Assembly: GCA_017525505.1 (NCBI GenBank)
Contig: JAFXSR010000012.1
Coordinates: 234,502-298,501, forward strand
Length of the DNA: 64,000 nucleotides
Reading direction: 5' to 3'
Source of the DNA: Bacteroidales bacterium
GTDB lineage: Bacteria > Bacteroidota > Bacteroidia > Bacteroidales > WCHB1-69
A program made the position numbers and the translations under genes. Of this stretch, positions 1 to 64,000 are shown in pieces. Position 1 is the first letter of the stretch. The number at the start of each line of letters is the position of its first letter. Below the pieces are notes generated by a model, which did not search any database, had not been told where the DNA came from, and saw nothing but the letters and a program-made list of their open reading frames with translations.

Positions 1-1
1 C

Positions 2-205
2 ACCGAGATTACTCCCGAGGTTCTGCACGCCAATGGTTTGGCCAAGAAAAACTGCCTGGTTAAAGTGCTGGGAAAGGGTGAACTGAAGGCCGCTCTGAAA
101 GTTTCTGCCCACGCTTTCTCCGAAACTGCCAAGAACGCTATCAACAACGCTGGTGGTCAGATTACCGTTATCGGAGAGAAAGTGGAGACTCCCGCTGCTG
201 AATAA
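2..205 (+). CDS. rplO: 50S ribosomal protein L15, C-terminal part (truncated by window edge)
   Basis: Frame 2 reads ...VKVLGKGELKAALKVSAHAFSETAKNAINNAGG...AAE*, the L15 C-terminal motif; directly upstream of secY. Confidence 0.95.
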   Translation, partial: TEITPEVLHANGLAKKNCLVKVLGKGELKAALKVSAHAFSETAKNAINNAGGQITVIGEKVETPAAE

Positions 206-235
206 CAAATGTAAATAATACTTATATTATATCTC

Positions 236-1591
236 ATGAAAAAATTTATCGAGACCATAAAAAACATTTTTAGAATCGAGGATCTGAGAAAGAGAATCCT
301 TTACACGCTCTTTATCATCCTGATCTATCGTTTGGGTGCTCATGTGGTGCTTCCGGGTATTAACCCTGGCGCACTTTCGGCATTTACCAAGTCGGCACAG
401 GAAGGTCTGCTCGGTATGTTGGACCTTTTCTCTGGTGGTGCGTTCTCCAACGCCTCCATCTTCGCCCTGGGTATCATGCCCTATATCTCCGCTTCCATCG
501 TCATCCAGTTGATGACTCTGGCAGTGCCTTATTTCCAGCGTCTGCAGAAAGAAGGCGAAAGCGGTAGAAAAAAACTGAACCAGATTACCCGTTACCTGAC
601 TGTGGCTGTGGTCGCTATCCAAGGCCCCGCCTATATCGCCAACATCCAGGGACAGTTCAGCCAGGCCATCTCACCGGCAATGCTTACCCCTATTTTCGGC
701 CATCTGTCAGTTTTCGCCGTTACCTCCTTTATCCTCCTGATTTCAGGAACCCTGTTCATCATGTGGTTGGGTGAACGTATCACCGACAACGGTATTGGCA
801 ACGGTATCTCCATGATCATCATGATCGGTATCATCGCCCGTCTGCCTTTCGCTTTGAGAGCTGAGTTCATCGCTCGTATCAGCGACAACGCCGGTGGTCC
901 TATCATCTTCATCATCGAGTTGGTGGTAATGATGCTGATTATCGCTTTCTGTATCATGCTCGTCCAGGGTACTCGCCGTGTTCCGGTACAGTACGCCAAG
1001 AGAATCGTGGGCAACAAGCAGTATGGTGGTGTGCGTAACTTCCTGCCTCTGAAAGTGAATGCCGCAGGTGTTATGCCTATCATCTTCGCCCAGGCTATCA
1101 TGTTCCTGCCTTTGACTTTCGTTTCTGTAACTGAACAGTCAACCGGCGGATTCTGGCACAGCTTCATCGACTATAATGGATGGGGATACAACATTGTGTT
1201 CTTCCTGATGATTATCCTGTTTACCTATTTCTATACCGCTATCACCATCAACCCGCAGCAGATTGCTGAGGATTTGAAGAAAAACGGTGGTTTTATTCCG
1301 GGTACGAAACCTGGTAAGCAGACCGCTCAGCTGATTGAGGGCATCATGTCCAAGATCACGCTGCCCGGTTCTATTTTCTTGGCTATCGTGGCTATCCTGC
1401 CGGCTATCGTGAGATTGTTTGGTGTGAACCAACAGTTTGCCCAGTTCTTCGGTGGTACCTCCCTCTTGATTATGGTGGGTGTTGTTCTGGATACCCTTCA
1501 GCAAATCGAAAGCCATTTGTTGATGAGACATTACGACGGCTTGACAAAATCCGGAAGAATCAAAGGTCGCTATAGCGGTGGTGCTTACTAA
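236..1591 (+). CDS. secY: Preprotein translocase subunit SecY
   Basis: SIFALGIMPYISASI and FGGTSLLIMVGV motifs, many hydrophobic segments, spc operon position. Confidence 0.99.
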   Translation: MKKFIETIKNIFRIEDLRKRILYTLFIILIYRLGAHVVLPGINPGALSAFTKSAQEGLLGMLDLFSGGAFSNASIFALGIMPYISASIVIQLMTLAVPYFQRLQKEGESGRKKLNQITRYLTVAVVAIQGPAYIANIQGQFSQAISPAMLTPIFGHLSVFAVTSFILLISGTLFIMWLGERITDNGIGNGISMIIMIGIIARLPFALRAEFIARISDNAGGPIIFIIELVVMMLIIAFCIMLVQGTRRVPVQYAKRIVGNKQYGGVRNFLPLKVNAAGVMPIIFAQAIMFLPLTFVSVTEQSTGGFWHSFIDYNGWGYNIVFFLMIILFTYFYTAITINPQQIAEDLKKNGGFIPGTKPGKQTAQLIEGIMSKITLPGSIFLAIVAILPAIVRLFGVNQQFAQFFGGTSLLIMVGVVLDTLQQIESHLLMRHYDGLTKSGRIKGRYSGGAY

Positions 1592-2394
1592 TGAATATGT
1601 TTAACAAGATTCGCTTGAAAAGCGAAGAGGAAATAGAGATTATACAAAAAAGTTCTTTGCTTGTTGGAAAAACTTTGGCCGAAGTGGCAAAGTACATCAA
1701 ACCGGGAGTCCCGCTGACTTACCTCGACAGAATCGGCGAGACTTACATCAGAGACAATGGCGGAGTACCGTCCTTCAAGGGTTATAACGGTTATCCTGCT
1801 TCACTCTGCCTCTCGGTGAACGATGTGGTGGTCCACGGTATTCCCAGAAACGGGATGGTCCTCAACGAAGGGGACATTATTTCGGTGGACTGCGGAGCTT
1901 ACCTTAATGGCTATCATGGTGACTATGCCTACACCTTTGCGGTGGGCGAAGTGTCGGAGGAGAAAAGACTGTTGATGGAACGCACCAAGGAGTCGTTGTA
2001 CAGAGGCATTGCCGCGGCAGTGAAGGGAAACACAACCGGTGACATAGGTCATGCGGTGCAGACCTATTGCGAGTCGTTCGGCTATGGTGTGGTTCGCGAG
2101 CTTTGCGGACATGGCATCGGCAGAAACATGCACGAGAAGCCTGATGTGTGCAACTATGGCAAGCCCGGCAAGGGCGACACCCTGCGTGAAGGCCTCGTCA
2201 TCTGCATCGAACCGATGATCACGATGGGTTCTCGCAAAATCTACTGCGAGCGTGACGAATGGACCATCAGGACCATGGATCATAAGCCTGCGGCACATTA
2301 CGAGCATCAGATCGCCATCACCAAAAACGGCACCAGAGTTTTATCCACCTACAAATTTATCGGGGAAGTGTTGGGAACAGAAGAGAAAATATAA
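1591..2394 (+). CDS. map: Methionine aminopeptidase type I
   Basis: SVNDVVVHGIP, GDIISVDCG, GHGIG, IEPMI and HYEH metal-binding motifs. Confidence 0.98.
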   Translation: MNMFNKIRLKSEEEIEIIQKSSLLVGKTLAEVAKYIKPGVPLTYLDRIGETYIRDNGGVPSFKGYNGYPASLCLSVNDVVVHGIPRNGMVLNEGDIISVDCGAYLNGYHGDYAYTFAVGEVSEEKRLLMERTKESLYRGIAAAVKGNTTGDIGHAVQTYCESFGYGVVRELCGHGIGRNMHEKPDVCNYGKPGKGDTLREGLVICIEPMITMGSRKIYCERDEWTIRTMDHKPAAHYEHQIAITKNGTRVLSTYKFIGEVLGTEEKI

Positions 2395-2406
2395 TTGAAT
2401 CAAGAT

Positions 2407-2628
2407 ATGGCAAAACAATCATCCATTGAATTAGACGGTGTCGTCATCGAATCCTTAGGGAACGCCATGTTCCGTGTCCAGTTGGAAAACGGGCACGTCA
2501 TCATTGCGACCATCTCGGGCAAGATGCGACTGCATTATATCAAGATTCTCCCCGGCGACAAGGTGCAGGTGGAGGTTTCTCCTTACGATTTGACCAGAGG
2601 ACGTATCACATTCAGACATAAATCATAA
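2407..2628 (+). CDS. infA: Translation initiation factor IF-1
   Basis: [11 protein letters not shown]...[18 protein letters not shown]...PYDLTRGRI; ATG at 2407 preferred over TTG at 2395. Confidence 0.98.
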
Positions 2629-2642
2629 AAATTAAAATAAAG

Positions 2643-2759
2643 ATGAAAGTAAGAGCTTCAGTAAAGAAAAGATCGGAAGATTGCGTGGTGGTTAGAAGAC
2701 ACGGCGTGGTCTATGTTATCAACAAAAAGAACCCGAAAGAAAAACAACGTCAAGGATAA
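2643..2759 (+). CDS. rpmJ: 50S ribosomal protein L36
   Basis: Manual translation [38 protein letters not shown]; below the ORF-track size cutoff; canonical position between infA and rpsM. Confidence 0.97.
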
Positions 2760-2793
2760 TAAGTATTAACATTAAAAAAATAGATTTTAAGCT

Positions 2794-3168
2794 ATGGCAA
2801 GAATTGCAGGTATTGATTTACCGAAAAACAAAAGAGGCGTCATCGGTTTGACTTACATCTATGGTATTGGCCGCAGCACTGCCGCCGCCATCTTGGACAA
2901 AGCCGGTATCAGCCATGACAAAAAGGTAAATGAATGGAATGATGATGAGTTGGCAGCACTCCGTGGAATGATCAATGAGATGAAGGTAGAAGGTGCTTTG
3001 CGTTCGGAAGTTCAGATGAACATCAAGCGTCTGATGGATATCGGATGCTACAGAGGCATTCGTCATCGTATCGGTTTACCGTTACGTGGACAGAGTACCA
3101 AGAACAATGCGCGTACTCGTAAGGGTCGTAAGAAAACTGTTGCAAACAAGAAGAAAGCAACTAAGTAA
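2794..3168 (+). CDS. rpsM: 30S ribosomal protein S13
   Basis: [10 protein letters not shown]...[26 protein letters not shown]. Confidence 0.99.
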
Positions 3169-3194
3169 TTAATTGATTATCAGGAAAAAGTATT

Positions 3195-3584
3195 ATGGCA
3201 AAGAATACCAAATCAACAAAGAAAAAAGTTGTTAGAATTGATGCAATGGGCAAGGCCTTCGTGTATGCGTCGTTCAATAATGTTATTGTTTCCCTCACCA
3301 ACAGCGACGGTCAGGTTATTTCTTGGTCATCCGCTGGTAAGATGGGATTCAGAGGCTCCAAGAAGAACACTCCTTATGCAGCTCAGATGGCTGCCCAGGA
3401 TTGCGCCAAAGTTGCCTATGATCTTGGCTTAAGAAAAGTTAAGGTTTTTGTAAAAGGACCTGGTGGTGGTAGAGAATCCGCTATCAGAACCATTCACGCC
3501 GCCGGTATCATGGTGGAAGAGATCACCGATGTGACTCCGCTTCCGCACAATGGTTGCCGTCCTCCCAAACGCAGACGTGTATAA
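3195..3584 (+). CDS. rpsK: 30S ribosomal protein S11
   Basis: [14 protein letters not shown] and [18 protein letters not shown]. Confidence 0.99.
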
Positions 3585-3625
3585 TTTATCAACATCAGTA
3601 TAAAGAACCTTAAAATAGCAAGAAA

Positions 3626-4231
3626 ATGGCAAGATATACAGGACCTAAAACCAAGATTGCAAGAAAGTTCCATGAACCCATTTATGGAGCTGACAAATAT
3701 TTTGAACACAAGAATTATCCTCCCGGACAGCACGGCCAGTCCAGAAAGCGTTCCAAATTGTCAGAGTACGGTATGCAGTTGCAAGAAAAGCAGAAAGCCA
3801 AATATACCTATGGTATTCTGGAACGTCAGTTTAGAAAATTGTTCCATGCCGCTGCCCGTAAGAAAGGTATCACCGGTCAGAACTTGATGAAACTTATCGA
3901 GTCACGTTTGGACAATGTGGTATATCGTCTGGGTATCGCTCCGAGCAGAGCCGCCGCGCGTCAGCTGGTGAGCCACAGACATATTCTGTTGAACGGTCAG
4001 ATCTGCAATATTCCTTCCGCACTGTTGGTGCCTGGCGATATCGTGGCAGTTCGCGAACGTTCAAAATCTCTCGAAGTGATTACCAACTCACTGAGTGGCA
4101 AGACCAACAGCTTCTCATGGTTGGAATGGGACGGCAATATGATGAGCGGTAAGTTCATGAACTATCCCGAGAGAGAGGAAATTCCCGAAACCATCAACGA
4201 GCAGGCTATTGTTGAATTGTATTCTAAATAA
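3626..4231 (+). CDS. rpsD: 30S ribosomal protein S4
   Basis: [26 protein letters not shown] and IVELYSK motifs. Confidence 0.99.
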
Positions 4232-4337
4232 TGATTATATAAACCGCCTCCACGTCTCCACGGTTTCACGTCTAAACGTTTATGCGGTTTGAAGGAATAC
4301 ACGAAGATAAGTAAATAACAATCAAAACAAAATAGAA

Positions 4338-5333
4338 ATGGCAATTTTAACGTTTCAAAAGCCCGACAAGGTCATCATGATCGAGGCCGACGATTTCCAT
4401 GGCAAGTTTGAGTTCCGTCCCTTGCAGCAGGGATATGGCATGACCATTGGAAACGCCTTGCGTCGCGTGCTGATTTCCTCACTCGAGGGCTATGCCATCA
4501 CTTCTGTCAAAATCGAAGGTGTGGTGCAAGAGTTTTCCTCAATCCAGGGTGTTATGGAGGATGTAACCGACATCATCCTTAACCTCAAGCAGATTCGCTT
4601 CAAAAACAAGATTGAGAACAATAACTCAGAGACTGCCAAGATCGTCATCTCCGGTCAGGACAAATTCACTGCCGGCGACATGAACCGTTTCCTGAACTAT
4701 TTCCAGGTGCTGAATCCGGAATTGCTCATTTGCCGTATGGAGCCTGAAGTGGTGCTGTCCATGGAAATCACCATCGACAAGGGACGCGGTTATGTTCCTG
4801 CTGAAGAGAACAAGTCACTGCACGAGGGCATCGGTGTCATCACCATCGATTCTATTCACACTCCCATCAAGAATGTGAAATACACTGTTGAGAATTACCG
4901 TGTGGAGCAGCGCACCGACTTCGAGAAGCTGGTGTTTGAGATCGATACCGATGGTTCTATCCATCCGAAGGAAGCTTTGAAAGAGGCTGCCAAAATATTG
5001 ATCCAGCACTTCGTACTGTTCTCTGACGAGAAGATTGCCATGGATTCGCCCGAACTGAGTGTTTCCAACGAAGAATTTGACGATGCCTCCAAGCTGACTC
5101 GCCAGATCCTGAAATCCAAGTTAGTGGATATGGATTTGTCTGTACGTGCCCTCAACTGCTTGAAGACCGCCGAGTTGGAGACCTTGGGAGACCTCGTTGC
5201 CATCCATAAGAGCGATTTGTTGAAATTCAGAAATTTCGGTAAGAAATCTTTGGCCGAATTGGAAGATTTGGTGAAGTCGAAAGGTCTGGAATTTGGAATG
5301 AATGTATCAAAGTATAAATTAGATAAGGATTAA
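4338..5333 (+). CDS. rpoA: DNA-directed RNA polymerase subunit alpha
   Basis: [32 protein letters not shown]. Confidence 0.99.
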
Positions 5334-5338
5334 GAATC

Positions 5339-5836
5339 ATGAGACACGCGAAAAGAATCAATCATTTAGGAAGAACAAGCGCGCACAGAGCTGCCATGTT
5401 GTCCAATATGGCTACCTCCTTGATCATGCATAAGCACATCCATACCACTTTGGCCAAAGCTAAGGAGTTGAAGAAGTTTGTGGAACCGCTGATTACGCGC
5501 AGCAAAAACGACACGACTCATTCAAGACGTATGGTTTTCGCTTCCCTGCACAACAAGTTTGCTGTCAGCGAATTGTTCAGAGAAGTCTCTCAGAAAGTGG
5601 CAGACCGCCCAGGTGGTTATACCCGTATTCTGAAGACTGGTTTCAGAAAAGGTGACAATGCCGAAATGTGCATCATCGAATTGGTGGATTACAACGAAAC
5701 CTACACCACTACCGAAACCAAGAAGAAAACTACTAGAACCAGACGTAGCAAAAAGTCAGCCCCCAAGGCTGAAGTTGAAGCTACCGCTGTTGAAACTGTT
5801 GAGGCACCTGCCACCGAGGCACCCGCCGCTGAGTAA
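5339..5836 (+). CDS. rplQ: 50S ribosomal protein L17
   Basis: [17 protein letters not shown] and [10 protein letters not shown]; Ala/Glu-rich tail. Confidence 0.99.
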
Positions 5837-5866
5837 GCTGAAGGTTTTTGAAATTTTGTTCAAAAT

Positions 5867-5903
5867 AAAACTCTCTTTGTTGTTCAACAAGAGAGTTTTT
5901 TTT
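5867..5903 (+). terminator. Intrinsic terminator after rplQ
   Basis: AAAACTCTCTTTGTTG-TT-CAACAAGAGAGTTTT hairpin followed by a T run. Confidence 0.8.
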
Positions 5904-5904
5904 A

Positions 5905-5912
5905 TATTTTTG
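5905..5912 (+). promoter_or_regulatory. Bacteroidota -7 promoter element for mscL
   Basis: TATTTTTG matches TAnnTTTG shortly upstream of the mscL start. Confidence 0.6.
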
Positions 5913-5966
5913 CCGATACATATTGAGAATGAATCAGATTTATTTACTAACTAAAATTTCAATACT

Positions 5967-6404
5967 ATGGGCTTTTTTAAAGAATTCAAGGAATTTGCCA
6001 TGAAAGGCAATGTTATGGACATGGCTATCGGTGTGATTATCGGTGGCGCTTTTGGCAAGATTGTCACTTCTTTGGTCAACGATGTGTTGATGCCTCTGAT
6101 TGGTGCTTTGATCGGGAATGTCGATTTTACTACCCTTTCAGCTACACTGAAACCTGCCGTCATGAATGGCGAGGAAGTGGTCAAAGAGGCTGTTACGCTG
6201 AATTACGGTAATTTCATCCAGACTACCGTCGATTTCCTCATCGTGGCTTTCTGTATCTTCTTGGTGATTAAACTTATCAACAAGGCTTCCAGAATGGTGA
6301 AAAAACCTGCCGAGGAAGAGGCACCCGCCGCTCCAGCAGAACCGGAACCCACCAGGGAAGAAATCTTGCTGACTGAAATCAGAGACTTGCTGAAACAGAA
6401 ATAA
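5967..6404 (+). CDS. mscL: Large-conductance mechanosensitive channel
   Basis: [27 protein letters not shown] and LLTEIRDLL. Confidence 0.98.
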
Positions 6405-6422
6405 GAGAAGCTTTGGCAATAG

Positions 6423-6456
6423 AAAAAGAGGGTTTTGTAGCCCTCTTTTTTATTTT
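6423..6456 (+). terminator. Intrinsic terminator after mscL
   Basis: AAAAAGAGGG-loop-CCCTCTTTTT. Confidence 0.8.
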
Positions 6457-6486
6457 AAAATCGCTTGTTAATCAAAATATTTGTGT

Positions 6487-6494
6487 TAATTTTG
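6487..6494 (+). promoter_or_regulatory. Bacteroidota -7 promoter element
   Basis: TAATTTTG upstream of the 6552 gene. Confidence 0.55.
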
Positions 6495-6551
6495 CACACT
6501 GTATTGTTGAAAACTTTATATACCTGTTATCGCTAAAAAAATCAAAATGTT

Positions 6552-7040
6552 ATGGTTAGAAAAATTGTCGCTTTTGTCGCTTTCAGTGTAATCAATGTTT
6601 CCTTATTCGCCCAATCGGTGGTGGTGCCCACTGGCGGTACAGCCAACGGCAGTGGAGGTACTGTTACCTATACAGTCGGACAGATTGCCGACCAGAAAGT
6701 TGAAGGTGATGGCCGTTACATTATTGAAGGGGTGCAACAACCCTACGAGATTCAGGTGGTTGGCATCAATAGCTATCCGGGTATCAACCTCTCTGCGGTA
6801 GTTTATCCCAACCCTACATTCGGCAGGGTGGTGTTGAGTATCAGGGATTATGAAATCCCTTCATCAGGATTGATGCTCCAGTTGTATGATCTGAATGGTA
6901 AACATTTGAAAACGATGGTCATCGTGGATCCGGATACAGAGCTTGATTTCTCCGGTTTAGCCGCCGCTACCTACCAGTTGCGAGTGGTGAATCAGAATCA
7001 ATTGCTGAAAACCTTCAAGGTGGTAAAGAACAGCCTATAA
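6552..7040 (+). CDS. Small T9SS type A sorting-domain protein
   Basis: Signal peptide, short Gly-rich segment (TGGTANGSGGTVTYTVGQ...GVQQP), then CTD motifs VYPNP, LYDLNGK, YQLRV and terminal FKVVK. Confidence 0.85.
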   Translation: MVRKIVAFVAFSVINVSLFAQSVVVPTGGTANGSGGTVTYTVGQIADQKVEGDGRYIIEGVQQPYEIQVVGINSYPGINLSAVVYPNPTFGRVVLSIRDYEIPSSGLMLQLYDLNGKHLKTMVIVDPDTELDFSGLAAATYQLRVVNQNQLLKTFKVVKNSL

Positions 7041-7135
7041 AATAGTTGGCAATTGCCTGTTGACCGTGGGGACGCATCACTAGCTTCCGGAAGATGTTTC
7101 GGTAAATAATCAATAATTATAAAGAAAAAAAACGT

Positions 7136-10100
7136 ATGAGAAAAGTTTTACTTTTGTTAGTGATGGTGTTTGCCGTGGCAATGCTGTGGGCACAAACACC
7201 GCAAAAAATGACCTATCAGGCGGTGGTTCGCAATGCGAACAATAGCTTGGTGGTCAATCAGAATGTAAGAGTGCGGATTTCGATTTTGCAGGGAAGCGAA
7301 AGCGGAAGCCCTGTCTATGTCGAGACTCACGAACCAAGCACCAATGCCAATGGCTTGATGACTGTGGAAGTAGGTGACGGCAGCGTTGTGTCAGGAGTTT
7401 TCACCGACATCAATTGGGCCAATGGACCGTATTATTTGAAATCTGAGATTGACCCTACGGGTGGATTCAACTACAACATTACTGGAGTTCAGGAGTTGTT
7501 GAGCGTGCCTTATGCCCTGTATGCCAGCCAAGCAGGCAATGTTCCTGCCTTTGCTGTTATTCCAACCGATACGGGTTATGTGATTTCTATTACCCAGGCT
7601 GGCAGCACTCCGCAGGCCTTCTTCTTGCGCCAAGGAACTCCCGGACCGCAAGGACCGCAGGGTGAACCCGGTAATAACGGCGCTGATGGTAACGGCATCG
7701 CCTCCATCGCCAAAACTGGCGAAGTGGGAAATGTTGACACCTATACTATCACTTTTACCAATGGCTCCACCAGCACCTTCACCGTCACCAATGGCGTGAA
7801 TGGTACTAATGGACAGAATGGCCAAAACGGTCAGGATGGTGTTTCGCCCATTGTGACTACGCTCACTGCTGGTGACAGCACAACGGTGACCATTACGGAT
7901 GCCAATGGACCTCACAGTTTTGTTCTCCATAACGGACAAAATGGTGTTGACGGAGCCGATGGTATAAACGGAACCAATGGTACAAATGGCCAGGATGGTT
8001 TCTCACCTATTGTGACGACCATTACTGCTGGTGACAGCACAACGGTGACCATCACGGATGCCAATGGACCTCACAGTTTTGTTCTCCGTAACGGACAAAA
8101 TGGTATAAACGGAACCAGCGGTACAAATGGCCAGGACGGTTTCTCACCCATTGTGATGACCACTACTGCTGGTGACAGCACAACGGTGACCATCACAGAT
8201 GCCAACGGGCCACATAGTTTTGTTCTCCACAACGGACAAAACGGAGTTGATGGAGCCGATGGTATAAACGGAACCAATGGCACCAATGGCCAGGACGGCT
8301 TCTCTCCCATTGTGACAACCTTTACCGCTGGTGACAGCACAACGGTGACCATCACGGATGCCAATGGTTCTCATAGTTTTGTTCTCCATAACGGACAAAA
8401 TGGTGTTGACGGAGCCGATGGTATAAACGGCACCAACGGTCAGGACGGTTTCTCACCCATTGTGACGACCACTACCGCTGGTGACAGCACAACGGTGACC
8501 ATCACGGATGCCAATGGACCTCACAGTTTTGTTCTCCATAACGGACAAAATGGTGTTGACGGAGTTGATGGTATAAACGGAACCAACGGTACAAATGGTA
8601 TTGATGGTAATGGTATTGTTTATATTGTCAAGACGGGTGCCGATTACTTGGTGGATACATATACTATCACATATACCAACGGTTCTACTAGTACTTTCAC
8701 GGTGACCAATGGTGCTCCAGGTGCGCAGGGTCCGCAAGGTGATCCTGGCACATCTGGCAGCAATGGTAATGATGGCAGGGGCATTGTCTCTATCGCAAAG
8801 ACTGGTGAAACCGGCAATGTGGATACTTACACCATCACCTATACCGATGCAACCACTTCCACATTCACCATCACCAATGGTGAAGACGGAGAGGATGGTG
8901 TCTCCCCAATTGTGACGGCGGCGGCATCCGGTTCCAATGTGATCATCACTGTAACCGATGGTACGGGTTCGCACGAATATGTGATTCCCACCACCAGCGG
9001 TGAGATGACCCAGTTGCCTGCCAACTGGACAGAGGAAAACAGCTCAAGCCCACAGTATATCATGAACAAGCCGACGCTGGCTCCGGTGGCCACTTCCGGT
9101 AGCTATAATGACTTGAGCAACAAACCGGAATTCCCCGCTGTTCCTACTGAAGTTAGTGCCTTTAATAACGATGCGGGCTACCTTACCTCTGATAGTCTTG
9201 CAGACCTGAACAACCAGCAAGTACAAATGCAGCATCTTATTGACAGTTTGTCGCAGGTGATAGATGATCTCCAGTTTGTATGCGGTGCCGAGGTGCAGGA
9301 TGTCGATGGTAATATATACCATACTGTGAAAATTGGCAATCAGTGCTGGATGAGGGAAAATATGAAGACGACCCGTTTCAGTGATGGTACAGCAATACAG
9401 CAGGGCGCAGGTGTTTCTTCTGTAAACGCCTATTGGTACTACCCCAATGGTAATTCTGCCAATAAGGAAGCATACGGCTTGCTATACAACTGGCCGGCGG
9501 TGATGAATAGTGCAGCATCCTCTGATGCCAATCCTTCTGGTGTGCAAGGACTCTGTCCTAAAGGCTGGCATGTGCCGAGCACTGCCGAATGGACACAACT
9601 TACCGAATATGTGGGTGGTCAAAGTCAGTACCTTTGTAACAGCATCTCAAACAATATTGCCAAATCATTGGCAGCTACCACAGCATGGATCAACCATGCC
9701 AACGAGTGTGCTGTTGGTAACGACGTGAGTGCGAACAATGCCACAGGTTTCTCTGCCATGCCTTCTGGCGCATACTATAGTGGCAATATGGATTTCAATA
9801 GAGGGTCTTATTTCTATTGTGCTACCGAAAGTAATGCCGGCAGTGCATACGTATATACCATAAGTCATTCTGAGGCAACCGTTTCTAACTATGCTTTTAA
9901 TAAAATTGGCGGATTTTCAGTCCGTTGTATGCGCAGCGCCGCTTCACAAGTGAGTATACCAAGTTCTGAAATCAATTTGCATGACTCGTTGGCTACCGTG
10001 GCATTTACGGGTAACTATGAAGATATGACCGGCACTCCGGAAATTCCCACTGTTCCCACGGTAATTTCAGCTTTCACCAACGACGCTGGATACATCACCA

Positions 10101-12910
10101 ACGATTCTATTCCTACTAATTTGAGCGCTTTCACCAATGATGCGAACTACATCACGATGGATTCCGTTTCTGCGTACGTGAACGATGCTACCCTCACCAT
10201 TCAGCAGAACGGAAGCGAGCTGGGAACCTTCACCGCCAACCAGAGTGCCAACCAGACCGTGAACATTACCACGCTTACTATCGATGATGTACAGGCCATG
10301 ATAAACAGTAGTCTTGGTACAGTGCGGCATCGGATAGACAGCATGCAGAATGCTCTCGACGACGTGTACTTCGTGTGCGGTACTTCTATGGTAAAGGATT
10401 ATGATGGCAACCAGTATGCTACCGTAAAAATTGGCAGTCAGTGCTGGCTGAAGGAGAATCTCCGTAGCACCCATTACAGCAACGGTGCCGAAGTGACAAA
10501 CTATTACCATGCGAATGATGACGAGGGTAACGATGAAACTTACGGGCTTTTGTACAACTGGAACACGACGGTGAATGGTGCCGCTGCCTCCGATGCCAAT
10601 CCGAGCGGCGTGCAGGGCATCTGCCCCACGGGATGGCATGTGCCCAGCCATGCTGAGTGGACACAAATGATGAATTATGTGAAAAGTCAAAGCATGTATC
10701 ACTGTGATGCGGATCCAGATAAAATAGGCAAGGCGTTGGCTGCCACCACGGGATGGGATTGGTCTGGTTCCGCTTGTCGGGTCGGTAATGATCTGAGCAG
10801 TAATAATGCTTCAGGTTTCAGTGCATTACCTGCAGGTAGGTATTTGAATCAAGTGTATAATAGTTTCGGGGAAGGGGCCATGTTTTGGACGAGTTCACTT
10901 GAATCCTCTCCGTCACGCAGAAGGATGTTCACCATACTTTATAATCAGGCGGATGTTCAGAATGATGAAGGTACACCTTATACCAATTGTTTTTCCGTCC
11001 GCTGTGTCCGCGACAATAGTTCTATGCTGGATCAGCTGGAAGGTCGATTCGAGGAGCAGCAGCATCTGACCGATAGCCTGCAAGACGCCCTTAACGATGT
11101 GGCATTTGTATGTGGTTATTCTAAGTTGAAAGACTATGATGGCAACCGGTACGCAACTGTGAAGATTGGCGTCCAGTGCTGGATGAAAGAAAATATCCGC
11201 AGCACGCATTACAGCGATGGAACAGAAGTGGGGGACTACTCTCATGTGAATGGCTCTTCCAGTAATGATGCCACCTTAGGCCTCCTATATTCATGGTCTG
11301 TCGCATTGAATGGCGGTAATTTCTCCAATACTAATCCGAGTGGTGTGCAGGGTATTTGCCCCACGGGCTGGCATGTGCCGAGTAAGGCCGAATGGGAGCA
11401 ACTTAAAAACTATTTGGGCAGCCATAGCCAATTTGTGTGTGGTGGTAATATTACGAAAATTGCCAAAGCATTGGCTGATACTATAGGGTGGAACGAAAGT
11501 GAAGATGCTTGTGATGCGGGTAACGATCAAGGCAGCAATAATGCTACCGGTTTTACTGCGCATTCTACAAATGGCACTTATGCCGATTTTTGGAGTTCTA
11601 CTAGTTATAGTGAAGATGCGGTATATGAATATTACCTCAGTGCTTATGATGAGAGATTAATGTACGGTGGTTCGGGAGCTAGCAACTATTCTGTACGTTG
11701 TGTGAAAGATCAACTCTCTGTGGATGATCGATTGATGGATCTCCAGGATCAGCTGGATAGCCTGAATAATTATATGACAGAGCAACTAGACAGCTTGAAC
11801 AATAGTATGAACAATCAGTTAGACAGCCTGAATAACCAGTTGACAGAGCAACAGGAACTGTTGGATCTGATGCTTCCATGCTATATGGTACCTTCTTCTG
11901 GTTCTAAGACATTAATTATTCCAGAAGTAACACATGTGGATGTATATGACAAGGGAGGTCCTAATGGCGATTACCTTGATAATTGGAATGGATCGCTTAC
12001 TCTTGTCTCTCGTCCTAATAGTATGTTCAAGATTACAGGAACGTATGCAACAGAGTTAAATTACGATTATTTGTATATATATAATGGTGCCACCGTTCAG
12101 GATAATAATCTCATCATTTCCTATTCTGGTGCCGGTTCTATCTCCGAGGCAATATATACCACTGGCGACACCGTCACCATACGGTTTAGGTCTGACGGAG
12201 GTATCACAGGTGCCGGTTTCTCCTTGAGTATTGATGTGGTAGAGAAAAGCTGTGGTGGAAGTGTCAAGGCAACGGATGTTCAAGGCAACCGCTACAGCAC
12301 CGTGGCAATTGGCGAGCAATGCTGGTTGCAAGAAAACTTGCGCTCCACTAAATACGCTAACGGTGAACAAGTCACTCTGGGTGCAGGCGAAGGCTATCGA
12401 TGCTTCTATCCGAATAATGATGCTGGCAATGTCGCCACATACGGTTACTTGTATAACCGGGCAGCAGTGATGCATGGAAGCGTCTCCTCTTCGGCTAATC
12501 CGAGTGGCGTCAGAGGTCTTTGTCCCGCAGGATGGCATGTTCCGAGCGATGTCGAGTGGACTCAGCTTACCGATTATGTGAGGAATCAGAGCGGATTTTT
12601 GTGCAACAGTGATGAAAATAATATCGCCAAGGCTCTGTCCTCTGCTACTGGGTGGGCGTCCAGTCCTGCCGAATGTAATGTGGGTAACGATATGGGCAGC
12701 AACAATGTTACGGGTTTCAATGCGCTTCCGGCGGGTTCATATTCCAGCAGTGCCAGCGAGTTTGGTCAGTACGCTAATTTCTGGACTGCTACTGAGTCTA
12801 ATGTCAGCGATTATGCGAAGCTCCGTTACATTTATAACGCTGACTCCGAAGTGAGTAACTTCGAAGAGGATAAGGGCTATGCTTATTCTGTGCGTTGTGT
12901 TCGCGATTAG
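7136..12910 (+). CDS. Large exported fibre-like protein with collagen-like repeats, four Fib_succ_major (FISUMP) domains and a CUB-like domain
   Basis: Signal peptide; G-X-Y repeats; four copies of DxxGNxYxTVxIGxQCW...GxCPxGWHVPS...SVRC; CUB-like TELNYDYLYIYNG...IRFRSDGGITGAGF. Confidence 0.85.
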   Translation: MRKVLLLLVMVFAVAMLWAQTPQKMTYQAVVRNANNSLVVNQNVRVRISILQGSESGSPVYVETHEPSTNANGLMTVEVGDGSVVSGVFTDINWANGPYYLKSEIDPTGGFNYNITGVQELLSVPYALYASQAGNVPAFAVIPTDTGYVISITQAGSTPQAFFLRQGTPGPQGPQGEPGNNGADGNGIASIAKTGEVGNVDTYTITFTNGSTSTFTVTNGVNGTNGQNGQNGQDGVSPIVTTLTAGDSTTVTITDANGPHSFVLHNGQNGVDGADGINGTNGTNGQDGFSPIVTTITAGDSTTVTITDANGPHSFVLRNGQNGINGTSGTNGQDGFSPIVMTTTAGDSTTVTITDANGPHSFVLHNGQNGVDGADGINGTNGTNGQDGFSPIVTTFTAGDSTTVTITDANGSHSFVLHNGQNGVDGADGINGTNGQDGFSPIVTTTTAGDSTTVTITDANGPHSFVLHNGQNGVDGVDGINGTNGTNGIDGNGIVYIVKTGADYLVDTYTITYTNGSTSTFTVTNGAPGAQGPQGDPGTSGSNGNDGRGIVSIAKTGETGNVDTYTITYTDATTSTFTITNGEDGEDGVSPIVTAAASGSNVIITVTDGTGSHEYVIPTTSGEMTQLPANWTEENSSSPQYIMNKPTLAPVATSGSYNDLSNKPEFPAVPTEVSAFNNDAGYLTSDSLADLNNQQVQMQHLIDSLSQVIDDLQFVCGAEVQDVDGNIYHTVKIGNQCWMRENMKTTRFSDGTAIQQGAGVSSVNAYWYYPNGNSANKEAYGLLYNWPAVMNSAASSDANPSGVQGLCPKGWHVPSTAEWTQLTEYVGGQSQYLCNSISNNIAKSLAATTAWINHANECAVGNDVSANNATGFSAMPSGAYYSGNMDFNRGSYFYCATESNAGSAYVYTISHSEATVSNYAFNKIGGFSVRCMRSAASQVSIPSSEINLHDSLATVAFTGNYEDMTGTPEIPTVPTVISAFTNDAGYITNDSIPTNLSAFTNDANYITMDSVSAYVNDATLTIQQNGSELGTFTANQSANQTVNITTLTIDDVQAMINSSLGTVRHRIDSMQNALDDVYFVCGTSMVKDYDGNQYATVKIGSQCWLKENLRSTHYSNGAEVTNYYHANDDEGNDETYGLLYNWNTTVNGAAASDANPSGVQGICPTGWHVPSHAEWTQMMNYVKSQSMYHCDADPDKIGKALAATTGWDWSGSACRVGNDLSSNNASGFSALPAGRYLNQVYNSFGEGAMFWTSSLESSPSRRRMFTILYNQADVQNDEGTPYTNCFSVRCVRDNSSMLDQLEGRFEEQQHLTDSLQDALNDVAFVCGYSKLKDYDGNRYATVKIGVQCWMKENIRSTHYSDGTEVGDYSHVNGSSSNDATLGLLYSWSVALNGGNFSNTNPSGVQGICPTGWHVPSKAEWEQLKNYLGSHSQFVCGGNITKIAKALADTIGWNESEDACDAGNDQGSNNATGFTAHSTNGTYADFWSSTSYSEDAVYEYYLSAYDERLMYGGSGASNYSVRCVKDQLSVDDRLMDLQDQLDSLNNYMTEQLDSLNNSMNNQLDSLNNQLTEQQELLDLMLPCYMVPSSGSKTLIIPEVTHVDVYDKGGPNGDYLDNWNGSLTLVSRPNSMFKITGTYATELNYDYLYIYNGATVQDNNLIISYSGAGSISEAIYTTGDTVTIRFRSDGGITGAGFSLSIDVVEKSCGGSVKATDVQGNRYSTVAIGEQCWLQENLRSTKYANGEQVTLGAGEGYRCFYPNNDAGNVATYGYLYNRAAVMHGSVSSSANPSGVRGLCPAGWHVPSDVEWTQLTDYVRNQSGFLCNSDENNIAKALSSATGWASSPAECNVGNDMGSNNVTGFNALPAGSYSSSASEFGQYANFWTATESNVSDYAKLRYIYNADSEVSNFEEDKGYAYSVRCVRD
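7829..8597 (+). repeat. Five intragenic tandem repeats of 141-159 bp
   Basis: Units start at about 7829, 7988, 8129, 8288 and 8438; each encodes GQDGxSPIVxTxTAGDSTTVTITDANGxHSFVLxNGQNG plus a variable number of G-X-Y triplets. Confidence 0.9.
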
Positions 12911-12936
12911 ACAGTGAATATTGGATAATGAATAGT

Positions 12937-12967
12937 TAAGGGAGGGTCGCAAGGCTCTCCCTTTTTT
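12937..12967 (+). terminator. Intrinsic terminator
   Basis: AAGGGAGGGTC-GCAA-GGCTCTCCCTT followed by a T run. Confidence 0.85.
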
Positions 12968-13216
12968 AGTGGTCAGTGGTCAGGTGTTAGGTGATGTCCA
13001 TTGTCGGGCGTGTCTAGCATCTCGTTTTGAAGTGCCTGATGATATCCTGGAACACTTCCATTCCGTTTTGTATGACTTCTTTTGGTGACAAAAATACGAA
13101 AATATTCCGAATAATTTACTATTAATTATCAAAAGAATTAAATGTTTATTGCTAACTATTTGGTTTGCAGGGTTGAAAAATTTCTTCAAATCAGTAAAAA
13201 TATAAAACACCTGTAG

Positions 13217-13224
13217 TATCTTTG
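13217..13224 (+). promoter_or_regulatory. Bacteroidota -7 promoter element
   Basis: TATCTTTG upstream of the 13252 ORF. Confidence 0.6.
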
Positions 13225-13251
13225 CAAACAATAAAAACAAATGATTGAATT

Positions 13252-13662
13252 ATGAAAAGCAAAGAGTTAAAAGATCCGATTGCAGAGGCCCGCAGATATG
13301 TGGCCAATGCGGAAAATGTTATCCAAAATGCCAATTATGACCCGGAGCTGAAGATCTATACGGACGGGAAATACATCAAAATGGCGGGGGACACCTTGTG
13401 GAAAGGCTGTCTGATCGCGTTGGATGCGGTGCTGAACATACGCAAGGGCAAAGGTCGTCCCTCCATTGAGAAGTACAAGGAGGCGGCAGGGGAACGCGAT
13501 CGCAAACTGCTGGCTGCGATAGTGGCAGGTTACGATACCATGCATTTGTACATGGGGTATGATGGCACAAAGAATAAGAAAACTTGTGATTCAGGTTTCG
13601 AGTGTGCCAATGCGATCATCGATCGCTGTGCTATGCTATTGCCTAAAGAGGTGTTGGCATGA
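13252..13662 (+). CDS. DUF5618-like small helical protein
   Basis: EARRYVANA...KYIKMAGDTLWKGCLIALD...YDTMHLYMGYDG resembles the DUF5618 family as recalled; has its own promoter. Confidence 0.6.
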   Translation: MKSKELKDPIAEARRYVANAENVIQNANYDPELKIYTDGKYIKMAGDTLWKGCLIALDAVLNIRKGKGRPSIEKYKEAAGERDRKLLAAIVAGYDTMHLYMGYDGTKNKKTCDSGFECANAIIDRCAMLLPKEVLA

Positions 13663-13669
13663 AATAATA

Positions 13670-13784
13670 CGATTGCGGGATGCAATCGCTTACATGTTGC
13701 CATCTGCGTCTCGCAGATGGTGTCATTATTTTTGTGCCAGTGAGAAGCGGTTGCATACATCATCGAACCTGCGAGGACGCAGGT
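13670..13784. repeat. Cluster of REP-like palindromes
   Basis: Hairpins CGATTGC/GCAATCG (13670-13688), GCCATCTGCG/CGCAGATGGT (13699-13721) and ACCTGCG/CGCAGGT (13767-13784). Confidence 0.65.
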
Positions 13785-13793
13785 GCCTACATC

Positions 13794-13823
13794 AAAAAAA
13801 GCCCGCAAACGCGGGCGTTTTTG
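13794..13823. terminator. Bidirectional intrinsic terminator
   Basis: AAAAAAA-GCCCGC-AAAC-GCGGGC-GTTTTT between convergent genes. Confidence 0.8.
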
Positions 13824-13860
13824 CAATATAGAAGGGGCGAACAATCATTCGCCCATCCGA

Positions 13861-14412
13861 TTACAGAGTGTGGTAAGGTTTCAGCAAACCTTTGCCGATT
13901 TCCACTGCTTCCTCGTTCTTGGGAATGAGGTGGTGGTGGCGTTCGGGCAGAGATTTTTCCAAACCTTTGTGCAGCATTTCGGGGGTTACCAGGGGTTTCA
14001 CCTTGAGGAAACCGCCCAGCACAATCATGTTGAACAGTTTGGAAATACCCAGTTCGCTGGCTTTGTCGGCAGCGGCCACCTGATAGATGTTGATGTCTTT
14101 GCGGGTGGGGTGGTGGGTGATACCGTTCGGGTCATAAATCAACAGACCACCGGGTTTTACTGAGCTTTCGAACTTGTCCATGGACTGCTGGTTCAGGATG
14201 ATGGCAGTGTCGAACTGGTTCAGATAAGGAGAGCAGATACGCTCGTCGCTCAAAATCACCGTTACGTTAGAAGTACCACCACGCATTTCAGGTCCGTAGG
14301 AGGGAAGCCAGCTGACTTCCTTGTCTTGCATAATGCCGGCGTAAGCCAAGATTTTACCCATTGAGAGTACACCTTGACCGCCGAAGCCTGCTATAATAAT
14401 TTCTTCTGTCAT
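13861..14412 (-). CDS. 2-oxoacid:ferredoxin oxidoreductase gamma subunit
   Basis: AGFGGQGVLSMG and PSYGPEMRGGTS. Confidence 0.95.
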   Translation of the reverse strand: MTEEIIIAGFGGQGVLSMGKILAYAGIMQDKEVSWLPSYGPEMRGGTSNVTVILSDERICSPYLNQFDTAIILNQQSMDKFESSVKPGGLLIYDPNGITHHPTRKDINIYQVAAADKASELGISKLFNMIVLGGFLKVKPLVTPEMLHKGLEKSLPERHHHLIPKNEEAVEIGKGLLKPYHTL

Positions 14413-14433
14413 TGCTTTGTGAATTTAAGGTTA

Positions 14434-15276
14434 TTATTTTTTTCTCAATGAATAAAGGGTTTCATTGGGTTGGTCGAAGGTGGCGATGCGCTCGATGAAC
14501 TTGGGATCGAATTTGCCATCCACTTTCATATCGCCCAGCGGGAAGTATTTCAAGGTATTTTCTTCCATCCACTTGTTGGCCTGAACAGCGGTCATCTTCC
14601 AGCCGGAGTTACAGTTGGAGGTAACTTCCACGAAGGAAACGCCCTTGTTGAGTTTCTGGTTCTCGAAGGCCTGGCGGATAGCTTTTTTGCACTTGCGGGC
14701 CAAAGCGGGAGTATAAACGGCCTGACGGGTCACGTAGTAAGTGCCGGGCAGCTGGGCCAATGCTTCGGTCAGACGCATGGTGTGTCCCATGATTTCGGGG
14801 TCACGGCCGTAGGGGCAGGTCACGGTTTCCATACCCTCGAGGGTGGTGGGAGCCATCTGGCCGCCGGTCATACCGTAGATACCGTTGTTGATGAAAATCA
14901 TGGTGATGTTTTCGCCACGGTTGCAGGCGTGCATAACTTCGGCGCAGCCGATAGAGGCCAAGTCACCGTCGCCCTGGTATGAGAACACGAAGGTTTCGGG
15001 GCGCAAGCGCTTGATAGCGGAGGCGCAGGCGGGAGCGCGTCCGTGGGCGGCTTCCACGAAGTCAACATCAAAATAATTGTAAGCCAGAACAGAGCAGCCT
15101 ACCGGTGAGATACCGATGACATTGTCCTGAATGCCCATTTCCTCGATTACCTCGGCGATGATTCTGTGAACAGTGCCGTGTCCGCAGCCTGGGCAGTAGT
15201 GCATGGTGGCATCCTTCAAAACAGAGGTGCGCTTGTACACTAAGTTTTCGGGTTTGATAATATCTTCTCTTGTCAT
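14434..15276 (-). CDS. 2-oxoacid:ferredoxin oxidoreductase beta (TPP-binding) subunit
   Basis: YCPGCGHG, GDGD and NNGIYGMTGGQ. Confidence 0.95.
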   Translation of the reverse strand: MTREDIIKPENLVYKRTSVLKDATMHYCPGCGHGTVHRIIAEVIEEMGIQDNVIGISPVGCSVLAYNYFDVDFVEAAHGRAPACASAIKRLRPETFVFSYQGDGDLASIGCAEVMHACNRGENITMIFINNGIYGMTGGQMAPTTLEGMETVTCPYGRDPEIMGHTMRLTEALAQLPGTYYVTRQAVYTPALARKCKKAIRQAFENQKLNKGVSFVEVTSNCNSGWKMTAVQANKWMEENTLKYFPLGDMKVDGKFDPKFIERIATFDQPNETLYSLRKK

Positions 15277-15295
15277 AATTTCAATGCTAATTAAA

Positions 15296-16375
15296 TTATT
15301 TTACCATTTTTTTCAAAGCTTCGAAAATCTCAACCGGGGTTGGGATGACACCGCCGTAGCGGCCATAATGCTCAACGGGAACGTTGCAATTCACTGCCAG
15401 TTTCACGTCTTCGATCATCTGACCGGCGTTCATTTCAACGCTGAGGATTTTCTTCATGCGGCCACCGATTTCAGCCACAGCTTTGGTCGGGAAGGGCCAC
15501 AGGGTGATAGGACGCACCAAACCGACTTTGATGCCTTCGGCGCGTGCCAGTTCCATAGCTTTCATACAGATACGCGCGGCGGAACCGTAAGCTACGAACA
15601 GGTATTCAGCGTCGTCGCACTGGATAGCTTCGTGACGGGCGTCTTCTTCTTCGCATTTTCTGTATTTGGCCTGGATTCTCTCGTTGATAGCCTCTTGTTT
15701 CAGAGCTTCGAGTTCAAGAGAAGTGACAATAGTGCTCTTGCCGCCTGCGCGATGACCGGTAGCGGCCCATGGGCAATGTTCTTCGATATATTCGTTGGTC
15801 CAGCGTGGTTTGTAGTCGTCAACCATGACTTTTTCCATCACCTGACCGATCACACCGTCAGAGAGGATAGCGGCGGGGTTTCTGTATTTGAAAGCCAAGT
15901 CGAAACCGAGTTCCACGAAGTCGTACATTTCCTGAACAGAAGCGGGAGCCAAGGTGATCAGTCTGTAGTCACCGTGACCGCCACCCTTGGTGGTCTGGAA
16001 ATAGTCGGACTGTGAAGGCTGGATGGTACCGAGGCCTGGGCCGCCACGAACAACGTTGACACACAGTGCGGGCAGCTCAGCGCCAGCAATGTATGACAGG
16101 CCTTCCTGCATCAGGGAGAAACCAGGTGAGGAAGATGAGGTCATAACGCGTTTACCAGTGGATGCGCCGGCGTAAACCATGTTGATAGAGGCCAGCTCGC
16201 TTTCGGCTTGAAGCACAACCATGCCGGTTGTCAGATATGGTCTTTCAGCCATCAGGTGTTCGAGAACCTCACTCTGCGGAGTGATAGGATATCCGAAATA
16301 ACCGTCGCAGCCCATGCGGATGGCTGCTTCAGCAATGGCTTGATTACCCTTCATTAATTTTAATTCTTTTGCCAT
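15296..16375 (-). CDS. 2-oxoacid:ferredoxin oxidoreductase alpha subunit (VorB-like)
   Basis: GYPITPQSE, QAESE, SSSPGFSLMQE, RGGPGLG. Confidence 0.95.
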   Translation of the reverse strand: MAKELKLMKGNQAIAEAAIRMGCDGYFGYPITPQSEVLEHLMAERPYLTTGMVVLQAESELASINMVYAGASTGKRVMTSSSSPGFSLMQEGLSYIAGAELPALCVNVVRGGPGLGTIQPSQSDYFQTTKGGGHGDYRLITLAPASVQEMYDFVELGFDLAFKYRNPAAILSDGVIGQVMEKVMVDDYKPRWTNEYIEEHCPWAATGHRAGGKSTIVTSLELEALKQEAINERIQAKYRKCEEEDARHEAIQCDDAEYLFVAYGSAARICMKAMELARAEGIKVGLVRPITLWPFPTKAVAEIGGRMKKILSVEMNAGQMIEDVKLAVNCNVPVEHYGRYGGVIPTPVEIFEALKKMVK

Positions 16376-16428
16376 TTTGTAATTTGTTTAGTTGTTAATT
16401 GTTTTGTTTTTCTTGCTTCTGACCGCGG

Positions 16429-16656
16429 TTACTCTTTGGCGCGGTAAACTTCGATAACGCCGTCGGGGCAGATGACCGCACAGTTGGCGCAGCCAATACA
16501 CGCGTCGGCATTGACAACCTCAAGGTAGTTGTAACCTTTTGCATTTACTTTCTTTGAAAGTGCAATACATGCGGGGTTCTGTGGACATCCTGTGATGCAC
16601 ACTTCGCAACCTTTACACTTTTCAGTGTTGATGACTAATGCTCCTTTAAATGCCAT
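16429..16656 (-). CDS. 2[4Fe-4S] ferredoxin (oxidoreductase delta subunit)
   Basis: Two CxxCxxCxxxCP motifs; first gene of the operon. Confidence 0.93.
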   Translation of the reverse strand: MAFKGALVINTEKCKGCEVCITGCPQNPACIALSKKVNAKGYNYLEVVNADACIGCANCAVICPDGVIEVYRAKE

Positions 16657-16787
16657 AATTTTAATTTTTTATGTGTTAGTAATTTTGGTTAAAATGTCCT
16701 TTTTTATAAGTTCAAAAAAAGCATACGAAAATACGAAAAATTTCCTTACCTACAGCGTTTTTCAGAATATTTTTTTTCCTTGCCTTT

Positions 16788-17996
16788 TCAGAGCTCTGCT
16801 TTTGTTTTGTTTTCTTTGGTCTCCAATTGGAGTTTCACATCATTCAAAACATTCATAAAGTTGATAAATGCTTGATAGGGAGATGGATATACGTCGAAAT
16901 TCCGTCGTACGCTGTCATGGGCAAACCACTTGGTGCTCATGAAGTTGAAGTGGTCGGCGGCCTGCAACTGCAGCCAGCTTTCCTTGGCGACCTTGTTTTT
17001 AGACTTCTTATACAGGCTTTCCAATTTGAATAATTGGTTGAAAGCTTCCTGCTGCAGGTCGTTGCCCAGCCATTCGGCGGTGTCTTTTTCATCACCTGAA
17101 TAGGAGATGGGCCAGGGGGCATGCATGGTGGAGCAGGGAACCTTCATGGCGGTGACTTCCTTCGGGGTTATGAATTTGTATTTTTCGTTTTCAGCTAACT
17201 GTGAGAACAGTGCCTTGAAGAATTCAAAGATGCCCGTGTCGGCGGTATGGTATTCGCCAATGGTCTCATAATCGAAATAAAGATTGATGAATGGTGCGTC
17301 ATCGGGAATCTTGTTGAGGTTGTTGATGTATTTCTCAGCGGTCAGCCCCATGCCATCCCAGTCTTTCTCCTCGAAGCGCAGGGTGATGTCGTCGCACAGT
17401 CGGTAGCTTCTGAGCATCAGTTTCAGGTCGGTCTGGAAGGGGTTGCAGTACAGATAGCATGGACTCTTCCATCCCAGAATGTGACGGGCGCCTTCGGTCA
17501 GCACCACATCGTAACCGGCTTCATGTAGCCATTCGCCGATTTCGTCGGAATAGATGATTTCGGTGTTGCAGAACGAGGTGGGGCGCACTTTGAACACTTC
17601 CTTCAGCAGTTTCTCCTGCAGCTTCACTTGCTCCATGAAACAGGTTTTGTTATGCAGTGAGGCAAGGCTGTGGGTGTAGGTGTTGCCTGTGATTTCCACA
17701 TTTTTGGTGGCAATCAGTTGCTTGAAACTGTCAATTACTTCAGGACAGTACTGCTGGAACAAATGAATGGAGCTTCCCGCGATACTGAAACTTACCTTGA
17801 TCTTGTCCCCGTACTTGGCCATCAGTTCTTGCAGCATGGCGTTGGCGGGCAAATAACACCGTTCGGCCAGACGGTTGGCCAGATAGCTGTTCTGGTATTC
17901 ATCAAAATATTCATGATGTTGGTTGATGTCGAAGAATCTGTAGGTTCTCAAACGGAACGGCTGACTGATATGAAAATGGAAGCAAATATTGTGCAT
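16788..17996 (-). CDS. Glycoside hydrolase family 57 (alpha-amylase-like)
   Basis: HISQP, NTEIIYSD and DYETIGE regions typical of GH57. Confidence 0.9.
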   Translation of the reverse strand: MHNICFHFHISQPFRLRTYRFFDINQHHEYFDEYQNSYLANRLAERCYLPANAMLQELMAKYGDKIKVSFSIAGSSIHLFQQYCPEVIDSFKQLIATKNVEITGNTYTHSLASLHNKTCFMEQVKLQEKLLKEVFKVRPTSFCNTEIIYSDEIGEWLHEAGYDVVLTEGARHILGWKSPCYLYCNPFQTDLKLMLRSYRLCDDITLRFEEKDWDGMGLTAEKYINNLNKIPDDAPFINLYFDYETIGEYHTADTGIFEFFKALFSQLAENEKYKFITPKEVTAMKVPCSTMHAPWPISYSGDEKDTAEWLGNDLQQEAFNQLFKLESLYKKSKNKVAKESWLQLQAADHFNFMSTKWFAHDSVRRNFDVYPSPYQAFINFMNVLNDVKLQLETKENKTKAEL

Positions 17997-18021
17997 GGTG
18001 TTGTATTTGAAAGCGTTATTG

Positions 18022-19305
18022 TTATCTATTGATTACTTTGTCGTATATGCCTTTGAGCTTGCGGGCCACATTTTCCCATTTCAGGTTGTTGACCTCCTCT
18101 TTGCCTTTGCTGATAAAGAGTTTGGACAGGGCAGGGTAGTGGAGCAGGCCGTAGATGGCGTCGGCGGTGGCGTCAATGTCCCAGAAATCGACTTTGATGG
18201 CGTATTGCAGCACTTCGGCCACACCCGACTGTTTGGAGATGACCACTGGCACGTTGGCGCGCATGGCTTCCAGTGGTGAGATGCCGAAAGGCTCTGAGAT
18301 GGAAGGCATCACATATACATCGCTCATGCCGAACATTCGGTCGATGTCGTCACCGCGCAAGAATCCGGTGAAATGGAAACGGTCGGCAATGCCCAACTCG
18401 GCCACACGCTCAATGATGCGCGGCATCATGTCGCCGTCACCGGCCAGGACAAAGCGGACATCGGGGTCTTTCTCCAGTACTTTCCGTGCCGTCTCTACAA
18501 AATAGTCGGGTCCTTTCTGGAAAGTGACACGCCCCAGGAAAGTGACAATCTTCTCTTTGACGTTTTTGTTGCGCTCAACGACTTTGTCGGTGGGAATGAC
18601 CGCGTTGTGCAAGGTCACCACCTTGTCGGCGGGGATATGGTATTTGTCGATGACGATTTGTCGGGTAAGGTTGCTGACCGCGCAAACCATGTCGGCTTCG
18701 CTCATGCCGTATTGTTCAAGTCCATATACCGCATTGTTGATGTTTTGCTCGCCGGAGCGGTCGTACTCGGTGGCGTGGATGTGCACCACCAAAGGTTTTC
18801 CGCTTACTTTTTTGGCGGCGATACCGGCTTTGTAGGTCAGCCAGTCGTGGGCATGTATAATGTCGAACTGCTCGTTGCGGGCAATTTCGGCGGCCACCTC
18901 CGCATAGCGGTCCACCTCCTGCATGAGGTTGCTGCCATAGCGGCCGGAGAACTCGTATCTGCGCTTGCCACCGTATGTGTCGCCTGAAAGCATGCCGCTG
19001 TCCAATTGGTTGATGACATTGTAGTAATCGTCCAAACCGACGTAAGGAATCAGTCTTGAGTTGACTTGGATATACGTGGTGTCACCGCCTTGTTGGAAAA
19101 AAGCGGAGAAGCGGGGGTCCACCTCCACGTCGCTGGCGTTGATGATCTTGATCAGACTCTGGTCCTCGTCGCCAGAGGCTTTGGGCATGACGAAAGCAAC
19201 ATCCACCCCGTTGACCGCCAGTCCCTTGGTTAGGCCGTAGCAGGCTGTGCCCAAACCACCGGCGATGTGCGGGGGAAACTCCCATCCAAACATTAAAACT
19301 TTCAT
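18022..19305 (-). CDS. Glycosyltransferase family 4
   Basis: GWEFPPHIAGGLG, HAHDW, EPFGISPLEA. Confidence 0.92.
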   Translation of the reverse strand: MKVLMFGWEFPPHIAGGLGTACYGLTKGLAVNGVDVAFVMPKASGDEDQSLIKIINASDVEVDPRFSAFFQQGGDTTYIQVNSRLIPYVGLDDYYNVINQLDSGMLSGDTYGGKRRYEFSGRYGSNLMQEVDRYAEVAAEIARNEQFDIIHAHDWLTYKAGIAAKKVSGKPLVVHIHATEYDRSGEQNINNAVYGLEQYGMSEADMVCAVSNLTRQIVIDKYHIPADKVVTLHNAVIPTDKVVERNKNVKEKIVTFLGRVTFQKGPDYFVETARKVLEKDPDVRFVLAGDGDMMPRIIERVAELGIADRFHFTGFLRGDDIDRMFGMSDVYVMPSISEPFGISPLEAMRANVPVVISKQSGVAEVLQYAIKVDFWDIDATADAIYGLLHYPALSKLFISKGKEEVNNLKWENVARKLKGIYDKVINR

Positions 19306-19359
19306 CAGTATCTTTTTTTTATTTTTGTAATCGAATTGAATGTTGCAGTTGGACTGCTT

Positions 19360-21306
19360 TTATTTTTTGGCTGTATCGATTTTCCATTTCAGATACAGCA
19401 GGGCGGCTACGCTCCATGCTTGGGAGAAACAGCCGTTGGGTTTGTATGGCGGGTCTCCGTCGGTGATTTCGCAAATTGTAGAGATGCCGTAATCTTTCAT
19501 GCAATTGTCGAAGTTGTAGAAAATCTTTTCCAAGACAGAAACGGCATTCTGGCCGTAAACACTGAGCATACCGTCGCAGAAGGGGGCCAGCAGCCAAGGC
19601 CAGCAGCAGCCCTGATGGTAGGCGGCGTCGCGCTCGGCTTGGTTGCCCTGATAGTGGCCCTTGTAGTCGGGGTCGTTGGGCGACAGCGTTCGGATGCCCT
19701 TCTCTGTCAGCAGCTCCTCGCAGGTCTTCTTGAGGACTAACTGCTTGATTTTCTCGCTGATAGGTGCATAAGGCAGGGACACTGCGATCATCATGTTCGG
19801 GCGCACCTGGAAGTTCTTGTAGTCGCCGTTGACATAGTCGGCAAGGTAGCCGATCTCCTTTGACCAGAAAGTGGCCTTGAAGGTGTCGGGGAAAGTCTTG
19901 GCCAGTGGCTCCCATGCTTCCACGAAGGCATGGTCTTTGGCCAGTCGCGCCATCTCGAGGCTGAATTGGATGGCGTTGTACCATAAGGCGTTGATTTCCA
20001 CTGCACAGCCGGTACGCGGGGTGACGGGCACACCGTTCACCACGGCATCCATCCAGGTGAGGGCTACATGCTCATTGCCGGCATAAATCAGACCGTTGTC
20101 TAGCATCCTGATATTGTAGAGGGAACCATTTTTGTATGCGTTCAGGATGGACTGCATCACGGAACCATACTCTTTCCAGATTTTCTTTTCGGTATGTGTG
20201 TATGATGCATATTGCTGCAGGGCGCGGAAGAACCACAGGGGGGCATCCACGGAGTTGTAGGCGGCCTGGTCACCACTGCCAATGTTCGGAAACAGACCGT
20301 CTTTCATCTCCGACAGCATGTCGTCGATAATGGTCTTGCATACTTCTGGTTTGTTGACCACCGACAACGTCAGTCCCGGCACCGCGATGAACGTGTCGCG
20401 ACCCCAGCGGCCGAACCAGGGATAGCCGGCAATGACCTGTGTTTTGCCGTTGCGCTCGATGATGAATTGCTCGGCGGCGTTCTTCAGGCAGTTCAGATAG
20501 CTGTTGCGGCTGCGGTGTCCATCCAAGGTGCTGTTGAAAATATTGGCAATTTCTTTAGGGTCAATCGGGCTGGTGCCGATGGTGAAATATAGCTCCTTGC
20601 TCTTGACCGGCACGTTGATGCGACCGAGTTTCAGCAGGTCCTCGTGGCCATCGTAGCCCCGCTTAATTTCTTCATCGTATTCGATGTTGTAGAACCAGTC
20701 GGGTGCGTGCTGGTAATCGATGGTTTCGGAACTTTGCATGTAGATAGGGGTGTATCTGTCGTAAAGACAATATTTTACACCATTCTGAACTTCTTCGTAG
20801 CCAGTGTTGGCCTGATCGTTTTTATGTGTCAGCTTATGAATCTGACGGAAAGCCAGCAAAGGCTGGAACTGGAAGGAAGCGGATTCGAAATCATCGAGGA
20901 TGGTGTATTTGATGATCAGTCGCTCCTCAGTGTCGGAGAACAGGATTTCCTTGGTGAAATTGAAATGGCCGACCCGGAAATGATAAACGGGTATGATGTC
21001 GGCGTTGAATTTCTGCAGATATTTGTTGCCTTTGGGATCGAAGATGCCTCCCTTGTACTGGTGCATGCCGAGATGGAACTCCATGTCGTCGATAATGATG
21101 CTTTCGTTCAATGTGGACACCAGCACATGGCGTTCGCCATCGACATTTTCCTGCGGCAATATGAATAATCCGTGGTATTTCCGGGTATTGAGACCGAGCA
21201 GGGTGGTGGAGGCGAATGCTCCGGTGCGGCTGCAGCGGACAATTTCCTTTTTCTTCGAGAAGGGGATATTGACTAATTCGGTTTTGTCAAATTCTATATA
21301 GCTCAT
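19360..21306 (-). CDS. Amylo-alpha-1,6-glucosidase (glycogen debranching enzyme)
   Basis: TRKYHGL, AGYPWFGRWGRDTFI, TWMDA, SQAWSVA. Confidence 0.93.
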   Translation of the reverse strand: MSYIEFDKTELVNIPFSKKKEIVRCSRTGAFASTTLLGLNTRKYHGLFILPQENVDGERHVLVSTLNESIIIDDMEFHLGMHQYKGGIFDPKGNKYLQKFNADIIPVYHFRVGHFNFTKEILFSDTEERLIIKYTILDDFESASFQFQPLLAFRQIHKLTHKNDQANTGYEEVQNGVKYCLYDRYTPIYMQSSETIDYQHAPDWFYNIEYDEEIKRGYDGHEDLLKLGRINVPVKSKELYFTIGTSPIDPKEIANIFNSTLDGHRSRNSYLNCLKNAAEQFIIERNGKTQVIAGYPWFGRWGRDTFIAVPGLTLSVVNKPEVCKTIIDDMLSEMKDGLFPNIGSGDQAAYNSVDAPLWFFRALQQYASYTHTEKKIWKEYGSVMQSILNAYKNGSLYNIRMLDNGLIYAGNEHVALTWMDAVVNGVPVTPRTGCAVEINALWYNAIQFSLEMARLAKDHAFVEAWEPLAKTFPDTFKATFWSKEIGYLADYVNGDYKNFQVRPNMMIAVSLPYAPISEKIKQLVLKKTCEELLTEKGIRTLSPNDPDYKGHYQGNQAERDAAYHQGCCWPWLLAPFCDGMLSVYGQNAVSVLEKIFYNFDNCMKDYGISTICEITDGDPPYKPNGCFSQAWSVAALLYLKWKIDTAKK

Positions 21307-21323
21307 TTTAGAATAAATTTTTG

Positions 21324-21331
21324 CAAAGCTA
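21324..21331 (-). promoter_or_regulatory. Bacteroidota -7 promoter element for the glucan cluster
   Basis: TAGCTTTG on the minus strand just upstream of 21306. Confidence 0.6.
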
Positions 21332-21441
21332 CAAAAAAAAATCCAGCTTTGAACAATAGTTGATTTTTTGTTGAAAAATATTTTATAGAAGGTGTTGAAA
21401 TAAAAAAATGATATTAGTGTATTGTGTATTGAAAATTTTTG

Positions 21442-21449
21442 TATTTTTG
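21442..21449 (+). promoter_or_regulatory. Bacteroidota -7 promoter element for rplS
   Basis: TATTTTTG; supports a start at 21495 rather than 21408. Confidence 0.65.
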
Positions 21450-21494
21450 CAACCCCGAAATAAGAGGAGAAAATTAAAAATAAATAAGATAGAG

Positions 21495-21848
21495 ATGAAA
21501 CAAGATTTGATTCAGTATGTTGAAGATAATTTCGTGACTACCAAGGAGTTCCCGAAATTCAAAGCTGGCGATACCATCACTGTTTCTTATAGAATCGTGG
21601 AAGGATCGAAGGAACGTATCCAGCAATTCCAGGGTGTTGTTTTGCAAATTGCAGGCACCGGCGCAACCAAAACTTTCACCATCAGAAAAATTTCAGGCGG
21701 TGTTGGCGTAGAAAGAATTTTCCCCTTCGCTACTCCTCTGATTTCCGACATCGTGGTGAACAAACATGGTGTAGTTCGCAGATCCCGTATCTTCTACCTG
21801 CGTAACCTTACAGGTAAGAAGGCACGTATCAAAGAAAAACGAGGTTAA
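21495..21848 (+). CDS. rplS: 50S ribosomal protein L19
   Basis: FKAGDTITV, ERIQQFQG, GVGVERIFP, IFYLRNLTGKKARIKE. Confidence 0.98.
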   Translation: MKQDLIQYVEDNFVTTKEFPKFKAGDTITVSYRIVEGSKERIQQFQGVVLQIAGTGATKTFTIRKISGGVGVERIFPFATPLISDIVVNKHGVVRRSRIFYLRNLTGKKARIKEKRG

Positions 21849-21882
21849 TCCCCCTAACCTTTTTTATTGTGTTTTCATAATG

Positions 21883-21915
21883 AAAAAAAACGCTTTCTTG
21901 CAAAGCGTTTTTTTT
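21883..21915 (+). terminator. Intrinsic terminator after rplS
   Basis: AAAAAAAACGCTTT-loop-AAAGCGTTTTTTTT. Confidence 0.8.
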
Positions 21916-22045
21916 GTTTGTGAGGAAACAAAATAAAAATGTCAAGATGTAGAGCGAGGCATTTTTCGTCTTAACGAATGCACGAAGTGCATGACTAAAC
22001 GCCTAAACGCCTAAACGATTAAACAAATTAACAAATCAACAAAAT

Positions 22046-22975
22046 ATGAAAATTACCGCTGTTGAACCTATTGGAATAACCCCGGCCTTGGCGGAACAAC
22101 TGGCCGCCGATTTCGCCCGCCGTGGACATGAATTTGTTTGTTTCCCCGACCGGAACGAAAAACCGGAAGTGTTGGCCGAACGCATGGCCGATGCGGATAT
22201 CGTCATCATCTCCAATATCAAGTTGGGAGCTGATGTGCTGAGTCGTTGTCCCAAATTGAAAATGCTGGCCGTGGCTTTTACTGGCCTTGACCATATTGAC
22301 ATGGCTTATTGCCAAGCTCATAATATTGTGGTGAAAAATGCCGCCGGTTATGCCACAGTGGCGGTTGCAGAACTCGCCATTGGACTGATGATTGACGTAT
22401 ACCGCCATATTACCGCTTTGGATGCGGATACCCGTAATTGTTTGAACCGAAGGAATTTCCTTGGTCGTGAAATTTCTGGCAAGACCGTCGGCGTTGTGGG
22501 GACAGGGGCCATTGGCCGTAAAACCGCTGAACTGCTGCAGTGCTTCGGCTGTAAGATATTGGCGTGGAGCCGCACCCGCTACACCGAACTGGAAAACGAT
22601 AATTTCCGCTATGTGGAATTGGACCAGCTGATGCGTGAGTCGGATATCATCTCATTGCATGTGCCCCTGACTGCTGAAACGCATCATCTGATTTCCGCCG
22701 AGAAGTTGGCCTTGTGCAAATCTTCAGCGGTGCTGATCAACACAGCCCGTGGTAATGTGGTGGATATGAATGCCTTGGCTGTGGCATTGAAAGAAGGTTG
22801 TCTGGCAGGTGCCGGCATCGATGTGTTTGAGCAGGAACCTCCGCTTCCGCAAGGCCATCCATTGTTTGATACGCCCAATTGTGTGCTGGTGCCCCATGTG
22901 GGTTACGCCACCCGCGAGGCCTTCGACATCCGCATTGGCATCGTAATGGATAAAATCAATGATTTCCTGAAATAG
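22046..22975 (+). CDS. D-isomer-specific 2-hydroxyacid dehydrogenase
   Basis: GVVGTGAIG, SLHVPL, INTARG, DVFEQEP, PHVG. Confidence 0.93.
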   Translation: MKITAVEPIGITPALAEQLAADFARRGHEFVCFPDRNEKPEVLAERMADADIVIISNIKLGADVLSRCPKLKMLAVAFTGLDHIDMAYCQAHNIVVKNAAGYATVAVAELAIGLMIDVYRHITALDADTRNCLNRRNFLGREISGKTVGVVGTGAIGRKTAELLQCFGCKILAWSRTRYTELENDNFRYVELDQLMRESDIISLHVPLTAETHHLISAEKLALCKSSAVLINTARGNVVDMNALAVALKEGCLAGAGIDVFEQEPPLPQGHPLFDTPNCVLVPHVGYATREAFDIRIGIVMDKINDFLK

Positions 22976-23068
22976 CAGCTGAGGAAGAACTGCAATTCGT
23001 AGCCTAATCCTATGTCTTTTACCCATGTGGGGATTACGACTCCACCGCTAATTTCATTGGCACATTAA

Positions 23069-24532
23069 CTAATTTGCTAATTTGCTAATTCTCACCACTC
23101 CCATTTCCCCTTCAATCTTATACTGATTGAAAAATGTGGGGTTGAAATCCAATGTCAGACTGTCGGTCTCCAAAAACGGCTTGTAATCAATGCTTTGGTA
23201 TTCCAAATGTCGATTGGGAAGAGTCTCAAAAGTCCATTTTTTCTCGGCTTCCGCATCCGCAAAATGATATTGGATATTGCTGCGGTCAAACTTGATGGTG
23301 TTCATGCCGGGCGCGGATATTTCAAAATGGACGTTGAAGTCATTGCTGTATAGCGTAAAATTGCCGTTCTCATCGGTATAGGTGTTCATGCCGATCCAGT
23401 TTTTGGTCCAGCCACGGACAACGGCATCTTTTATACTTTGTCCACTTTTGCTTTCAACCACTCTTCCTTTGAGGATGATGTTGTTGTACCCCAGCATATT
23501 ATAGTAGTTGGACGGAACTTGATAGTTGTCGGTGGGAATGGTTTTGTCCTTCAGTGTCGGGAGTTCAAGAACCGCGGGTTTGTCCTCGTTGTTTTGATTG
23601 ACCAGACCGGTGAATTGTGCTTCGAAATTCACCCCGTCAGGGCATTCGTGATACTCCCACCAGCCATAGCCTGCCGCATGATACTGTCGGGCAAGAGTGT
23701 AGCTTTGGAGGAGAAACTGCCGCTGGTATTCGTAACTTACGCTGTCGTTGTCGGCAGGAAGGGCAGTCTCACCGACCATCCATGGACGGTCTATGCAATT
23801 GTTGCTGTACCAGCGCATCTCGCTGGGTACACGTAAGGGGTGATAGGTGTGAACTTCCACAAAATCCACGGGAAGAATGGTGGGATCCCACTCGAAAACC
23901 TCGATAGGTTCGGCAAAACCGATGGTGAAAAGCTGATGCGGTGCGTAGTTGTCCATCATCTCGCGCCAGCGGCAAACAATTTGGTAAGCCTCCATTTTGT
24001 CACGCAGTTCAGCTTCATCGAAATACAGAGGTTCGTTGAAGAAGTCGTAGGCCCAAAGATTGCTTTTGTCCGCCAGATGCTGTAGCAAGCCTTCGGTGTA
24101 GCGGATGAGGTTGTCTTCCAAAGGTCTTTTAATCAGCAGCATCACCTTCAGTTGGTATAGTTCCGCTGTGTCTGTCATTTGACCGATGGCATGATAGAGG
24201 GCTCCGAAATCCTTTTCTTCAGGAATAATATCCAGACAGATTCTCACGCAGTTAAAGCCCATGTCGGCAATGTGTTGAAAGTCGTGGGCAAGGCTTGGGC
24301 TTTGGTAGTAATAGGCGGGGATTATGCGAAGTGTGCCGTTTGTGGTGGCCACGATGGGCTTGTAGTTGAGCGTGAGCGGAAACCAGGTCTTTCCATCCAG
24401 CATGAACTGCCTGTCTTGCACATAGACAAAACCTGGGCTTCGGGTGCTGCGCGGGGAGCGGTCAATCCCGGCATGTTTACAACCGCAAAGCAAGGCGCAG
24501 AGCAGGAGGACAAAAAGGCTTAGTTTTCGCAT
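23069..24532 (-). CDS. Clan GH-A (GH5-like) glycoside hydrolase lipoprotein with a carboxypeptidase-regulatory-like domain
   Basis: Lipobox-like LLCGC, MGFNCVRI, NEP acid/base, HTYHP, VGET nucleophile; later KGRVVE...YTDENGNFTL. Confidence 0.65.
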   Translation of the reverse strand: MRKLSLFVLLLCALLCGCKHAGIDRSPRSTRSPGFVYVQDRQFMLDGKTWFPLTLNYKPIVATTNGTLRIIPAYYYQSPSLAHDFQHIADMGFNCVRICLDIIPEEKDFGALYHAIGQMTDTAELYQLKVMLLIKRPLEDNLIRYTEGLLQHLADKSNLWAYDFFNEPLYFDEAELRDKMEAYQIVCRWREMMDNYAPHQLFTIGFAEPIEVFEWDPTILPVDFVEVHTYHPLRVPSEMRWYSNNCIDRPWMVGETALPADNDSVSYEYQRQFLLQSYTLARQYHAAGYGWWEYHECPDGVNFEAQFTGLVNQNNEDKPAVLELPTLKDKTIPTDNYQVPSNYYNMLGYNNIILKGRVVESKSGQSIKDAVVRGWTKNWIGMNTYTDENGNFTLYSNDFNVHFEISAPGMNTIKFDRSNIQYHFADAEAEKKWTFETLPNRHLEYQSIDYKPFLETDSLTLDFNPTFFNQYKIEGEMGVVRISKLAN

Positions 24533-25401
24533 GGAAGCATGGCGTTGATAATGACTTGTTTAATTTGCTCCATCAGCCACATGGGAGTTGAGGTGGCCCC
24601 GCAAATGCCAATGCTTTCGTTTGGAAGAAAGTGATACTGTTGGAGTTGCTCGATGCGGGAGATGAAGACAGAACGGGGGTTGGCTTGTTTGCAGATGTCA
24701 AACAGGTAGAGTCCGTTAGAGCTTTTCTCACCGGAGACAAACAGGATGATGTCGTGCTGACTGGCAAATTCGCGTATGTGCTTGGAGCGGTTGGCTACCA
24801 GACGGCAGATGGTGTCGTGGTATTCGAACAGGTTCTCGTTGTGCAAATCTGCATACCGTTGCCGGATGGTGTCAATCAGCTGGTAATAGTCCTCTATGCC
24901 TTGGGTGGTTTGGGAGTAAAGCGAAGCCGGTTTGGTATAGTCAATGCTGTCAAGGTCTTCGGCTGAGGAGATGACGATGCCGTTGCGTTGGGTCTGTCCC
25001 AGCAGTCCCGTGACCTCGGCATGGCCTTTTTTGCCGAATATCAGTATCTGGCGTTCGTCACCGGAATTCTCGTATTTTTTCTTTATATTTTGCTGAAGAT
25101 GAAGCACTACGGGGCAGGTGGCATCAATCAGGGTGATATTGTTTTTCTTTGCCAGCTGATAAGTTTCGGGAGGTTCTCCGTGAGCGCGTATCAACACGGT
25201 GGTGTCGTGGAGTTGGGCGAATTGCTCACTCGATACCACCTCTAAGCCTTTGTCTGCCAGTCGGCGGACTTCCTCGTTGTTGTGGACAATGTCGCCAAGG
25301 CAGTACAGGTGGCGGTGTTGTGAAAGATACTCTTCTGCGGTGCGGATGGCGTTGATGACTCCGAAGCAGAAGCCGGAATCTTTGTCAATGGTGATATTCA
25401 T
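24520..25401 (-). CDS. ispH: 4-hydroxy-3-methylbut-2-enyl diphosphate reductase
   Basis: GFCFGV, IVHN, IRAHG, DATCP, DTIC, SSN, GATSTP. Confidence 0.97.
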   Translation of the reverse strand: MNITIDKDSGFCFGVINAIRTAEEYLSQHRHLYCLGDIVHNNEEVRRLADKGLEVVSSEQFAQLHDTTVLIRAHGEPPETYQLAKKNNITLIDATCPVVLHLQQNIKKKYENSGDERQILIFGKKGHAEVTGLLGQTQRNGIVISSAEDLDSIDYTKPASLYSQTTQGIEDYYQLIDTIRQRYADLHNENLFEYHDTICRLVANRSKHIREFASQHDIILFVSGEKSSNGLYLFDICKQANPRSVFISRIEQLQQYHFLPNESIGICGATSTPMWLMEQIKQVIINAMLPCEN

Positions 25402-25407
25402 GCGAAA

Positions 25408-26367
25408 TTAGTCTTGGTCGGGGAAGAGAGAATCGACAAATTCGAGGCGGTTGAAGACCTGCAGTTGTTCGATTTTCTCGCCTACACCGATGTATTTCAC
25501 TGGTATCTGGAACTGGTCGGAGATGCCGATGACTACGCCTCCTTTGGCAGTTCCGTCCAGTTTTGTGATTGCCAATGCGTTGACTTCTGTGGCGGCGGTA
25601 AACTGGCGGGCTTGCTCGATGGCATTCTGGCCTGTGGAGCCGTCCAGTACCAGCAACACCTCGTGGGGTGCGTCGGGCACAAGCTTTTGGATGACATTTT
25701 TGATTTTGGTCAACTCGTGCATCAGGTTGATTTTGTTGTGCAGACGGCCGGCGGTATCGATGAGCACCACATCGGAACCTTTGGACAGGGCCGAGGCGAC
25801 AGTGTCGTAGGCGACAGCCGCGGGGTCGGCACCCATTTTCTGGGTCACAATGGGCACATTGGCTCGCTGGGCCCACACTTCCAGTTGCTCGATGGCGGCG
25901 GCGCGGAAGGTGTCGGCGGCTCCTAACATCACGGAGTAGCCTTTTTTCTTGAACTGGTATGCTAGTTTGCCGATGGTAGTGGTTTTGCCCACTCCGTTGA
26001 CACCTACCACCAGGACAATGTAGGGCTTTTTGTCGGCCGGAAGGGTGAAGTCTTGCCTGCCTTCCATGTCGTTTTCAAGTAATAGTGCGGCAATCTCTTC
26101 GCGCAGTATGGTGTTCAGCTGGCTGGTGCCGATATATTTGTCTTTTGAGACGCGTTTCTCAATGCGGTCGATAATTTTCAAGGTCGTTTCCACACCCACA
26201 TCAGAGGTTACCAGAATCTCTTCCAAATTGTCGAGCACGTCGTCATCCACTTTGGATTTGCCGACCACCGTTTTCGCTAACTTCGCGAAGAAGCTCTCTT
26301 TGGACTTCTCAAGTCCTTTGTTTAATTCTTCTTTCTTCTCTTTGGAAAAAAATGAAAAAAAGCCCAT
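25408..26367 (-). CDS. ftsY: Signal recognition particle receptor FtsY
   Basis: GVNGVGKTTT, DTFRAAA, DTAGR, TKLDGTAKGG. Confidence 0.98.
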   Translation of the reverse strand: MGFFSFFSKEKKEELNKGLEKSKESFFAKLAKTVVGKSKVDDDVLDNLEEILVTSDVGVETTLKIIDRIEKRVSKDKYIGTSQLNTILREEIAALLLENDMEGRQDFTLPADKKPYIVLVVGVNGVGKTTTIGKLAYQFKKKGYSVMLGAADTFRAAAIEQLEVWAQRANVPIVTQKMGADPAAVAYDTVASALSKGSDVVLIDTAGRLHNKINLMHELTKIKNVIQKLVPDAPHEVLLVLDGSTGQNAIEQARQFTAATEVNALAITKLDGTAKGGVVIGISDQFQIPVKYIGVGEKIEQLQVFNRLEFVDSLFPDQD

Positions 26368-26381
26368 AACGTAAATTTTTG

Positions 26382-26389
26382 CAAAGTTA
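26382..26389 (-). promoter_or_regulatory. Bacteroidota -7 promoter element for ftsY
   Basis: TAACTTTG on the minus strand. Confidence 0.6.
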
Positions 26390-26474
26390 CGTAAAATTCC
26401 TGAATTATGTACGTTTAAAAAACAAAAGGCCAGAAGAGGGGATCTTCCAGCCTTTTAACCATGAAAACAAAATA

Positions 26475-26630
26475 TTACTTTTTAGCCAAAAAGTCTTTTA
26501 CGTTAGCGGATTCCACTACAGCTTCCTTGAAAGTGTAGGCTCCGGTCTTGGGAGAGCGTTCCATTTTTACCACGCGGGTGTATGCTACGCCACCTTCTCT
26601 TTTCAATGTTGCAACAACCTTCTTTGCCAT
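26475..26630 (-). CDS. DUF4295-family small protein
   Basis: Manual translation MAKKVVATLKREGGVAYTRVVKMERSPKTGAYTFKEAVVESANVKDFLAKK*; usual Bacteroidota position between rpmG and ftsY. Confidence 0.9.
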   Translation of the reverse strand: MAKKVVATLKREGGVAYTRVVKMERSPKTGAYTFKEAVVESANVKDFLAKK

Positions 26631-26646
26631 TTTCTATAGATTTTTA

Positions 26647-26835
26647 TTATTTAACTTCCTTGTGAACAGTAACACGTTTCAGATAGGGATTGTATTTCTT
26701 CAGTTCCAATCTCTCGGTCGTGTTCTTTCTGTTTTTAGTGGTGATGTATCTTGACATACCCGGAACGCCACTGGCTTTCTGTTCGGTGCACTCTAAGATG
26801 ACCTGTTGTCTTGCTTCTTTATTCTTCTTTGCCAT
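26647..26835 (-). CDS. rpmG: 50S ribosomal protein L33
   Basis: [30 protein letters not shown]. Confidence 0.98.
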
Positions 26836-26928
26836 AACACTAAATTTTTTCTATTTTGTTCTCTCTGAATTTGAGTTTGCAAAAATACAATTTTTTTCAA
26901 TACAAAATGTGTTTTGATGAAAATATTT

Positions 26929-27939
26929 TTAGCCGATGATTCTGACCTCCGGTTCAATCAGAATTCCGTACTTTTCTTGTACCGATTGAATGATATCCTG
27001 ATAGTACGCCACCACCTCTGAACCCTTGGCATTCCCCCAATTGACAATGACCAAGGCTTGGGTGGGGTACACGCTGACATCGCCTCTGCGGATGTCCTTC
27101 CAGCCGCAACTTTCAATGAGTTGACCGGCGGCTAATTTGACTCCGTTGGGGGCTGGGTAGTGCACAAGTTGGTCAAATTTTGCAGAAAGTTCCGCAAATT
27201 TTGCCTTACTCACGACCGGGTTTTTGAAAAAACTGCCGGCGCAACCTACCTTCGTGATGTCGGGAAGCTTGCTGTTGCGGATGTTGAGCACGGTTTCCGC
27301 CACTTTTTTTAGGGTTAGGTCCTCGCCAAAGGATGCCAGACTGTCTGCTAATTGCTTGTAATTTAATCGAAAACGTTTTTCTTTGTTGAGTTTGAAAACT
27401 ACTTCGGTAATCCAGCAACGTTTTTTTAATTCATTTTTGAATACGGAGTCACGATAGGCGAAATGGCATTCTTCGTTGTACAAAACAAAGGGTTCGCCAT
27501 CAGGAAGATAATAACCTTCCACTTGATAGATGATGTCTTTGACTTCACTACCGTACGCGCCGATGTTTTGCACGGGGCAGCTGCCCACTAAGCCCGGAAT
27601 GCCGATGAGGTTTTCCACACCATAAAGATCGTGTTCAATGGTGAAACGCACAAAATCGGACCATTCTTCGCCTCCAGCGGCCCTGACATACACATGCTCA
27701 TCGTCCTCGTTGATGATTTCAATTCCCTTGGTCGCCAGTTTGATGACAGTTCCATCGAAATCCTTGGTAAAAAGCATGTTGCTACCTTCACCAATCATCA
27801 AATAGGGCTGATGAAAAATATTCCTTCGGAATACTTCATCTATATCTTGGTCATTTTCCACCATCAGCAATTCCTTGCATCGGCAGTCGATGTGGAAGGT
27901 GTTGTATGGTTTCAGTGAAGGGTTTAGCTGTGTGATCAT
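26929..27939 (-). CDS. murB: UDP-N-acetylenolpyruvoylglucosamine reductase
   Basis: GEGSN, IPGLVG, QNIGAYG, YRDSVFK, AGSFFKNP, IEPEV. Confidence 0.97.
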   Translation of the reverse strand: MITQLNPSLKPYNTFHIDCRCKELLMVENDQDIDEVFRRNIFHQPYLMIGEGSNMLFTKDFDGTVIKLATKGIEIINEDDEHVYVRAAGGEEWSDFVRFTIEHDLYGVENLIGIPGLVGSCPVQNIGAYGSEVKDIIYQVEGYYLPDGEPFVLYNEECHFAYRDSVFKNELKKRCWITEVVFKLNKEKRFRLNYKQLADSLASFGEDLTLKKVAETVLNIRNSKLPDITKVGCAGSFFKNPVVSKAKFAELSAKFDQLVHYPAPNGVKLAAGQLIESCGWKDIRRGDVSVYPTQALVIVNWGNAKGSEVVAYYQDIIQSVQEKYGILIEPEVRIIG

Positions 27940-27948
27940 GGGAAGGCG

Positions 27949-28227
27949 TTATTTTTTGAAAAGTTCTGAGTGTGTTCCTGTATTGGTCATAATCAGAACC
28001 ATTCTGTTTTTTTCTTTTTTCCATACCAACAACCAGTCCTCCTGTATGTGACATTCATACAATCCTTTGTATTTTCCTTTTAATTTATGTTGCTTATATT
28101 TTGCGGGTAAAATGCCTTTTTCGCTCAAAATATCTACGGCATCAAAAAGTAATTCCAAGTTCATTCCGCGTTTGGCACATCGTTCAATGTTCCTCTCGAA
28201 ATTGGGAGTGGTCTCTATTTCGTACAT
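27949..28227 (-). CDS. YafQ-family (RelE superfamily) toxin
   Basis: HKLKG, ECHIQEDWLLVW, terminal TGTHSELF. Confidence 0.92.
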   Translation of the reverse strand: MYEIETTPNFERNIERCAKRGMNLELLFDAVDILSEKGILPAKYKQHKLKGKYKGLYECHIQEDWLLVWKKEKNRMVLIMTNTGTHSELFKK

Positions 28228-28430
28228 AGCTGTTTCATTTCATTTTTAAAATCCTCAAATGAATTGAAATGGTGCACTTGGCCGTTGTCAATTTCAGACA
28301 ATGATTTGTCAATTTCAGGATAGCAATCTTGTTCTATTATTGAAGAACATTTCACTTTTAGTTCCTTGGCTAAGGCTATGAGTAAGTCTATCTTTGATTG
28401 ATTGTTGCTGGTTAAAGTAATTGTTGCCAT
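28215..28430 (-). CDS. Putative antitoxin
   Basis: 71-aa ORF overlapping the toxin start; acidic C-terminus IDKSLSEIDNGQV; own TACTTTTG promoter at 28450-28457. Confidence 0.75.
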   Translation of the reverse strand: MATITLTSNNQSKIDLLIALAKELKVKCSSIIEQDCYPEIDKSLSEIDNGQVHHFNSFEDFKNEMKQLCTK

Positions 28431-28534
28431 AATAACTCAAAAATTTCTGCAAAAGTATAAAAAATCTGAATATGGATAATATTATCTTTGTGGATTGCTT
28501 TTGCTAATTGTTTTAGGATGAGAACTCATCCGTG

Positions 28535-28607
28535 AATTTTGAATTTTGAACTTTGAATTCTTAATATCAATTATTAATTGTCAACTGTCAACTATCAATT
28601 GTCAACT
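28535..28607 (-). repeat. Degenerate heptamer tandem repeats overlapping the anmK stop codon
   Basis: Sense strand AGTTGAC AATTGAT AGTTGAC AGTTGAC AATTAAT AATTGAT, then GAATTCA AAGTTCA AAATTCA AAATTCA. Confidence 0.8.
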
Positions 28608-29746
28608 CCATATATCGCTCCTCCGCACGAATCCTGCCGTGAACCTGTTACCGAAGCGAGGCAGTTGGGTAATCCGTTGGCACGGAGGAAACCCAAAAAG
28701 GCGAAGATGATGGCTTCTTTGAAGTCGATGGTTTTGTCGTCGGGAATGATGACTTGCCCGTGGATTTTCTGGCGGATGAGGTCGATGAGGAAACCATTAT
28801 GCGCGCCGCCGCCAGTAATGAGCAAGGTATTACCTCCGACGGAGTTGCATGCATTTGCAATTTGCTCGGCGATGTGCTCGCACACGGTTCGCATCTGGTC
28901 GGGAATGCTCAACTGACATTGCTCTAGGATTGGAAAGAACTGATCGTCTATCCACTCCCTCCCCAAAGATTTGGTTCCGCTTTGTTGATAGTAATCCAGT
29001 TGGTTGAGCTTTTCTAGTAAAAGGGTGTCGATGTGGCCACTTTGAGCAATGGCTCCGTCCGCATCATACTCTTGTCCCAGCTGACGGGCTAATTGGTTTA
29101 GCACGATGTTGCAGGGCGAGATGTCGTATGCCTTGCGTTGACCGTTTTCGCGGTACGATAGGTTGCTGATGCCGCCGAGGTTTAGGCAGATGTCGTATTG
29201 CCCGAATAGCAATTCGTCGCCAATAGGCACCAAGGGTGCGCCTTGTCCGCCCAGAGCCACATCCAACGTACGAAAATCGCAAACTACAGGCTTGCCACAG
29301 GTGGCGGCAATGTCCGCTCCACTGCCAATTTGCAGGGTCATGCCTAACTCGGGCCGATGAAAAACAGTATGCCCATGCGAGGCGATCAGATCCACTTCTT
29401 CGGCAAAACCAGCCATGAACTCATTAACTTGTGCTCCGATATAGCGGCCCAACTCGTTGTGCAACAACGCCAGCTCATAGCCTGAAAGGGTCATGGCTTG
29501 AGCAAGCTTTTGCTTCAACGCCTCGGGGTAAGGTATGGTTGTCGCTTTACGGACTTCATAGCTCCAGTTTCTTTTGTCGGTGGTTGAGATTTGACGCCCT
29601 GCCGTCTTAACGTCATTAAGCGGCTTGGCGGGTTTAGTTCTTCCTTTTTCCACTTTGAATACACAATAAGCCAAGTCCACCCCGTCCAACGAGGTGCCCG
29701 ACATGATGCCGATAACGTGAGAGTATTTCAGTGGGAAAGAATTCAT
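28595..29746 (-). CDS. anmK: Anhydro-N-acetylmuramic acid kinase
   Basis: GIMSGTSLDGVD, SHGHTVFH, DFRTLDVALGGQGAPLVP, NLGGISN, TGGGAHN, KEA. Confidence 0.96.
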   Translation of the reverse strand: MNSFPLKYSHVIGIMSGTSLDGVDLAYCVFKVEKGRTKPAKPLNDVKTAGRQISTTDKRNWSYEVRKATTIPYPEALKQKLAQAMTLSGYELALLHNELGRYIGAQVNEFMAGFAEEVDLIASHGHTVFHRPELGMTLQIGSGADIAATCGKPVVCDFRTLDVALGGQGAPLVPIGDELLFGQYDICLNLGGISNLSYRENGQRKAYDISPCNIVLNQLARQLGQEYDADGAIAQSGHIDTLLLEKLNQLDYYQQSGTKSLGREWIDDQFFPILEQCQLSIPDQMRTVCEHIAEQIANACNSVGGNTLLITGGGAHNGFLIDLIRQKIHGQVIIPDDKTIDFKEAIIFAFLGFLRANGLPNCLASVTGSRQDSCGGAIYGVDN

Positions 29747-29800
29747 ATCACCGAGTGTCCTTGTTTTGCTCGTCTTTCTATTTTTTGTGGATAAAGTGTT

Positions 29801-31075
29801 TTATTGCAGTAATGCAAGTCTGTCTAAGTGAATAGTATGCGAGCCTTTCACAAGAATAAGGGCGTTGCTGACTGGATTTGCGGCAAAATAGTTGTTGGCT
29901 TCTTCCACGTTGTCAAAGCTGTGAGGATTGCCAGCCAGTTGCTTTTGGAACTCGCTGCCCACAAAATAAGTCTCGATATGGTTGTCTTGGCAAAGTTTGA
30001 TAATGCGCGCATGCTCCTCGTGGCTCACACTGCCCAGCTCTCGCATGTCGCCAATGACGGCTACTTTGTGCGGATGCTCGATGCCGATGAGGTTATTCAG
30101 GGCGGCCGTCATGCTGGTGGGGTTGGCGTTGTAGTAGTCGGCAATGATGGTGTTGCTGCCCTTGTGCTCCACCTGCGAGCGATGGTTGGCAGGCTGATAT
30201 TGGGCGATGGCGGCGCAAATGTCCTCGTTACTCACCCCGAAGTGGTGGCCGACAGCCGCTGCGGCCAGCATATTATACAGGTTGTAGGCTCCCGTCAGAT
30301 GGGTGTCCACCGTTTGCCCGAAAAGTTCGATGCTGATGAGGCCGTCATTGCGGACAATACGCCCGTTGATGTCAGCTTGCTTTTGGGTGGCGTAGGTAAC
30401 AATTGACTGGTATTTAAGGTCTTGTGTAAGAATATCATCGTCAATATTGACAAACAGGATGCCTTTGGAGCCCATGACACTGCGGTACAGGGCTTTTTTG
30501 GTGGTGATGATGTTCTCTTTGGAAAGAAAGCCTTCGATATGGGCGACACCGATGTTGGTGATGAGTCCATAATTGGGCATGGATAGTTCGCAGAGATCAG
30601 CGATTTCGCCGGGGTGGCTGGCTCCCATCTCCACAATGGCAATTTGATGCTCGTCGGTGATGCTCAGCAGGGTGAGAGGTACACCGATATGGTTGTTCAG
30701 GTTGCCTTGGGTGTAGCTTGTTTTATATTTTCGTGACAGTACGGTGGCTACCAGCTCTTTGGTGGTGGTTTTTCCGTTGCTGCCAGTAATGCCGATGACC
30801 GGAATCTGCAGCTGTTGGCGGTGGTATTTGGCCAATTGTTGCAAGGTCTTCAAACTGTCATCCACCACCACACAATAGGGGTTGTCTTTCAAATCCTGAC
30901 GTTCGGTGACCACGTATGCGGCACCTGCTTCCAAAGCCTGGGTGGCGAAATTGTTGCCGTCGAAATTTTCTCCTTTCAGACAGAAAAAGAGAGACTGGGG
31001 GATGATGTTCCGGGTATCGGTGCAGATTTGCGGGAATTGCCGGTACAGTTTGTATAGATTCTCCATGGTATTCAT
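29801..31075 (-). CDS. murF: UDP-N-acetylmuramoyl-tripeptide--D-Ala-D-Ala ligase
   Basis: ITGSNGKTTTKE, NLNNHIGVPLT, DYYNANPTSM, GDMRELG; start at 31075 or 31066 given the promoter element at 31094-31101. Confidence 0.96.
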   Translation of the reverse strand: MNTMENLYKLYRQFPQICTDTRNIIPQSLFFCLKGENFDGNNFATQALEAGAAYVVTERQDLKDNPYCVVVDDSLKTLQQLAKYHRQQLQIPVIGITGSNGKTTTKELVATVLSRKYKTSYTQGNLNNHIGVPLTLLSITDEHQIAIVEMGASHPGEIADLCELSMPNYGLITNIGVAHIEGFLSKENIITTKKALYRSVMGSKGILFVNIDDDILTQDLKYQSIVTYATQKQADINGRIVRNDGLISIELFGQTVDTHLTGAYNLYNMLAAAAVGHHFGVSNEDICAAIAQYQPANHRSQVEHKGSNTIIADYYNANPTSMTAALNNLIGIEHPHKVAVIGDMRELGSVSHEEHARIIKLCQDNHIETYFVGSEFQKQLAGNPHSFDNVEEANNYFAANPVSNALILVKGSHTIHLDRLALLQ

Positions 31076-31246
31076 TGTGTTGAATAAAAAAAGCAAATTT
31101 ACATAAATTTCTCGAATTACGCGCAGACGAATAAATTTTTGCAGGAATGTGGTACAATGTGTTTTCCGGGATGCATTTGAGAAAAATAGAGGAAAGATAC
31201 GATTTTTTTCAATTGGCAAATGTGTTAACCGACAAATTTATAGATA

Positions 31247-31283
31247 AAAAAACCCTCTTGCCAATAAGGTCGAAGAGGGGTTT
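31247..31283 (-). terminator. Intrinsic terminator after the FISUMP lipoprotein gene
   Basis: CCCTCTT/AAGAGGG inverted repeat with an A run on the plus strand. Confidence 0.65.
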
Positions 31284-31311
31284 CAACAAAAATAAAAACA
31301 CGGGTCCCGTT

Positions 31312-32097
31312 TTACTTGTCGCGAACGCAGCGCACAGACATGCCTAGTTCTTTGAACTCATTGTCGGTGGTCACAAATGCCTCGTAATAGCATAAGGATC
31401 TGAATTCTGCCATCATGTTGTTGGCTGCGGTGCTGGTCCAGAAGAAGGCGTTGTCACCATAATATTGGGGCGTTTGGTGGCTTTCTCCCGCCGGCATGGC
31501 GGCGAAGCCACTGGCATTATTGGCCGACTGGTTGTTGCCTACGGTATTGGTGGTTGTGCATTGGTTCCAACCACTGGTGGCTGCCAAGGCTTTGGCGACA
31601 TAATTACTGTTGTTGCCACAGTAATATTCGGACTTGCTTCCAAGATAAGTTGTCAGCTCTGTCCATTCCGTTGCCGAGGGCACATGCCAGCCGCTAGGCC
31701 AGATGCCTTGTACGCCGCTTGGAGAAGCAGAACTGCCAGTGGTACCTTTCACCACAGCTGGCCAGTTGTACAAATATCCGTTTTTGCTGACCAAAGAGCT
31801 GTTGTTGTCGGGATAATAGTGGAAAGGGTTGTTTGAGCTGACATCTGTCAGCATATTGCCTAAAGGAATGGCGGTGCCGTCGTCATAGTGTGTGGTTTTC
31901 AGATTGGAGGCCATCCATACTTGATTGCCGATTTTCACAGCATTGTATGAATTTCCGTCATAATCTTTCACGGCGTTTTGAATCAGACCGTCACCAGCGG
32001 GTTCCAGGTCCTCGGAAGGTTTGTCTTTTTTGCAGGAGCTCAAGCCAAGGGCAAAAGAGAAGGCAATACAGATCATCAGATAAAAATTTCTTTTCAT
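31312..32097 (-). CDS. Fib_succ_major (FISUMP) domain lipoprotein
   Basis: Lipobox LSSC; DYDGNSYNAVKIGNQVWM, YLYNW, GWHVPS, SVRCVRD. Confidence 0.9.
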   Translation of the reverse strand: MKRNFYLMICIAFSFALGLSSCKKDKPSEDLEPAGDGLIQNAVKDYDGNSYNAVKIGNQVWMASNLKTTHYDDGTAIPLGNMLTDVSSNNPFHYYPDNNSSLVSKNGYLYNWPAVVKGTTGSSASPSGVQGIWPSGWHVPSATEWTELTTYLGSKSEYYCGNNSNYVAKALAATSGWNQCTTTNTVGNNQSANNASGFAAMPAGESHQTPQYYGDNAFFWTSTAANNMMAEFRSLCYYEAFVTTDNEFKELGMSVRCVRDK

Positions 32098-32167
32098 CGC
32101 AAATAAATTTTGGTTAAGAAATACGTTTGTTACGTCGGTATCAGATGATCATCTCCTACATATACAT

Positions 32168-32194
32168 GACGCAATAAACACCCAAAACGTTACA
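32168..32194 (-). promoter_or_regulatory. Candidate ECF sigma promoter
   Basis: Minus strand TGTAAC-N17-CGTC, matching the generic ECF -35 AAC / -10 CGT pattern. Confidence 0.5.
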
Positions 32195-32246
32195 GCAAAA
32201 TGAAAAAATTTTTTTTTGCAGATGAGAAATCTATGCTGTTTTTGTC

Positions 32247-32843
32247 CTATGCCTCAGTGGAGACTTGCTTTAGCATCTCTTTCCGCCATTTGAAATACCC
32301 CATTGTGGCGACGAGTGTGTAGAAGGCGAAGAATCCGGTCATGGCGTACAGGCCTTTCCATGCATATAGTGCGGTGGAAACGAGGTTGACCACCACCCAC
32401 AGCCACCAGTGCTCTATGTGTTTCTTGGCAAGCAGATACGTGGCCACAACGCTCAAGGCCGTGGTGAAAGAATCTCCCAGGGGCACGGGGCTGTCAGTGA
32501 GGCGGCTCAGCAGGAACCATAAGGCTACCCATATCGCTATGCCTATGAGTGTTAACCGAAGAATTTTGCTCTTCGGCATGTGGGTGATGGGCATTTCCGT
32601 GGTTTCCTTTTCCGTTATTCTGCTATTCCTTTTCCATTCAATTAAGCCGTATAAATTTGCTCCCAAATAATATGTATATACCCCTGCGTCAGCATAGAAC
32701 TTCGACTGAAAGAATATGACAATGTAAAACAGCGACATGACAATTCCCACTGGCCATAGCCAGAGTGAGGCTTTGTATTCCAAAAACAGATAGGCAAGTC
32801 CGATAGCTACGCCAATGTATTCGATGAGAGTCGCTGTGTCCAT
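32247..32843 (-). CDS. pnuC: PnuC-family vitamin transporter (probably thiamine-specific, PnuT type)
   Basis: WPVGI, DSFTTALSVVA, WWLWVVVN; downstream of a TPP-riboswitch-controlled receptor. Confidence 0.9.
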   Translation of the reverse strand: MDTATLIEYIGVAIGLAYLFLEYKASLWLWPVGIVMSLFYIVIFFQSKFYADAGVYTYYLGANLYGLIEWKRNSRITEKETTEMPITHMPKSKILRLTLIGIAIWVALWFLLSRLTDSPVPLGDSFTTALSVVATYLLAKKHIEHWWLWVVVNLVSTALYAWKGLYAMTGFFAFYTLVATMGYFKWRKEMLKQVSTEA

Positions 32844-32874
32844 TTTTTTCGTTTTTTTTGTCAAGGCGTGAAGA

Positions 32875-32965
32875 CATGCACTTCGTGCATTCGGTTAGGC
32901 GTTATTGCAATTTTCGTCTTAACGAGCGAACGAAGTGAGCGTCTCCACGTCTCCACGTCTTCACG
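32875..32965. repeat. About 91-bp intergenic element, copy 1
   Basis: Near-identical to 35561-35651 (CATGCACTTCGT...CGTCTTAACGAGCGAACGAAGTGAGCGTCT.CACGTCTCCACG); partial relatives at about 21963-22020 and 39772-39838. Confidence 0.85.
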
Positions 32966-32966
32966 G

Positions 32967-35276
32967 TTACTTGGAAAATTTAATCCTCACCCCACCCATA
33001 AAGTTAATCGTGGCTTGGGGGAAGTAGCCGTCGTCGTAGCATTCAACGCCTTCATAAATGTAGCGGTACACCCATGCGTTGCTTTCATATTTGGCATTGA
33101 AGAGGTTGTTGATGCGGAAGAATAACTCAATGTCTTTCACGGGTTTGGTGTGGAAACAGTAGCTGAGGTTCAGATTGGTGACGCAGTATGGCTTCAGTGA
33201 GTATGTTTTGTTGCTGCTGTTGTCGAGATACTGGCGGCTTACGAACTGGGTGGTGAGGCTGATGTTGAAGTTGTCCACAGGGGTTACGATAAACTCGTTA
33301 GAGGCTATGATGTTGGGAGAGAAGGAAATGTCCGTGGTGCCAAGGTGTTTGACAACTTGTCCGCCATTATCCCAGTCGTCCACATATTCGGTATAGTCCA
33401 ATATCTTGTTCAAGCTGAAGGTTCCTTTGATGTTCCAGGTGAAGTATTTGATGGGTTTGTAGGCAGACACCAATTCGATACCCAAACGGTAACTTTTATC
33501 GACATTGGTCATGATGGCAGCGCCTACGTTGTTGATTTCACCGGTCAGCACCAGCTGCTTGTCATAATACATGAAGTATGCGTTGGCGTTGAATGCGTAT
33601 TTTTTGTACTGCATGCGGTAGCCCAGTTCCACATCATACAGCGTCTCGGGTACGGGTTTCTTGTCTGCGGGGGCTTCGATGAGGTCGGAACGGGTGGGCT
33701 CGCGTTGTGATCGGGCCAGTGAAAGATACATGCTATGGTGTCTGTTTTGATCCAAATCCACACATACACCGGCTTTGGGGTTGAAGAAATGCCACAGGTG
33801 TTTTTGTCCAATATCTGTCAACTCATCGTCAGTACCTGCGATGACATAGTTTATCATCCTGTATTGCAGATCGATGTATGTGTACCAGCGGCCTTGGCTA
33901 TAGTCCAAAGTACCATAGATATTGAATTGTGTTTTGTCACCCGTCCCGTCGTACCAGTGGTAGTTGTCTGGTACACCGCCAAATTGGGCCCATTCAAAGG
34001 TGCCGTAATGCTTGCCGTCGTAATGGTTCAGGCTACCACCTACTGACCATGACAGCTGGTTGTTGATACCTTTATTACCTACTTTCAGGAAAGACTGTTT
34101 AACGCTGAAGGTCATGCCATAGAAATAATTGTCCAGATATTTACGGGTGACAAAATCGCCACGACGAATGGTGTCCTCTCCAATGATAGGATTGTCCAAA
34201 GCGTATTTGGAGTATTTTTTATCCTGTTTGTATTGTTCGTAATAGCCAATGCCGCGGGTAAAATGTCCGGCCACATTCACTTTGAGAAAGTTCCGGTCAG
34301 TGATGCGCTTGTGGTAGTCGTAAAATAGCTGGGTATGGAGCTGCTGATAATTGTCGGTTTCATTGAAATAATGATGTTTCATTCCGGTGGCATCGTAAAA
34401 TTCACCACAATTATTGTAGCGACGGTTGGTGTCAAGCATATAGGAAGGAACACCGTTCCATGCCAGACCGGTTTTCTCGTTACCATATAATATATTAAGC
34501 TTCAGTTTACCGTAGTCTTTGTTTTTCTTTTTGTTTTTCAGATAGAAATCGCTGGAAAAGAAAAGGCTATGTAATTTGGCGGAAGAGAAGTTGATATAAC
34601 CATCACTCAGCACATTGGAATAGGATATGGTGGCGGCGAAGACATCGCCGATCAGTCCTGTACAGAAGGTGGCGGAATTGCGGAAGGTGTTGAATGAACC
34701 GGCGGTGCTGCTGATTTCGAAGTAACGCCGGTGCGAGTTGTCGAGTGTGGCAAAATCCATGGTGGCACCGAAGGCGGCGGAGCCGTTGTTGGAAGTGCCC
34801 ACACCACGCTGTACGTTCAACTGCTGTACCTTGGAGCCGAAGTCGGGCACATTGACAAACCAGGAGCCTTGAGACTCGGCATCATTTAAGGCTATACCGT
34901 TGATGGTGACGTTGATGCGCGTCTGGTCGATACCGCGGATTCGCATATAGGTGTACCCAATACCGGTTCCTGCGTCAGAGGTAGTGATCATGGAAGGCAC
35001 CATATCAAACAGGTTGTTGATGCTGCCGTTGCCAATATTGCTGTTGATTTCGTCCTTGTTGATGCTGGTGGCGGAGAACATCTCCTCGCCGCTGGGTTTG
35101 GTCCAGCTGATGCCCACTCCCTCCAGCAAGATAGGGCTCAGCGAGTCGGGAATGCTTTGGGCTTGTGCTCCCAGAATTCCGGCCAGCATGGCCAGCAGGC
35201 AGGTAATGGCTACATTTGAAAAATTCGGTTTCCTCTTGGAGGAAGAGTTTTGTTTTTGATTTGCGAAATACTTCAT
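32967..35276 (-). CDS. TonB-dependent outer-membrane receptor, probably for thiamine
   Basis: Plug motif IRGIDQTRINVTINGIALND, C-terminal INNLFNAKY...GGVRIKF; TPP riboswitch upstream. Confidence 0.9.
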   Translation of the reverse strand: MKYFANQKQNSSSKRKPNFSNVAITCLLAMLAGILGAQAQSIPDSLSPILLEGVGISWTKPSGEEMFSATSINKDEINSNIGNGSINNLFDMVPSMITTSDAGTGIGYTYMRIRGIDQTRINVTINGIALNDAESQGSWFVNVPDFGSKVQQLNVQRGVGTSNNGSAAFGATMDFATLDNSHRRYFEISSTAGSFNTFRNSATFCTGLIGDVFAATISYSNVLSDGYINFSSAKLHSLFFSSDFYLKNKKKNKDYGKLKLNILYGNEKTGLAWNGVPSYMLDTNRRYNNCGEFYDATGMKHHYFNETDNYQQLHTQLFYDYHKRITDRNFLKVNVAGHFTRGIGYYEQYKQDKKYSKYALDNPIIGEDTIRRGDFVTRKYLDNYFYGMTFSVKQSFLKVGNKGINNQLSWSVGGSLNHYDGKHYGTFEWAQFGGVPDNYHWYDGTGDKTQFNIYGTLDYSQGRWYTYIDLQYRMINYVIAGTDDELTDIGQKHLWHFFNPKAGVCVDLDQNRHHSMYLSLARSQREPTRSDLIEAPADKKPVPETLYDVELGYRMQYKKYAFNANAYFMYYDKQLVLTGEINNVGAAIMTNVDKSYRLGIELVSAYKPIKYFTWNIKGTFSLNKILDYTEYVDDWDNGGQVVKHLGTTDISFSPNIIASNEFIVTPVDNFNISLTTQFVSRQYLDNSSNKTYSLKPYCVTNLNLSYCFHTKPVKDIELFFRINNLFNAKYESNAWVYRYIYEGVECYDDGYFPQATINFMGGVRIKFSK

Positions 35277-35340
35277 TTCTTTCCGTTTTAAGGTTAATAC
35301 TAAAAACGAAAGAGGTTGAAATAAGTAAGACTACTGCAAT

Positions 35341-35410
35341 TTTTCCCTTCGTCGGCATTATCCGTATCAGGTTCATTGGGTATGATCTCAGCTGTTAAGC
35401 ACCCCTTTCA
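35341..35410 (-). ncRNA. TPP riboswitch aptamer
   Basis: Minus strand GGGGTGC..GCTGAGATCATACCC..GAACCTGATACGGATAATGCCGACGAAGGGA carries the CUGAGA, ACCUGAU, AUAAUGCC and GAAGGGA hallmarks; -7 element TATTTTTG at 35422-35429. Confidence 0.95.
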
Positions 35411-35560
35411 AAATTCGGCTGCAAAAATACAAAGAAATTAGCAAATTAGCAAATTAGTTAATGAGCTAATTGTCAATATGTTAGTCTGCTAATGAAATTG
35501 GTGAATTGGATAATTGGCAAAAGAATCCAATAATCTCGTGAAGGTGTTAAAGCGTTAAGT

Positions 35561-35651
35561 CATGCACTTCGTTCCTTCGGTTAGGCGTTATCTCAATTAT
35601 CGTCTTAACGAGCGAACGAAGTGAGCGTCTTCACGTCTCCACGTCTTAACG
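35561..35651. repeat. About 91-bp intergenic element, copy 2
   Basis: Direct repeat of 32875-32965, abutting the stop codon of the 35652 gene. Confidence 0.85.
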
Positions 35652-36443
35652 TTAGTATATATACGGGAAAATCTTATACCTCTTCAGCTTTGTAAACTCC
35701 TCGCCGAAAAATTGGGTGTAGCGCTCGTAAACTGCCTTGGAGCGGGGCACGATGTTGGCGAAACTCCAGATGACGAACACCAAGCCAGCCATCGACCAGC
35801 AGAGTACGGCAAAGCCTACCCATTCCAGAATCTCGCCGAAATAATTGGCGGAGCTGATTTTCTTGAAAGGCCAGCCGTAGGGTATATAATAATTGTTGTC
35901 ATATTTGTCTTTGCGCAGGTCCCGGATGATGCGGTCGGCGGACAGGTTGATGACCATTCCCAAGAAGAAGAGGAAGGTGCCGATGATGAACTGTGGCGAC
36001 CAGAACCAGCTGATGGGATAATAGTCGGGATCGGTAGGTGCGAGATAAAACAGCCATCCGCCCTGCATTAAAGCATTGCAAGTATTAAAAAACACACCCA
36101 CAACGATGATGGAAATGGGCATCATGCTGGTGCCTTTCATCAGTGAGGGAAAAATGATGGATCGTTGCAGATAATGAATCTCAAAGAAGCAAAACATGGT
36201 GAAAGTTACCCAATTGAAAGGACGCCCATATCGCAAGGAAATGAGGTACATGATCAGCATGGCTGCGAAAACAGGTATTTCCATGATAAACCAGCCGGTC
36301 TTACTTCTTACGGAGGCTCCCCATCTGTTGTTGTAGGTCATGCCGTATGCAGGGGTGATGAATTGTAATATGATGAAAACGATCACCCCCAGGATGGTCA
36401 TAATCCATAAGAGATATTGATGAAAAATGCCGAAAATTTCCAT
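35652..36443 (-). CDS. 3-oxo-5-alpha-steroid 4-dehydrogenase (steroid 5-alpha-reductase family) membrane protein
   Basis: PAYG, GWFIMEIP, HYLQRSIIFP, YYIPYG, ANYFGEILEWVGFA, IFPYIY. Confidence 0.88.
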   Translation of the reverse strand: MEIFGIFHQYLLWIMTILGVIVFIILQFITPAYGMTYNNRWGASVRSKTGWFIMEIPVFAAMLIMYLISLRYGRPFNWVTFTMFCFFEIHYLQRSIIFPSLMKGTSMMPISIIVVGVFFNTCNALMQGGWLFYLAPTDPDYYPISWFWSPQFIIGTFLFFLGMVINLSADRIIRDLRKDKYDNNYYIPYGWPFKKISSANYFGEILEWVGFAVLCWSMAGLVFVIWSFANIVPRSKAVYERYTQFFGEEFTKLKRYKIFPYIY

Positions 36444-36469
36444 TTTGCTATTGTATTATGTTTGCGTCA

Positions 36470-36511
36470 CTACCCGCCCTTCAGGCACCCCTCCAAAAAA
36501 GAAGGGAATTT
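36470..36511. repeat. REP-like palindromic remnant
   Basis: CTACCCGCCCTTCAGGCACCCCTCC-AAAAAA-GAAGGGAA double-hairpin motif in an intergenic gap. Confidence 0.45.
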
Positions 36512-36519
36512 TATGGGAT

Positions 36520-37530
36520 TTATGTCAGTTTCTGTCCATCGTAGTATTTTTTGTGTTTGATAAAGCGGGCGAAAACGATGGAGTGGGGGTAGGTCTGACG
36601 GAAAGCCTGTTCGGTAATCTGACCCCGTTTTTGTTTCATGGCCTTGGCGCCTTTCCAGAACTCGTACATGGCATGGAAGACGGCGTTGAAGTCTTTGCGG
36701 TGGCCTTGCATGAGGAAGACGAAGGCCGCCAGAATGTCCAGGAAAAAGCGGATGAAGAAGGTGATGAACAACCGTCTTTCAGGCAAATTCTTAAGCAGTA
36801 AAAACAGATCGTTGCGGTAGTTGAGGTAAGTCTTGAAGGAGTTGTCCTTGGGCAATGTGCCACCGCCGATATGATAGACCACCGACTGATGGTTGAACAT
36901 GATTTTATAGCCAGCGTTGTTGATGCGCCAGCAGAAGTCGATTTCCTCCATGTGGGCGAAAAAGTCATCGTCGAGTCCGCCCAGCTGGTGAAAGATTTCG
37001 CTGCGGACGAACAAGGTGGCTCCTGAAGCCCAGAAAATCTGGATGTCGCTGTCATATTGACCTTTGTCTTCTTCCAAAACGTCGAAGAACCGGCCGCGAC
37101 AGAAGGGGTAACCGTATTTGTCGAGGAAACCTCCCGCGGCACCGGCATATTCGAATTGTTTGCGGTTGTGGTATGACAACAGTTTGGGTTGGACTGCGGC
37201 TATGTTTTCGTCAGCCTCCATTTGGGCGATAACAGGCTCTGTCCAGTGAGGGGTGACCTCAATGTCGGAGTTCAGCAGACAGTAGTATTTGGCCTCGATT
37301 TGGCGTAATCCCACGTTGTACCCTTTGGCAAAACCATAATTCTCTTCGTTGATGATGACACGGAGCTGCGGGTAGTTTTCAGCGAGAAAGGCCACAGAGT
37401 CGTCGGAGGAGGCGTTGTCGATAATCACCACCTCGGTGTCGGTGTCGCAATTGGCTAAAAGCGTGGGGAGGAAACGTTCCAGAAAGTGTTTCCCATTCCA
37501 GTTCAATATCGCGATAGCCAGTTGTGTCAT
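36520..37530 (-). CDS. Glycosyltransferase family 2
   Basis: ILNWNG, IDNASSDDS, LLNSD, HMEEIDFCWR. Confidence 0.93.
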   Translation of the reverse strand: MTQLAIAILNWNGKHFLERFLPTLLANCDTDTEVVIIDNASSDDSVAFLAENYPQLRVIINEENYGFAKGYNVGLRQIEAKYYCLLNSDIEVTPHWTEPVIAQMEADENIAAVQPKLLSYHNRKQFEYAGAAGGFLDKYGYPFCRGRFFDVLEEDKGQYDSDIQIFWASGATLFVRSEIFHQLGGLDDDFFAHMEEIDFCWRINNAGYKIMFNHQSVVYHIGGGTLPKDNSFKTYLNYRNDLFLLLKNLPERRLFITFFIRFFLDILAAFVFLMQGHRKDFNAVFHAMYEFWKGAKAMKQKRGQITEQAFRQTYPHSIVFARFIKHKKYYDGQKLT

Positions 37531-37605
37531 TTTCTATATGAATAAAAATGCAAAGATACAATTTTTTTCAATTAGCAAATTAGTTAATTGAAAAATGTGC
37601 AAATC

Positions 37606-37690
37606 TCCTAACACCTAACACCTAACACCTGATCTCTAACACCTGATCCCTATCCGTCAGTTTTCAACTTTCAACTTTCAGTTTTCAACT
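37606..37690 (-). repeat. Degenerate heptamer tandem repeats at the SDR stop codon
   Basis: Sense strand AGTTGAA AACTGAA AGTTGAA AGTTGAA AACTGA, then GATCAGG TGTTAGA GATCAGG TGTTAGG TGTTAGG TGTTAGG. Confidence 0.8.
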
Positions 37691-38437
37691 TCTTACGATT
37701 GTTCCGTTAAACTGTGCGGTGGGGGTCATGATGATTTCATTGAGGCATACGTGAGCGGGACGGGTCAGCACGAAATCCACCACATCGGCGATGTCTTCCG
37801 CCACCAGGGGGTCGTAACCTTCATATACCTTGTCGGCCTTGGCTTGGTCGCCATGGAAACGCACCACCGAGAAGTTGGTTTCGGCAGCACCCGGAGAAAT
37901 TTGTGACACCTTGATGCCGTAAGGCAAGAAATCGGTGCGCATGCCTTTGGTCAAGGCCAGCACAGCGTGTTTGGTGGCGCAATACACGTTGCCGCCATAG
38001 TAAATCTCATGGCTGGCAGTGGAGCCGATGTTGATGATGTGGCCTTTTTTCTGCTCAATCATCTGCGGAGAAATCAGGCGGGTGACGTAAAGCAGACCTT
38101 TGATGTTGGTGTTGATCATGCGTTCCCAGTCCTCGATGGCACCGCTGTTCACGGGGTTCAGCTCAACGGCCAGACCCGCGTTGTTCACCAGTACATCAAT
38201 GGGCTTGAAAGCGTCGGGAATGCTGGCGATGGCCTTTTCGCATTGGGCATAGTCCTGCACATCGAAGGCAAGGGTTAGCACCTTGCTCTGTGTGGTGCTT
38301 TCGATTTTCTGAGCCACTTCTTTCAGTTTCTGCTCGGTACGGCCGGTGATGACCAAATTGACATTGTGCTGGGCCAGTCTGTATGCGATGGCTTCGCCAA
38401 AACCACTGGTGGCACCGGTAATGAATACGTTTTTCAT
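37685..38437 (-). CDS. Short-chain dehydrogenase/reductase (YdfG-like)
   Basis: TGATSGFG, NNAGLA, YCATK catalytic motif. Confidence 0.92.
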   Translation of the reverse strand: MKNVFITGATSGFGEAIAYRLAQHNVNLVITGRTEQKLKEVAQKIESTTQSKVLTLAFDVQDYAQCEKAIASIPDAFKPIDVLVNNAGLAVELNPVNSGAIEDWERMINTNIKGLLYVTRLISPQMIEQKKGHIINIGSTASHEIYYGGNVYCATKHAVLALTKGMRTDFLPYGIKVSQISPGAAETNFSVVRFHGDQAKADKVYEGYDPLVAEDIADVVDFVLTRPAHVCLNEIIMTPTAQFNGTIVRS

Positions 38438-38562
38438 ATTGTTTTTTTTCAGTTTATAAATTTCAGTTATAGAATTCAAAATCCAAAGTTTAATCTGTCA
38501 TCTAAAATCTTAAATTAAATCTGAATTCTGAATTATGAACTTTGACTTCTGTTCCCTGTAAC

Positions 38563-39609
38563 CTATTCCTTCACTTCCCCAAACCCTTGCGCGCGCAGTT
38601 CAATCTGTCGGTCGTCGTTGGTGATCAGCTGGTTGCCTGCGGCTTCTTCCTTGATATAGTCAATTACTGATACATTTTCCACTTTTTTCAGGTCTTCGTA
38701 GTCCTTTTGAGCGATGGTGAACAGCAGTTCGTAATCTTCGCCGCCGTTGAGGGCAATGGTGGTCGATACGATGTTCAGGTCTTTTAAAGTGCGGAAAGTC
38801 AGCAAGTCGATGGGCAGCTTGTTTTCAAAAATCGCAGAACCCACTTTGGAGGCTTTGCAGAGATGGATAAGGGCGGAGGCAAGTCCGTCGTTGACATTGG
38901 TCATGCTGGTCGGAGTGATGCCCGCTTCTTTCAGCTTCTGGATGATATCCACTCTCGGCTCGGGCTTCAGCTGGCGTTCTAGCAGATAGCTATATTCTTC
39001 TAAATTAGGTTGTTCATTAGGGTTAACCTCAAATACTTTCTTCTCGCGTTCTAGCAAAATCAAACCGGTATAGGCGGCCCCCAGGTCGCCAGAAACACAG
39101 ATGAGTTCGTTTTCTTTGGCTCCGATACGCTGCACCAGACTCTTTTCTTCCACTTCCCCAACAGCCGTTACGGTGATGGTCAGTCCGGTCTGCGAGGAGC
39201 TCATGTCTAAGCCCGCCAGGTCGATGCCGTAGCGGTCGCAGCACAACTGCATGCCATCGGTCAGCTCGTTGACCGCCTCCAAAGAGAAACGGTTGGAGAT
39301 GGCGATGTTGACGAGCACCTGCTTGGGCAGGGCGTTCATGGCGACAATGTCGGCTACAGCTACGGTTATAGTCTTGTAACCCAGGTGCTTAAGCGGTACG
39401 TAGGTCATGTCAAAGTGGATGTTCTCGATGAACAGTTTGCTGCTGACCACGCTGTCGGTGTTGCCATGGGCGATAACCGCCGCGTTTTCGCCGAGGCCGC
39501 TTAGGGTGGAGGGATTGTAATGGCTGAATTTCTCGCCTATAAAGTTGATCAAACCGAATTTGCCTAACGCTCTCAGTTCTTCAACTTTGGGATTAATTTC
39601 TTGTTCCAT
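38563..39609 (-). CDS. thiL: Thiamine-monophosphate kinase (divergent)
   Basis: ENIHFD, HLGYK, DIVAMNA, VSGDLGAA, DGLAS, GGEDYELLFTI; the usual GDD motif reads GEN. Confidence 0.85.
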   Translation of the reverse strand: MEQEINPKVEELRALGKFGLINFIGEKFSHYNPSTLSGLGENAAVIAHGNTDSVVSSKLFIENIHFDMTYVPLKHLGYKTITVAVADIVAMNALPKQVLVNIAISNRFSLEAVNELTDGMQLCCDRYGIDLAGLDMSSSQTGLTITVTAVGEVEEKSLVQRIGAKENELICVSGDLGAAYTGLILLEREKKVFEVNPNEQPNLEEYSYLLERQLKPEPRVDIIQKLKEAGITPTSMTNVNDGLASALIHLCKASKVGSAIFENKLPIDLLTFRTLKDLNIVSTTIALNGGEDYELLFTIAQKDYEDLKKVENVSVIDYIKEEAAGNQLITNDDRQIELRAQGFGEVKE

Positions 39610-39660
39610 ATATTATATCAGGTTACAGGTTTCAGGTTACAGAATTCAGAATACAAAAAA

Positions 39661-39838
39661 ACTCCCCTGATACGAAGCATCACTCCCGTTGAGCACGAAG
39701 TGCAAAACTCCCTTCGAACGAAATGAGACTCCTCTTATGCGAAGCACAATTCTCCGAGCTCGCGTAACGAGCGTCTTGACGAGCGAACATAGTGAGCGTC
39801 TCCCCGAACGAACGCAGTGAGTGTCTCTTCGTCTTCCC
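39661..39838. repeat. Array of short ACTCCC/CGTCTC units with mini-hairpin inserts
   Basis: About eight 20-25 bp units, each starting ACTCCC/ACTCCT/CGTCTY and mostly containing CGAA(G). Confidence 0.7.
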
Positions 39839-39839
39839 G

Positions 39840-40772
39840 CTAAACATCAAAATGTGAGGAGATGGAAGTTTTCTCCATGACGCTGCGAATGACTTCGGCC
39901 ATCAGTTTGTCAACGGAAACCACTTCGATGGATTCCGATGGGCGTTTGAGTGGAATGGAATCGGTGATGATCAATTTCTCGATGGCGGAGTTCTCCACAT
40001 TTTCCATGCCGCTGCCGGAGAGCAGTCCGTGGGCGCACATGGCAAGCACACGCTTGGCACCAGCCTCTTTGCAACGGGCGGCGGCTTTGCAGAGGGTGCC
40101 ACCGGTATCAATGATGTCATCTACAATGATGACGTTCTTGTCTTTCACATCTCCAATGATTTGCAGGTCGGCCACCACATTCTGTTTGGCTCTCTGTTTG
40201 TAGCCGATAGCTAAGTCGCATTTCAGGGCCTTGGCGTAAGTGGAAGCTCTCTTGGTGCCACCGGTGTCGGGCGAAACGATGCAGAGGTTGTCCAATTCCA
40301 GGCTCTTGATGTAAGGCAGGAACACGTTGGAAGAGAAGAGGTGATCCACTGGAATCTCGAAAAAGCCTTGAATCTGGTCAGCATGAAGGTCCATGGTGAT
40401 GACACGGTCCACGCCGGCTGCGGTCAACAGGTTGCTCATCAACTTGGCACCGATGGAGGTTCTGGGTTTGTCCTTGCGGTCCTGACGGGCATAGCCGAAA
40501 TACGGCATCACGGCGATGATTTTGTAAGCTGAGGCTCGCTTGGCGGCGTCAATCAGCAGCAACAGCTCCATGATGTTCTCGGCGGGAGCGAAGGTGGGCT
40601 GAATGATGAAGACATGTTTCCCACGGATGGTTTCGTTGTAATACACTTGGATTTCGCCATCCTTAAAGTGCGGAATATCAACGGATAACAATTGCATGCC
40701 CAAATGCTCGGCAATGCGTTCGGCTAATGCTCGGTTGGCTCCGCCGGAAACTAATGCTACATCTGAATTCAT
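39840..40772 (-). CDS. prs: Ribose-phosphate pyrophosphokinase
   Basis: FKDGEI, PYFGYARQDRK, DLHADQIQGFF, VDDIIDTGGT. Confidence 0.98.
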   Translation of the reverse strand: MNSDVALVSGGANRALAERIAEHLGMQLLSVDIPHFKDGEIQVYYNETIRGKHVFIIQPTFAPAENIMELLLLIDAAKRASAYKIIAVMPYFGYARQDRKDKPRTSIGAKLMSNLLTAAGVDRVITMDLHADQIQGFFEIPVDHLFSSNVFLPYIKSLELDNLCIVSPDTGGTKRASTYAKALKCDLAIGYKQRAKQNVVADLQIIGDVKDKNVIIVDDIIDTGGTLCKAAARCKEAGAKRVLAMCAHGLLSGSGMENVENSAIEKLIITDSIPLKRPSESIEVVSVDKLMAEVIRSVMEKTSISSHFDV

Positions 40773-40899
40773 AAAAGATTGATTTTTAAAGGGTTGATTT
40801 TTTTGTTGTGATGTGGCAAATTTAACCTTTTTTTTTAATCATACGGCACAATTTTTGTATTTTTGCATCGTTATTCAGCTTGAAATAAGGAATAGATTT

Positions 40900-42753
40900 A
40901 TGAAACAGCTTTTGATATCCTTCAAGATATTTGTAACTATCTTATTCACATTATGTTGTGCTTCTTTGTGGGCACAGGTTTCCTGCACCGCCAAGGCTCC
41001 TTCTGAGGTTGGAGTGGGGTAGGCTTTTCGCTATCAGGTGGTCCTGAATGAGAAACCTTCGAAGATTGTCAGCACCGGTTTCAGCAATTTTGATGTGCTG
41101 AATGGCCCCAGCCAGGGCTCATCGTCTTCTATCAGCATTGTGAATGGACAGATGACCCAGTCGTCATCTTACACTTATACCTATACTTTGGCTGCCAAGA
41201 AAGAAGGTCAGTTCTCGATTCCGGGAATGGTATTTGTGGTCAATGGCAAACAGGTGAAGTCGAATGCCGTGACCATCAATGTGGTAGAAGGTGGTGGTAA
41301 TGGCGGTGGCGCGGCTGGCGGTGGTAACGGAAGAGGACAGTCTCAGCAGCGTGCCCAGCAGTCTCAAGGCTTTGACAAACGTGATGTCTTTGTGAAAGCC
41401 TATTGTTCCAACAGCAATCCTTACGTGGGCGAGCAGGTTATTATAACCCATAAGTTGTATGTCGGCCCCAGTGTCAACGGTGGTTACCAGGTGACTTCGG
41501 TCAATGCGCCCACCCAAAGCGGTCTTTGGTCTTATACCTTGGGAAATCCTGATGCGGAGCCGCCTCGTTCCACTGAAGTTATCGATGGAAAGAAATTTAC
41601 GGTGTTTGAGGTGCGTCGTACAGCCGTCTTTCCGCAGAAATCCGGAAAGATTACGGTGACACCTTTTGAAATCGGATTCATGGCCCGCGTTATCTATACG
41701 CAGCAGAGCAATGATCCTTTCGACATGTTTTTCGGAGGCCGCCAGTATGCGCAGGATTATGAGCTGGATTTGAAATCCAACAGCGTGGTGCTGAATTGCA
41801 AAGCTTTGCCGGAAAATGGAAAGCCAGAGGACTTTGGCGGTTTGGCAGGCAATTTCACAATGAGCTCCAATCTGAGCCGCAACGAGTTGAAAACCAATGA
41901 TGCCGCCAATCTGACCATCACCATCAGCGGTACGGGAAATTTGCAGCATGTGGAGGCTCCTGTCATTGAGTTCCCTTCGGATTTTGATGTTACTGACCCG
42001 AAAATCACCGACAATATCAATACTCGTGGAAATACCGTAACGGGTAGCCGTACTTTCGAGTACATCATTATTCCGCGCGAAGCAGGTGATTTTACCATCC
42101 CGGCTGCTTCTTTCTCTTATTTCGATCTGAAATCGCACAGCTATAAAACCTTGAGCAGCGATTCCTATAAGATGAAGGTGGGAAAGGGCAAAGGCGGAGG
42201 TGTAACTACTTCTTCTGCCAATCAGAAAGATATTAAATTCCTGTCGAAGGACATACGTTTCATCAAGACCAATGGCAACGCTTTCCACCCGAAAAGGAGC
42301 GAGTTCTTCGGTTCATCCTGGTTCTATGTGGGCATGATTCTGCCCCTTCTGCTGCTGATCATCTTTGTTATTGTATGGCGGAAAACCATGGAAACCAAGC
42401 AAAATGTCACTTTGATGAAAGACAAACGCGCCAACAAGGTGGCCCGCAAGCGTCTGAAAAAAGCCGGCCAGCTGCTTCATGCCGGCCAGAAAGAGGCCTT
42501 TTATGTGGAGATCTCACAGGTGCTGTGGGGCTATATGAGCGACAAGTTCCATATTCCGTTGTCACAGTTGTCTATGGATACCGTGGAGGAGAAACTGAAG
42601 GAGAAACAGGTGGATGAGGAGTCGGTGAAGGAGTTCCTGGAAACACTGAACCAGTGCGAGTTTGCGCGTTTCGCCCCCGGTGACAGCTCGCAGATGATGA
42701 ATGAGATGTACCAGCGGGCACATGACTTTATGACCAAAATCGAACGTAGATAA
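40900..42753 (+). pseudogene. batD: BatD-family protein interrupted by an in-frame TAG at 41020-41022
   Basis: MKQLL...AQVSCTAKAPSEVGVG*AFRYQVVLN continues in frame into the 571-aa ORF; BatD motifs (YVGEQ, ISGTGNL, CEFARFAPG); batE follows. Confidence 0.8.
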
Positions 42754-42766
42754 TAAAAGATTGATT

Positions 42767-43522
42767 ATGAGAAAGATAGTTGCTATTATTGCGATTTTTT
42801 CGATTGCCTTCTCTGCTTTTGCATCGGCAGATGATTCCTTGATGCGGCAGGGTAACACAGCCTATCAGAATGGCGATTATGAATTGGCGATTGACTGTTA
42901 TCAGGAGATTATCCAGCACGGGAATGAAGGAGCCATATTGTACTATAATTTGGGAAATGCTTATTTCAAGGCCAAGCAGACACCGGAGGCTTTGTTATGG
43001 TACGAGCGGGCTTTGCGCCTTGACCCTTCCAACGAGGATATCAAGCACAATATCGCTTACGCTAACTTGCAGATTACAGATAAGATAGAAGTCCTGCCAG
43101 AATTGTTTATCGTGCGTTGGTGGAATGGTTTGTCCCAAAGCATGACCGCTACCGCATGGGCTGTGATGGCCGTGGTCTTCGGGGCTGTTTTTGCCCTTTC
43201 GATTGCGCTGATGATTGTCTCCCGCCGCCGCTGGCTCAGTGTGACTTCCGTTGTGTTAGCGCTGATTTCATTGATTATTGCCATTTTCTCCTTGATTTTC
43301 GCCTCCAAGGAGTCCAAGCGTTATATCCAGCAACCGGAAGCCATTGTGATGCAGTCGGTGGTGAATGCCAAAGGCACACCGAACGAGTCGGGTACAAGTT
43401 TGTTTGTCATCCACGAGGGGCTGAAAGTTGCTGTTACCGATAGGGTAGGCACTTGGGTGGAAATAAAGTTGCCCAATGGCGAAAAGGGCTGGGTGGAAGA
43501 TGCTTCAATAGAAATCATCTGA
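42767..43522 (+). CDS. batE: BatE-family TPR/SH3 protein
   Basis: TPR (YYNLGNAYFK, YERALRLDP), two TM helices, SH3b-like HEGLKV...WVEIKLPNGEKGWV. Confidence 0.9.
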   Translation: MRKIVAIIAIFSIAFSAFASADDSLMRQGNTAYQNGDYELAIDCYQEIIQHGNEGAILYYNLGNAYFKAKQTPEALLWYERALRLDPSNEDIKHNIAYANLQITDKIEVLPELFIVRWWNGLSQSMTATAWAVMAVVFGAVFALSIALMIVSRRRWLSVTSVVLALISLIIAIFSLIFASKESKRYIQQPEAIVMQSVVNAKGTPNESGTSLFVIHEGLKVAVTDRVGTWVEIKLPNGEKGWVEDASIEII

Positions 43523-43524
43523 TG

Positions 43525-43562
43525 AAAAAAAACGCACGTCCTCGAAAAGACGCGCGTTTTCT
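43525..43562. terminator. Bidirectional intrinsic terminator
   Basis: AAAAAAAACGCACGTC-loop-GACGCGCGTTTT between convergent batE and hydG. Confidence 0.7.
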
Positions 43563-43626
43563 ATCATGTCAAATTACAATAAGGTCCCCACTAAAACTAT
43601 ATACTATAAACTATGTACTTTATACT

Positions 43627-45027
43627 TTACAAGTATATATCCCTTTCGCCTTCATCAATCTTGGCCACATTGGTCTCGATGGTCTTTTTGAGGGCGGGTT
43701 TCTCCACGCCGGCGATGAGCTCTTTCATCAGCTTGTAGCCTTTCTCTTTGGTTTCGGGAGAAGCGAAATCGTTGAGGTATTCGCGGAAGGTGAAGAGGGC
43801 ATTGGGCATACAGAACTCTTTGATCAAGCCGGGTTTGGCGAGGTCCATGAAGTCGTGGCCGACACGTCCTTTGCGGTAGCAGCCAGTGCAGAACGAAGGA
43901 ATATAGCCCGAGTCAATCATACCGGACACTACTTCGTCAAGGGTTCTGTGGTCGCCCAGCTGGAACTGGCTGCCGGTGTGCTCCTCTTCGGAGGCGTAAG
44001 CGCCGGGGTTGGTTCTGGAACCAGCGGAAATCTGGCTGATACCATAGTTGAACAGCTCGGTTCTCATGTCGTCATTCTCTCTGGTACTCAGGATGATACC
44101 AGTGTATGGCAGGGCGATACGGATGATGGCGATGATTTTCTTGAAGTCGTCGTCGCTGACTTTGTGCGGGATATTATCTGGCAGCGGTGCGCCTTCTGCG
44201 GGTTCGATACGCGGGAAGCTGATGGTGTGTGGGCCACAGCCGAAAGCTTCTTCCAAGTGGTGCGCATGTTCCATCAAGGCCAAGATCTCGAAGCGGTAGT
44301 CGGCCAAACCGAACAGCACGCCCAAACCCACATCGTCGATGCCGCCTTCCATGGCGCGGTCCATTACCAGCAGACGGTTTTCGTAGTCAGCTTTGGGAGA
44401 TCCGGCAGGGTGGTATTCCTTGTACAGAATCGGGTCGTAGGTCTCTTGGAAGCAAACGTAGGTACCAATCTTTTCGGCTTTCAAACGACGGAAATCTTCC
44501 ACCGACATAGGAGCCAACTCCACATTGATACGACGCACGTACTGGCCGTTTTCTCTCACAGCGTAGGTGGTTCTGATAGCTTCGCAGATGTAGTTGATGT
44601 CATTGGCGGGGGTTTCGCCGCAGATCAGCAGGATACGCTTGTGGCCGTCACGCAGCAGGGTCTTTACCTCGGTGGCGATTTCGTCCATGTTCAGGATTTT
44701 GCGCTTGATGAGGTGGTTGTCGCGGCGGAAGCTGCAATATACGCAGTTGTTGACGCATTTGTTACCCGTATAGACAGGGGCAAAAAGCACCAGACGCTTG
44801 CCGTAGATGTCCTGTTTCACTTTTTTGGCGGTCTCCATGATCTCGTAAATCTGGTCATGGTCTTTTACCCTCAATAGTGCGGCAACGTCTTCCAGACCAA
44901 GGCCTTTCAGTTCCAATGCCTTGTTCAGAATTTGCTGGAGTTCGGCCTCTGTGGGAGCTGCTCCCTCAATTAATCCGTACAGTTTCTCCCTGTCGATAAA
45001 GTTTTTGAATTTCTTTGATGCATCCAT
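43627..45027 (-). CDS. hydG: [FeFe]-hydrogenase H-cluster radical SAM maturase HydG
   Basis: CVNNCVYC radical SAM motif, FQETY, HTISFPRIEPA, and the C-terminal CxxC...C motif (SFCTGCYR...FCMPNA) that distinguishes HydG from ThiH. Confidence 0.93.
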   Translation of the reverse strand: MDASKKFKNFIDREKLYGLIEGAAPTEAELQQILNKALELKGLGLEDVAALLRVKDHDQIYEIMETAKKVKQDIYGKRLVLFAPVYTGNKCVNNCVYCSFRRDNHLIKRKILNMDEIATEVKTLLRDGHKRILLICGETPANDINYICEAIRTTYAVRENGQYVRRINVELAPMSVEDFRRLKAEKIGTYVCFQETYDPILYKEYHPAGSPKADYENRLLVMDRAMEGGIDDVGLGVLFGLADYRFEILALMEHAHHLEEAFGCGPHTISFPRIEPAEGAPLPDNIPHKVSDDDFKKIIAIIRIALPYTGIILSTRENDDMRTELFNYGISQISAGSRTNPGAYASEEEHTGSQFQLGDHRTLDEVVSGMIDSGYIPSFCTGCYRKGRVGHDFMDLAKPGLIKEFCMPNALFTFREYLNDFASPETKEKGYKLMKELIAGVEKPALKKTIETNVAKIDEGERDIYL

Positions 45028-45072
45028 GATGTCTATGTTTATTTGTTGAATTGTTTATTTGTTGAATTATTC

Positions 45073-45339
45073 TTAATTCTTAATTTCCTGTCTCCTGGTT
45101 TTCGCCAGCATCGACTTCACCTCCACTCCTTGCAAACGGCCCAGTTTGCCGGTGAGGCTGCTGAGCTCGTCGGTGGTGCCTTCGACAATCAAAGTAATGA
45201 TGTTGAATCCGTGTTGATGCATGGGTACCCCTTGTCGGGCGATAATCATAGCGCCAAAATCGGACAAAATCCGGTTTACCTCGGGTACAATGCTGGTGTC
45301 TGAAATCAGGATACTGACAGTTCCTATTCTCTTTTCCAT
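45073..45339 (-). CDS. TM1266-family putative iron-only hydrogenase system regulator
   Basis: KRIGTVSILI...VNRILS...IIARQGVP...LTGKLGRLQGVEVKS; adjacent to hydG. Confidence 0.85.
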   Translation of the reverse strand: MEKRIGTVSILISDTSIVPEVNRILSDFGAMIIARQGVPMHQHGFNIITLIVEGTTDELSSLTGKLGRLQGVEVKSMLAKTRRQEIKN

Positions 45340-45593
45340 TAGTAACTTCCTTTGGATTAGATGTTTATTGATAAGTCCGCTTGCTTCGAAGAAGATAAAT
45401 CCGCTTCTCAGTTTTGCGATGCAAAGATACAATTTTTTTCAATACTTTTTTCTTGATAAAAAAAGTATCCAAAAAATCAAGCCGACGGTAAGTGCAGCCG
45501 CACAAGCCTGCTCCCCCCAACCGTCTGCCTCGCCCACGCACGTATCTCCATCGCTCAACACTAGGCTTTGTTTCTCGTGTGGTGCCAATATTT

Positions 45594-45756
45594 GCAGGCT
45601 GAAATCCTGCAATCAGTTAGCCCAGGGCAACGCCCCGGGGAAATGTTGGCGCACAACATTCGCTCTGGGGGAATGAGGATGTATATGTCACAGAACCCCG
45701 TCAGGGGTTCCAGATCATAGCCCGGGGCAAGGTGCGAGGTACGAGCACCGCAACCT
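45594..45756. repeat. REP-like palindrome cluster
   Basis: CCCAGGGCAACGCCCCGGG, AACCCCGTCAGGGGTT and GGTGCGAGGTACGAGCACC hairpins. Confidence 0.6.
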
Positions 45757-45900
45757 TTATCACTCGCTTTCACTCATTTACAAATTTCATGCGGTAGCCG
45801 TGGCCCATCACCTCCCCTTCACCACCTTATACCTTCCGCTTGCAAAGGACGGTGGCGGTATGAATGCATGGGAGAAAGGGGATAATGATATAGAAATATT

Positions 45901-46308
45901 TTACTGGCCCCTTACAATCTGGAGCATTTCTGCAGGAGTGACCACTTTGCTTACAGGTGGGAAATGGCGTGTATTTCCGGTGATAAGGTATGCTTCATCA
46001 ATAGATAGAGCTACCTCATAAAACACAATATCGTCTTCATCAGGAAAGCTCCATCCTGCAGGTGTTCTGTCAGTGGCAATGCCGCTTTGTATAGCAGCAA
46101 GCACTGCATCAATTCGGGCTTGTGAGAATGCAAACTTGGCACGGCCTAGCACCTCATTGTATTCGCACAGGATTTCTTCATTGTATAGCGGAATAATAAC
46201 TTTATCAAGGATTAGATCAACTACTGCTACAGTTGGTGACTCTGAGTTATGAGAAAGGAGGGCTGAGACCAAGACATTGGTGTCGAAGACGGCGTAGTAT
46301 TGCTTCAT
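45901..46308 (-). CDS. PIN-domain toxin
   Basis: AVFDTNVLVSAL, EYNEVL, DEDDIVFYEVA, LITGNTRHFP. Confidence 0.92.
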   Translation of the reverse strand: MKQYYAVFDTNVLVSALLSHNSESPTVAVVDLILDKVIIPLYNEEILCEYNEVLGRAKFAFSQARIDAVLAAIQSGIATDRTPAGWSFPDEDDIVFYEVALSIDEAYLITGNTRHFPPVSKVVTPAEMLQIVRGQ

Positions 46309-46319
46309 AATCGTAATAT

Positions 46320-46586
46320 CTACTGATTTTTTCGTGCGAGACGTGCTTGACGTATCTCCTCGTTGATTTCTTCGAGTGTCATTTCAGAGTTGCCATTGGC
46401 TTCGCTCTGCAAACGCATTTCCTCAATGGCGTTGCGGGCTTGGACGAAAATCTCCTTATCCTCCTCCTTAGTGCTTTCGATAAGACGATCGGCAAGCCAG
46501 CGGCGGTCAGATGTAGAGAGGGACAAGCCTTGCAGGTAATTCCATAAATTGCTCATCGCACTGCTGCTGTATGTTGTAGCATTCAT
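46320..46586 (-). CDS. Putative antitoxin
   Basis: C-terminal MTLEEINEEIRQAR motif; directly upstream of the PIN gene; promoter TATATTTG at 46613-46620. Confidence 0.75.
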   Translation of the reverse strand: MNATTYSSSAMSNLWNYLQGLSLSTSDRRWLADRLIESTKEEDKEIFVQARNAIEEMRLQSEANGNSEMTLEEINEEIRQARLARKNQ

Positions 46587-46775
46587 GACTTTCTTTTTTT
46601 TACTTTGCGATGCAAATATACAATTTTTTTTTGAATGAGGAAATCTCATCATATCCCCTTCACCACCTTCCGCTCACAAATGCTGGTGAGGGGGTGAAGG
46701 CGGAAGACACGGATTCTGGCAGAGAAGTTTGACAGGGCGAGGGGGAAATTAGCGGTAGTTTGCTGAAAATCCCCT

Positions 46776-48185
46776 TTATTGAAGTGGGATGACACTCCGG
46801 TCAGCGGGGGTGAAGTCCGGCATTTCCATGCCTACTGGCGCACCGATGTATGTCGGATCGCAGATGACATATTTCTTGCCTTTGTGCTGAACGTATTCCC
46901 CTTTTACTTCTGTGGGGAAATGCACGGCGGCGGCCACATGTCCGGGATAGTCAATTAATACTACGTCCAAATGCAGCAAGTGACGCACCAAAAATGAGAA
47001 AAGCACACTGCGGTCTTCACAATCATTATAAGGGTAATAGTAGTTTTCCTCACAGAAAAACGGCTTCTCGAATCCGAACTGATCGTCATCGGTGGCGTAA
47101 TCAAAACCGTATTGCAGGTATGCCAGCAAAAACGACACGGCATCGTATGTGGATTGTGTCTTTAGGTAAGGCTTAAAGGCTTGCTCTATCGATTCACAGA
47201 ACAATTTGCTGGGAGTGGCATTGGCATACACACTCATGTCCACCTGCGGATAAGTCTTGAACAACTCTATCATGCTTAGGTTGATATGAATTTCTTTTTC
47301 ATCGTTTGTGGTTTCCATGCTTTTCAAAGGCCGCGGCAGGTTCATATCCAAACTGTGAGTGCTTTCGGGGAATGGAATATCGTAAGTTCTGAATGCCTTA
47401 GAGCTTTTGATATGATTGTAATATGGATCAAGTTCGAAAACATAATAGCGTTTGCCGGCAATATCCACAAACGAAATGCCATACAACTGTTGTTCTACTG
47501 CTATCAGGCAGAATAGGTGTGTTTGGGCGAAGCCTACTTTGGCTTCCATTCCAAGTTGGTTGAGCAGAAAAACCGTCATCACGACTTGTTCGTTGTATTG
47601 GTGGTCGTAGATTTGCTGAGCCATGCGAAGCACCAATTGGTAAACAGCCCAGTCGTTGAAAGCCTGCTGTTGGCGGGCAATATGGCAGCGTTGCAGCATC
47701 TCTTCACAGTCGCATTCCGACAGTTGTATCCAAAAGTCAGAGACATCATCAACGGTAATCCCTTTCAACCCACTTGGAAACGGCTTTTTGATTAGATGAA
47801 TATTTTCTCCAAAAAGATTGAAATCAAGGAAATTTAACTGTTCTGCAGGAAAGCTTGAGGGCTCGTTTTCCACTGGTTTATCAGGAGACTCTTGCGGAGG
47901 CAGTTGTGGCTTCACTACTGGCAGTTCGGGCACATTGTCTTTTTTGATTTCAGGCAGTTTGTCTGGTTTCGGTTTGGGGTCTCTCACCATCGGTTGCTCG
48001 CCGGTAAAAGCCCTCATATTGGCCGCCATTGCCTCCGCAAACTGCTTGTTGATGCTATCTACAAAGTTGTTGAATTGCTGTTGGTTCTGATTCATAAACG
48101 CATTGAATTCCTCTTCAAAATTCTGTGCCTGCACCGAAGTCACCCACCCCAAACATACAATGAATAACCCAATGAATTTTTTCAT
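46776..48185 (-). CDS. Exported protein with a transglutaminase-like Cys-His-Asp domain
   Basis: Signal peptide, Pro-rich linker, DCEDRS...GHVAAAV...CDPT. Confidence 0.7.
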   Translation of the reverse strand: MKKFIGLFIVCLGWVTSVQAQNFEEEFNAFMNQNQQQFNNFVDSINKQFAEAMAANMRAFTGEQPMVRDPKPKPDKLPEIKKDNVPELPVVKPQLPPQESPDKPVENEPSSFPAEQLNFLDFNLFGENIHLIKKPFPSGLKGITVDDVSDFWIQLSECDCEEMLQRCHIARQQQAFNDWAVYQLVLRMAQQIYDHQYNEQVVMTVFLLNQLGMEAKVGFAQTHLFCLIAVEQQLYGISFVDIAGKRYYVFELDPYYNHIKSSKAFRTYDIPFPESTHSLDMNLPRPLKSMETTNDEKEIHINLSMIELFKTYPQVDMSVYANATPSKLFCESIEQAFKPYLKTQSTYDAVSFLLAYLQYGFDYATDDDQFGFEKPFFCEENYYYPYNDCEDRSVLFSFLVRHLLHLDVVLIDYPGHVAAAVHFPTEVKGEYVQHKGKKYVICDPTYIGAPVGMEMPDFTPADRSVIPLQ

Positions 48186-48203
48186 ATTACAATTTCTAAT
48201 TTT

Positions 48204-48244
48204 GAAAGTGCGGACTCCCTAATCTCCAAAGGATCCGCACTCTC
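48204..48244 (-). terminator. Hairpin between the 48285 and 46776 genes (terminator or stabiliser)
   Basis: AGTGCGGA...TCCGCACT inverted repeat. Confidence 0.5.
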
Positions 48245-48284
48245 AACTATTAATTATTAATTGTTAACTATTAATTGCAGGCTG

Positions 48285-49031
48285 TTATTCTGCCACTTCA
48301 TCATACTTCGGCATATCCTTCGCCACTTGTTCTGTCAACTTGTCCATACCTAACAGTTTCTCTAATTGTGCCTTATTGATGTCCGAATCTTTCTTAAGTT
48401 CGTCCAAAATCACCTCACGGGCAATGGCGATAGCAGCTTTCATGTCATAGAGCATGGTTGTTCTCACACGATAGTTTCCATTGCTCAGTTCCTGATAAAT
48501 TTCCATGGTTTTGAAGGTGCGACCAAGTTTCTGTGAGACAATTACTTTGGCGTTCTCTACGGTTTTGGTGATGGAAGCGGCTTCTTTAGCGGAGATTTCC
48601 TGGTTGGCCAAAGCCACATCGGTCAGAGCGGCCACACTGCTGCTTACTTGAGCTGCTATACGCAGTTTGGCAACGTTGTCGGCTTGTGATTGCGCTGCGG
48701 CGAATGAGTTGGCGGTTGCCATTTCCTGTGCCCAGATGTAGCGAGGATAGCCGGATGCTTCTCTATCGTACATTTTCAGCCAGGTTTCATCCAACTGTTT
48801 GGCAATGGGCAGTCCCATGGTTTTCCAGCCCTCTTTTTCCAGTTTTTTTGCTTCTTTTTGCGCCATTTTTTCTGTTTTCTGATATACGGCAGCGTGAAGT
48901 TCTTTCTGCTCCTTCTTCAATTCCTTGTTTTCTTTCTTTTGAGCTTTGCTGTTCTGGGCTGAAACAGGACTTGCCACCATAATACATACGGCCAAAACGA
49001 CCATGCTGAATAATTTGATTGCGTTTTTCAT
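48285..49031 (-). CDS. Conserved exported hypothetical protein, LPP20-like
   Basis: Signal peptide, KEAKKLEKEGW, AAAQSQADNVAKLRIAAQVSSSV pattern; fold call is an inference. Confidence 0.6.
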   Translation of the reverse strand: MKNAIKLFSMVVLAVCIMVASPVSAQNSKAQKKENKELKKEQKELHAAVYQKTEKMAQKEAKKLEKEGWKTMGLPIAKQLDETWLKMYDREASGYPRYIWAQEMATANSFAAAQSQADNVAKLRIAAQVSSSVAALTDVALANQEISAKEAASITKTVENAKVIVSQKLGRTFKTMEIYQELSNGNYRVRTTMLYDMKAAIAIAREVILDELKKDSDINKAQLEKLLGMDKLTEQVAKDMPKYDEVAE

Positions 49032-49222
49032 TTTTGATTGATTTTAATGATTATTATTGATTACAACATTGTTCAATCGCTGTTTTCATTCCTATATAGC
49101 AACAAGTCCACACCAATCTATCAAATATATTTTCTTTTTTTTGAGCAAATGTTTTATCCGCTTAAATATCAGTGATTTGCAATAAAAAAAACAGCAGATT
49201 ATTAATTGTCAATTGTCAATTA

Positions 49223-50062
49223 TCAATTGTCAACTATGTTCACTCCCTGCCACAGCACACGTTTCTCGCTCTTTTTGATTTTCGACAGCCAATTGATGAC
49301 ATTCTCATACGTCACGGTTTCCATGAACGGGTAAGATTTCTTGAGGGCAACAATCAGAATAACTCCTTGCTCAATATTGTCTCTTACGTCACTGATTTCC
49401 ATGGTGTATTCGAAGGGCGAGTTGTATAAAAACGACTTTCCTTCGGGGGGGAAGTTCACAGGAATGTCCGCTTTGAGTTGCACATCCTTGAAAACGCCTT
49501 CAAGTGGGTATATTTGTGCATTTTCAGAGGATTTTTTGCCGAAAAAGAAAATGCGAAGATAACAATCCATGGAAGGTGTAATGGTAAATGTCATTTTCTC
49601 CCCCGAAAGATAGGTGTTCTTGAAACCTTCGGTTTTGAACTGGAAAGCGAGGTCCTCCTTGCTTTCCTCCACCAGTACTTCAGCGCGGATGGTAGTGCTG
49701 TATTTGATAAGTTGGTCGTCTGTAAACACTGGCGATGCATCGGTTCGCTCTTTGATGCGAACACGTCCTTCCAACTCAATGCGGCTTAACTCTGAAGAGA
49801 TTTCCTGAAACTCGGTGCCCGTGTTGCCCATTACGATGATGGTGGTGGAGGATACATCCTCGAACACACCGGCTTCCCGTAAAGCCTCCTTTTTCGCATT
49901 CAGCAAGGCCTGTGCCTGACCGTAAGCGGGAGTCTCGTTTTGGTTGGCCACGTATGTGCCCGTAGCGGTCACCGTGCGGGTTTGTTCCCGCTGGGCGAAG
50001 AGAGTTGCGTTGGTACACAACACCAGTACCATAATAATTCCGATTCGAATGTGTTTTTTCAT
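49223..50062 (-). CDS. Exported protein with a DUF4384-like C-terminal domain
   Basis: Signal peptide; QALLNAKKEALREAGV N-domain; YLSGEKMTFTITPSMDCYLRIFF...IYP. Confidence 0.6.
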   Translation of the reverse strand: MKKHIRIGIIMVLVLCTNATLFAQREQTRTVTATGTYVANQNETPAYGQAQALLNAKKEALREAGVFEDVSSTTIIVMGNTGTEFQEISSELSRIELEGRVRIKERTDASPVFTDDQLIKYSTTIRAEVLVEESKEDLAFQFKTEGFKNTYLSGEKMTFTITPSMDCYLRIFFFGKKSSENAQIYPLEGVFKDVQLKADIPVNFPPEGKSFLYNSPFEYTMEISDVRDNIEQGVILIVALKKSYPFMETVTYENVINWLSKIKKSEKRVLWQGVNIVDN

Positions 50063-50073
50063 TATTTGTGTAT

Positions 50074-51876
50074 TTATTCTTTGTTTATTGACTTTAGAAT
50101 CACCCAATGGCCCTCTTTTCGACCGCCTTCACGGATTATATACCCTTTGTCATGAAGAGCCATCAAATCCCGTGTAATGGTTCTAGTTGCCACTCCAATC
50201 TTTTGTGACATTTCAAAAATTGTCACCAAAGCATTATTTGCCATCATTTTCAATATAAACATTTGTCTATCAGTTAGTTCTTTTGTGACATCTTTTATGA
50301 CATCTTTTATGACATCTTTAGTGACATTTTTAGTGACATCTATAGTGTCATTTGGTATGTCACCTTGAGTATCATTTTTTGTATTACTTTGAGAGGTGTT
50401 ATGTGGGGCACAACCTTCTAATTCATTATTTATCAATAATATCCATCGCCCAGCACTTGTATTGCCTTCACGAATTAAAATACCTATATTCTGTAAAATA
50501 TTAAGATTTCGCTCTAACGTTCGCTTAGCCACCGACAAAACTACCGACATTTGGTTAACAGTAATTCGGGGGTCTTTTTTTATTAGTTTGCACATTTCTT
50601 TTTGAATATCAGACAGTTGAACTACCGCCAAACTACCGCCAAAACTACCGCCACTACCGCCACTGGGGACAAACTGGGGACAAACTGGGGACAAACTGGG
50701 GACATCTTTTGTGACACCAGTTACGACATTTTTCCCATTTCGGGTTAGCTGGATAAACTTGGTCCGTTCTATGCTGACTTGCACGCCGCCGCAGAAATTG
50801 GCGACCTTAGGCATGGGAATGCCTGCTTTCGTGAAGCCATCCCGAATTTTCTTATAGCCACGGCCCCAGGCATCGATAAAGCCTGCCTTGAACATGGCGT
50901 TGGCTATATTGTGGTTACGGGGCTTGGAGGTATGATGTCCCATAAGGACTTTCTCGGAATAGCCTTCCGGCAACTCGCCTTCGTTCCAAATCTCCAGATG
51001 GTCGTCATAGACATGCATTTGAATGTCTGGGCCGATGTAGTCCTTGTGGGCAATGGCATTATAGAGTACCTCACGCAAGGCCTCTTTGGGTATTTCCAGC
51101 GTCTCGTAGCGCTGCATGCCTTCAAAGCGCACGGGCGAAACAAGATATTTAGCCTGAAGAATATCCATTACATGGTCGGCCATTTGGATGACATTCCCCT
51201 CTATGACATCGTGAAAGAGGAGGTCGGCTTCATCGTTGCCGAAACGGCCAACCTTGAACTTGGCGTTTGGGAAAAATCTCTGGGGATTCTTGCCAAAGAG
51301 GAGGATGGCCGCATTCTTCAGCATGCCATTATCGTCCAATAGGCTAAGGTTGGTGAGCACATCTTGGGTGGAAGCTTGACGCTGGTCTTCGGGAATGCGC
51401 TGTGCCTCAATGCCCTTGCGAAGGAAATACTCGATAGCCTGACGGTCAATATCGTCGAATGATGCACGATCGCAGGTGACATCGTCCCACGAGCGACCCA
51501 TTTTCTTCATGATAAACTGCTGGAGAGCGGTGCCTCGCAGTTCCTGTTTAGTGGAGCCTGAGCGGTAATGATAAGTGCCACGATAGGCAATAGGAATATT
51601 GCTGGGCTCCACCACAATTTCCATGTAATCAAGCTCGCCTTCGTGGTGCAGGTTGACATTGACAACTATACCGAGGTGGGTGGCCACCTTGTTGGGAATG
51701 TCCTCCATGAGCTGCTTGCTATTCTTTACGCCGACAATTTCCCTCTTGTCGCTCACACCGATATAAATGCGTCCTCCTTGGGCGTTGGCGAAACCGCAAA
51801 TCCATTTCATATACTCGTCACGCCATGTTTCTTTGCACTCTACGTTTTGGCTTTCTATTTCTTTTATGCTTTTCAT
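50074..51876 (-). CDS. AlbA_2 (Schlafen-like) plus RecG-C/HATPase_c_4 protein with two winged-helix domains
   Basis: ESQNVECKE, GFANAQGGRIYIGVSD, ALREVLYNAIAHKDY, PRN, WGRG; two wHTH ending REG...GxW. Confidence 0.88.
   Translation of the reverse strand: MKSIKEIESQNVECKETWRDEYMKWICGFANAQGGRIYIGVSDKREIVGVKNSKQLMEDIPNKVATHLGIVVNVNLHHEGELDYMEIVVEPSNIPIAYRGTYHYRSGSTKQELRGTALQQFIMKKMGRSWDDVTCDRASFDDIDRQAIEYFLRKGIEAQRIPEDQRQASTQDVLTNLSLLDDNGMLKNAAILLFGKNPQRFFPNAKFKVGRFGNDEADLLFHDVIEGNVIQMADHVMDILQAKYLVSPVRFEGMQRYETLEIPKEALREVLYNAIAHKDYIGPDIQMHVYDDHLEIWNEGELPEGYSEKVLMGHHTSKPRNHNIANAMFKAGFIDAWGRGYKKIRDGFTKAGIPMPKVANFCGGVQVSIERTKFIQLTRNGKNVVTGVTKDVPSLSPVCPQFVPSGGSGGSFGGSLAVVQLSDIQKEMCKLIKKDPRITVNQMSVVLSVAKRTLERNLNILQNIGILIREGNTSAGRWILLINNELEGCAPHNTSQSNTKNDTQGDIPNDTIDVTKNVTKDVIKDVIKDVTKELTDRQMFILKMMANNALVTIFEMSQKIGVATRTITRDLMALHDKGYIIREGGRKEGHWVILKSINKE
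50279..50392 (-). repeat. 12-bp intragenic tandem repeats (VTKD/DT type)
   Basis: GATGTCAYWAAA-like units encoding DVTKNVTKDVIKDVIKDVTKE. Confidence 0.85.
50621..50704 (-). repeat. Intragenic ACTACCGCC(A)n x4 and ACTGGGGACAA x about 4 tandem repeats
   Basis: Directly visible on the plus strand at 50621-50661 and 50662-50704. Confidence 0.9.
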
Positions 51877-52075
51877 GCTTTGTGTTCTTTACTGTTTTGT
51901 CAGATTTTTCTTCTCCAAATATATGTGCAAAGATACAATAATATCAACGTTTTTCAGTGGATGTGCTTGAAATTATTTTGTGTTTATACTCAATAAATTA
52001 GAAATTAGATTAAAATAATTTAGTAATTATATATAGAAATATTGACTTTGTTTATCTGCTTTACCTGCAGTTACT

Positions 52076-53386
52076 TTATGTTAACTTTCCAATTTTCAAG
52101 CCGAGCTTCAAAAACATACTATGTCTTGCAATGTGGTATGTATATTTGATAGGTGTCCAAGCAAAGGAAAATCGATCATGATTATTTGTCCATTGACAAT
52201 AAACGAAATAATATCCTATACATACTGTGAATCTTTCGATATCAACACCTAGGCCAGAATATATGGCATAGCTCGGATTTTTAAAACCCTCCCTTAGAAA
52301 TTCTACTCCAGGGGATAATTCTACGTATGGTTGAATTAATTTGTTGATAGGATAAGAGCCACGTAAATCAAGATGTAATGAGATAGACCACTTAGAATCC
52401 GTATCCCAACAATTGCCACTACTATTCCAGAGGTATTTATCTATAGGCCAACTACGAACTTGACCTATATTTCTGTTAATGTTTGATAATATTCCGATGT
52501 ATCCGTAATCATATATTCTAATACCGAAACTCCATGCTAATAAATTCCAACTTGCTTCAAAATGAGTAACTTCATTGTCAATATTTGTACTTGTACTACC
52601 TATGAAATCAAGACCCATACAGAAATAAGTTTGAAATCTTGTTCCTTTGATAAAAGGTCTGGGGTTATATTGTTTGTTTTTTGTGGGATTATACTGTGCT
52701 ACATTTTTGGTGGAAGAATAACTTGTTTTTGATTTTGTCTCTTGATTTGTTTTAAAAACCACTTGTTCCCCATACGCTATACCAACGCTATTGGTGGCGT
52801 ATGCCCTTACGTAATATTTGCTTTTTGGGGAGAGATTTGATAAGGTAGAGGAAAAGAACCATTTTGCGGACCCTTTTGTGTGGCTATCATAGATTGTGGG
52901 CTTTGCTTTTTTACTCCAGCAAAAACCGGTTGAGGTAATCTCCGAACCCCCAGTGGATGATATATCACCAGTGGCCGTAGCTGAATAAGATGTGATGTCG
53001 GTGACAGAAATTGTCAAAACGACAGGCAATGATAAGACTGGTTTTGCTCGTACCAAAAAAACAACTTTATCTTCTACAAATTTTTCCTTCTCCGCCAAAA
53101 CATCCCACACTATGGTTTTGTGACCTTCTGCAACACTCTTGCCCACATCTCCGCTAAGATTATGAAGTTCGATGTATGTTTTCCCGCCATCTATTGAAAG
53201 GTGCAGCGAAATCTCTGCCTGCTTGTCCAAATCATACGACACATGAATGGTTTTGTCCACCTGCTGCGCAGTGACATTGGAAACGGTTTGGGAGTATGTT
53301 GCCGTTGGTAATATAAAAAGTGCTAATAGCCAAATGATTAGTTTGGCAAGAATGTTTTCTGTATGAATTGTAGGATTACTTTTCAT
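52076..53386 (-). CDS. Exported protein: conserved N-terminal module, FN3-like domain, probable beta-barrel
   Basis: Signal peptide; VSNVTAQQ...SGDVGK...IVWDVL; YYVRAYATNSVGIAYG; alternating aromatic C-terminal strands. Confidence 0.65.
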   Translation of the reverse strand: MKSNPTIHTENILAKLIIWLLALFILPTATYSQTVSNVTAQQVDKTIHVSYDLDKQAEISLHLSIDGGKTYIELHNLSGDVGKSVAEGHKTIVWDVLAEKEKFVEDKVVFLVRAKPVLSLPVVLTISVTDITSYSATATGDISSTGGSEITSTGFCWSKKAKPTIYDSHTKGSAKWFFSSTLSNLSPKSKYYVRAYATNSVGIAYGEQVVFKTNQETKSKTSYSSTKNVAQYNPTKNKQYNPRPFIKGTRFQTYFCMGLDFIGSTSTNIDNEVTHFEASWNLLAWSFGIRIYDYGYIGILSNINRNIGQVRSWPIDKYLWNSSGNCWDTDSKWSISLHLDLRGSYPINKLIQPYVELSPGVEFLREGFKNPSYAIYSGLGVDIERFTVCIGYYFVYCQWTNNHDRFSFAWTPIKYTYHIARHSMFLKLGLKIGKLT

Positions 53387-53395
53387 GAATACAGG

Positions 53396-54226
53396 TTATA
53401 TGTCAATCTTTAAGTCATCTGCTTTTTGAGATTGTTGATTAAGAAAAGATAACAAGTGTTCGAAATCCGGGTAAACTGTTGATATGTCTATCCCCATTAA
53501 TGCCAACTCTTTTAACAAGCTCTTTTTACTGTCCTTGTCAATTAATGCCTGATTTTTGTGCCAATTGGGCATTCCCTCAATTTGCTTTTCATGGAATTGA
53601 TGTTGGGGATTGTCAGATGGTCTTAATGGCGCTATAATAAAAGCACCTCTTTGAGCTGTAACCCGATTGTTGTTGTATGGTGATAAAAAGAATTGAGGTG
53701 TATATAACTCTTTTTTCCATTTTTCAAATCTTTCATTGGGAATATTAAGTGATTTCCTTTCAGACTCAATAATCATGTCGTATTCTGTGGAATTAAATAT
53801 ATTTTTCATTACCATATCAGCAATGAGTTTTGGATAATATTCGTTTTCTTCACCATCAGCACAATAGCAAAAGACTTTCCCATCTTTCTTTTCTTCATCG
53901 GAACAAGCAAAAAACAAAGCAATTAATGGATTTGATGTTAAATCCAAGAGCCGAGTGTGTAGGCCATAATGTTGTAATACAATCATTTTCTCCAAATTTG
54001 TTGGGTACTCCTGAAGATATTTCCAAGCATACCGAAACGTATCACGCAATAATTTATTCTCATCAGTGCCGGGTTTCCTAAAAATCGAAGGGGTTAGTTT
54101 CCATTCTGCATCAGCTTGGCCTCGAAAGAACAAATGGTCTTGTTGCCATGTAAGATCGGCGACCTGGATATATTTACAATTGCGGACCCATTCAAGATAG
54201 GATTCTATTGAGGTTATTTTGTCCAT
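53396..54226 (-). CDS. FRG domain protein
   Basis: FFRGQ, LTPSIFR, QHYGLHTRLLDLTSNPLIALFFAC, AQRGAF, VYPD. Confidence 0.93.
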   Translation of the reverse strand: MDKITSIESYLEWVRNCKYIQVADLTWQQDHLFFRGQADAEWKLTPSIFRKPGTDENKLLRDTFRYAWKYLQEYPTNLEKMIVLQHYGLHTRLLDLTSNPLIALFFACSDEEKKDGKVFCYCADGEENEYYPKLIADMVMKNIFNSTEYDMIIESERKSLNIPNERFEKWKKELYTPQFFLSPYNNNRVTAQRGAFIIAPLRPSDNPQHQFHEKQIEGMPNWHKNQALIDKDSKKSLLKELALMGIDISTVYPDFEHLLSFLNQQSQKADDLKIDI

Positions 54227-54255
54227 AGCGTAATTTAATAAAAAAGTAGAATTAA

Positions 54256-54954
54256 TTAATCTTCTATATATGCGGTTTTTAGAAAATAAACATTAGCTTC
54301 CTTGTTAAGGTAAAAAACAAATTTTAAGTTATGTTCACCAGATCTTATTTTAGAGATGTAATCCGTTTTTATATTTGGATCGTTTTCCAAATCTTGACAA
54401 AGAAAGGCTTTAACTAATGCCACCATAAAATGATGAATCCAAGACATGCTTTGTTCACCTTTTTTAGTTGTTACAGCAAGTTTTTGGAAGTTGAAGTGCT
54501 TGAAAGTGTGAAAAAGACCTCCGATAAATTCATTTTCCTTGTCTATTCTATAAAAATCCAAGCGCAAAATCCTGTCCCTTTTTAATCCTTTTTCATCGTA
54601 TTCACCTATGTATGCAAATTTTTCTTGTGAGAAACTTTCTTTGAATTTTTCAAAAGGCATATTTGCATATAAAGTGTTGTGTAATCCCCTTAAAACATCT
54701 ATGGTCATTCCTGTGCCAAATAAATTCGAATTCTGTTTAACAACTTCTAAGAGCCTTTCATTGATGATTAAATCCTCAAAATAACGACAAGGTAAAATGA
54801 AATAAGGATGTGCTTTTTCAAATAATGCAACCTCCCCACAATGCAATAATTGTATGGCAGGGTGAGCCAACCAGGAATCCTTACCTTCGCTTACCGAAAT
54901 GCTTTTTGAAATTTCGTCGATGTCGTTTAAGAATTGTTCTTGAAATTTGTTCAT
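54256..54954 (-). CDS. Hypothetical cytoplasmic protein
   Basis: 232-aa AT-rich ORF co-oriented with its neighbours; GGLFHTFKHF and C-terminal FLKTAY. Confidence 0.7.
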   Translation of the reverse strand: MNKFQEQFLNDIDEISKSISVSEGKDSWLAHPAIQLLHCGEVALFEKAHPYFILPCRYFEDLIINERLLEVVKQNSNLFGTGMTIDVLRGLHNTLYANMPFEKFKESFSQEKFAYIGEYDEKGLKRDRILRLDFYRIDKENEFIGGLFHTFKHFNFQKLAVTTKKGEQSMSWIHHFMVALVKAFLCQDLENDPNIKTDYISKIRSGEHNLKFVFYLNKEANVYFLKTAYIED

Positions 54955-54998
54955 TGTTATTCTCTCCCTTTATATAAATTGTTATAATAGATGGTTTC

Positions 54999-57900
54999 TT
55001 AATCTTTCACACAGCGGACAGAAAGTCCACTGTAATTGCCATAACCTGATGCGTTAAATTGGCAATTGTCAGAGGACAAATAGCGTCCCCATGATCCGTC
55101 ACCAGATGCACTGGTAGTACTCCAAAAGGTTGCTTGATAACCGAAATCAACATATTCACATAGTCCAAAACTAGCCAATGTGCATCTGCCAGCTGGTAGA
55201 GCTGAGAATCCAGTAGCGTTATTGGTTGACATGTTGTTTCCTATGAGACAATCATTACTATTGTTGATGGGCCAATTTGTAGTTTCTGCCAAAGCCTTAG
55301 CAATGAAAGTGGTTTCATTACCGCATATAAAATCATCAATACTACTTACATAATTTGCCATTTGTGTCCATTCCGCATCACTCGGTACATGCCATCCGTT
55401 AGGACATATACCTTGTACTCCACTTGGATTAGATGTGCTTGAAGCAGCTCCGTGCATTACTGCAGCCCAGTTGTATAAATAACCGTATGTGTCTATATTT
55501 GAGATATTATTGTCTGGATAATAGCGGTATGGTGTCATTGAGCTTGTATTATGACTCCAATTGATACTCATTCCATTGGCATAATGTGTGGTTCGTAAGT
55601 TTTCTTTCATCCAGCATTGGTTGCCGATTTGTACGGTGTGATAAACATGGCCATCATAGTCTGTAAGAGTCGCTGCATTTGGGCAAGGGTCACCACCAAA
55701 TCTTGTTGTAAAACTCTCCTGATTGCCATATAATGTAATGTTTGTATTGAGGGTGGCGTATGCTCGTATGTAGAAGGTAGTATTTGAAGAGAGATTTGTA
55801 ATATTGCTCGTAAATTCTCCAATGCCGCTGCCATCAATAGTATAATTATCATTGATGGTTGGGTTTTGTGAAGTGCTCCAGCAGAAACCACGGGCAATAA
55901 TTGTATCCATTCCCCCGTATGTGATATTCCCAGCCATCAAAACAGAGTTATTTAAGATATTGCTTGCCGATGCTGTTGTTATTGTCGGAAGTATCATTGG
56001 ACTTTCATCTCGAAGGCAACGGACAGAACGTAGATATGTTCCGCTCAAGCTATTCATAAATGTTTGATAAGAAGTGTTAGTCAATTGAAAATACAGACCA
56101 TGAGTATCACTTGAATAATGTGATCCTGTAGACGAATAAAAAACTGCTATGGTTCCGAAACCTTCGCCCCCCACACCTGCTGGAACTGCTGAAAAACCTG
56201 TTGCATTATTTGCATTTCGATTGTTACCTATTGCACAAGTGTTAGAACTACCGTTCCAATATGCAGTCGAGGCTAAAGCCTTAGCAATAGAACTTGCGTC
56301 AGTACTATCGCATAAGAATTGGTTCTGACCACTCACATAATCTGTCAACTGTGCCCATTCCGCCTCACTGGGCATGTGCCAGCCAGTGGGGCAAATACCT
56401 TGAACATCTCTTGGATTATTGCTACTTCCAGTAGCGAGATGCATTGCGGCAGGCCAATTATACAAATAACCGTAAGTGGTTACATTTAGACTGTCTCTAT
56501 TTGGATACCGGCGCCATGCCAGAAATGGATAATATTCAGCTATACTGCTCCAAAGGTATATGTCATCACTATTAGCGTAATGCGTGGTACGAAGATTTTC
56601 TTTCATCCAGCATTGCGATCCAATGACTACAGTGTTATAAATGTTTCCGTCATAATCCGTAAGTGTAACAGCGTCTTGACAAGATTCTCCGTCAGTGCTT
56701 GTCGTAAAACTAATTTGGTTGCCATACACTATAGTATTTGTATTATTTGTTACATAAGTTCTTATATAATAAGTCGTTCCAGGAGAAAGATTGGTCATAT
56801 AATGAGAGAAAGATTCGGAACTATTCCAATCTGTTGTATGATTACTATTGATGGTCGGATATTGAATGGTATCCCAACAAATACCACATTCGTCAATTGG
56901 GTAGATGTATTAATTGTACCGCTGCAAATGGCAGAAATACTGGTGATATAGGTGGCAGGCAAAGTTGTTACTGAAGGAAGTGTGGTGAATTGAAGATCTG
57001 TCCCGTATGCGATTCCAACGCTGTTAGTGGCGTATGCCCGTACATGATAGACAGTACCAGGGGAAAGATTTGTAAGATTACTTGTAAAACTACCCGTTCC
57101 GCTACCATCACTAGTGTGATTATTAGCAATTGTTGGATTTTGATTGGTACTCCAGCATACACCCCGAGATATTATTGCTGCTCCGCCATTTGAGTTAACT
57201 GTACTCCCACAGGTTGCTGTGGTTGTGCCTATATTTAAAATGTTGTTGGTACTCACTGTAGGAACAATACTGTTAACGGTTACTGTCACACTTGCACTGC
57301 CGGTACAGCCATAGCTGTTTGTTCCAATTACGGTGTAAGATGTGGTAGAAGTTGGACTGACGGTAATACTTGCTGTCGAGGCATTAGTGCTCCATTGATA
57401 ACTATTTGCTCCAGAAGCTGAGAGTGTGGTATTTTGACCATAGTTGATGGTAGTGTTGCCTATGATATTGATATTTACGGTGTTACATAAGGTCGTCAAA
57501 CTTTTTTGTTCTCCATAACTTGTTCCAACACTATTGGTGGCGTATGCACGTACATAATAGGTTGTGTTTGGTGTTAGTCCAGTAATATTGCTGGAAAAAT
57601 TTCCTGTGCCAGTACCGTTGGTGGTATGTGAATTATTTATTGTGGGATTTTGCGAAGTGCTCCAACATACACCACGGGCTGTAACGGTAGCTCCGCCGTC
57701 AGATGTAACATTCCCGCCGCAGGTAGCTGCAGATGTGCCAATATTTGAGATGACGTGTGTCGTTACAGTCGGTGCTGTATTAATGGTTACCATAACACTT
57801 GCAGAACCAGTGCAACCATAGCTGTTTGTTCCCACTACTGTATAAGTGGTGTTTGATGTTGGACTGACCGTTATACTTGCCGATGTAGCGTTTGTGCTCC

Positions 57901-59290
57901 ATTGATAACTATTTGCCCCCGATGCTGTGAGTGTAGTACTTTGTCCATAATTGATGTTAGTATTGCCAGAAACAGCAATGTTAACGACATTGCATAGTGT
58001 ATTCAATGTTCTCTGTTCCCCATAACTTGTTCCTTCGCTGTTGGTGGCATACGCCCGCACATAATATGTGGTGTTTGGGACAAGACCAGTGATACTGCTG
58101 GTAAAGGCACCTGTGCCACTTCCATCAGTGGTATGATTATCACCAATGGTTGGGTTCTGATTAGTGCTCCAGCATATACCACGAGCAGTAACTGTCGCAC
58201 CACCATCAGAGGTGACATAGCCTCCGCAAGTAGCGGAGTTATCTGTAATATTGCTTACCACAGAAGTTGTTACAGATGGGATAGTGGCAAGGGTGTTAAA
58301 TGTCACCTGTTCTCCATATCCTGTAATGCTTGCACTACTGGTGGCGTATGCTCTTACGTAATATGTGGTGCCAGGATTCAAGTTGGTCATAATGCTGGTG
58401 AAATCCCCAGTTCCGGCACCAACGGAAGTATGATTTTCATTAATAGTAGGCCCAATTGCGGTGCTCCAGCAAATACCCTTATTCACAATCATGGCCTCTC
58501 CGGTATAGTTTACATTGCCACCGCAAACGGCAGAAGAGCTTGTAATATTACTAACTTCATTTGTAATAACTGTGGGTGTCAAATTAAAAGGCAGAATGAG
58601 GGTTTCACTTTCGTTTTGCCGTTGGGTAATGGTTTCGCTTTTGTATTCTACTCCGTTAATAACGGTATAACCTGTGTGCTGCAATTCGTCGCCATTATGG
58701 AAGGGGTAAATGCCCATGGCTTGGCCATTTTTGGCACCAGATTCAAATTCACCGTTTTGGAATGATGCACTAACATGGCAGATAGAATTTTCGGCACCAT
58801 GGCCATTATTTACCATTTTCAGGTGCATTTGCTCATTTTTAACCGTAACCTTCAAAATATATACTTGAGGATTGGTCAGGTTGGCGGAAAACAAGTGTGC
58901 CCCAGCAGATAAATTGGCATAATATTGGCTTATAACCGTCTTGCCCATCAGGTCGAAAATCTCCAATAAAGCATCTGCCCCTTCTCGCAGATAAAGTGTG
59001 AAATGGGTGGTGCCATTAAAGGGGTTGGGAACATTTTGCTCCAATTGTGAGTTGCTTGAATTGCCATAATCAATTATGCCCACACCTCCTAAAACCAAGG
59101 TGGTGTCAGGAAAATAGAGCACTTCTTCCCACAGTTGGTCAAGATTAAAGGTCTTCACATGGTCCAATCTGACATAATGCTGCCCCGTTTGGTCTCTGCC
59201 TGTAAATTTAACAGTAAGCGTTTGCGTATATGCATAGGTGCATAACATCATGCATATTATTACAGCGAATGCTTTGAGTATTTTTTTCAT
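54999..59290 (-). pseudogene. Frameshifted exported FN3/Ig-repeat protein with two Fib_succ_major domains and an N-proximal T9SS-CTD-like domain
   Basis: ORFs 56795-59290 and 54999-56798 join by a -1 shift near 56900, which restores the FN3 repeat (PIDECGICWDTIQYPTINSNHTTD...MTNLSPGTTYYIR). Confidence 0.8.
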
Positions 59291-59325
59291 ATCTTGTGTT
59301 TCTTATTTTCAAACTTTTTTCATGA

Positions 59326-60195
59326 TTACATAGCCAAACGCAAACCCACCGCAAACGAATTGTTGGCTTCGGGCAGGCAATTGCGGCATTTGCAGCGGGA
59401 ATATGCAGCTTCGTAGGAGAAACTGCCACCACGTACCACCCGTTTCTCTCCGTAAGAAGGACCTGTCGGATTGTCAACATGGGAATATGGATATTCCCCA
59501 TAATAGTCAGCACACCATTCCCAAAGATTGCCGCTCATGTCATATAGTCCTAACTCGTTAGGAGTAAGCATGGCCACAGGATGCATGGCACCATTGGAAT
59601 TGTCCTTATGCCAAGCCACTGCATTGGCATTGTTGCTGCCACTGTATAAATAATCATGGGAAACTGTACCACCACAAGCGGCAAATTCCCATTCCGCCTC
59701 GGTGGGCAAGCGGAATCGCAAGTTGGAATAGCTGTTCAGCTTGTTGATAAATTCCAAAGCTTGTGTATAGGAAATGTAATTGGCAGGGTAGTTATCACCT
59801 TTGCCGTATTGCTCGTTCCAGAGCTCATGGCAGCCCATAATGGTTTGCCACTGTTGCTGTGTTATGGTCGTTTTGGCTATATGGTATTCTGACAAGTAAA
59901 CACTGTGAGTGGGTCCTTCATCTTCAATGCCACTGGAATAGGAACCCATATCGAAAACACCACCATTGATTTTAACCATAGAGGAAGCAATTTCGCGTAC
60001 TGTCTGTTTCACATTTTCCGGCAGGTCATTATCATTCCAAACAATGGTTAGATGGTTCACTTTGTCCGCAGGATATAATTTGGAATTCTGATACAGGTAA
60101 TAGCCCTTGTCAAAATAGGAGTCTTTCTCGCAGGAGACAGCTATTACGGCTGTCAGGAATAAGATAAAATATAGGATTGGTATTCTGTTTTTCAT
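59326..60195 (-). CDS. Formylglycine-generating enzyme (FGE-sulfatase/SUMF1) domain lipoprotein
   Basis: Lipobox AVSC; FDMGS, FRLPTEAEWEFAA, PNELGLYDMSGNLWEWC, RVVRGGS, GLRLA. Confidence 0.92.
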   Translation of the reverse strand: MKNRIPILYFILFLTAVIAVSCEKDSYFDKGYYLYQNSKLYPADKVNHLTIVWNDNDLPENVKQTVREIASSMVKINGGVFDMGSYSSGIEDEGPTHSVYLSEYHIAKTTITQQQWQTIMGCHELWNEQYGKGDNYPANYISYTQALEFINKLNSYSNLRFRLPTEAEWEFAACGGTVSHDYLYSGSNNANAVAWHKDNSNGAMHPVAMLTPNELGLYDMSGNLWEWCADYYGEYPYSHVDNPTGPSYGEKRVVRGGSFSYEAAYSRCKCRNCLPEANNSFAVGLRLAM

Positions 60196-60207
60196 AGCGA
60201 AGCTTAT

Positions 60208-61044
60208 TTATCTGTTTCTCTTTTTATTAGGAAGACAAAAGCCTACACCGGCTTTGGCCTCAACCGTTTTGAAATTGGTGGTGACCACTTCTGCCGAAAG
60301 GGCGAAGCGTTTAATGTCGAATAAGAGTCCGAAAGACACATCCACACCATGATAAGTACGGGCGGGATAGCTGTACCAGTGCTGGTCGTAAGTTTGCAAG
60401 GTCAGGGTGCGGTAGCCGTAGCCAACGCCAAACAGCATGTATAGCGGTTTGCAGGGACGTACCACCAAACCTGCTTGTACGGAGAGACGGGCTGTCTTAT
60501 GCTTTCCGTTCAACAGGTAGAAATCCCCGTCAACCAAAGGCTTGTACATGCCTTTGAAGTTGAAATTCGTCATGGCACTGACAAACCATCCCACATTTTT
60601 CGCCTGTCCCACTTTGAAGCCATACGACCATTGTGGCAGGGGACTGTAGGCGGCGTTTAGGGTAAAGAAGGTGTTGTATGGCATTTCCGCCCGGCGTTTC
60701 TTCTTCCATTGTTTTTCCGCATTGCCATCCACACGAACCATGAAAACGAAATCATCTCCAACCAATTCCGCCATTTCTTCCAGCACATTCCACACGATTG
60801 TTTTTCGGCCGGGACCAATGGTTTTGCCCACATCTCCACTTACTTGTTTTAGCTCCCGATAGGAATTGCCACCATTAGCGGAGATATAGACGGAAATGTC
60901 CGCTGCTTTATCCAAAGAGTAAGAGATGTGAATGTTCTTGTCCACCTGCTGTGCAGTAACATTAGAGACATTTTGTGCCCATAGGCTCTGGCAGCATACA
61001 GTCACTAATGATAGAATTACAAGTTTTATTGATAGGCCTTTCAT
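60208..61044 (-). CDS. Exported protein: conserved N-terminal module plus probable small beta-barrel
   Basis: N-domain paralogous to that of 52076-53386; amphipathic strands GVGYG and KAGVGF. Confidence 0.65.
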   Translation of the reverse strand: MKGLSIKLVILSLVTVCCQSLWAQNVSNVTAQQVDKNIHISYSLDKAADISVYISANGGNSYRELKQVSGDVGKTIGPGRKTIVWNVLEEMAELVGDDFVFMVRVDGNAEKQWKKKRRAEMPYNTFFTLNAAYSPLPQWSYGFKVGQAKNVGWFVSAMTNFNFKGMYKPLVDGDFYLLNGKHKTARLSVQAGLVVRPCKPLYMLFGVGYGYRTLTLQTYDQHWYSYPARTYHGVDVSFGLLFDIKRFALSAEVVTTNFKTVEAKAGVGFCLPNKKRNR

Positions 61045-61075
61045 TCTTAATTATTCATTCTTAATTCTTAATTAT

Positions 61076-62752
61076 TCAGAATCTCCAGTTTTGCCAGCTG
61101 TCTTGCACCTGCAGAGAGGTATTTACTTCGGGAGTTTGGTCTTTGCGGTTCACACGCAGACTGCTTTCACCTACGCTTTCATTTAGGTAATCAAACAATT
61201 CAGAATAGTTGCATTCGCCTTTGCTGTCTTGGAGTTTCTTCAGCAGGAAATAAGTAAACATGCCATGTTTTTTATCTGTATAAGGCAAGGCTGTCTGATC
61301 TGCCGCGGTGGCTGAGAATACCACAATATTTCCACTTAGAGCGTCTTTCTTCGGCGTTACTTTGATACCACGGGAAGCTACCAATCCCATGTCACGACCT
61401 CCGCCGCTGAAACAGGCGTCCAGAAACACAGTGATACGCTGGGCATTTGTGGAGCTCAAGCTCTGGTATAAGTCGTACAGGGCAATGGCGGAAGTGAGAT
61501 TGGAGGCATTGACATCCACGGGAATCAGGTAAGGTTCCTTGGTATTTTCATTGGGAAGTCCGTGTCCCGCATAGTAGAAGATGATTTCAGCTTGCGGGTC
61601 ACGTGCCGCCAAACGGGTAATGAAGTCAATTTCCTGATTCATTTTTGCGGAGGTGGCATTGTTCAAAAATGAAATATTTCGTGCATCTACGCCCAATGTT
61701 TTCTCACAATACTCTTTGAACATGGTGGCATCTTCCGTCGCAAAGGGCACATCCTGCTCACTGTTTAGACCTCTTTGATAAGAGTGGTAATCCTGATTTC
61801 CGATGATGATAGCATAACAATGGGGATTGGATTTGTTAGTTTGAGGAATGTCGCGATCCACGTCCGAACGCAACGACACGTCTTCAATAGCTGTATCTTT
61901 GATAATGGGAACGACAGTTATGGTGCCACTGGCCAAGGGCTGGTTCAGTGTCAGATTGATGTCTTTATTCTGTCCGTATTTGCCGTGTTTTTCAGAGATC
62001 TCCACTTTAAGAGGAAGCGAAGTTCCTTCATATCTTCCGTTTACTATCAGTTGGAAATTCAGGGTTTGGGTTTCTCCCGGACCCCATGTCGGGAAAGTGA
62101 ATAAATCTTGTCCGCTGATATTAAGCACATTGTCAGGATGCTTAAGTTTAACAGTGACATTCTCTCCTATGCCTTGTTGTATGTTCTGTAACAGGATCTG
62201 CAAATTGAATTGTTTTTGTTTTTCCAGAACACCGCCATTGTCACCTGAAACGATATAATCTTTGACCACAATCAAAGGTTCTTGGAATTTACGGGTTTGC
62301 ACACGCAGTTTATAAGGTTCCGTGTTGAAACCGAGCGGTTCATCCACATAAACCGTGAATTCCGCTACGCCATCAGCTGTTTTCATGGTGGTGGTGATAG
62401 GAAATTCAACTGTAGCAGTACCATTCACTTTAATGCTTGGAATCTTTTTGTCTGAAACAGTGATGCCATTGGTGGTACCCGAGGCTGAAATTTTGGCAGT
62501 CAATCCCAAGCCATCACCTAAGCCAATGTTTTTCAGTTTCATCACAATCTTACATTTCTCATTGGCATCAATGGCCTTGTTGTCATCCTCATCCACAAAG
62601 TAGGGTGCTTCCACAATCTCCCACAATGGTGGTTTTACCTCTTTGGTAATGTTAAAACTCATGCGAGGGCTGGTGGCTTCCGATTGTGCCGTTATCGTTC
62701 CTGTGTACAATATCAGGAGCAATAAGGCAACAAATAGTTTTCTTATTTTCAT
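61076..62752 (-). CDS. Exported caspase-family (peptidase C14) protein with Ig-like domains
   Basis: Signal peptide; YAIIIGNQDY, FYYAGHG (His), FLDACFSG (Cys), HGMFTYFLL, QTP. Confidence 0.92.
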   Translation of the reverse strand: MKIRKLFVALLLLILYTGTITAQSEATSPRMSFNITKEVKPPLWEIVEAPYFVDEDDNKAIDANEKCKIVMKLKNIGLGDGLGLTAKISASGTTNGITVSDKKIPSIKVNGTATVEFPITTTMKTADGVAEFTVYVDEPLGFNTEPYKLRVQTRKFQEPLIVVKDYIVSGDNGGVLEKQKQFNLQILLQNIQQGIGENVTVKLKHPDNVLNISGQDLFTFPTWGPGETQTLNFQLIVNGRYEGTSLPLKVEISEKHGKYGQNKDINLTLNQPLASGTITVVPIIKDTAIEDVSLRSDVDRDIPQTNKSNPHCYAIIIGNQDYHSYQRGLNSEQDVPFATEDATMFKEYCEKTLGVDARNISFLNNATSAKMNQEIDFITRLAARDPQAEIIFYYAGHGLPNENTKEPYLIPVDVNASNLTSAIALYDLYQSLSSTNAQRITVFLDACFSGGGRDMGLVASRGIKVTPKKDALSGNIVVFSATAADQTALPYTDKKHGMFTYFLLKKLQDSKGECNYSELFDYLNESVGESSLRVNRKDQTPEVNTSLQVQDSWQNWRF

Positions 62753-62755
62753 AAT

Positions 62756-63664
62756 TTATTGCTTGTTGATATTATAATCGATATTGATTTGTCCGCTTTG
62801 TTCGTCCTTCGAACCATCTTTATAAGTCACAGCAAGCTTCCATGTTAGTTGCTTTTCTGGATAAATCTTTCGATAGGACAGCTCGTAACGTTTTGTGTCT
62901 GTATCCGTAACTTCAACAATCACTTTGTTTGAAGCATCTTTAACTGAAAAGTGCAGTTTTTGCACATTGCTTGCATTCCACTCGAAAACAAAAGTTTTGT
63001 CAAGATTCTTGCATAGTACCAAATAGTTGCTTTTGTTGGGCTTTGTAATGCTTAAGCTATTGGTTTCCTGGGTTGAAGCATAGTGGCGTTCCTCAACTTG
63101 CACGCTAAGATATTCGTTAGAAAGTGTGGAGGAAGGTGTTTCTGTCGGAGGTGTCGCAGCCGTGGAAGTCTCATTCTCTACAGTTGAGGAAGTCGCTTCC
63201 GAAATGACACTTTCTGGTGTCTCATTTTGAGCGATATAAGTCTGCTCTACTTTCGGCTGTATCAGGGTTGAATCAGTTTCAGATTTATTGTCTTGGACCA
63301 AAGTGTTCTGTGGATTTGTTGAGCGAAGCAAAAGATAAATGGTGCTGGCCAACAAAATGGCGGCCACGGCAGCTGCTGCCATGGTAAAAATTCTAATACT
63401 ACGTCTGCGTTTTGTAGAGACATTTGGTTTATCCGCTTGGGATTCAGGCAAAACGCTGCGGATACTTTGTGCAGCTACTTCCAGGTTAGGTTTTCTTAAT
63501 GGCTCATGGTCAGCCAGTTGGGATGCTTTGGCAATGGCGGTAAACTCATCCATCAATTCGTGATTTTCCGCCAGCAGTTGGAGAATCTGTTCGTTTTCCT
63601 CCTCGCTGGTCCGGCCATCCAAAAATCTGGAAAAAAGCTCTTCTGAAATATTCAATTCCTTCAT
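62756..63664 (-). CDS. Putative anti-sigma factor (single TM helix)
   Basis: N-terminal EELFSRFLDGRTSEEE, one TM helix, Ser/Thr-rich linker, beta-rich C-domain; overlaps the sigma gene stop. Confidence 0.7.
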   Translation of the reverse strand: MKELNISEELFSRFLDGRTSEEENEQILQLLAENHELMDEFTAIAKASQLADHEPLRKPNLEVAAQSIRSVLPESQADKPNVSTKRRRSIRIFTMAAAAVAAILLASTIYLLLRSTNPQNTLVQDNKSETDSTLIQPKVEQTYIAQNETPESVISEATSSTVENETSTAATPPTETPSSTLSNEYLSVQVEERHYASTQETNSLSITKPNKSNYLVLCKNLDKTFVFEWNASNVQKLHFSVKDASNKVIVEVTDTDTKRYELSYRKIYPEKQLTWKLAVTYKDGSKDEQSGQINIDYNINKQ

Positions 63665-63999
63665 GACCTGTAAGCTTTTAGTATTTTCCTTAAATGTGCG
63701 ATGGCGCGGCTTTTCACGGTGTAAGCATAGTCAATGGACAAATCATGTTCAGCAGCAACATCTTGGATTTCAGCACCGTCCAACAATAGCTGTCGGGCCA
63801 CATCACGTTCAGTGTCGTTCTTCAAACTATCGATTGCCTTTTGAATGTCCATTTTTACCAGCTCCTGATTTTCCTGCTTGTACTGTATGATATTATCATC
63901 CCATTTTTCATGTATAGAGATGAGGCCGTAGGAATCTATCTTTGATTTCTTATAATTCATAAAAAAACGGAATGAAACCACTGATATCCAGGTGTTTAA
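63661..63999 (-). CDS. ECF-type sigma-70 factor, C-terminal part (truncated by window edge)
   Basis: Open to the window end: LNTWISVVSFRFF (region 2) and AIDSL...ERDV...QDVA...YTVKSRAIAHLRK (region 4). Confidence 0.8.
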   Translation of the reverse strand, partial: LNTWISVVSFRFFMNYKKSKIDSYGLISIHEKWDDNIIQYKQENQELVKMDIQKAIDSLKNDTERDVARQLLLDGAEIQDVAAEHDLSIDYAYTVKSRAIAHLRKILKAYRS

Positions 64000-64000
64000 T

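Follow-up and report, generated by a model that had tools for sequence, protein, structure and literature searches.

A minimal type A T9SS cargo protein paired with a large collagen-like fibre protein in Bacteroidales, and its probable role in holding the fibre on the cell surface

Within the 64,000-nucleotide stretch of Bacteroidales DNA that was analysed (the window), two neighbouring genes on the same strand encode a small protein, P0001, and a very large fibre-like protein, P0002. The features of the locus are as follows.

6487..6494, + strand: TAATTTTG, a match to the Bacteroidetes -7 promoter motif, 57 nt 5′ of the start codon
6552..7040, + strand: small-protein gene (P0001, 162 aa), an ORF confirmed at these coordinates
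6552..6611, + strand: predicted signal peptide of P0001, aa 1-20 (AF2 hydrophobic helix at aa 2-18, followed by an invariant Q21)
6612..6800, + strand: conserved N-segment of P0001, aa 21-83, with the pattern GG.A.G.GG..TYTVGQ ... EGVQQPYEI; proposed docking module
6801..7031, + strand: type A T9SS C-terminal sorting domain of P0001, aa 84-160 (PF18962, TIGR04183, AF2)
7041..7135, no strand: 95-nt intergenic gap between P0001 and P0002, for which the scan lists no terminator-like site
7136..12910, + strand: fibre gene (P0002, 1924 aa, lacking a CTD), from the ORF and Pfam/NCBIfam profile matches
7193..7543, + strand: N-domain of the fibre (aa 20-136), a beta-sandwich with kinship to the N-terminal domain of Bdellovibrio MAT fibres, to which the N-segment is proposed to dock
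7634..8782, + strand: collagen G-X-Y runs alternating with collagen-flanked surface repeats (CFSR), aa 167-549 (PF01391, PF19079)
9023..9295, + strand: part of the stalk (aa 630-720) whose motifs resemble those of phage tail fibres (tblastn against phage records)
9269..9937, + strand: FISUMP head 1, about aa 712-934 (start motif at aa 725, end motif at aa 934; boundary approximate)
10367..11014, + strand: FISUMP head 2, about aa 1078-1293 (TIGR02145 best stretch aa 1085-1293; motifs)
11102..11710, + strand: FISUMP head 3, about aa 1323-1525 (Pfam and motifs; Lcl_C overlap at aa 1387-1524)
11966..12241, + strand: CUB-like domain, aa 1611-1702, a weak assignment (PF00431, 24 bits against a cut-off of 21.4; PF23062, 17.6 bits)
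12302..12907, + strand: FISUMP head 4, aa 1723-1924, forming the C-terminus (PF09603 best stretch aa 1723-1923)
12938..12963, + strand: terminator-like hairpin (11 pairs, of which 6 are G-C) with a T run after it

Judged from its sequence, P0001 is a minimal type A T9SS cargo whose secretion is predicted. The original prediction had divided its 162 residues into a signal peptide, about 50 further residues and a T9SS CTD; that layout holds, with the correction that the middle portion is closer to 63 residues (aa 21-83). Q21 is invariant in alignments of 17 and of 62 sequences and is taken as the mature N-terminus because the Q-rule predicts a start there. The sorting domain scores above the curated cut-offs of both relevant models, with 28.1 bits against 27 for Por_Secre_tail (PF18962, aa 84-153) and 38.1 bits against 23 for TIGR04183, and AF2 predicts for it an Ig-like beta-sandwich with strands across aa 78-159 and a pLDDT of about 86-94. 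Homologues of P0001 (n=329) are mostly 161-163 aa long, and those with a source name come from Bacteroidales MAGs, where they are annotated as T9SS type A sorting domain-containing proteins. No part of the protein is better conserved than the N-segment (mean column identity 70% over 62 sequences), which is matched in 3823 representative clusters at E≤1e-3. Por_Secre_tail is found on 118 of 146 N-segment representatives; the other 28 include 24 with a length below 150 aa. Folded by itself the N-segment reaches a pLDDT of 42-50 in AF2, so it is predicted to have no fold of its own when alone. Of the T9SS machinery, the SprA translocon is present in the source genome, where a 2455-aa ORF on contig C41 matches SprA_N with 549 bits.

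P0002 has the anatomy that had been read from it initially, namely an N-domain, collagen runs, phage-fibre-like motifs and four Fib_succ_major heads. The N-domain is modelled by AF2 with strands over aa 25-121 (pLDDT 86-95), and is followed by eight G-X-Y runs spanning aa 167-549, with 46 bits for Collagen (PF01391) and 64.8 bits in 4 stretches for CFSR (PF19079). Further along the stalk, aa 630-720 matched 27 phage records by tblastn, of which the 8 listed have E values from 3e-8 to 4e-4 and are mostly annotated as tail fibre protein; the motifs quoted in the original prediction lie at aa 23, 123, 648 and 673. Membership of the heads in FISUMP rests on 427 bits for PF09603 and 403.6 bits for TIGR02145, each in four stretches, and coiled-coil linkers were judged by eye. 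A role of the FISUMP heads as targets of a diversity-generating retroelement found no support: a search of the source genome (87.8% complete) for the reverse transcriptase gave no RVT_1 match. The statement that the large protein lacks a CTD, lipobox and barrel was also upheld: neither a type A (Por_Secre_tail) nor a type B tail was found in P0002 at E≤0.1 with Pfam and NCBIfam profiles, no lipobox, barrel or type B tail is visible in it, and its signal peptide contains no Cys and therefore no lipobox.

The pair had further been described as enclosed by one promoter element and one terminator. The terminator-like hairpin at 12938-12963 agrees with this, and the promoter side is weaker. The consensus of the Bacteroidetes -7 motif is TAnnTTTG, and since its matches are no commoner in the window than chance (56 observed vs 48.9 expected), TAATTTTG is weak evidence for a promoter. 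No RNA-library contigs bridging the P0001 and P0002 genes were found. By eye, a hairpin was noticed 3′ of mscL at about 6427-6446, which is absent from the terminator scan.

The pairing recurs widely in Bacteroidales. Among 80 related loci fetched with a small-protein profile, 67 have an ORF with the fibre N-domain 5-711 nt downstream of the small gene on the same strand, and the 68 pairs in these loci have a median gap of 77 nt (95 nt here). Bacteroidales genomes drawn evenly as an independent sample (n=201) gave a similar picture: among the matches listed, 67 of the 87 strong N-segment matches (E≤1e-9) have an N-domain match directly downstream, a small gene lies upstream of 61 of the 75 best N-domain matches, and 90 of the 91 N-segment-positive genomes are also N-domain-positive. 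The adjacency that the original prediction had anticipated was thus encountered in both samples, and it spans at least 84 genera. What is constant in the partner fibres is the N-domain. Across 45 complete ones the heads vary (41 FISUMP, 2 Peptidase_S74, 1 Lcl_C and 1 Flg_new), and none of the 45 has a Por_Secre_tail sorting domain in its last 300 aa. Up to four tandem fibre genes may follow one small gene, as at locus L071.

The association has exceptions. Thirteen of the 80 small genes have no downstream fibre, only 2 of them at a contig end, and the loci L018 and L024, although close homologues, stand alone. No N-segment match was obtained in 41 of the 131 N-domain-positive genomes of the 201-genome sample. 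In the source genome, a CTD-bearing small gene precedes only 1 of the 6 N-domain genes and is missing upstream of the other 5; the closest paralogue, C9, sits after a divergent gene. N-segment proteins of 438 and 418 aa, without a sorting domain, precede two other fibre genes of this genome, P0143 combines an N-segment with FISUMP and no sorting domain, and nine N-segment proteins of 280-320 aa also lack the sorting domain, the two of these that were translated having a dockerin-like end by eye. As N-segments are joined to modules other than the sorting domain, delivery of a T9SS tag is not their sole role. Distances between N-segments correlate with those between N-domains (r 0.69) no better than do those between sorting domains (r 0.67), and no co-evolution signal is seen beyond co-inheritance.

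In complex predictions, one N-segment was modelled with three N-domains. The ipSAE values were 0.63, 0.70 and 0.70 (median 0.70), and the best of 3 controls scored 0.00; these values are to be read in light of a job that differs from the tool's calibration in its three copies and custom alignments. Of 157 solved complexes, 116 attain that mark, as do 2 of 215 mismatched pairs. The interface expected by the original prediction is thus present in the models, at least 62% of contacts being common to the runs. The pLDDT is 82-84 for the other chains and at least 49 (about 50) for the N-segment, whose own fold is accordingly uncertain. As modelled, the single N-segment contacts all three N-domain copies, through residues 22-47, 50 and 56-61 of the small protein and residues 25-36, 70-79, 101-107 and 114-126 of the fibre N-domain, with P0001 residues 36-41 pairing with fibre residues 27-34. 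These models suggest that the N-segment binds the N-domain. Taken with the neighbour counts, the predicted interface supports the view that the small protein and the fibre are a functional, and probably a physical, pair.

The base of the fibre is related to that of the MAT fibres of Bdellovibrio bacteriovorus. NF053851 (Bdello_MAT_N) matches P0002 over profile positions 2-77 of 162 with 38.8 bits, below the cut-off of 60, and all 62 of 62 N-domain family members match it at E≤0.01 (best 3.2e-12); a match of this kind therefore indicates homology of part of the domain rather than membership in the Bdellovibrio subfamily. MAT fibres are described as surface-located (Caulton et al. 2024, PMC10769870), with a conserved N-terminal base, a long trimeric stalk and swappable C-terminal tips. 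The 45 relatives examined here likewise have an invariant base and swappable tips, and both sets include an S74-chaperone subtype as well as non-S74 subtypes. From its collagen G-X-Y runs, the present fibre would be a trimer; the three N-domain copies have a pLDDT of 82-84 in the complex model. Neither the MAT base, according to the portions of that paper used here, nor the P0002-type base, in our own searches, has a specific structural homologue in the PDB (PMC10769870). The differences are that the host is a gut Bacteroidales bacterium and not a predator, that the stalk is built of collagen and CFSR and the tips of FISUMP, and that a T9SS-tagged partner gene lies upstream, whereas the portions of the MAT paper used here name none (PMC10769870). 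Its authors presume that the MAT N-domain binds a surface element still to be identified (PMC10769870).

The explanation that we favour, with modest confidence, is a two-gene surface-fibre module in which the N-segment docks in the base of the fibre and the sorting domain provides T9SS-dependent anchoring. The fibre, given its collagen repeats, would be a trimer with lectin-like FISUMP heads, and its base would be the conserved MAT-like N-domain, which itself lacks any signal for export or anchoring. The N-segment is predicted to slot into the base of this trimer as a beta-hairpin that contacts each of the three N-domain protomers, and the small protein would be taken through the T9SS by its sorting domain. 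For type A cargo, the T9SS swaps the sorting domain for a covalent link to anionic LPS. A peptide of about 40-60 residues would in this way tie the fibre to the outer surface. Trimerisation, actual binding of the two proteins, LPS anchoring and a surface location are what we infer, and the small protein probably holds the fibre on the cell surface. Export of the fibre in trans by the small protein is proposed as plausible, a step complicated by the N-segments that lack a sorting domain, by the fibre-positive genomes and the source-genome N-domain genes with no small partner, and by the surface-located MAT fibres of Bdellovibrio; the module would be compatible both with a meeting in the periplasm and joint crossing of the outer membrane (piggy-back) and with a meeting after separate export. 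More speculative, and in our view rather doubtful, is a full hitchhiking version, in which a trimer of about 5800 residues is gripped at its base, in the periplasm, by a peptide of about 60 residues bearing a type A sorting domain and is taken by it through SprA onto LPS, the N-segment being the long-sought holder of MAT-type bases and a portable adaptor that also hangs lectin heads or dockerin-like modules on such fibres.

Export is the only step that changes if the small protein travels alone through the T9SS to LPS and the fibre crosses the outer membrane by another route, as MAT fibres would have to in Bdellovibrio, docking afterwards on the exposed N-segment; the binding step is the same. 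Bdellovibrio is not known to have a T9SS. The surface location of MAT fibres with a related N-domain in that organism (PMC10769870) would be in keeping with such a route, as would the 41 of 131 fibre-positive genomes with no detected small protein and the fibre genes of the source genome that are paired with N-segment-like proteins lacking a sorting domain. Yet the fibre has no other visible signal for outer-membrane export (lipobox, barrel or type B tail), and the N-segment, unfolded alone in the model, would be exposed at the surface before docking. We regard this course of events as unlikely.

We give still less weight to two further possibilities. The N-segment might act in the periplasm as an assembly cap that nucleates N-domain trimerisation or sets its register; whichever module it carries would then be secondary, and anchoring would not be its main role. 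The contact of one N-segment with all three copies in the model would suit such a cap, and so would the attachment of N-segments to several unrelated modules (sorting domain, FISUMP head, dockerin-like end) and the four tandem fibre genes behind one small gene at L071; a purely periplasmic factor, however, needs no sorting domain, and this is kept in 118 of 146 representatives. Collagen repeats trimerise and can register a trimer, and here the collagen and coiled-coil parts could do so unaided. Equally improbable, we think, is that the two, each a secreted or surface protein, are inherited and transcribed together for reasons of regulation without binding one another, as the 13 lone small genes, a distance correlation explained by co-inheritance and the partner pLDDT of about 50 might suggest. 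Against mere neighbourhood stand an adjacency kept over at least 84 genera while heads are swapped and the N-domain alone is retained, and the score of the complex model over its controls (0.70 vs 0.00).

The proposed two-gene module resembles several known systems in part, and no published description of the pair was found in the literature searched. A C-terminal domain of its own is described as a requirement for T9SS cargo (PMC11285876), and the small protein is built like ordinary type A cargo such as P. gingivalis RgpB (CTD structures in PMC11285876), in that a passenger sits between a signal peptide and a type A sorting domain. It differs in having a passenger of only about 63 residues, for which no fold is predicted in isolation, and in that the large functional protein is encoded separately, without a sorting domain. 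Anchorage of an adhesin by a dedicated partner encoded nearby, as proposed here, is also described for type B CTD proteins and their cognate PorP/SprF-like proteins (Gorasia et al. 2022, PMC9143113); there, the adhesin has its own type B domain and the partner is an outer-membrane barrel. In the present pair the sorting domain is on the partner, a mini type A cargo, and absent from the fibre, and no gene resembling PorP was found next to the two. Hitchhiker export, by which a folded, signal-less partner is carried by a signal-bearing subunit, would be a parallel to the hypothesis of export in trans, but the review from which it is taken, in the parts drawn on here, describes Tat hydrogenase subunits and peroxisomal import, not the T9SS (PMC9251779). 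Legionella Lcl and streptococcal Scl (NF046116, NF038329) share a G-X-Y triple-helix stalk with a globular head, the matches being weak, below cut-off and driven by collagen repeats; these proteins are anchored by signals of their own (LPXTG for Scl, per the NCBIfam model names).

If the module operates as proposed, the tag for a widespread class of large, adhesin-like fibres lies on a separate mini-protein, which would change genome-based prediction of T9SS substrates and bring to light surface fibres of rumen and gut Bacteroidales that have stayed hidden. The N-segment is a concrete, testable candidate for what holds the MAT fibre base on the cell, a question raised in the MAT paper (PMC10769870), and the N-segment/N-domain pair could serve as a small two-part tool for protein display on Bacteroidota surfaces.

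Both reading frames of the original prediction were borne out as first described, and lie side by side on the forward strand. One encodes a small protein ending in a T9SS C-terminal sorting domain (Por_Secre_tail), and the other a large fibre with an N-terminal base domain (N-domain) and Fib_succ_major (FISUMP) heads:

6487-6494: promoter-like TAATTTTG, a weak signal
6552-7040, + strand: small gene, 162 aa; hydrophobic N-terminus, then an N-segment of 63 residues (aa 21-83), then a T9SS sorting domain of type A
7136-12910, + strand: fibre gene, 1924 aa
fibre N-terminus: signal peptide, Cys absent
fibre aa 20-136: N-domain
fibre aa 167-549: collagen region, eight G-X-Y runs alternating with four collagen-flanked surface repeats
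fibre stalk: motifs matching phage proteins in 27 phage records, those listed being mostly annotated as tail fibres
fibre linkers: coiled-coil-like, as judged by eye
fibre CUB-like domain: one copy
fibre FISUMP heads: four, with C-terminal ends at aa 934, 1293, 1525 and 1924
12938-12963: terminator-like hairpin, 3′ of the fibre gene

The sorting domain of the small protein scored 28.1 bits against PF18962 (cut-off 27) and 38.1 bits against TIGR04183 (cut-off 23). The fibre had been described as lacking any tag of its own, and type A and type B sorting domains, a lipobox and barrel families were indeed all absent from the 1924-aa protein. In aligned homologues, the predicted mature forms of both proteins start with an invariant glutamine, as expected for signal peptidase I substrates under the Bacteroidetes Q-rule given in excerpts of two papers (PMC5837995, PMC10653852). 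The N-domain was predicted to be a beta-sandwich; structure searches of PDB and BFVD yielded nothing more specific than generic beta-sandwiches, with TM-scores on the query of at most 0.37. A tblastn search for the N-domain in phages gave no match at E≤1e-3, and a phage origin of the fibre base is thus unsupported here. A search of the genome that carries the window found no reverse transcriptase, and a diversity-generating retroelement is likewise unsupported.

The adjacency expected across Bacteroidota by the original prediction was found in Bacteroidales. The small protein is a member of a tight family of 329 homologues, mostly 161-163 aa long, from Bacteroidales metagenome bins. Among 80 loci retrieved with a profile of this family, 67 carry an N-domain-led ORF on the same strand, 5-711 nt (median 77) 3′ of the small gene, yielding 68 pairs. 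The other 13 loci, two of which are at contig ends, include two close homologues of the small protein that stand alone (loci L018 and L024); the remaining exceptions belong to a more divergent small-protein subtype, with FISUMP fragments near some of them. In an independent sample of 201 evenly drawn genomes from the same order, the N-segment matched 91 genomes (84 of 168 genera) and the N-domain 131, and 90 of the 91 N-segment-positive genomes were also N-domain-positive. An N-domain match lies directly downstream of at least 67 of the 87 N-segment matches at E≤1e-9, and a small gene is found upstream of 61 of the 75 best N-domain matches versus 6 of the next 75; these counts draw on the 150 best of the 544 N-domain matches and are therefore lower bounds, and they are not independent events, the sampled genomes being mutually related. 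On one complete chromosome (OY781043.1; positions 9959-20098 of the fetched locus), four N-domain fibre genes stand in tandem behind a single small gene, so one partner may serve several fibres.

Among 45 complete partner fibres, no sorting domain was present within the C-terminal 300 residues. The tips were FISUMP in 41 cases, Peptidase_S74 in two (from a cultured Saccharicrinis), Lcl_C in one and Flg_new in one. Heads thus vary, and what is conserved beside the small gene is the N-domain. The cultured isolate, Saccharicrinis sp. FJH54, has two small-gene/fibre pairs (4703-8315 and 9947-12781 of its locus, L088), whose fibres end in a C-terminal Peptidase_S74 chaperone domain resembling the S74 subfamily of the mosaic adhesive trimer (MAT) fibres of Bdellovibrio. 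It offers a possible experimental model.

Folded alone, the small protein showed a sorting domain with pLDDT of about 90 and an N-segment, its best-conserved part, with pLDDT of 42-50. An interface of the kind originally proposed emerged when three copies of fibre residues 20-185 were modelled together with a single copy of residues 21-90 of the small protein: ipSAE values were 0.63, 0.70 and 0.70, against 0.00 for the best of three controls. Of 157 solved complexes 116 attain this ipSAE mark, as do 2 of 215 mismatched pairs; the present job is unlike those used in the tool's calibration, and the N-segment partner's own fold is uncertain. At least 62% of contacts were common to the runs, with partner pLDDT of at least 49. 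In the modelled interface a single N-segment (residues 22-47, 50 and 56-61) contacts all three N-domains, with small-protein residues 36-41 pairing with the first N-domain strand (27-34). By hand count, conserved residues showed no clear enrichment at this interface, either in the N-domain (19 of 35 versus 30 of 82 elsewhere) or in the N-segment (12 of 33 versus 13 of 30). Distance matrices of the N-segment and N-domain correlated at r = 0.69 (partial correlation 0.39), and those of the sorting domain and N-domain at 0.67 (0.34); we attribute the former correlation to shared inheritance and see no co-evolution signal beyond co-inheritance in these matrices. The complex model supports binding of the N-segment to the N-domain, favouring rather than demonstrating it.

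The N-segment family comprises 3823 representative clusters at E≤1e-3. The minimal form is the commonest: a sorting domain was present in 118 of 146 representatives scanned from the 150 best. The N-segment also occurs with a FISUMP head (protein P0143), with DUF6591 (P0148), and in two copies either ahead of a sorting domain (P0208) or in a protein whose end appears dockerin-like by eye (P0223). P0263, one of the other four of the best 150, is 2690 aa long; it opens with the N-segment and closes with a TIGR04183 tail. Seventeen longer N-segment proteins, whose frames run to at least about 280 aa, were fetched from weaker matches in the 201-genome sample; eight have a C-terminal Por_Secre_tail and nine have no Pfam family, including two of about 300 aa with ends that, in translation, look dockerin-like by eye (P0273, P0274). 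A fibre gene lies directly downstream of three of the 17. In the window's own genome, two secreted proteins directly precede other N-domain fibre genes:

C65:28264-29580 (L011:150-1463): 438-aa secreted protein
C46:48934-50190 (L014:184-1437): 418-aa secreted protein

These are 55% identical, with a divergent N-segment-like start, a FISUMP head at the end and no sorting domain; hhalign assigned one of them a probability of 85.8% (E 5.3e-6) and its counterpart 7.4% (E 0.0048). They are a second partner type for N-domain fibres. On the minus strand of contig C9 (15541-24631), a 3029-aa fibre has an N-domain 51% identical to that of the window and no small gene upstream, its adjoining gene being divergent.

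On the simplest reading of the complex model, the N-segment would plug into the fibre trimer at its base, the sorting domain would give T9SS passage and LPS anchoring, and the fibre would be tethered via a short peptide. SprA is present in the genome, and the final state of type A cargo is described in an excerpt of PMC9143113 as a covalent link to anionic LPS. We lean slightly towards the two proteins being cognate partners that probably bind and so provide T9SS-dependent tethering, and to this extent the original prediction, that the small protein may bind the N-domain and supply secretion or anchoring in trans, is supported in part. Its boldest form, in which the fibre would hitchhike across the outer membrane together with the small protein, has in its favour that no other export signal is visible in the fibre; overall we regard it as rather doubtful. 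Joint export as a general rule is weakened by N-segments on modules other than sorting domains, by many fibres without a detectable small partner, and by the surface location of MAT fibres in Bdellovibrio, which is not known to have a T9SS. T9SS-negative genomes were uninformative as a natural test, with SprA_N present in 195 of the 201 sampled genomes; G167, the one fibre-positive genome that lacks it, is 72% complete.

All 62 aligned N-domains matched NF053851, the NCBIfam N-terminal model of MAT fibres, at E≤0.01, with scores under the curated cut-off and about half of the profile spanned. Excerpts of the main MAT paper (PMC10769870) place these fibres on the Bdellovibrio surface; its authors report no PDB structural homologue of the N-terminal domain and presume that it binds a surface element yet to be identified, and no word beginning "bacteroid" appears in the paper. 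The parts of the module are thus known kinds (type A T9SS cargo, a MAT-like fibre, FISUMP and collagen repeats), and the new element is the split of labour between two genes. Neither this pair nor T9SS export or anchoring via an in-trans tag was found described in the literature searched, which excluded subscription-only papers; "piggyback" in excerpts of PMC9251779 refers to Tat and peroxisomes only.

The small and fibre genes are separated by 95 nt (7041-7135) containing no terminator-like site. The promoter-like TAATTTTG is weak because the frequency of the motif in the window is not above chance. In one sheep-gut RNA run, contigs with 0-1 differences cover the small gene at 6559-6709 and 6749-6898, and the fibre gene is covered at 7364-7792 with 16 differences; none spans 7041-7135 and, as such libraries can hold DNA, we draw no conclusion on co-transcription from them. 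The neighbours are housekeeping genes: the end of a ribosomal-protein/rpoA cluster (S4, RpoA, L17) and mscL (MscL) at 3626-6404, directly before the module, and a DUF5618 gene downstream (13252-13662). No mobile-element genes were seen nearby. Elsewhere in the genome (C13:14196-14608), a small-gene paralogue, 66% identical and cut by the contig end, has another DUF5618 gene just upstream.

Follow-up and report, generated by a model that had tools for sequence, protein, structure and literature searches.

Mosaic intergenic repeats such as BIME/REP and BOX contain a conserved palindromic unit of 30-40 nt. The STRR heptamers of heterocystous cyanobacteria, reportedly presented by Mazel et al. in 1990, are tandem repeats with units such as CCCCAGT and TTGGTCA. 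The available text of Rehm et al. 2015 (PMC4692102) describes heptameric intergenic SSRs, GGGAATC in Xanthomonas and GGGGA(C/T)T in Nostoc PCC 7120, whose G-rich strand is sense up to 50 bp after a stop, stop overlap included, and antisense just upstream of ORFs; it also cites three tandem heptanucleotides in Calothrix PCC 7601. The accessible part of MacGregor 2015 (PMC4679880) treats TAACTGA direct repeats of marine Beggiatoaceae, some cyanobacteria and five Bacteroidetes, for which a protein-bound post-transcriptional network was proposed. Most of these sets are "forward" and lie a few nucleotides upstream of starts, and since the forward orientation has stops in all three frames, they overlap the stops of upstream genes.

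The arrays surveyed here, from an uncultured rumen Bacteroidales bacterium and not a cyanobacterium, belong to this class of repeats already described in other bacteria. The first-pass annotation had likened them to STRR, and the likeness is one of kind: both, as STRRs are commonly described, are dispersed intergenic tandem heptamers present at many loci, yet the phylum and the units differ, octamers are included here, and the words CCCCAGT and TTGGTCA show no marked enrichment in this genome, in which HIP1 is rare. As in BIME/REP and BOX, spacers are filled in a modular, strain-variable manner after stops with short repeats and GC hairpins, but the core is a tandem 7/8-nt array rather than a 30-40-nt palindrome.

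As far as the available text shows (PMC4692102), the arrays share with the Xanthomonas and Nostoc SSRs the period of 7, a strong non-coding bias, a matching strand rule, rarity between divergent ORFs, a preference for about four units, and much variation in length and sequence between close species. Unlike those SSRs, these arrays have AT-rich units containing 0-2 G, for which G-quadruplexes are impossible; the units fall into about 70 families of heptamers and 57 of octamers rather than one consensus, the octamers are nearly as frequent as the heptamers, and the arrays occur in an anaerobic, SD-less Bacteroidales. With the TAACTGA repeats (PMC4679880) they share mostly intergenic heptamer direct repeats that overlap stops, a patchy phylogenetic distribution and strain indels in 7-nt steps, and CTGAAAA, the commonest unit in this genome, differs at one position from CTGATAA, which is TAACTGA rotated. 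There, however, one unit dominates, whereas TAACTGA lies outside the 40 commonest of the 70 heptamer families here; forward, TGA-bearing arrays here hug stops, and the start-adjacent ones are of other, G-poor families.

Genome and array calling

The genome (G000) is a short-read MAG of 2.74 Mb in 85 contigs, 88% complete, and array copy numbers may thus be collapsed. The gene map derives from a dicodon ORF caller made for this analysis, so that gene start positions are approximate. Arrays were called by TRF, with a score of at least 40 for the stringent genome-wide set, and the control consisted of three genome-wide shuffles in which dinucleotides were kept in 300-bp blocks. The comparison genomes included the congeners G002, G003, G004, G006, G007, G008 and G009; RNA-library data were in the form of contigs only.

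Arrays in the window

The window is the whole 64,000-nt stretch of DNA analysed. Of 17 repeat sites listed in it by the first-pass annotation, 15 were recovered by TRF as arrays of period 7 or 8 or as 14/16 doubles (positions 12968, 21995 and 22022, 23069, 28533 and 28579, 32940, 35435, 35626, 37607 and 37662, 38448/38520, 39619, 43596, 45036/45043 and 45069, 48248, 49204 and 61043), and the other two, near 12914 and 37570, consist of 2-3 degenerate units that can be seen in the sequence but score under the TRF threshold.

Several arrays extend over stop codons, and the tails reported earlier are indeed encoded by them. The octamer array at 23069..23090 (-; sense AATTAGCA, 2.8 copies) occupies the last 22 nt of gene 23069-24421(-), encoding RISKLAN and a TAG stop. 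After anmK (28533..28607, -), sense AGTTGAC/AATTGAT (4.1 copies) covers the stop and is followed by sense AAATTCA (3.9 copies), while the heptamers at 49204..49237 (-; sense TTGACAA/TTGATAA, 4.3 copies) cover the stop of gene 49223-50062(-). These two genes derive the same tail, VDN*, from a common stretch, GTTGACAATTGA, after which come variant units that are nearly the same in both; over about 40 nt, last codons included, the order of variant units is identical. Arrays run throughout the 45-nt intercistronic spacer at 45036..45090 (-), where sense AAGAATT holds the stop of the TM1266-like gene at 45073 (tail EIKN*) and a G-free 16-mer (2.1 copies) then reaches to 8 nt before the hydG start. 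The composite spacer at 37570..37691 (-) begins with a weak octamer run (AATTAGCA) beside a glycosyltransferase gene promoter, and continues with CCTAACA (sense GGTGTTA, 3.4 copies) and TTTCAAC (sense GTTGAAA/CTGAAAA, 4.3 copies), the last overlapping an SDR gene stop (tail VRS*).

Other arrays lie at or shortly past the stop. The octamers at 32940..32965 (-; sense TGGAGACG, 3.2 copies) begin 1 nt past the stop of a TonB-dependent receptor gene and adjoin a dispersed ACG-phased module with a second copy at 35600; those at 35626..35652 (-; sense TGAAGACG/TGGAGACG, 3.4 copies) abut the stop of the steroid-dehydrogenase-like gene 35652-36443(-). Heptamers are found 8 nt past the stop of 48285-49031(-) (48248..48277, -; TATTAAT/TTAACTA, 4.1 copies) and 2 nt past that of the caspase-like gene 61076-62722(-) (61040..61073, -; sense AATTAAG/AATGAAT, 4.4 copies). 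On the plus strand, a weak degenerate heptad run follows the stop of the gene for a 1924-aa protein (12914..12983), continuing into a hairpin plus T-run terminator and AGTGGTC (2.3 copies). Directly after the hydG TAA stop is an imperfect heptamer array (43590..43626, -; sense AGTATAA-like, 4.4 copies), which is missing from this junction in G007 and G002, though the HydG proteins are 100% identical, and from RNA-library contigs of a related strain.

Starts and promoters are likewise accompanied by arrays. Two octamer arrays, CTAAACGC (2.9 copies) and AACAAATC (2.8 copies), both G-poor in sense, end 2 nt before the start of a 2-hydroxyacid dehydrogenase gene (21995..22043, +; gene start 22046, +). 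The receptor operon has, ahead of its promoter and TPP riboswitch (35435..35517, -), octamers reading on the plus strand AAATTAGC (2.9 copies) and AATTGGAG-like (2.8 copies). Degenerate 13-nt and 7-nt arrays (TCTGAAT, 4.6 copies) are situated between the thiL stop and the SDR gene start (38448..38551, -), and 9 nt upstream of the thiL start is a heptamer array (39619..39649, -; plus strand CAGGTTA, sense TAACCTG, G-poor, 3.4 copies), in whose place G007, G002 and G009 have unrelated units.

Abundance and position

About 500 tandem arrays with units of 7 or 8 nt make up 0.7% of the genome (TRF, whole genome). Genome-wide, TRF at a score of at least 40 returned 218 period-7 and 168 period-8 arrays, compared with 1, 1 and 0 and with 1, 0 and 1, respectively, in the three shuffled genomes. 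This excess of 100-200-fold is specific to these two periods; period 6 has 6 arrays and period 10 has 8. Array lengths are small, with medians of 27 and 24 nt, copy number drops steeply beyond 4 units, and stepwise "gradient" arrays are present. That chance or AT-rich, low-complexity composition makes such arrays would accord with the composition of the units (A 0.33, T 0.33) and with the 52-79 arrays per period that occur in shuffles at a score of 30. It is refuted by the period-specific excess, by the 0 arrays in 80 contiguous syntenic kb of the similar-GC congener G008 (GC 44.0%) and by the lack of polarity in repeat-free spacers, leaving this explanation, which the earlier annotation had named among possible refutations, a negligible probability.

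Among 575 arrays, 379 are intergenic, 135 straddle a gene end (stop codon 124, start 15) and 61 are inside called ORFs; 83% of array bases fall in non-coding DNA (13.6% of the DNA) and 16.7% in coding DNA (86.4% of the genome). Arrays are twofold enriched against stops and twofold depleted against starts (tandem spacers, 124 and 36 observed, 64 expected for each; convergent spacers, 44 near stops vs 28), when the null is a liberal one in which arrays may reach 20 nt into genes. Density is lower between divergent ORFs (0.90 vs 1.7-1.8 arrays per kb), and arrays lie upstream of the TAnnTTTG -7 motif in 75 of the 90 upstream regions that have it. The arrays fill the dispensable DNA from the stop codon to the next promoter or start, often extending a few codons into the ORF. 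Relative to the stop, their starts are scattered between about -20 and +10 nt.

Strand rule

The arrays are oriented with their G-bearing, C-poor strand leading away from the closest gene. Within 10 nt of a stop, this polarity amounts to 104:25 in tandem and 37:5 in convergent spacers, in keeping with the single orientation noticed earlier at gene 3' ends; at starts in tandem spacers it is 45:8 (same gap), and in all divergent spacers 45:12. Thus, the mRNA-sense strand is G-bearing and C-poor after stops, and G-poor and A-rich before starts. The arrays show no bias relative to the plus strand of the sequence (222 vs 236), and repeat-free spacers show no comparable skew either after stops (G 0.182, C 0.186) or before starts (G 0.153, C 0.164). 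The complementary orientation that had been proposed before starts is borne out as polarity and not as simple reverse complements, because before-start arrays belong mostly to separate A-rich, G-poor unit families. After-stop heptamers form a related superfamily, with YTGA in sense in 61 of 105 and in antisense in 9.

Two candidate sources of the strand rule were rejected: G-quadruplex formation, as four or more G- or C-tracts occur in only 9 of 500 arrays, and a need for stop codons. Arrays 0-10 nt past a stop, without overlapping it, keep the polarity (48:13 G-away) with no sense excess of three-frame stops (28 sense vs 22 antisense). For this reason, and since array starts are scattered, the supply of stops claimed by the first-pass annotation, real as overlap and as short tails, looks like a mechanical by-product. 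Fold-back of paired arrays, also suggested there, is not general: same-family inverted pairs within one spacer number 11 of 165 (5.6 expected), and spacers with and without arrays have similar folding z-scores.

The symmetry of the polarity in tandem, convergent and divergent spacers, and the position ahead of the following promoter in 75 of 90 regions, would fit transcription insulators that partly replace intrinsic terminators. Rho loading on incoming read-through or antisense RNA is conceivable because polymerase moving towards a gene always transcribes the C-rich, G-poor strand; R-loop pausing by G-rich outgoing RNA is a variant. The genome has a rho gene, whose product carries a long N-terminal extension, and hairpin plus T-run terminators are depleted in array-bearing spacers (convergent, 19/73 vs 94/241; tandem, 31/216 vs 141/643). 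The depletion is modest, however, and the arrays are short for rut sites, usually given as roughly 70-80 nt. Cyanobacteria are generally held to be without Rho. The strand rule nevertheless holds in Nostoc too, in the available text of Rehm et al. (PMC4692102), and we judge an insulator function quite improbable.

Turnover among relatives

Arrays are replaced or lost far faster than the flanking genes diverge. Comparison of 17 orthologous array spacers of G000 and G007 shows arrays in G000 only (4), in G007 only (4), unrelated units (3), a common unit in a different array (3) and identity (3); both empty and filled junctions are therefore found among congeners. Blastn HSPs are interrupted at array spacers and array-free spacers remain aligned, and whole spacers are replaced between genomes while the flanking proteins are 96-100% identical. 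The corresponding spacers of G003 and G008 are short and empty, whereas G007, G002 and G009 carry 27-38 arrays per 100 kb and, despite unit turnover, follow the strand rule (42 away vs 9 toward). Within the genus, 7 of 10 species have the AAAACTG unit family in abundance; elsewhere, so do one of the 15 other genera in the same taxonomic family (G031) and a single genome from a different one (G015).

This recurrence of AAAACTG in separate genera, the steep fall in copy number past about 4 units and the YTGA superfamily, one mismatch from TAACTGA in the accessible part of MacGregor (PMC4679880), raise the prospect of periodic RNA or ssDNA sites that an oligomeric protein (S1-type, Csp-type or another) would bind in a post-transcriptional network. 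It seems a long shot, given that very many unrelated unit families obey one rule and that units differ at one junction between close species.

The footprint of a mobile element, put forward in the first-pass annotation, fares better in part. Small non-autonomous mobile or recombining elements might land at gene ends, the arrays being arms of modular, partly palindromic cassettes copied between loci and sometimes carrying small genes. Swapped whole spacers, an imperfect 37-nt array identical at two loci, the variant-unit order matched between anmK and the 49223 gene, and the sharing of unit order between loci (74 pairs of at least 32 nt vs 27-36 in unit-shuffled controls) are all consistent with this, as is an arm-loop-arm composite recurring, by eye, at non-orthologous spacers of G002 and G009. 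As to cargo, a DUF5618 gene occupies the glycosyltransferase-SDR spacer in G004 and G006 only, and PF05635 genes are array-bracketed in 5 of 6 cases in G000 and in most of 9 in G003, G031 and G015. Yet the point of insertion is not sharply defined with respect to the stop, the filled and empty pairs inspected show no target duplication, the unit families are numerous (70 and 57), inverted same-family pairs are few, and PF05635 copies (3-5 in G003, G005 and G008, 2-8 in array-rich species) do not track the arrays. Such an element is accordingly considered unlikely, if not without some weight.

Conclusions

The explanation favoured here, with confidence slightly above even, is that of STRR-like intergenic arrays that have been amplified in a single clade within a genus of rumen Bacteroidales, subject to slippage-type turnover and a transcript-level filter. 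Their origin and turnover would lie at the DNA level, in slipped-strand mispairing and unequal exchange, with some copying or conversion between arrays; copying, and not only in-situ growth, is indicated by the unit order common to different loci. Slippage alone does not account for the restriction to periods 7 and 8, for AAAACTG in separate genera or for the YTGA superfamily after stops, and recent arrays can start imperfect, as at hydG.

An ORF entering a sense-oriented array would be closed within three units, because a 7- or 8-nt unit shows a stop triplet in all three frames, and the array therefore seems to "supply" a stop and a short tail. Ahead of starts, the background is only mildly depleted in G (G 0.12-0.15, C 0.14-0.19), and a selective filter leaves C-poverty after stops unaccounted for. 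The strand rule itself may reflect such a filter, acting at the transcript level on the content of the mRNA 3' tail or leader, the latter being the SD-less, A-rich, G-poor leader of the Bacteroidota type.

Abundance and composition of the arrays

The genome that contains the window is a MAG of 2.74 Mb in 85 contigs with 46.6% GC, and among public records it comes closest to MAGs of Bacteroidales from ruminants, yak and red deer among them. Its gene map was drawn with a purpose-built dicodon ORF caller, giving 2187 genes and about 86.5% coding DNA, with exact stops and approximate starts; the promoter motif at -7, TAnnTTTG, is most frequent 20-30 nt 5' of the start codons. The genes code for FISUMP-domain proteins, HydG, a 2-oxoacid:ferredoxin oxidoreductase, a TonB-dependent receptor and a GldK-like lipoprotein. 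Bacteroidales-type genes, the nearest records and a HIP1 count of only 6 rule out a cyanobacterial origin. The arrays differ from the STRR sequences of heterocystous cyanobacteria in their host, and the STRR consensus units are not enriched.

The first-pass annotation had placed short runs of 7- or 8-nt units at 17 sites in the window; TRF arrays of period 7 or 8 lie at 15 of these, the remaining two being weak runs seen by eye. The feature is real genome-wide: at a TRF score of at least 40 the scan yields 218 period-7 and 168 period-8 arrays, as against 6 of period 6 and 8 of period 10, and 0-1 after each of three shufflings in which dinucleotides were preserved within 300-bp blocks. An origin by chance or composition is ruled out by these shuffle counts, by repeat-free spacers that lack the skew described below, and by the finding of 0 arrays in 80 kb of contiguous syntenic DNA from G008, another species of the genus.

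The units are AT-rich, and 500 arrays fall into 70 heptamer and 57 octamer families. The most frequent heptamer families are AAAACTG (43), AAAATTC (26) and AACTGTC (25), and other frequent families are AAATTAGC (27), ACGTCTCC (26) and AATGTGCT (26). Four copies are found in 125 arrays of period 7 and 89 of period 8, compared to five copies in 42 and 10, respectively; counts at two copies include chance matches.

Placement relative to genes

In a set of 575 arrays (periods 7, 8, 14 and 16; score at least 36), 379 are intergenic, 135 lie across a gene end and 61 lie within called ORFs; the ends crossed are 124 stops and 15 starts. Non-coding DNA, which makes up 13.6% of the genome, holds 83% of the array bases. 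Arrays are present in 242 of the 1485 tandem spacers, in 45 of the 233 convergent ones and in 42 of the 206 divergent ones, at densities of 1.71, 1.82 and 0.90 per kb of spacer. Under a uniform null that allows intrusion of up to 20 nt into ORFs, 64 arrays are expected at the stops and 64 at the starts of tandem spacers, where 124 and 36 are observed, and convergent spacers hold 44 arrays versus 28 expected. There is no sharp insertion point, as array starts are scattered between roughly -20 and +10 nt relative to the stop, and the ORFs simply extend into the arrays.

In upstream regions with a -7 motif, the array lies 5' of the motif in 75 of 90, so that the arrays for the most part occupy the interval from a stop to the next promoter. 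This position, like that after stops, and the proximity to housekeeping genes (anmK, thiL, hydG and prs are flanked by arrays) set the arrays apart from the simple sequence repeats (SSRs) of contingency loci, which lie inside the ORFs of surface or restriction genes, or between the promoter elements of such genes, and switch expression when their copy number changes.

Within confident long ORFs there are 39 arrays in stop-free orientations, for example at C36:162198-162868 and C68:29156-43795, on two contigs of the same genome. They would yield 7- or 8-residue peptide repeats, and some may be cases of ORFs reading through a stop-free spacer.

Strand polarity

The G-bearing, C-poor strand of an array tends to be directed away from the nearest gene. 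For gaps of at most 10 nt, the genome-wide counts of away versus toward are 104:25 at tandem stops, 37:5 at convergent stops and 45:8 at tandem starts, which bears out the polarity at gene ends noted in the window; divergent spacers overall give 45:12. Among the 17 arrays of the window, 13 obey this rule, 2 are ties and 2 are contrary, the latter both being second in their own spacer and one of them lying 8 nt from a start. Sampled regions of three congeners (G007, G002 and G009) give 42 arrays for the rule and 9 contrary. Replication-strand bias is ruled out as its cause by the even distribution over the plus strand and the other (222 versus 236) and by the like behaviour of plus- and minus-strand genes. 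An amplified local background skew is likewise ruled out, since comparable skew is absent from repeat-free spacers.

The sense strand of near-stop arrays has A 0.41, G 0.23, T 0.25 and C 0.12, and that of near-start arrays A 0.40, C 0.21, T 0.32 and G 0.07. Before starts, where a complementary orientation had been described, the G/C polarity is opposite, but a sense strand rich in A is common to both classes; the pre-start arrays therefore belong mostly to other unit families and are not reverse complements of those after stops. The idea that such pairs fold back in the mRNA fails as a general explanation: of 165 array pairs that share a spacer, only 11 are inverted and of one family, versus 5.6 expected. 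Folding scores set spacers with and without arrays only slightly apart: median MFE z-scores are -1.07 and -1.77 for array-bearing and -0.57 for array-free spacers, in a weak test of 45 spacers per class with 12 shuffles each.

Canonical terminators are somewhat scarcer in array-bearing spacers. A hairpin with a T-run is found in 19 of 73 convergent spacers with arrays versus 94 of 241 without, and in 31 of 216 versus 141 of 643 tandem ones. Contigs assembled from four RNA-library runs, which may contain DNA, span arrays (e.g., X2 record 13 across 36670-37857), and also include alleles without an array at window positions 43585-43645 and 39616-39841.

Stop codons and array-encoded tails

The C-terminal tails quoted in the first-pass annotation are correct, and about 120 genes end in array-encoded tails. 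Its suggestion that arrays supply stop codons holds insofar as 124 arrays straddle stops, and 89 of 119 stop-overlapping arrays carry stops in all three sense frames. This supply is mechanical, because the unit lengths are not multiples of three. Arrays that start 0-10 nt past the stop are still polar (48:13), although three-frame stops occur in a similar number of them in sense (28) and antisense (22). A need for stop codons is therefore ruled out as the cause of polarity in non-overlapping arrays; what governs the polarity is G versus C, with the supply of stops a by-product separable from it. The after-stop heptamers form a related set, in which YTGA occurs in sense in 61 of 105 versus 9 in antisense, led by CTGAAAA, TTGACAG and TTGAAAG.

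Variation among relatives

A 21-nt pattern of three AAAACTG units, allowing up to 2 mismatches (0-1 matches for the reversed control), matches 74-134 times in each of six genomes, namely the one containing the window and its congeners G002, G004, G006, G007 and G009. There are 20 matches in G001 (74% complete), and 0, 1 and 0 genome-wide in G003, G005 and G008. Of the 15 further genera in the family, only that of G031 has the pattern in bulk (38 matches), and one more has a single match; beyond the family several matches occur only in G015 (9), with one each in two genomes. The ThiL proteins of array-rich species are 86-97% identical to that of the present genome, compared to 79-82% for the others, and as the array-rich species are thus its nearest relatives, their arrays probably go back to one gain.

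When all unit families are counted in contiguous syntenic DNA, densities per 100 kb reach 38 in G007, 32 in G002 and 27 in G009, and 6.7 in syntenic DNA of G005. Orthologous spacers are shorter in the array-poor G008 (median 40 versus 93 nt, n=15) and G005 (8 versus 83 nt, n=7). The label array-poor for G003 is based only on its lack of AAAACTG matches and on 2 arrays in a syntenic 13.7 kb; another 60 kb, a sample biased towards PF05635 genes, holds 16 arrays of other unit families. One stretch of this genome (G003:C95:95000-114999) has heptamer arrays of up to 30 copies filling successive spacers around a PF05635 gene, with the units GAAAGAT, AAGTGGA and CTTTCCA.

Empty and filled states of orthologous junctions, anticipated by the first-pass annotation, are both found. 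Among 17 orthologous spacers with an array in the present genome, in G007 or in both, 4 have it only in the former and 4 only in the latter, 3 have unrelated units, 3 the same unit in differing form, and 3 are identical. The blastn alignments are interrupted at array spacers, while array-free spacers remain aligned. HydG is 100% identical between the two genomes, yet an imperfect array of 37 nt immediately follows the TAA in the present one only; in a related strain, the RNA-library contigs carry the array-less form of this junction. Arrays are replaced wholesale between congeners.

Copying between loci and cargo genes

Among 208 imperfect arrays, 74 pairs share at least 32 nt with at most 2 mismatches, as against 27-36 under shuffled unit order, and one imperfect 37-nt array is identical at two loci. 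Arrays bracket 5 of the 6 PF05635 genes of the present genome and most of 9 examined in G003, G031 and G015; the copy number of these genes does not correlate with array load. Cargo at filled junctions, also foreseen earlier, is exemplified by the glycosyltransferase-SDR spacer, which holds a DUF5618 gene that is intact in G004 and truncated in G006. A paralogue lies at window 13252-13662 (+), the cassette being found also at L016:11837-12247 (-), another stretch of sequence, and the present genome has 7 matches. The cassette has its own TAnnTTTG promoter and GC hairpins downstream, and the stop of the paralogue in the glycosyltransferase-SDR spacer is overlaid by a GTGGTYA array of 18 copies. 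MITE and REP/RAYT elements are characterized by terminal inverted repeats, target-site duplication and a cognate transposase; no target-site duplication was seen in the filled and empty junctions inspected by eye.

It is conceivable, though in our estimate improbable, that the arrays are not passive products of slippage and that an uncharacterised activity writes or copies them with fixed polarity at transcript ends. This activity would possibly be linked to the bracketed PF05635 (four-helix-bundle, Avd-like) and DUF5618 cassettes, and the arrays would act as bidirectional insulators that replace terminators. If so, the recurrence of an AAAACTG/TAACTGA-like unit across distinct genera and phyla would be the mark of one common system spread by horizontal transfer.

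Other features of the window

A TPP riboswitch at 35327-35416 (-) (Rfam RF00059, 54.8 bits versus a gathering score of 54.3) lies in the leader of the gene for the TonB-dependent receptor (32967-35276), downstream of which comes a PnuC-like transporter; together they probably constitute a thiamine-uptake operon. Runs of 22-25-nt modules occur at 39660-39840, 32865-32940 and 35540-35625, each module consisting of a short GC hairpin with a GAA/TTC loop (e.g. GCACGAAGTGC) followed by ACTCCCC or CGTCTCC; such modules are common to spacers of G004, G006, G007 and G009.

Longer repeats are found within ORFs. The 1924-aa ORF at 7136-12910 has five in-frame tandem copies of 150-159 nt (7825-8598), and the segment 6404-13794 is absent at the syntenic place in G007, which has 142 nt instead. 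The called HTH-domain ORF at 50074-51876 contains a 12-nt repeat in six copies (50279-50351) and an 11-nt repeat in four 100% identical copies (50620-50704), and a change in copy number of the latter would shift the frame. Across FISUMP and arabinanase-like lipoprotein genes at 52000-56000, GC falls to 36% and coding scores are low; horizontal acquisition of this region as an island is possible. The segment at 45.4-50 kb, which the syntenic contig of G007 lacks, includes a gene for a PIN-domain toxin together with a small partner upstream of it (45901-46652, -).

Relation to known repeats

Heptamer arrays at gene ends have reportedly been on record since 1990, and the rule for their strand was added in 2015. 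To our knowledge they have been reported without any function or mechanism, and a literature search found no paper on intergenic heptamer tandem repeats of Bacteroidales. The nearest likeness is to the GGGNATC repeats of Rehm et al. 2015 (PMC4692102), which are placed in the same way, overlap stops, obey the same strand rule, favour four units and vary between species; that article ascribes these features tentatively to G-quadruplexes and states the function as unknown. As in that account, the 7-nt units are over-represented and mostly non-coding (218 versus 0-1 in shuffles), the G-rich strand is sense after or over the stop and antisense 5' of the ORF, about four units are favoured (125 versus 42; 89 versus 10), and arrays are scarce between divergent ORFs (0.90 versus 1.71 and 1.82 per kb). 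Unlike those repeats, the present arrays lack a GGGNATC unit and are AT-rich, only 9 of 500 having four or more GGG/CCC runs.

A second likeness is to the TAACTGA repeats of MacGregor 2015 (PMC4679880), which occur in five Bacteroidetes among others and share the forward orientation with three-frame stops over upstream stop codons (89 of 119 here). TAACTGA itself falls outside the 40 commonest of the 70 heptamer families, and the top family, AAAACTG, is one base off. The alternate RNA polymerase beta-prime of that study was set aside as a lead, as that article places it in two species only.

The arrays are real, strong and lineage-amplified, and belong to a known and unexplained class of repeats. 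New here are the polarity and the four-unit cut-off without G-quadruplex potential, the supply of stops as a by-product, and the wholesale replacement between congeners. Because the rule and the cut-off hold for AT-rich arrays, the only structural explanation in print, the G-quadruplex, is weakened. Array load differs sharply within the genus, with the commonest family missing from three congeners and one of these array-free over syntenic 80 kb; together with an otherwise shared gene order, this provides a natural comparison for finding the cause. The array-encoded tails and the alignment breaks at array spacers are also relevant to the annotation and strain typing of rumen MAGs.

Follow-up and report, generated by a model that had tools for sequence, protein, structure and literature searches.

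In the accessible parts of PMC3032545 and PMC4359373, LapG is described as a periplasmic protease that releases the adhesin LapA. We analyzed a 64,000-nucleotide stretch of DNA from a Bacteroidales bacterium (the window; contig JAFXSR010000012.1) that contains a locus resembling the Lap system (LapG/LapA/LapD, Pseudomonas and relatives) in encoding an exported transglutaminase-fold Cys-His-Asp enzyme near repetitive surface proteins of very large size. Structurally, this transglutaminase-like protein is matched best by LapG, yet sequence identity is 12-15%, and a further N-terminal domain (~300 aa) of the protein has no clear fold match. Furthermore, the locus comes from a different phylum, encodes no LapD-like partner, c-di-GMP receptor or T1SS genes, has an LPP20-fold protein as the partner of the enzyme, and cleavage of a neighboring protein is only putative here.

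Surveys of prokaryotic orthocaspases and metacaspases report, in the text accessible, FGE-sulfatase and DUF4384 as fused partner domains (PMC3501461, PMC7475262, PMC6426788, PMC8283722). The locus shares with these proteins a C14 domain with a His-Cys dyad and the association with FGE-sulfatase and DUF4384, and one relative (G094) carries a caspase-FGE fusion. However, the partners here are for the most part encoded separately within a conserved cluster, all of them are exported and accompanied by a second cysteine enzyme, and the setting is Bacteroidales rather than cyanobacteria. Caspase-like, FGS (FGE-sulfatase) and PEGA domains are also features of the NTP-dependent conflict systems of Kaur et al. 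2020, but judged against the accessible part of that paper (PMC7159879) the locus is not a member; the NTPase components (MoxR, vWA, STAND, GTPase) are absent and the proteins are exported.

Two further comparisons concern a protein fold and an RNA. The predicted fold of a 248-aa protein of the locus is similar to the Lpp20/Tip-alpha/HP1454 fold family of Helicobacter pylori (Z 6.2-8.3), but the protein falls short of the Pfam LPP20 model (one of 21 members of its family matches, at E 0.001), and its family has no conserved lipobox cysteine and carries an extra N-terminal Lys/Glu-rich helix. In the accessible portion of PMC11697453, FopS, one of the FopS/GibS multicopy sRNAs of Bacteroides, has a single-stranded 5' seed and a terminator, acts in trans on susC mRNAs and is deposited in Rfam. 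The RNA ahead of the locus likewise belongs to a multicopy, terminator-ended family in Bacteroidales, but differs from FopS as described there in being a gene-adjacent leader of ~250-300 nt with several helices and an alternative pairing.

Gene organization and the caspase module

Thirteen genes, all on the minus strand, occupy positions 46776-64000 of the window, and every gene named in the original prediction was located there. Two points need amending, as the FN3 and FISUMP ORFs are one frameshifted gene and the sigma gene overruns the window end. The first six genes were correctly described as no more than 35 bp apart, with gaps of -4, 3, 31, 12 and 35 bp by ORF coordinates. Sequence analysis detected N-terminal hydrophobic export signals in the caspase, both Ig proteins and the FGE, FN3, DUF4384 and LPP20-like proteins, a weaker one in the transglutaminase-like protein, and none in the 232-aa, FRG and AlbA proteins. 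Bacteroides -7 boxes lie in the gaps upstream of the AlbA gene (~51923 and ~51935) and the LPP20-like gene (TATATTTG, ~49122-49129), and therefore a single operon or co-regulated unit spanning all 13 genes is unlikely.

The caspase-like C14 peptidase (61076-62752, 558 aa) has a signal-like N-terminus followed by a CARDB/Ig-like region, and matches Peptidase_C14 (PF00656; 84.3 bits, cut-off 21.4) and CARDB (26 bits); the match to NCBIfam caspase_w_EACC1 is weak (68.9 bits, cut-off 140). Its motifs are GHG and DACFSG, and the His-Cys dyad is intact, H397 and C447 being conserved without exception in the 20 homologues aligned. Adjacent to it is an exported protein of 278 aa (60208-61044) that combines an Ig-like adaptor N-domain with a barrel-like C-terminus and for which Pfam and NCBIfam searches returned no match; an outer-membrane barrel (Atlas 0.87) is only a lead. 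By alignment, its N-domain is common to partners in relatives and to a second Ig-adaptor protein (52076-53386, 436 aa, also found in the relative L036), which continues with an FN3-type repeat and its own barrel-like C-terminus. This N-domain of ~90 aa is joined to different partners, namely a barrel-like C-terminus, a DUF5683-type membrane segment, FN3 plus barrel, and an FGE domain, making the idea of variable lectin-like parts plausible.

The FGE-sulfatase-fold (C-type-lectin-like) lipoprotein (59326-60195, 289 aa) matches PF03781 at 150.8 bits and carries the lipobox ...AVSC. PorK/GldK was considered as its identity and ruled out, as the GldK model scores 73.7 bits and has a cut-off of 350. 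Next is a large FN3-repeat surface-protein gene with two FISUMP domains (54999-59290, ~1430 aa), annotated as an FN3 ORF (56795-59290) and a FISUMP ORF (54999-56798). The repeat unit runs on in the other frame, indicating a single gene with one frameshift near 56,890-56,905, and relatives are single ORFs of 1239-2689 aa (1264 aa in G058). The protein gives fn3-type matches and matches Fib_succ_major at 227 bits. That this presumed cargo gene is frameshifted in the present genome weighs against the processing model presented below. The DUF4384-like exported protein (49223-50062, 279 aa from the ATG at 50062) scores 26.6 bits with PF14326, marginally under the cut-off of 27, and its family adjoins the caspase in relatives; a profile search returned FlgP as the sole match (E 0.25).

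Conservation in other genomes

Two comparative sets were used, one of 80 loci with the transglutaminase-like gene as anchor and the other of 151 genomes of the order, counted family by family. Of the anchored loci, 21 contain the LPP20-like gene, which directly adjoins the anchor in 17 of these; the caspase is found in 17, DUF4384 in 15, Ig/barrel in 23 and FN3/FISUMP in 22. Where the caspase is present, so frequently are the Ig protein (14 of 17 loci), FN3/FISUMP (13), DUF4384 (11) and the LPP20-like protein (11). The 151 genomes contain the caspase in 45 cases, the transglutaminase-like enzyme in 40, the LPP20-like protein in 19 and DUF4384 in 13, and all 13 DUF4384-bearing genomes have the caspase. 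Half of the DUF4384 matches (7/14) are <2 kb from a caspase match, and 11 of 23 LPP20-like matches are <5 kb from a caspase or transglutaminase-like match. This neighborhood analysis of core versus variable genes bears out the expectation that the core families co-occur in other genomes, and they do so far beyond chance.

The notion of one conserved core is borne out in part only. It recurs elsewhere, but as two separable modules that are often apart: 20 of the 40 genomes with the transglutaminase-like enzyme have no caspase match, and 25 of the 45 caspase genomes have no transglutaminase-like match. The data support a caspase module, comprising an FN3 or lectin-fold protein, an Ig-adaptor membrane protein, the CARDB-caspase and the DUF4384 protein, and a transglutaminase-like module, comprising the LPP20/Tip-alpha-fold protein and the LapG-like Cys-His-Asp enzyme. 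A contiguous caspase-Ig/barrel-FGE-FISUMP (1484-1844 aa)-DUF4384-LPP20-transglutaminase arrangement with no inserts is seen in three relatives (L037, L039, L040), and L044 has the same genes in a different order behind sigma/anti-sigma. In Bacteroides and Muribaculaceae, the transglutaminase-like enzyme sits in another operon, with DUF6175. A second locus of the same genome is ordered leader-sigma-antisigma-transglutaminase-...-FN3-...-LRR, the LRR protein being 1516 aa long and bearing a T9SS sorting domain; there too the enzyme is accompanied by a giant surface protein. At 58 of the 80 anchored loci there is no FN3/FISUMP relative within 10 kb, which, like the separability of the modules, is an observation against the processing model.

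Sigma factor, anti-sigma and leader RNA

The 3' part of a divergent sigma-70-family gene of ECF size (63661-64000) continues past the window end; the full-length protein is ~190 aa (L003:2163-2735), and the contig ends ~400 bp beyond the complete gene. NCBIfam sigma70-ECF matches under its cut-off (E 5e-4) and a Pfam search gave no match, while a profile of 10 homologues matches FliA sigma region 4 at E 7e-5 and, at E 0.19, an ECF sigma-2 chain, so that the family assignment is based mainly on region 4. Overlapping the sigma stop by 4 bp is the gene for an anti-sigma-like single-pass membrane protein (62756-63664, 302 aa), which matches NF052375 anti-sigma at E 6e-5 (23 bits, cut-off 100) and has one hydrophobic segment (residues 88-116) and a beta-rich, periplasmic C-terminal domain. 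Homologues of it follow sigma in G002, L044, L045 and L050, and also at the second locus of the same genome.

Regulated proteolysis of anti-sigmas is an established mechanism for ECF sigmas. The locus could accordingly be read as a trans-envelope signaling system, in which lectin-fold/FN3 receptors sense a ligand and the exported proteases, rather than processing adhesins, fill the site-1-protease role by cleaving the periplasmic domain of the anti-sigma and freeing the ECF sigma. The beta-rich periplasmic domain is consistent with this, as is the position of sigma/anti-sigma directly ahead of the module in G000 (two loci), G002, L044, L045, L050 and L057. However, sigma is present in only 7 of the 80 anchored loci and 5 of the 17 with a caspase, and its subfamily in 6 of the 151 genomes, compared to 40-45 for the enzymes. 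Most of these systems therefore work without the sigma, and we consider the signaling reading unlikely. For the same reason the predicted ECF control of the core is a lineage-specific feature, not conserved across related loci.

The new finding here is the leader, a structured RNA outside known RNA families, with a terminator at its end; a search of Rfam 15 gave no match at E up to 1. It also lies ahead of two paralogous loci of the same genome (the second locus and the C81 LPP20-DUF4384-caspase cassette) and precedes sigma or caspase in L044, L045 and L037; in every case a gene in the same orientation follows it directly. Covariation is seen for the terminator stem and also for an alternative helix. 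In the stem, compensatory change is seen in 24 of 28 pairs and 94% of cells are paired, compared to 41-52% with partners slid, in an alignment that was fitted to the model and in which 3 of 39 rows match the same sites in antisense orientation; in the alternative helix 92% of cells are paired, compared to 21-58% when slid. A -7 box is located 118-199 nt upstream in 17 of 32 leader copies, and between the hairpin and the downstream gene in only two of 32.

Transglutaminase-like and LPP20-like proteins

Predicted folds back the labels originally given to the last two proteins. The exported transglutaminase-like protein (46776-48185, 469 aa; AF2 pLDDT 84) aligns over residues 316-469 with LapG at Z 9.1-10.1 (126-144 residues aligned), and in an unbiased search of 48,161 chains its best 38 rows all belong to the transglutaminase/papain-like superfamily. 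All 28 sequences compared retain C389, H416 and D443. The exported LPP20-like protein (48285-49031, 248 aa; pLDDT 77) has a predicted fold matching Tip-alpha (Z 8.0-8.3), Lpp20 (Z 7.5) and HP1454 (Z 6.2), whereas the unrelated rows that come next score 5.8 and 4.6.

The enzyme's fold also matches the true transglutaminases FXIII and TG2 (Z 7-8), and as modeled would be equally compatible with cross-linking or deamidation as with proteolysis. Clan-CD enzymes can act as transpeptidases, PorU being an example. It is conceivable, then, that the locus builds a surface layer or matrix, the transglutaminase-fold enzyme cross-linking the FN3/FISUMP and Ig-adaptor proteins and the caspase acting as a sortase-like transpeptidase to give a covalent protein coat; the enzymes are indeed encoded next to repetitive FN3 proteins. 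Nevertheless, the best fold matches are proteases (LapG, Z 9-10), and the FISUMP protein has no T9SS sorting domain, the Por_Secre_tail match being weak, N-terminal and below cut-off (E 0.004), making such a builder distinctly unlikely.

Inserted guest genes

Cytoplasmic guests account for three of the 13 genes, two of which are located in a variable islet of low GC content (0.335-0.36 at 52-55 kb). The 232-aa gene (54256-54954) had no match in Pfam, NCBIfam or PADLOC, and is outside the system; in the 95%-identical relative L036 a 373-aa GNAT-like gene takes its place. Its neighbor is an FRG-domain gene (53396-54226; PF08867, 82.4 bits) that PADLOC assigns to the phage-defense candidate PDC-S15 (E 1e-53) and that occurs in just one of the 80 related loci. 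The AlbA_2/HATPase_c_4 gene with two wHTH domains (50074-51876) occurs in three of the 80, none of them among the 17 with a caspase.

The original prediction had raised defense as a role, in which the exported caspase would kill or lyse upon sensing phage or competitors. The FRG and Schlafen/AlbA genes lie inside the locus, and caspase-like peptidases and FGE-type (FGS) domains are known from the conflict systems of PMC7159879, yet as far as the accessible text goes those are built on NTPases (MoxR-vWA, STAND, GTPases). These defense-like genes are strain-variable inserts, which L037, L039 and L040 lack and which have been replaced in L036, the core is exported and not cytoplasmic, and PADLOC matches it with a generic caspase model only. 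A defense role is therefore not indicated for the core, and a system for defense, programmed death or antagonism is very improbable.

Proposed function

That there is no system at all, but chance neighbors or an artifact of a fragmented assembly (85 contigs, 88% complete) with insertions and a frameshift in the locus, is scarcely credible given that the same families recur as a group, with changes of order, across dozens of independent genomes. The cluster is real, recurring and uncharacterized, and its carriers are rumen and gut Bacteroidales.

We tentatively favor two conserved extracytoplasmic modules, interrupted by guest genes, whose enzymes act on neighboring surface proteins. Expression would start with the structured 5' leader, in which the terminator may compete with an anti-terminator helix, and in this lineage the divergent ECF-type sigma/anti-sigma pair would form the next regulatory step, although the direction of regulation is conjectural; the LPP20-like and transglutaminase-like genes probably have an additional housekeeping promoter of their own. 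In the first module, the exported C14 caspase-like peptidase stands beside the Ig-adaptor membrane protein, the DUF4384 protein and a lipoprotein or giant surface protein of FN3 or lectin-fold (FGE, FISUMP) type; in the second, the exported LPP20/Tip-alpha-fold protein adjoins the LapG-like enzyme. The Ig-adaptor and LPP20-fold proteins may be envelope scaffolds, perhaps of a complex. By analogy with periplasmic LapG freeing LapA, the putative substrates of both enzymes would be the large lectin/FN3 surface proteins encoded next to them, and the physiological role of the cluster in these bacteria may be to process, anchor or release those proteins.

Gene organization of the locus

The source genome (G000) is assembled into 85 contigs and is 88% complete, and the window corresponds to positions 234502-298501 of its contig C36. 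In ORF calls over the window, the minus strand holds every long open reading frame from 64000 down to 46776. The first gene in transcription order encodes a sigma-70-family protein of ECF size that is cut by the window end; it is complete in the retrieved locus L003, and the contig ends ~400 bp further upstream. It is followed on the same strand by a gene for a single-pass, anti-sigma-like protein, and then by genes for a protein of 558 aa in which a signal sequence and a CARDB/Ig-like region accompany a Peptidase_C14 domain (61076-62752), a 278-aa exported protein with no family match in Pfam or NCBIfam (60208-61044), an FGE-sulfatase lipoprotein, and an 831-aa ORF of FN3 repeats that precedes an ORF of 599 aa carrying two FISUMP domains (227 bits). 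Downstream of these lie a 232-aa ORF with no matches, an FRG-domain gene, a gene for a 436-aa exported protein whose N-terminus is similar to that of the 278-aa protein (52076-53386), a gene matched by AlbA_2, HATPase_c_4 and double-wHTH models of Pfam and NCBIfam, a DUF4384-like gene and, as the last two, the genes for exported proteins of 248 aa (48285-49031) and 469 aa (46776-48185), neither of which has a match in Pfam or NCBIfam.

The 831-aa and 599-aa ORFs are a single gene, because the FN3-type repeat of the first frame runs on, past a frame switch at ~56,890-56,905, in the other frame and ahead of the second ORF's ATG. Single unbroken FN3/FISUMP ORFs of 1239 to 2689 aa are found in relatives. 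The site has no long homopolymer, and the frameshift may be a real pseudogene or an assembly error. Once the two ORFs are counted as one, the thirteen genes of the original prediction hold, as does its close packing of the first six, which are separated by -4 to 35 bp. A hydrophobicity scan predicts export signals on every protein except the sigma factor and the 232-aa, FRG and AlbA proteins.

Profile searches with the sigma family returned a significant match to sigma region 4 only (FliA, E 7e-5), region 2 being matched by the ECF chain 5or5 at E 0.19. The sigma protein has no Pfam match and scores 19.8 bits against the NCBIfam sigma70-ECF model, for which the cut-off is 42.9. The anti-sigma-like gene overlaps the sigma gene by 4 bp, and its product has one transmembrane segment and reaches 23 bits against an anti-sigma model with a cut-off of 100. 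A PADLOC match of the same protein to PD-T4-6 (E 3.5e-5) falls over a Ser/Thr-rich linker and was taken as compositional.

AT-rich simple repeats of the TTGACAAT and AATTAAGAAT types come immediately after stop codons at 49198-49240 and 61045-61075. Contigs of two public runs pile up at these sites, with a word depth of 220-460 compared with ~7 elsewhere, so repeats like these are present in many other contigs of the two runs. Immediately 3' of the cluster, a PIN_3 toxin-like gene (135 aa) and a preceding 110-aa gene without matches (45901-46652, minus strand) look like a toxin-antitoxin pair, and further downstream is a radical-SAM/BATS-domain gene of 466 aa (43627-45027, minus strand) that is unrelated to the cluster.

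Two putative exported cysteine enzymes and their neighbours

Exported homologues of caspases occur widely among bacteria, and we know of no role for them. The 558-aa protein, hereafter the caspase, matches Pfam PF00656 at 84.3 bits against a gathering score of 21.4, and its His-Cys dyad, H397 (GHG) and C447 (DACFSG), is invariant in 20 of 20 homologues. The FGE lipoprotein matches the C-type-lectin-like family PF03781 at 150.8 bits (gathering score 23.3); as a T9SS PorK/GldK protein it was rejected, with 73.7 bits against the NCBIfam equivalog cut-off of 350. Fusions of caspases to FGE or DUF4384 domains are recorded in orthocaspase surveys (PMC3501461, PMC7475262, PMC6426788, PMC8283722). The DUF4384-like protein falls just short of PF14326 (26.6 bits, cut-off 27), and its relatives score 19-25 bits. 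A reading of its N-terminus as LPP20-like was dropped because hhalign of the two families paired signal peptides only; a weak lead to FlgP was obtained for the family at E 0.25. An Ig-like domain of ~90 aa, which we term the Ig-adaptor, is common to several proteins, among them those of 278 and 436 aa, and is fused to differing membrane or lectin-fold parts. Atlas searches with the Ig/barrel and LPP20-like proteins returned unnamed clusters only, besides leads at 0.86-0.87. DGR diversification of the lectin-fold domains was considered and rejected, as G000 (88% complete) gave no RVT_1 match and control genomes did.

The 469-aa protein (hereafter TGase) belongs to a family with 2176 relatives at E ≤1e-5, the best 120 of which have no Pfam domain, those that are named being called hypothetical. 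Its profile found chance matches only among PDB sequences (E ≥0.69). An AlphaFold2 model was built from a 28-row alignment (pLDDT 84), and in Foldseek its top match was LapG (probability 0.99, E 0.03), followed by putative cysteine proteases of Bacteroidota and transglutaminases. VIA-align superposed residues 316-469 on LapG with Z of 9.1-10.1 and rmsd of 3.3-4.8 over 126-144 residues. A separate search of 48,161 representative chains, independent of Foldseek, placed members of the transglutaminase/papain-like Cys-His-Asp superfamily in all of its top 38 rows. C389, H416 and D443 are invariant in the 28 aligned sequences and stand in the canonical order. No clear fold match was found for the N-terminal 300 residues. 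The model thus assigns the protein a transglutaminase/papain-like core fold of the LapG type, bearing out the transglutaminase-like label that it had been given from sequence.

For the 248-aa protein, the label LPP20-like stood for the fold and not for the family. Its model (pLDDT 77) aligns with Helicobacter pylori Tip-alpha at Z 8.0-8.3 over 134-144 of ~145 residues, with Lpp20 at Z 7.5 over 110 of 115 residues and with HP1454 at Z 6.2; unrelated rows reach Z 5.8 and 4.6. Because these scores are near the tool's noise ceiling of ~8, the predicted Lpp20/Tip-alpha fold has moderate support. Pfam LPP20 (PF02169) does not match this protein and matches one of 21 family members (E 0.001), and the signal region of the family has no conserved cysteine that could form a lipobox, A-x-A-Q being conserved instead. 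It is therefore an Lpp20-fold protein rather than a member of Pfam LPP20. A predicted complex of the TGase with this protein scored 0.00 with a mark of 0.32, which speaks neither for nor against binding.

Conservation of the cluster in Bacteroidales

Relatives were sought in a sample of 151 genomes spread over the same order as G000. The caspase family is present in 45 of these, often as several paralogues, and the TGase in 40, mostly as a single copy; the LPP20-like protein was found in 19, the DUF4384 protein in 13 and the sigma subfamily in 6. All 13 genomes with the DUF4384 protein have the caspase, and 15 of the 19 with the LPP20-like protein have the caspase and 13 the TGase. Both enzymes occur together in 20 genomes versus ~12 expected under independence. 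With regard to location, 7 of 14 DUF4384 matches are within 2 kb of a caspase match, 11 of 23 LPP20-like matches are within 5 kb of a caspase or TGase match and 8 of 46 TGase matches are within 10 kb of a caspase match, with many of the remaining matches sitting on short contigs. Among 20 caspase-anchored neighbourhoods examined, the sample's closest relative of the source genome (G002) has the order sigma-antisigma-DUF4384-caspase-(Ig+FGE)-...-PEGA/FGE-...-TGase. Other arrangements include caspase-LPP20-TGase in G024, FN3-Ig/DUF5683-caspase-DUF4384 in G080, G070 and G024, and a caspase-FGE fusion in G094.

Screening 80 TGase-anchored loci, carried mostly by rumen and gut Bacteroidales MAGs, with the proteins of the window identified an LPP20-like gene in 21, directly adjacent to the TGase gene in 17 of the 21. 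Ig/barrel genes are present in 23 of the 80 loci, FN3/FISUMP in 22, the caspase in 17, DUF4384 in 15 and FGE in 8. Where the caspase is present (17 loci), it is accompanied by Ig in 14, FN3/FISUMP in 13, DUF4384 in 11 and LPP20-like genes in 11. The series caspase-Ig/barrel-FGE-FISUMP-DUF4384-LPP20-TGase is contiguous in three loci (L037, L039 and L040), equivalent to the locus of the window minus its inserts, and in a fourth (L044) the same gene set follows sigma and anti-sigma genes in a different order. The proposal that the core genes co-occur in other genomes is supported in part; in some well-assembled genomes (G057 and G110) the two enzymes are clearly apart.

In Bacteroides (the cultured B. 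fluxus, L095, among them) and Muribaculaceae, the TGase belongs to a different conserved operon and, at 554-608 aa, is encoded by its last gene (L048, L049, L071, L076, L077, L088, L091, L095, L100 and L115). The other exported proteins of this operon are of ~302, 429, 378, 444 and 220 aa, the 429-aa protein being a DUF6175 protein, a family for which no mention was found in the literature.

G000 itself carries two further loci. At the other end of the same contig (C36:1-12000, L121), a paralogous locus begins with a leader RNA followed by sigma and anti-sigma genes and encodes a TGase paralogue that is 38% identical. Its further products are a pair of small exported proteins, an FN3 lipoprotein and a BspA-LRR/InlB-repeat protein of 1516 aa that bears a T9SS sorting domain, and the locus also holds a DUF2971 insert. 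A third cassette (C81:13385-17229, L004) consists of a leader RNA, an LPP20-like gene, a DUF4384-like gene (286 aa), a 186-aa lipoprotein gene and a gene for a 504-aa caspase with a Lipoprotein_16-like N-terminus.

Inserted genes and transcription units

GC content drops to 0.335-0.36 at 52-55 kb, where a strain-variable islet (53396-54954) contains the FRG-domain gene and the 232-aa gene, which is of no known family. The FRG protein matches 13 models of the PADLOC candidate PDC-S15 (E 1e-53), a candidate defence family only. In L036, a locus whose flanking genes are 94-96% identical, a 373-aa GNAT-like gene takes the place of both, and the FISUMP reading frame runs unbroken for at least 1239 aa. 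The FRG gene was found in one of the 80 TGase-anchored loci and the AlbA gene in three, none of them among the 17 with a caspase. Different cytoplasmic guests sit at similar places between exported genes in other loci, parallel to the AlbA and FRG inserts of the window: DUF2971, 23S_rRNA_IVP four-helix proteins and AAA_14/DUF4143 ATPases, the latter two kinds at L017:5930-6298, L019:15388-15744, L016:10119-11330 and L050:3237-4517. Given the low GC content, the replacement in L036, the rarity among loci and the varied guests elsewhere, the 232-aa, FRG and AlbA genes are not part of the system.

Bacteroides-type -7 boxes (TAnnTTTG) mark possible internal starts of transcription: two precede the AlbA gene, within a gap of 199 bp, and one precedes the LPP20-like gene, within a gap of 191 bp, so that these gaps hold three of the nine minus-strand boxes in the 18.2 kb scanned. 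The gap between the LPP20-like and TGase genes contains a stem-loop rich in G+C (48205-48250), GTGCGGATCC...GGAGTCCGCAC with TTTC after it, which may act as a partial terminator or in RNA stability. General scans gave no excess over shuffled sequence for sigma-70 promoters (41 sites versus 43.3) or terminators (19 versus 16.5).

A structured leader RNA

A conserved element of ~105 nt that ends in a U-run came to light when the upstream regions of sigma genes were compared, and G000 has four full copies of it. The copy at this locus (C36:298836-298943, equivalent to L003:2838-2945, minus strand) is ~100 nt 5' of the sigma start, outside the window. Others are located at L004:17110-17217 (minus strand), L118:705-812 and L119:1509-1617 (both plus strand), and in relatives at L044:6834-6941, L045:8330-8437 and L037:2691-2795; the element adjoins the sigma gene in L044 and L045 and the caspase gene itself in L037. 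At the other end of C36 it precedes the second sigma-antisigma-TGase-...-FN3-...-LRR/T9SS-cargo locus, on C81 it precedes the LPP20-like-DUF4384-like-lipoprotein-caspase cassette and on C13 a gene for an exported protein. All three caspase/TGase/LPP20-like loci of G000 are therefore headed by the leader. A search of Rfam 15 with cmscan at gathering scores returned no match for the leader in L003, L044 or L045, the one hit being an unrelated tRNA in L045, and L003:2780-3228 gave no match at E up to 1, and the idea that the element belongs to FopS/GibS or to another family in Rfam was dropped.

A covariance model built from six copies located the leader in 18 of the 151 genomes, at up to eight copies per genome. 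At 26 of the 27 sites outside G000, a co-oriented ORF of at least 60 aa has its ATG within 400 nt, mostly 11-162 nt downstream, and most of these ORFs encode exported proteins or lipoproteins, as judged by their N-termini. In an alignment of 39 matches fitted to the model, three of them antisense, the terminator stem shows compensatory change in 24 of 28 pairs, and 94.4% of cells are paired, compared with 41-52% when partners are slid. Of 32 copies, 17 have a -7 box 118-199 nt 5' of the hairpin, and only two have one 3' of the hairpin, ahead of the gene that follows; at this locus, where the copy has an extra insert, the box is 254 nt 5' of the hairpin. A second box, TCGCAAAyTT, is found at 51-150 nt upstream in 17 of the 32 copies, where chance would give 0.026 per 300 nt. 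When 14 extended copies were aligned with MAFFT, further conserved helices emerged. In that alignment one segment, "Box B", has the potential to pair with the terminator's 5' arm and does so in 91.8% of cells, compared with 21-58% when slid, with compensatory change in four of seven pairs and a covariation score that was reached by none of 500 shuffles. Together, the -7 boxes, the conserved boxes and helices, and the covariation of both terminator and Box B point to a 5' leader, ~250-300 nt long, in which a terminator competes with an anti-terminator, and which is a candidate for a new family of RNAs.

Proposed function of the locus

The data show two exported proteins that have cysteine-enzyme folds and intact sets of catalytic residues, together with conserved exported neighbours, large lectin/FN3 surface proteins alongside the enzymes, and a leader RNA in common. 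On this basis we tentatively favour a reading in which the two cysteine enzymes would act on the adjoining large surface proteins, by the logic outlined for LapG and LapA (PMC3032545, PMC4359373), while the Ig-adaptor and Lpp20-fold proteins would hold the assembly at the envelope and the leader, in this lineage together with the sigma factor, would set expression. In contrast to the Lap system, no gene for a LapD-type receptor or a cleavable adhesin was identified by Pfam or NCBIfam within the locus. Proteolysis of the anti-sigma protein is unlikely to be what the enzymes are for; sigma genes are present in seven of the 80 TGase-anchored loci and anti-sigma genes in four. Cross-linking of a coat by a TGase, an enzyme whose matches do include transglutaminases but whose top match is LapG, appears rather unlikely. 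A role in defence or death is improbable: NTP-dependent conflict systems, as outlined by Kaur et al. (2020, PMC7159879), use caspase and FGS domains as this locus does, but their required NTPase core (MoxR-vWA, STAND or GTPase) is absent among its 14 ORFs in Pfam and NCBIfam, and the locus was rejected as such a system. That these genes, contiguous in other genomes, are neighbours by chance is very hard to credit.

The individual parts come from folds and families already on record, and envelope loci in which exported cysteine enzymes are paired with large surface proteins are a known kind. For the gene cluster itself, a search of the literature exclusive of supplements found no description, in keeping with the original prediction, which knew of no functional one; the papers found for DUF4384 with caspase are domain surveys or unrelated. 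Building on the proposed action of the two enzymes on surface proteins, a broader proposal, which we regard as possible if doubtful, is that the locus represents an undescribed Bacteroidales envelope system. Both enzymes, docked via Ig-adaptor and Lpp20-fold scaffolds, would mature or shed interchangeable lectin/FN3 proteins, within a regulon of exported proteins under a new riboswitch-like terminator/anti-terminator leader that here would also drive a dedicated ECF sigma factor.

To our knowledge, few cis-regulatory RNA classes are known in this phylum. The leader, for which no description was found in the literature or Rfam, is independent of the protein question and is a candidate for a new class in which terminator and competing helix both covary. 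For the proteins, exported caspases are now placed in a specific genetic setting that is conserved among abundant Bacteroidales of the rumen and gut, and a testable set of caspase partners can be named: the Ig-adaptor, the DUF4384 protein, the Lpp20-fold protein and the LapG-like enzyme. If the enzymes govern whether large lectin-type surface proteins are displayed or released, this would be a new route by which fibre-degrading gut bacteria regulate adhesion.
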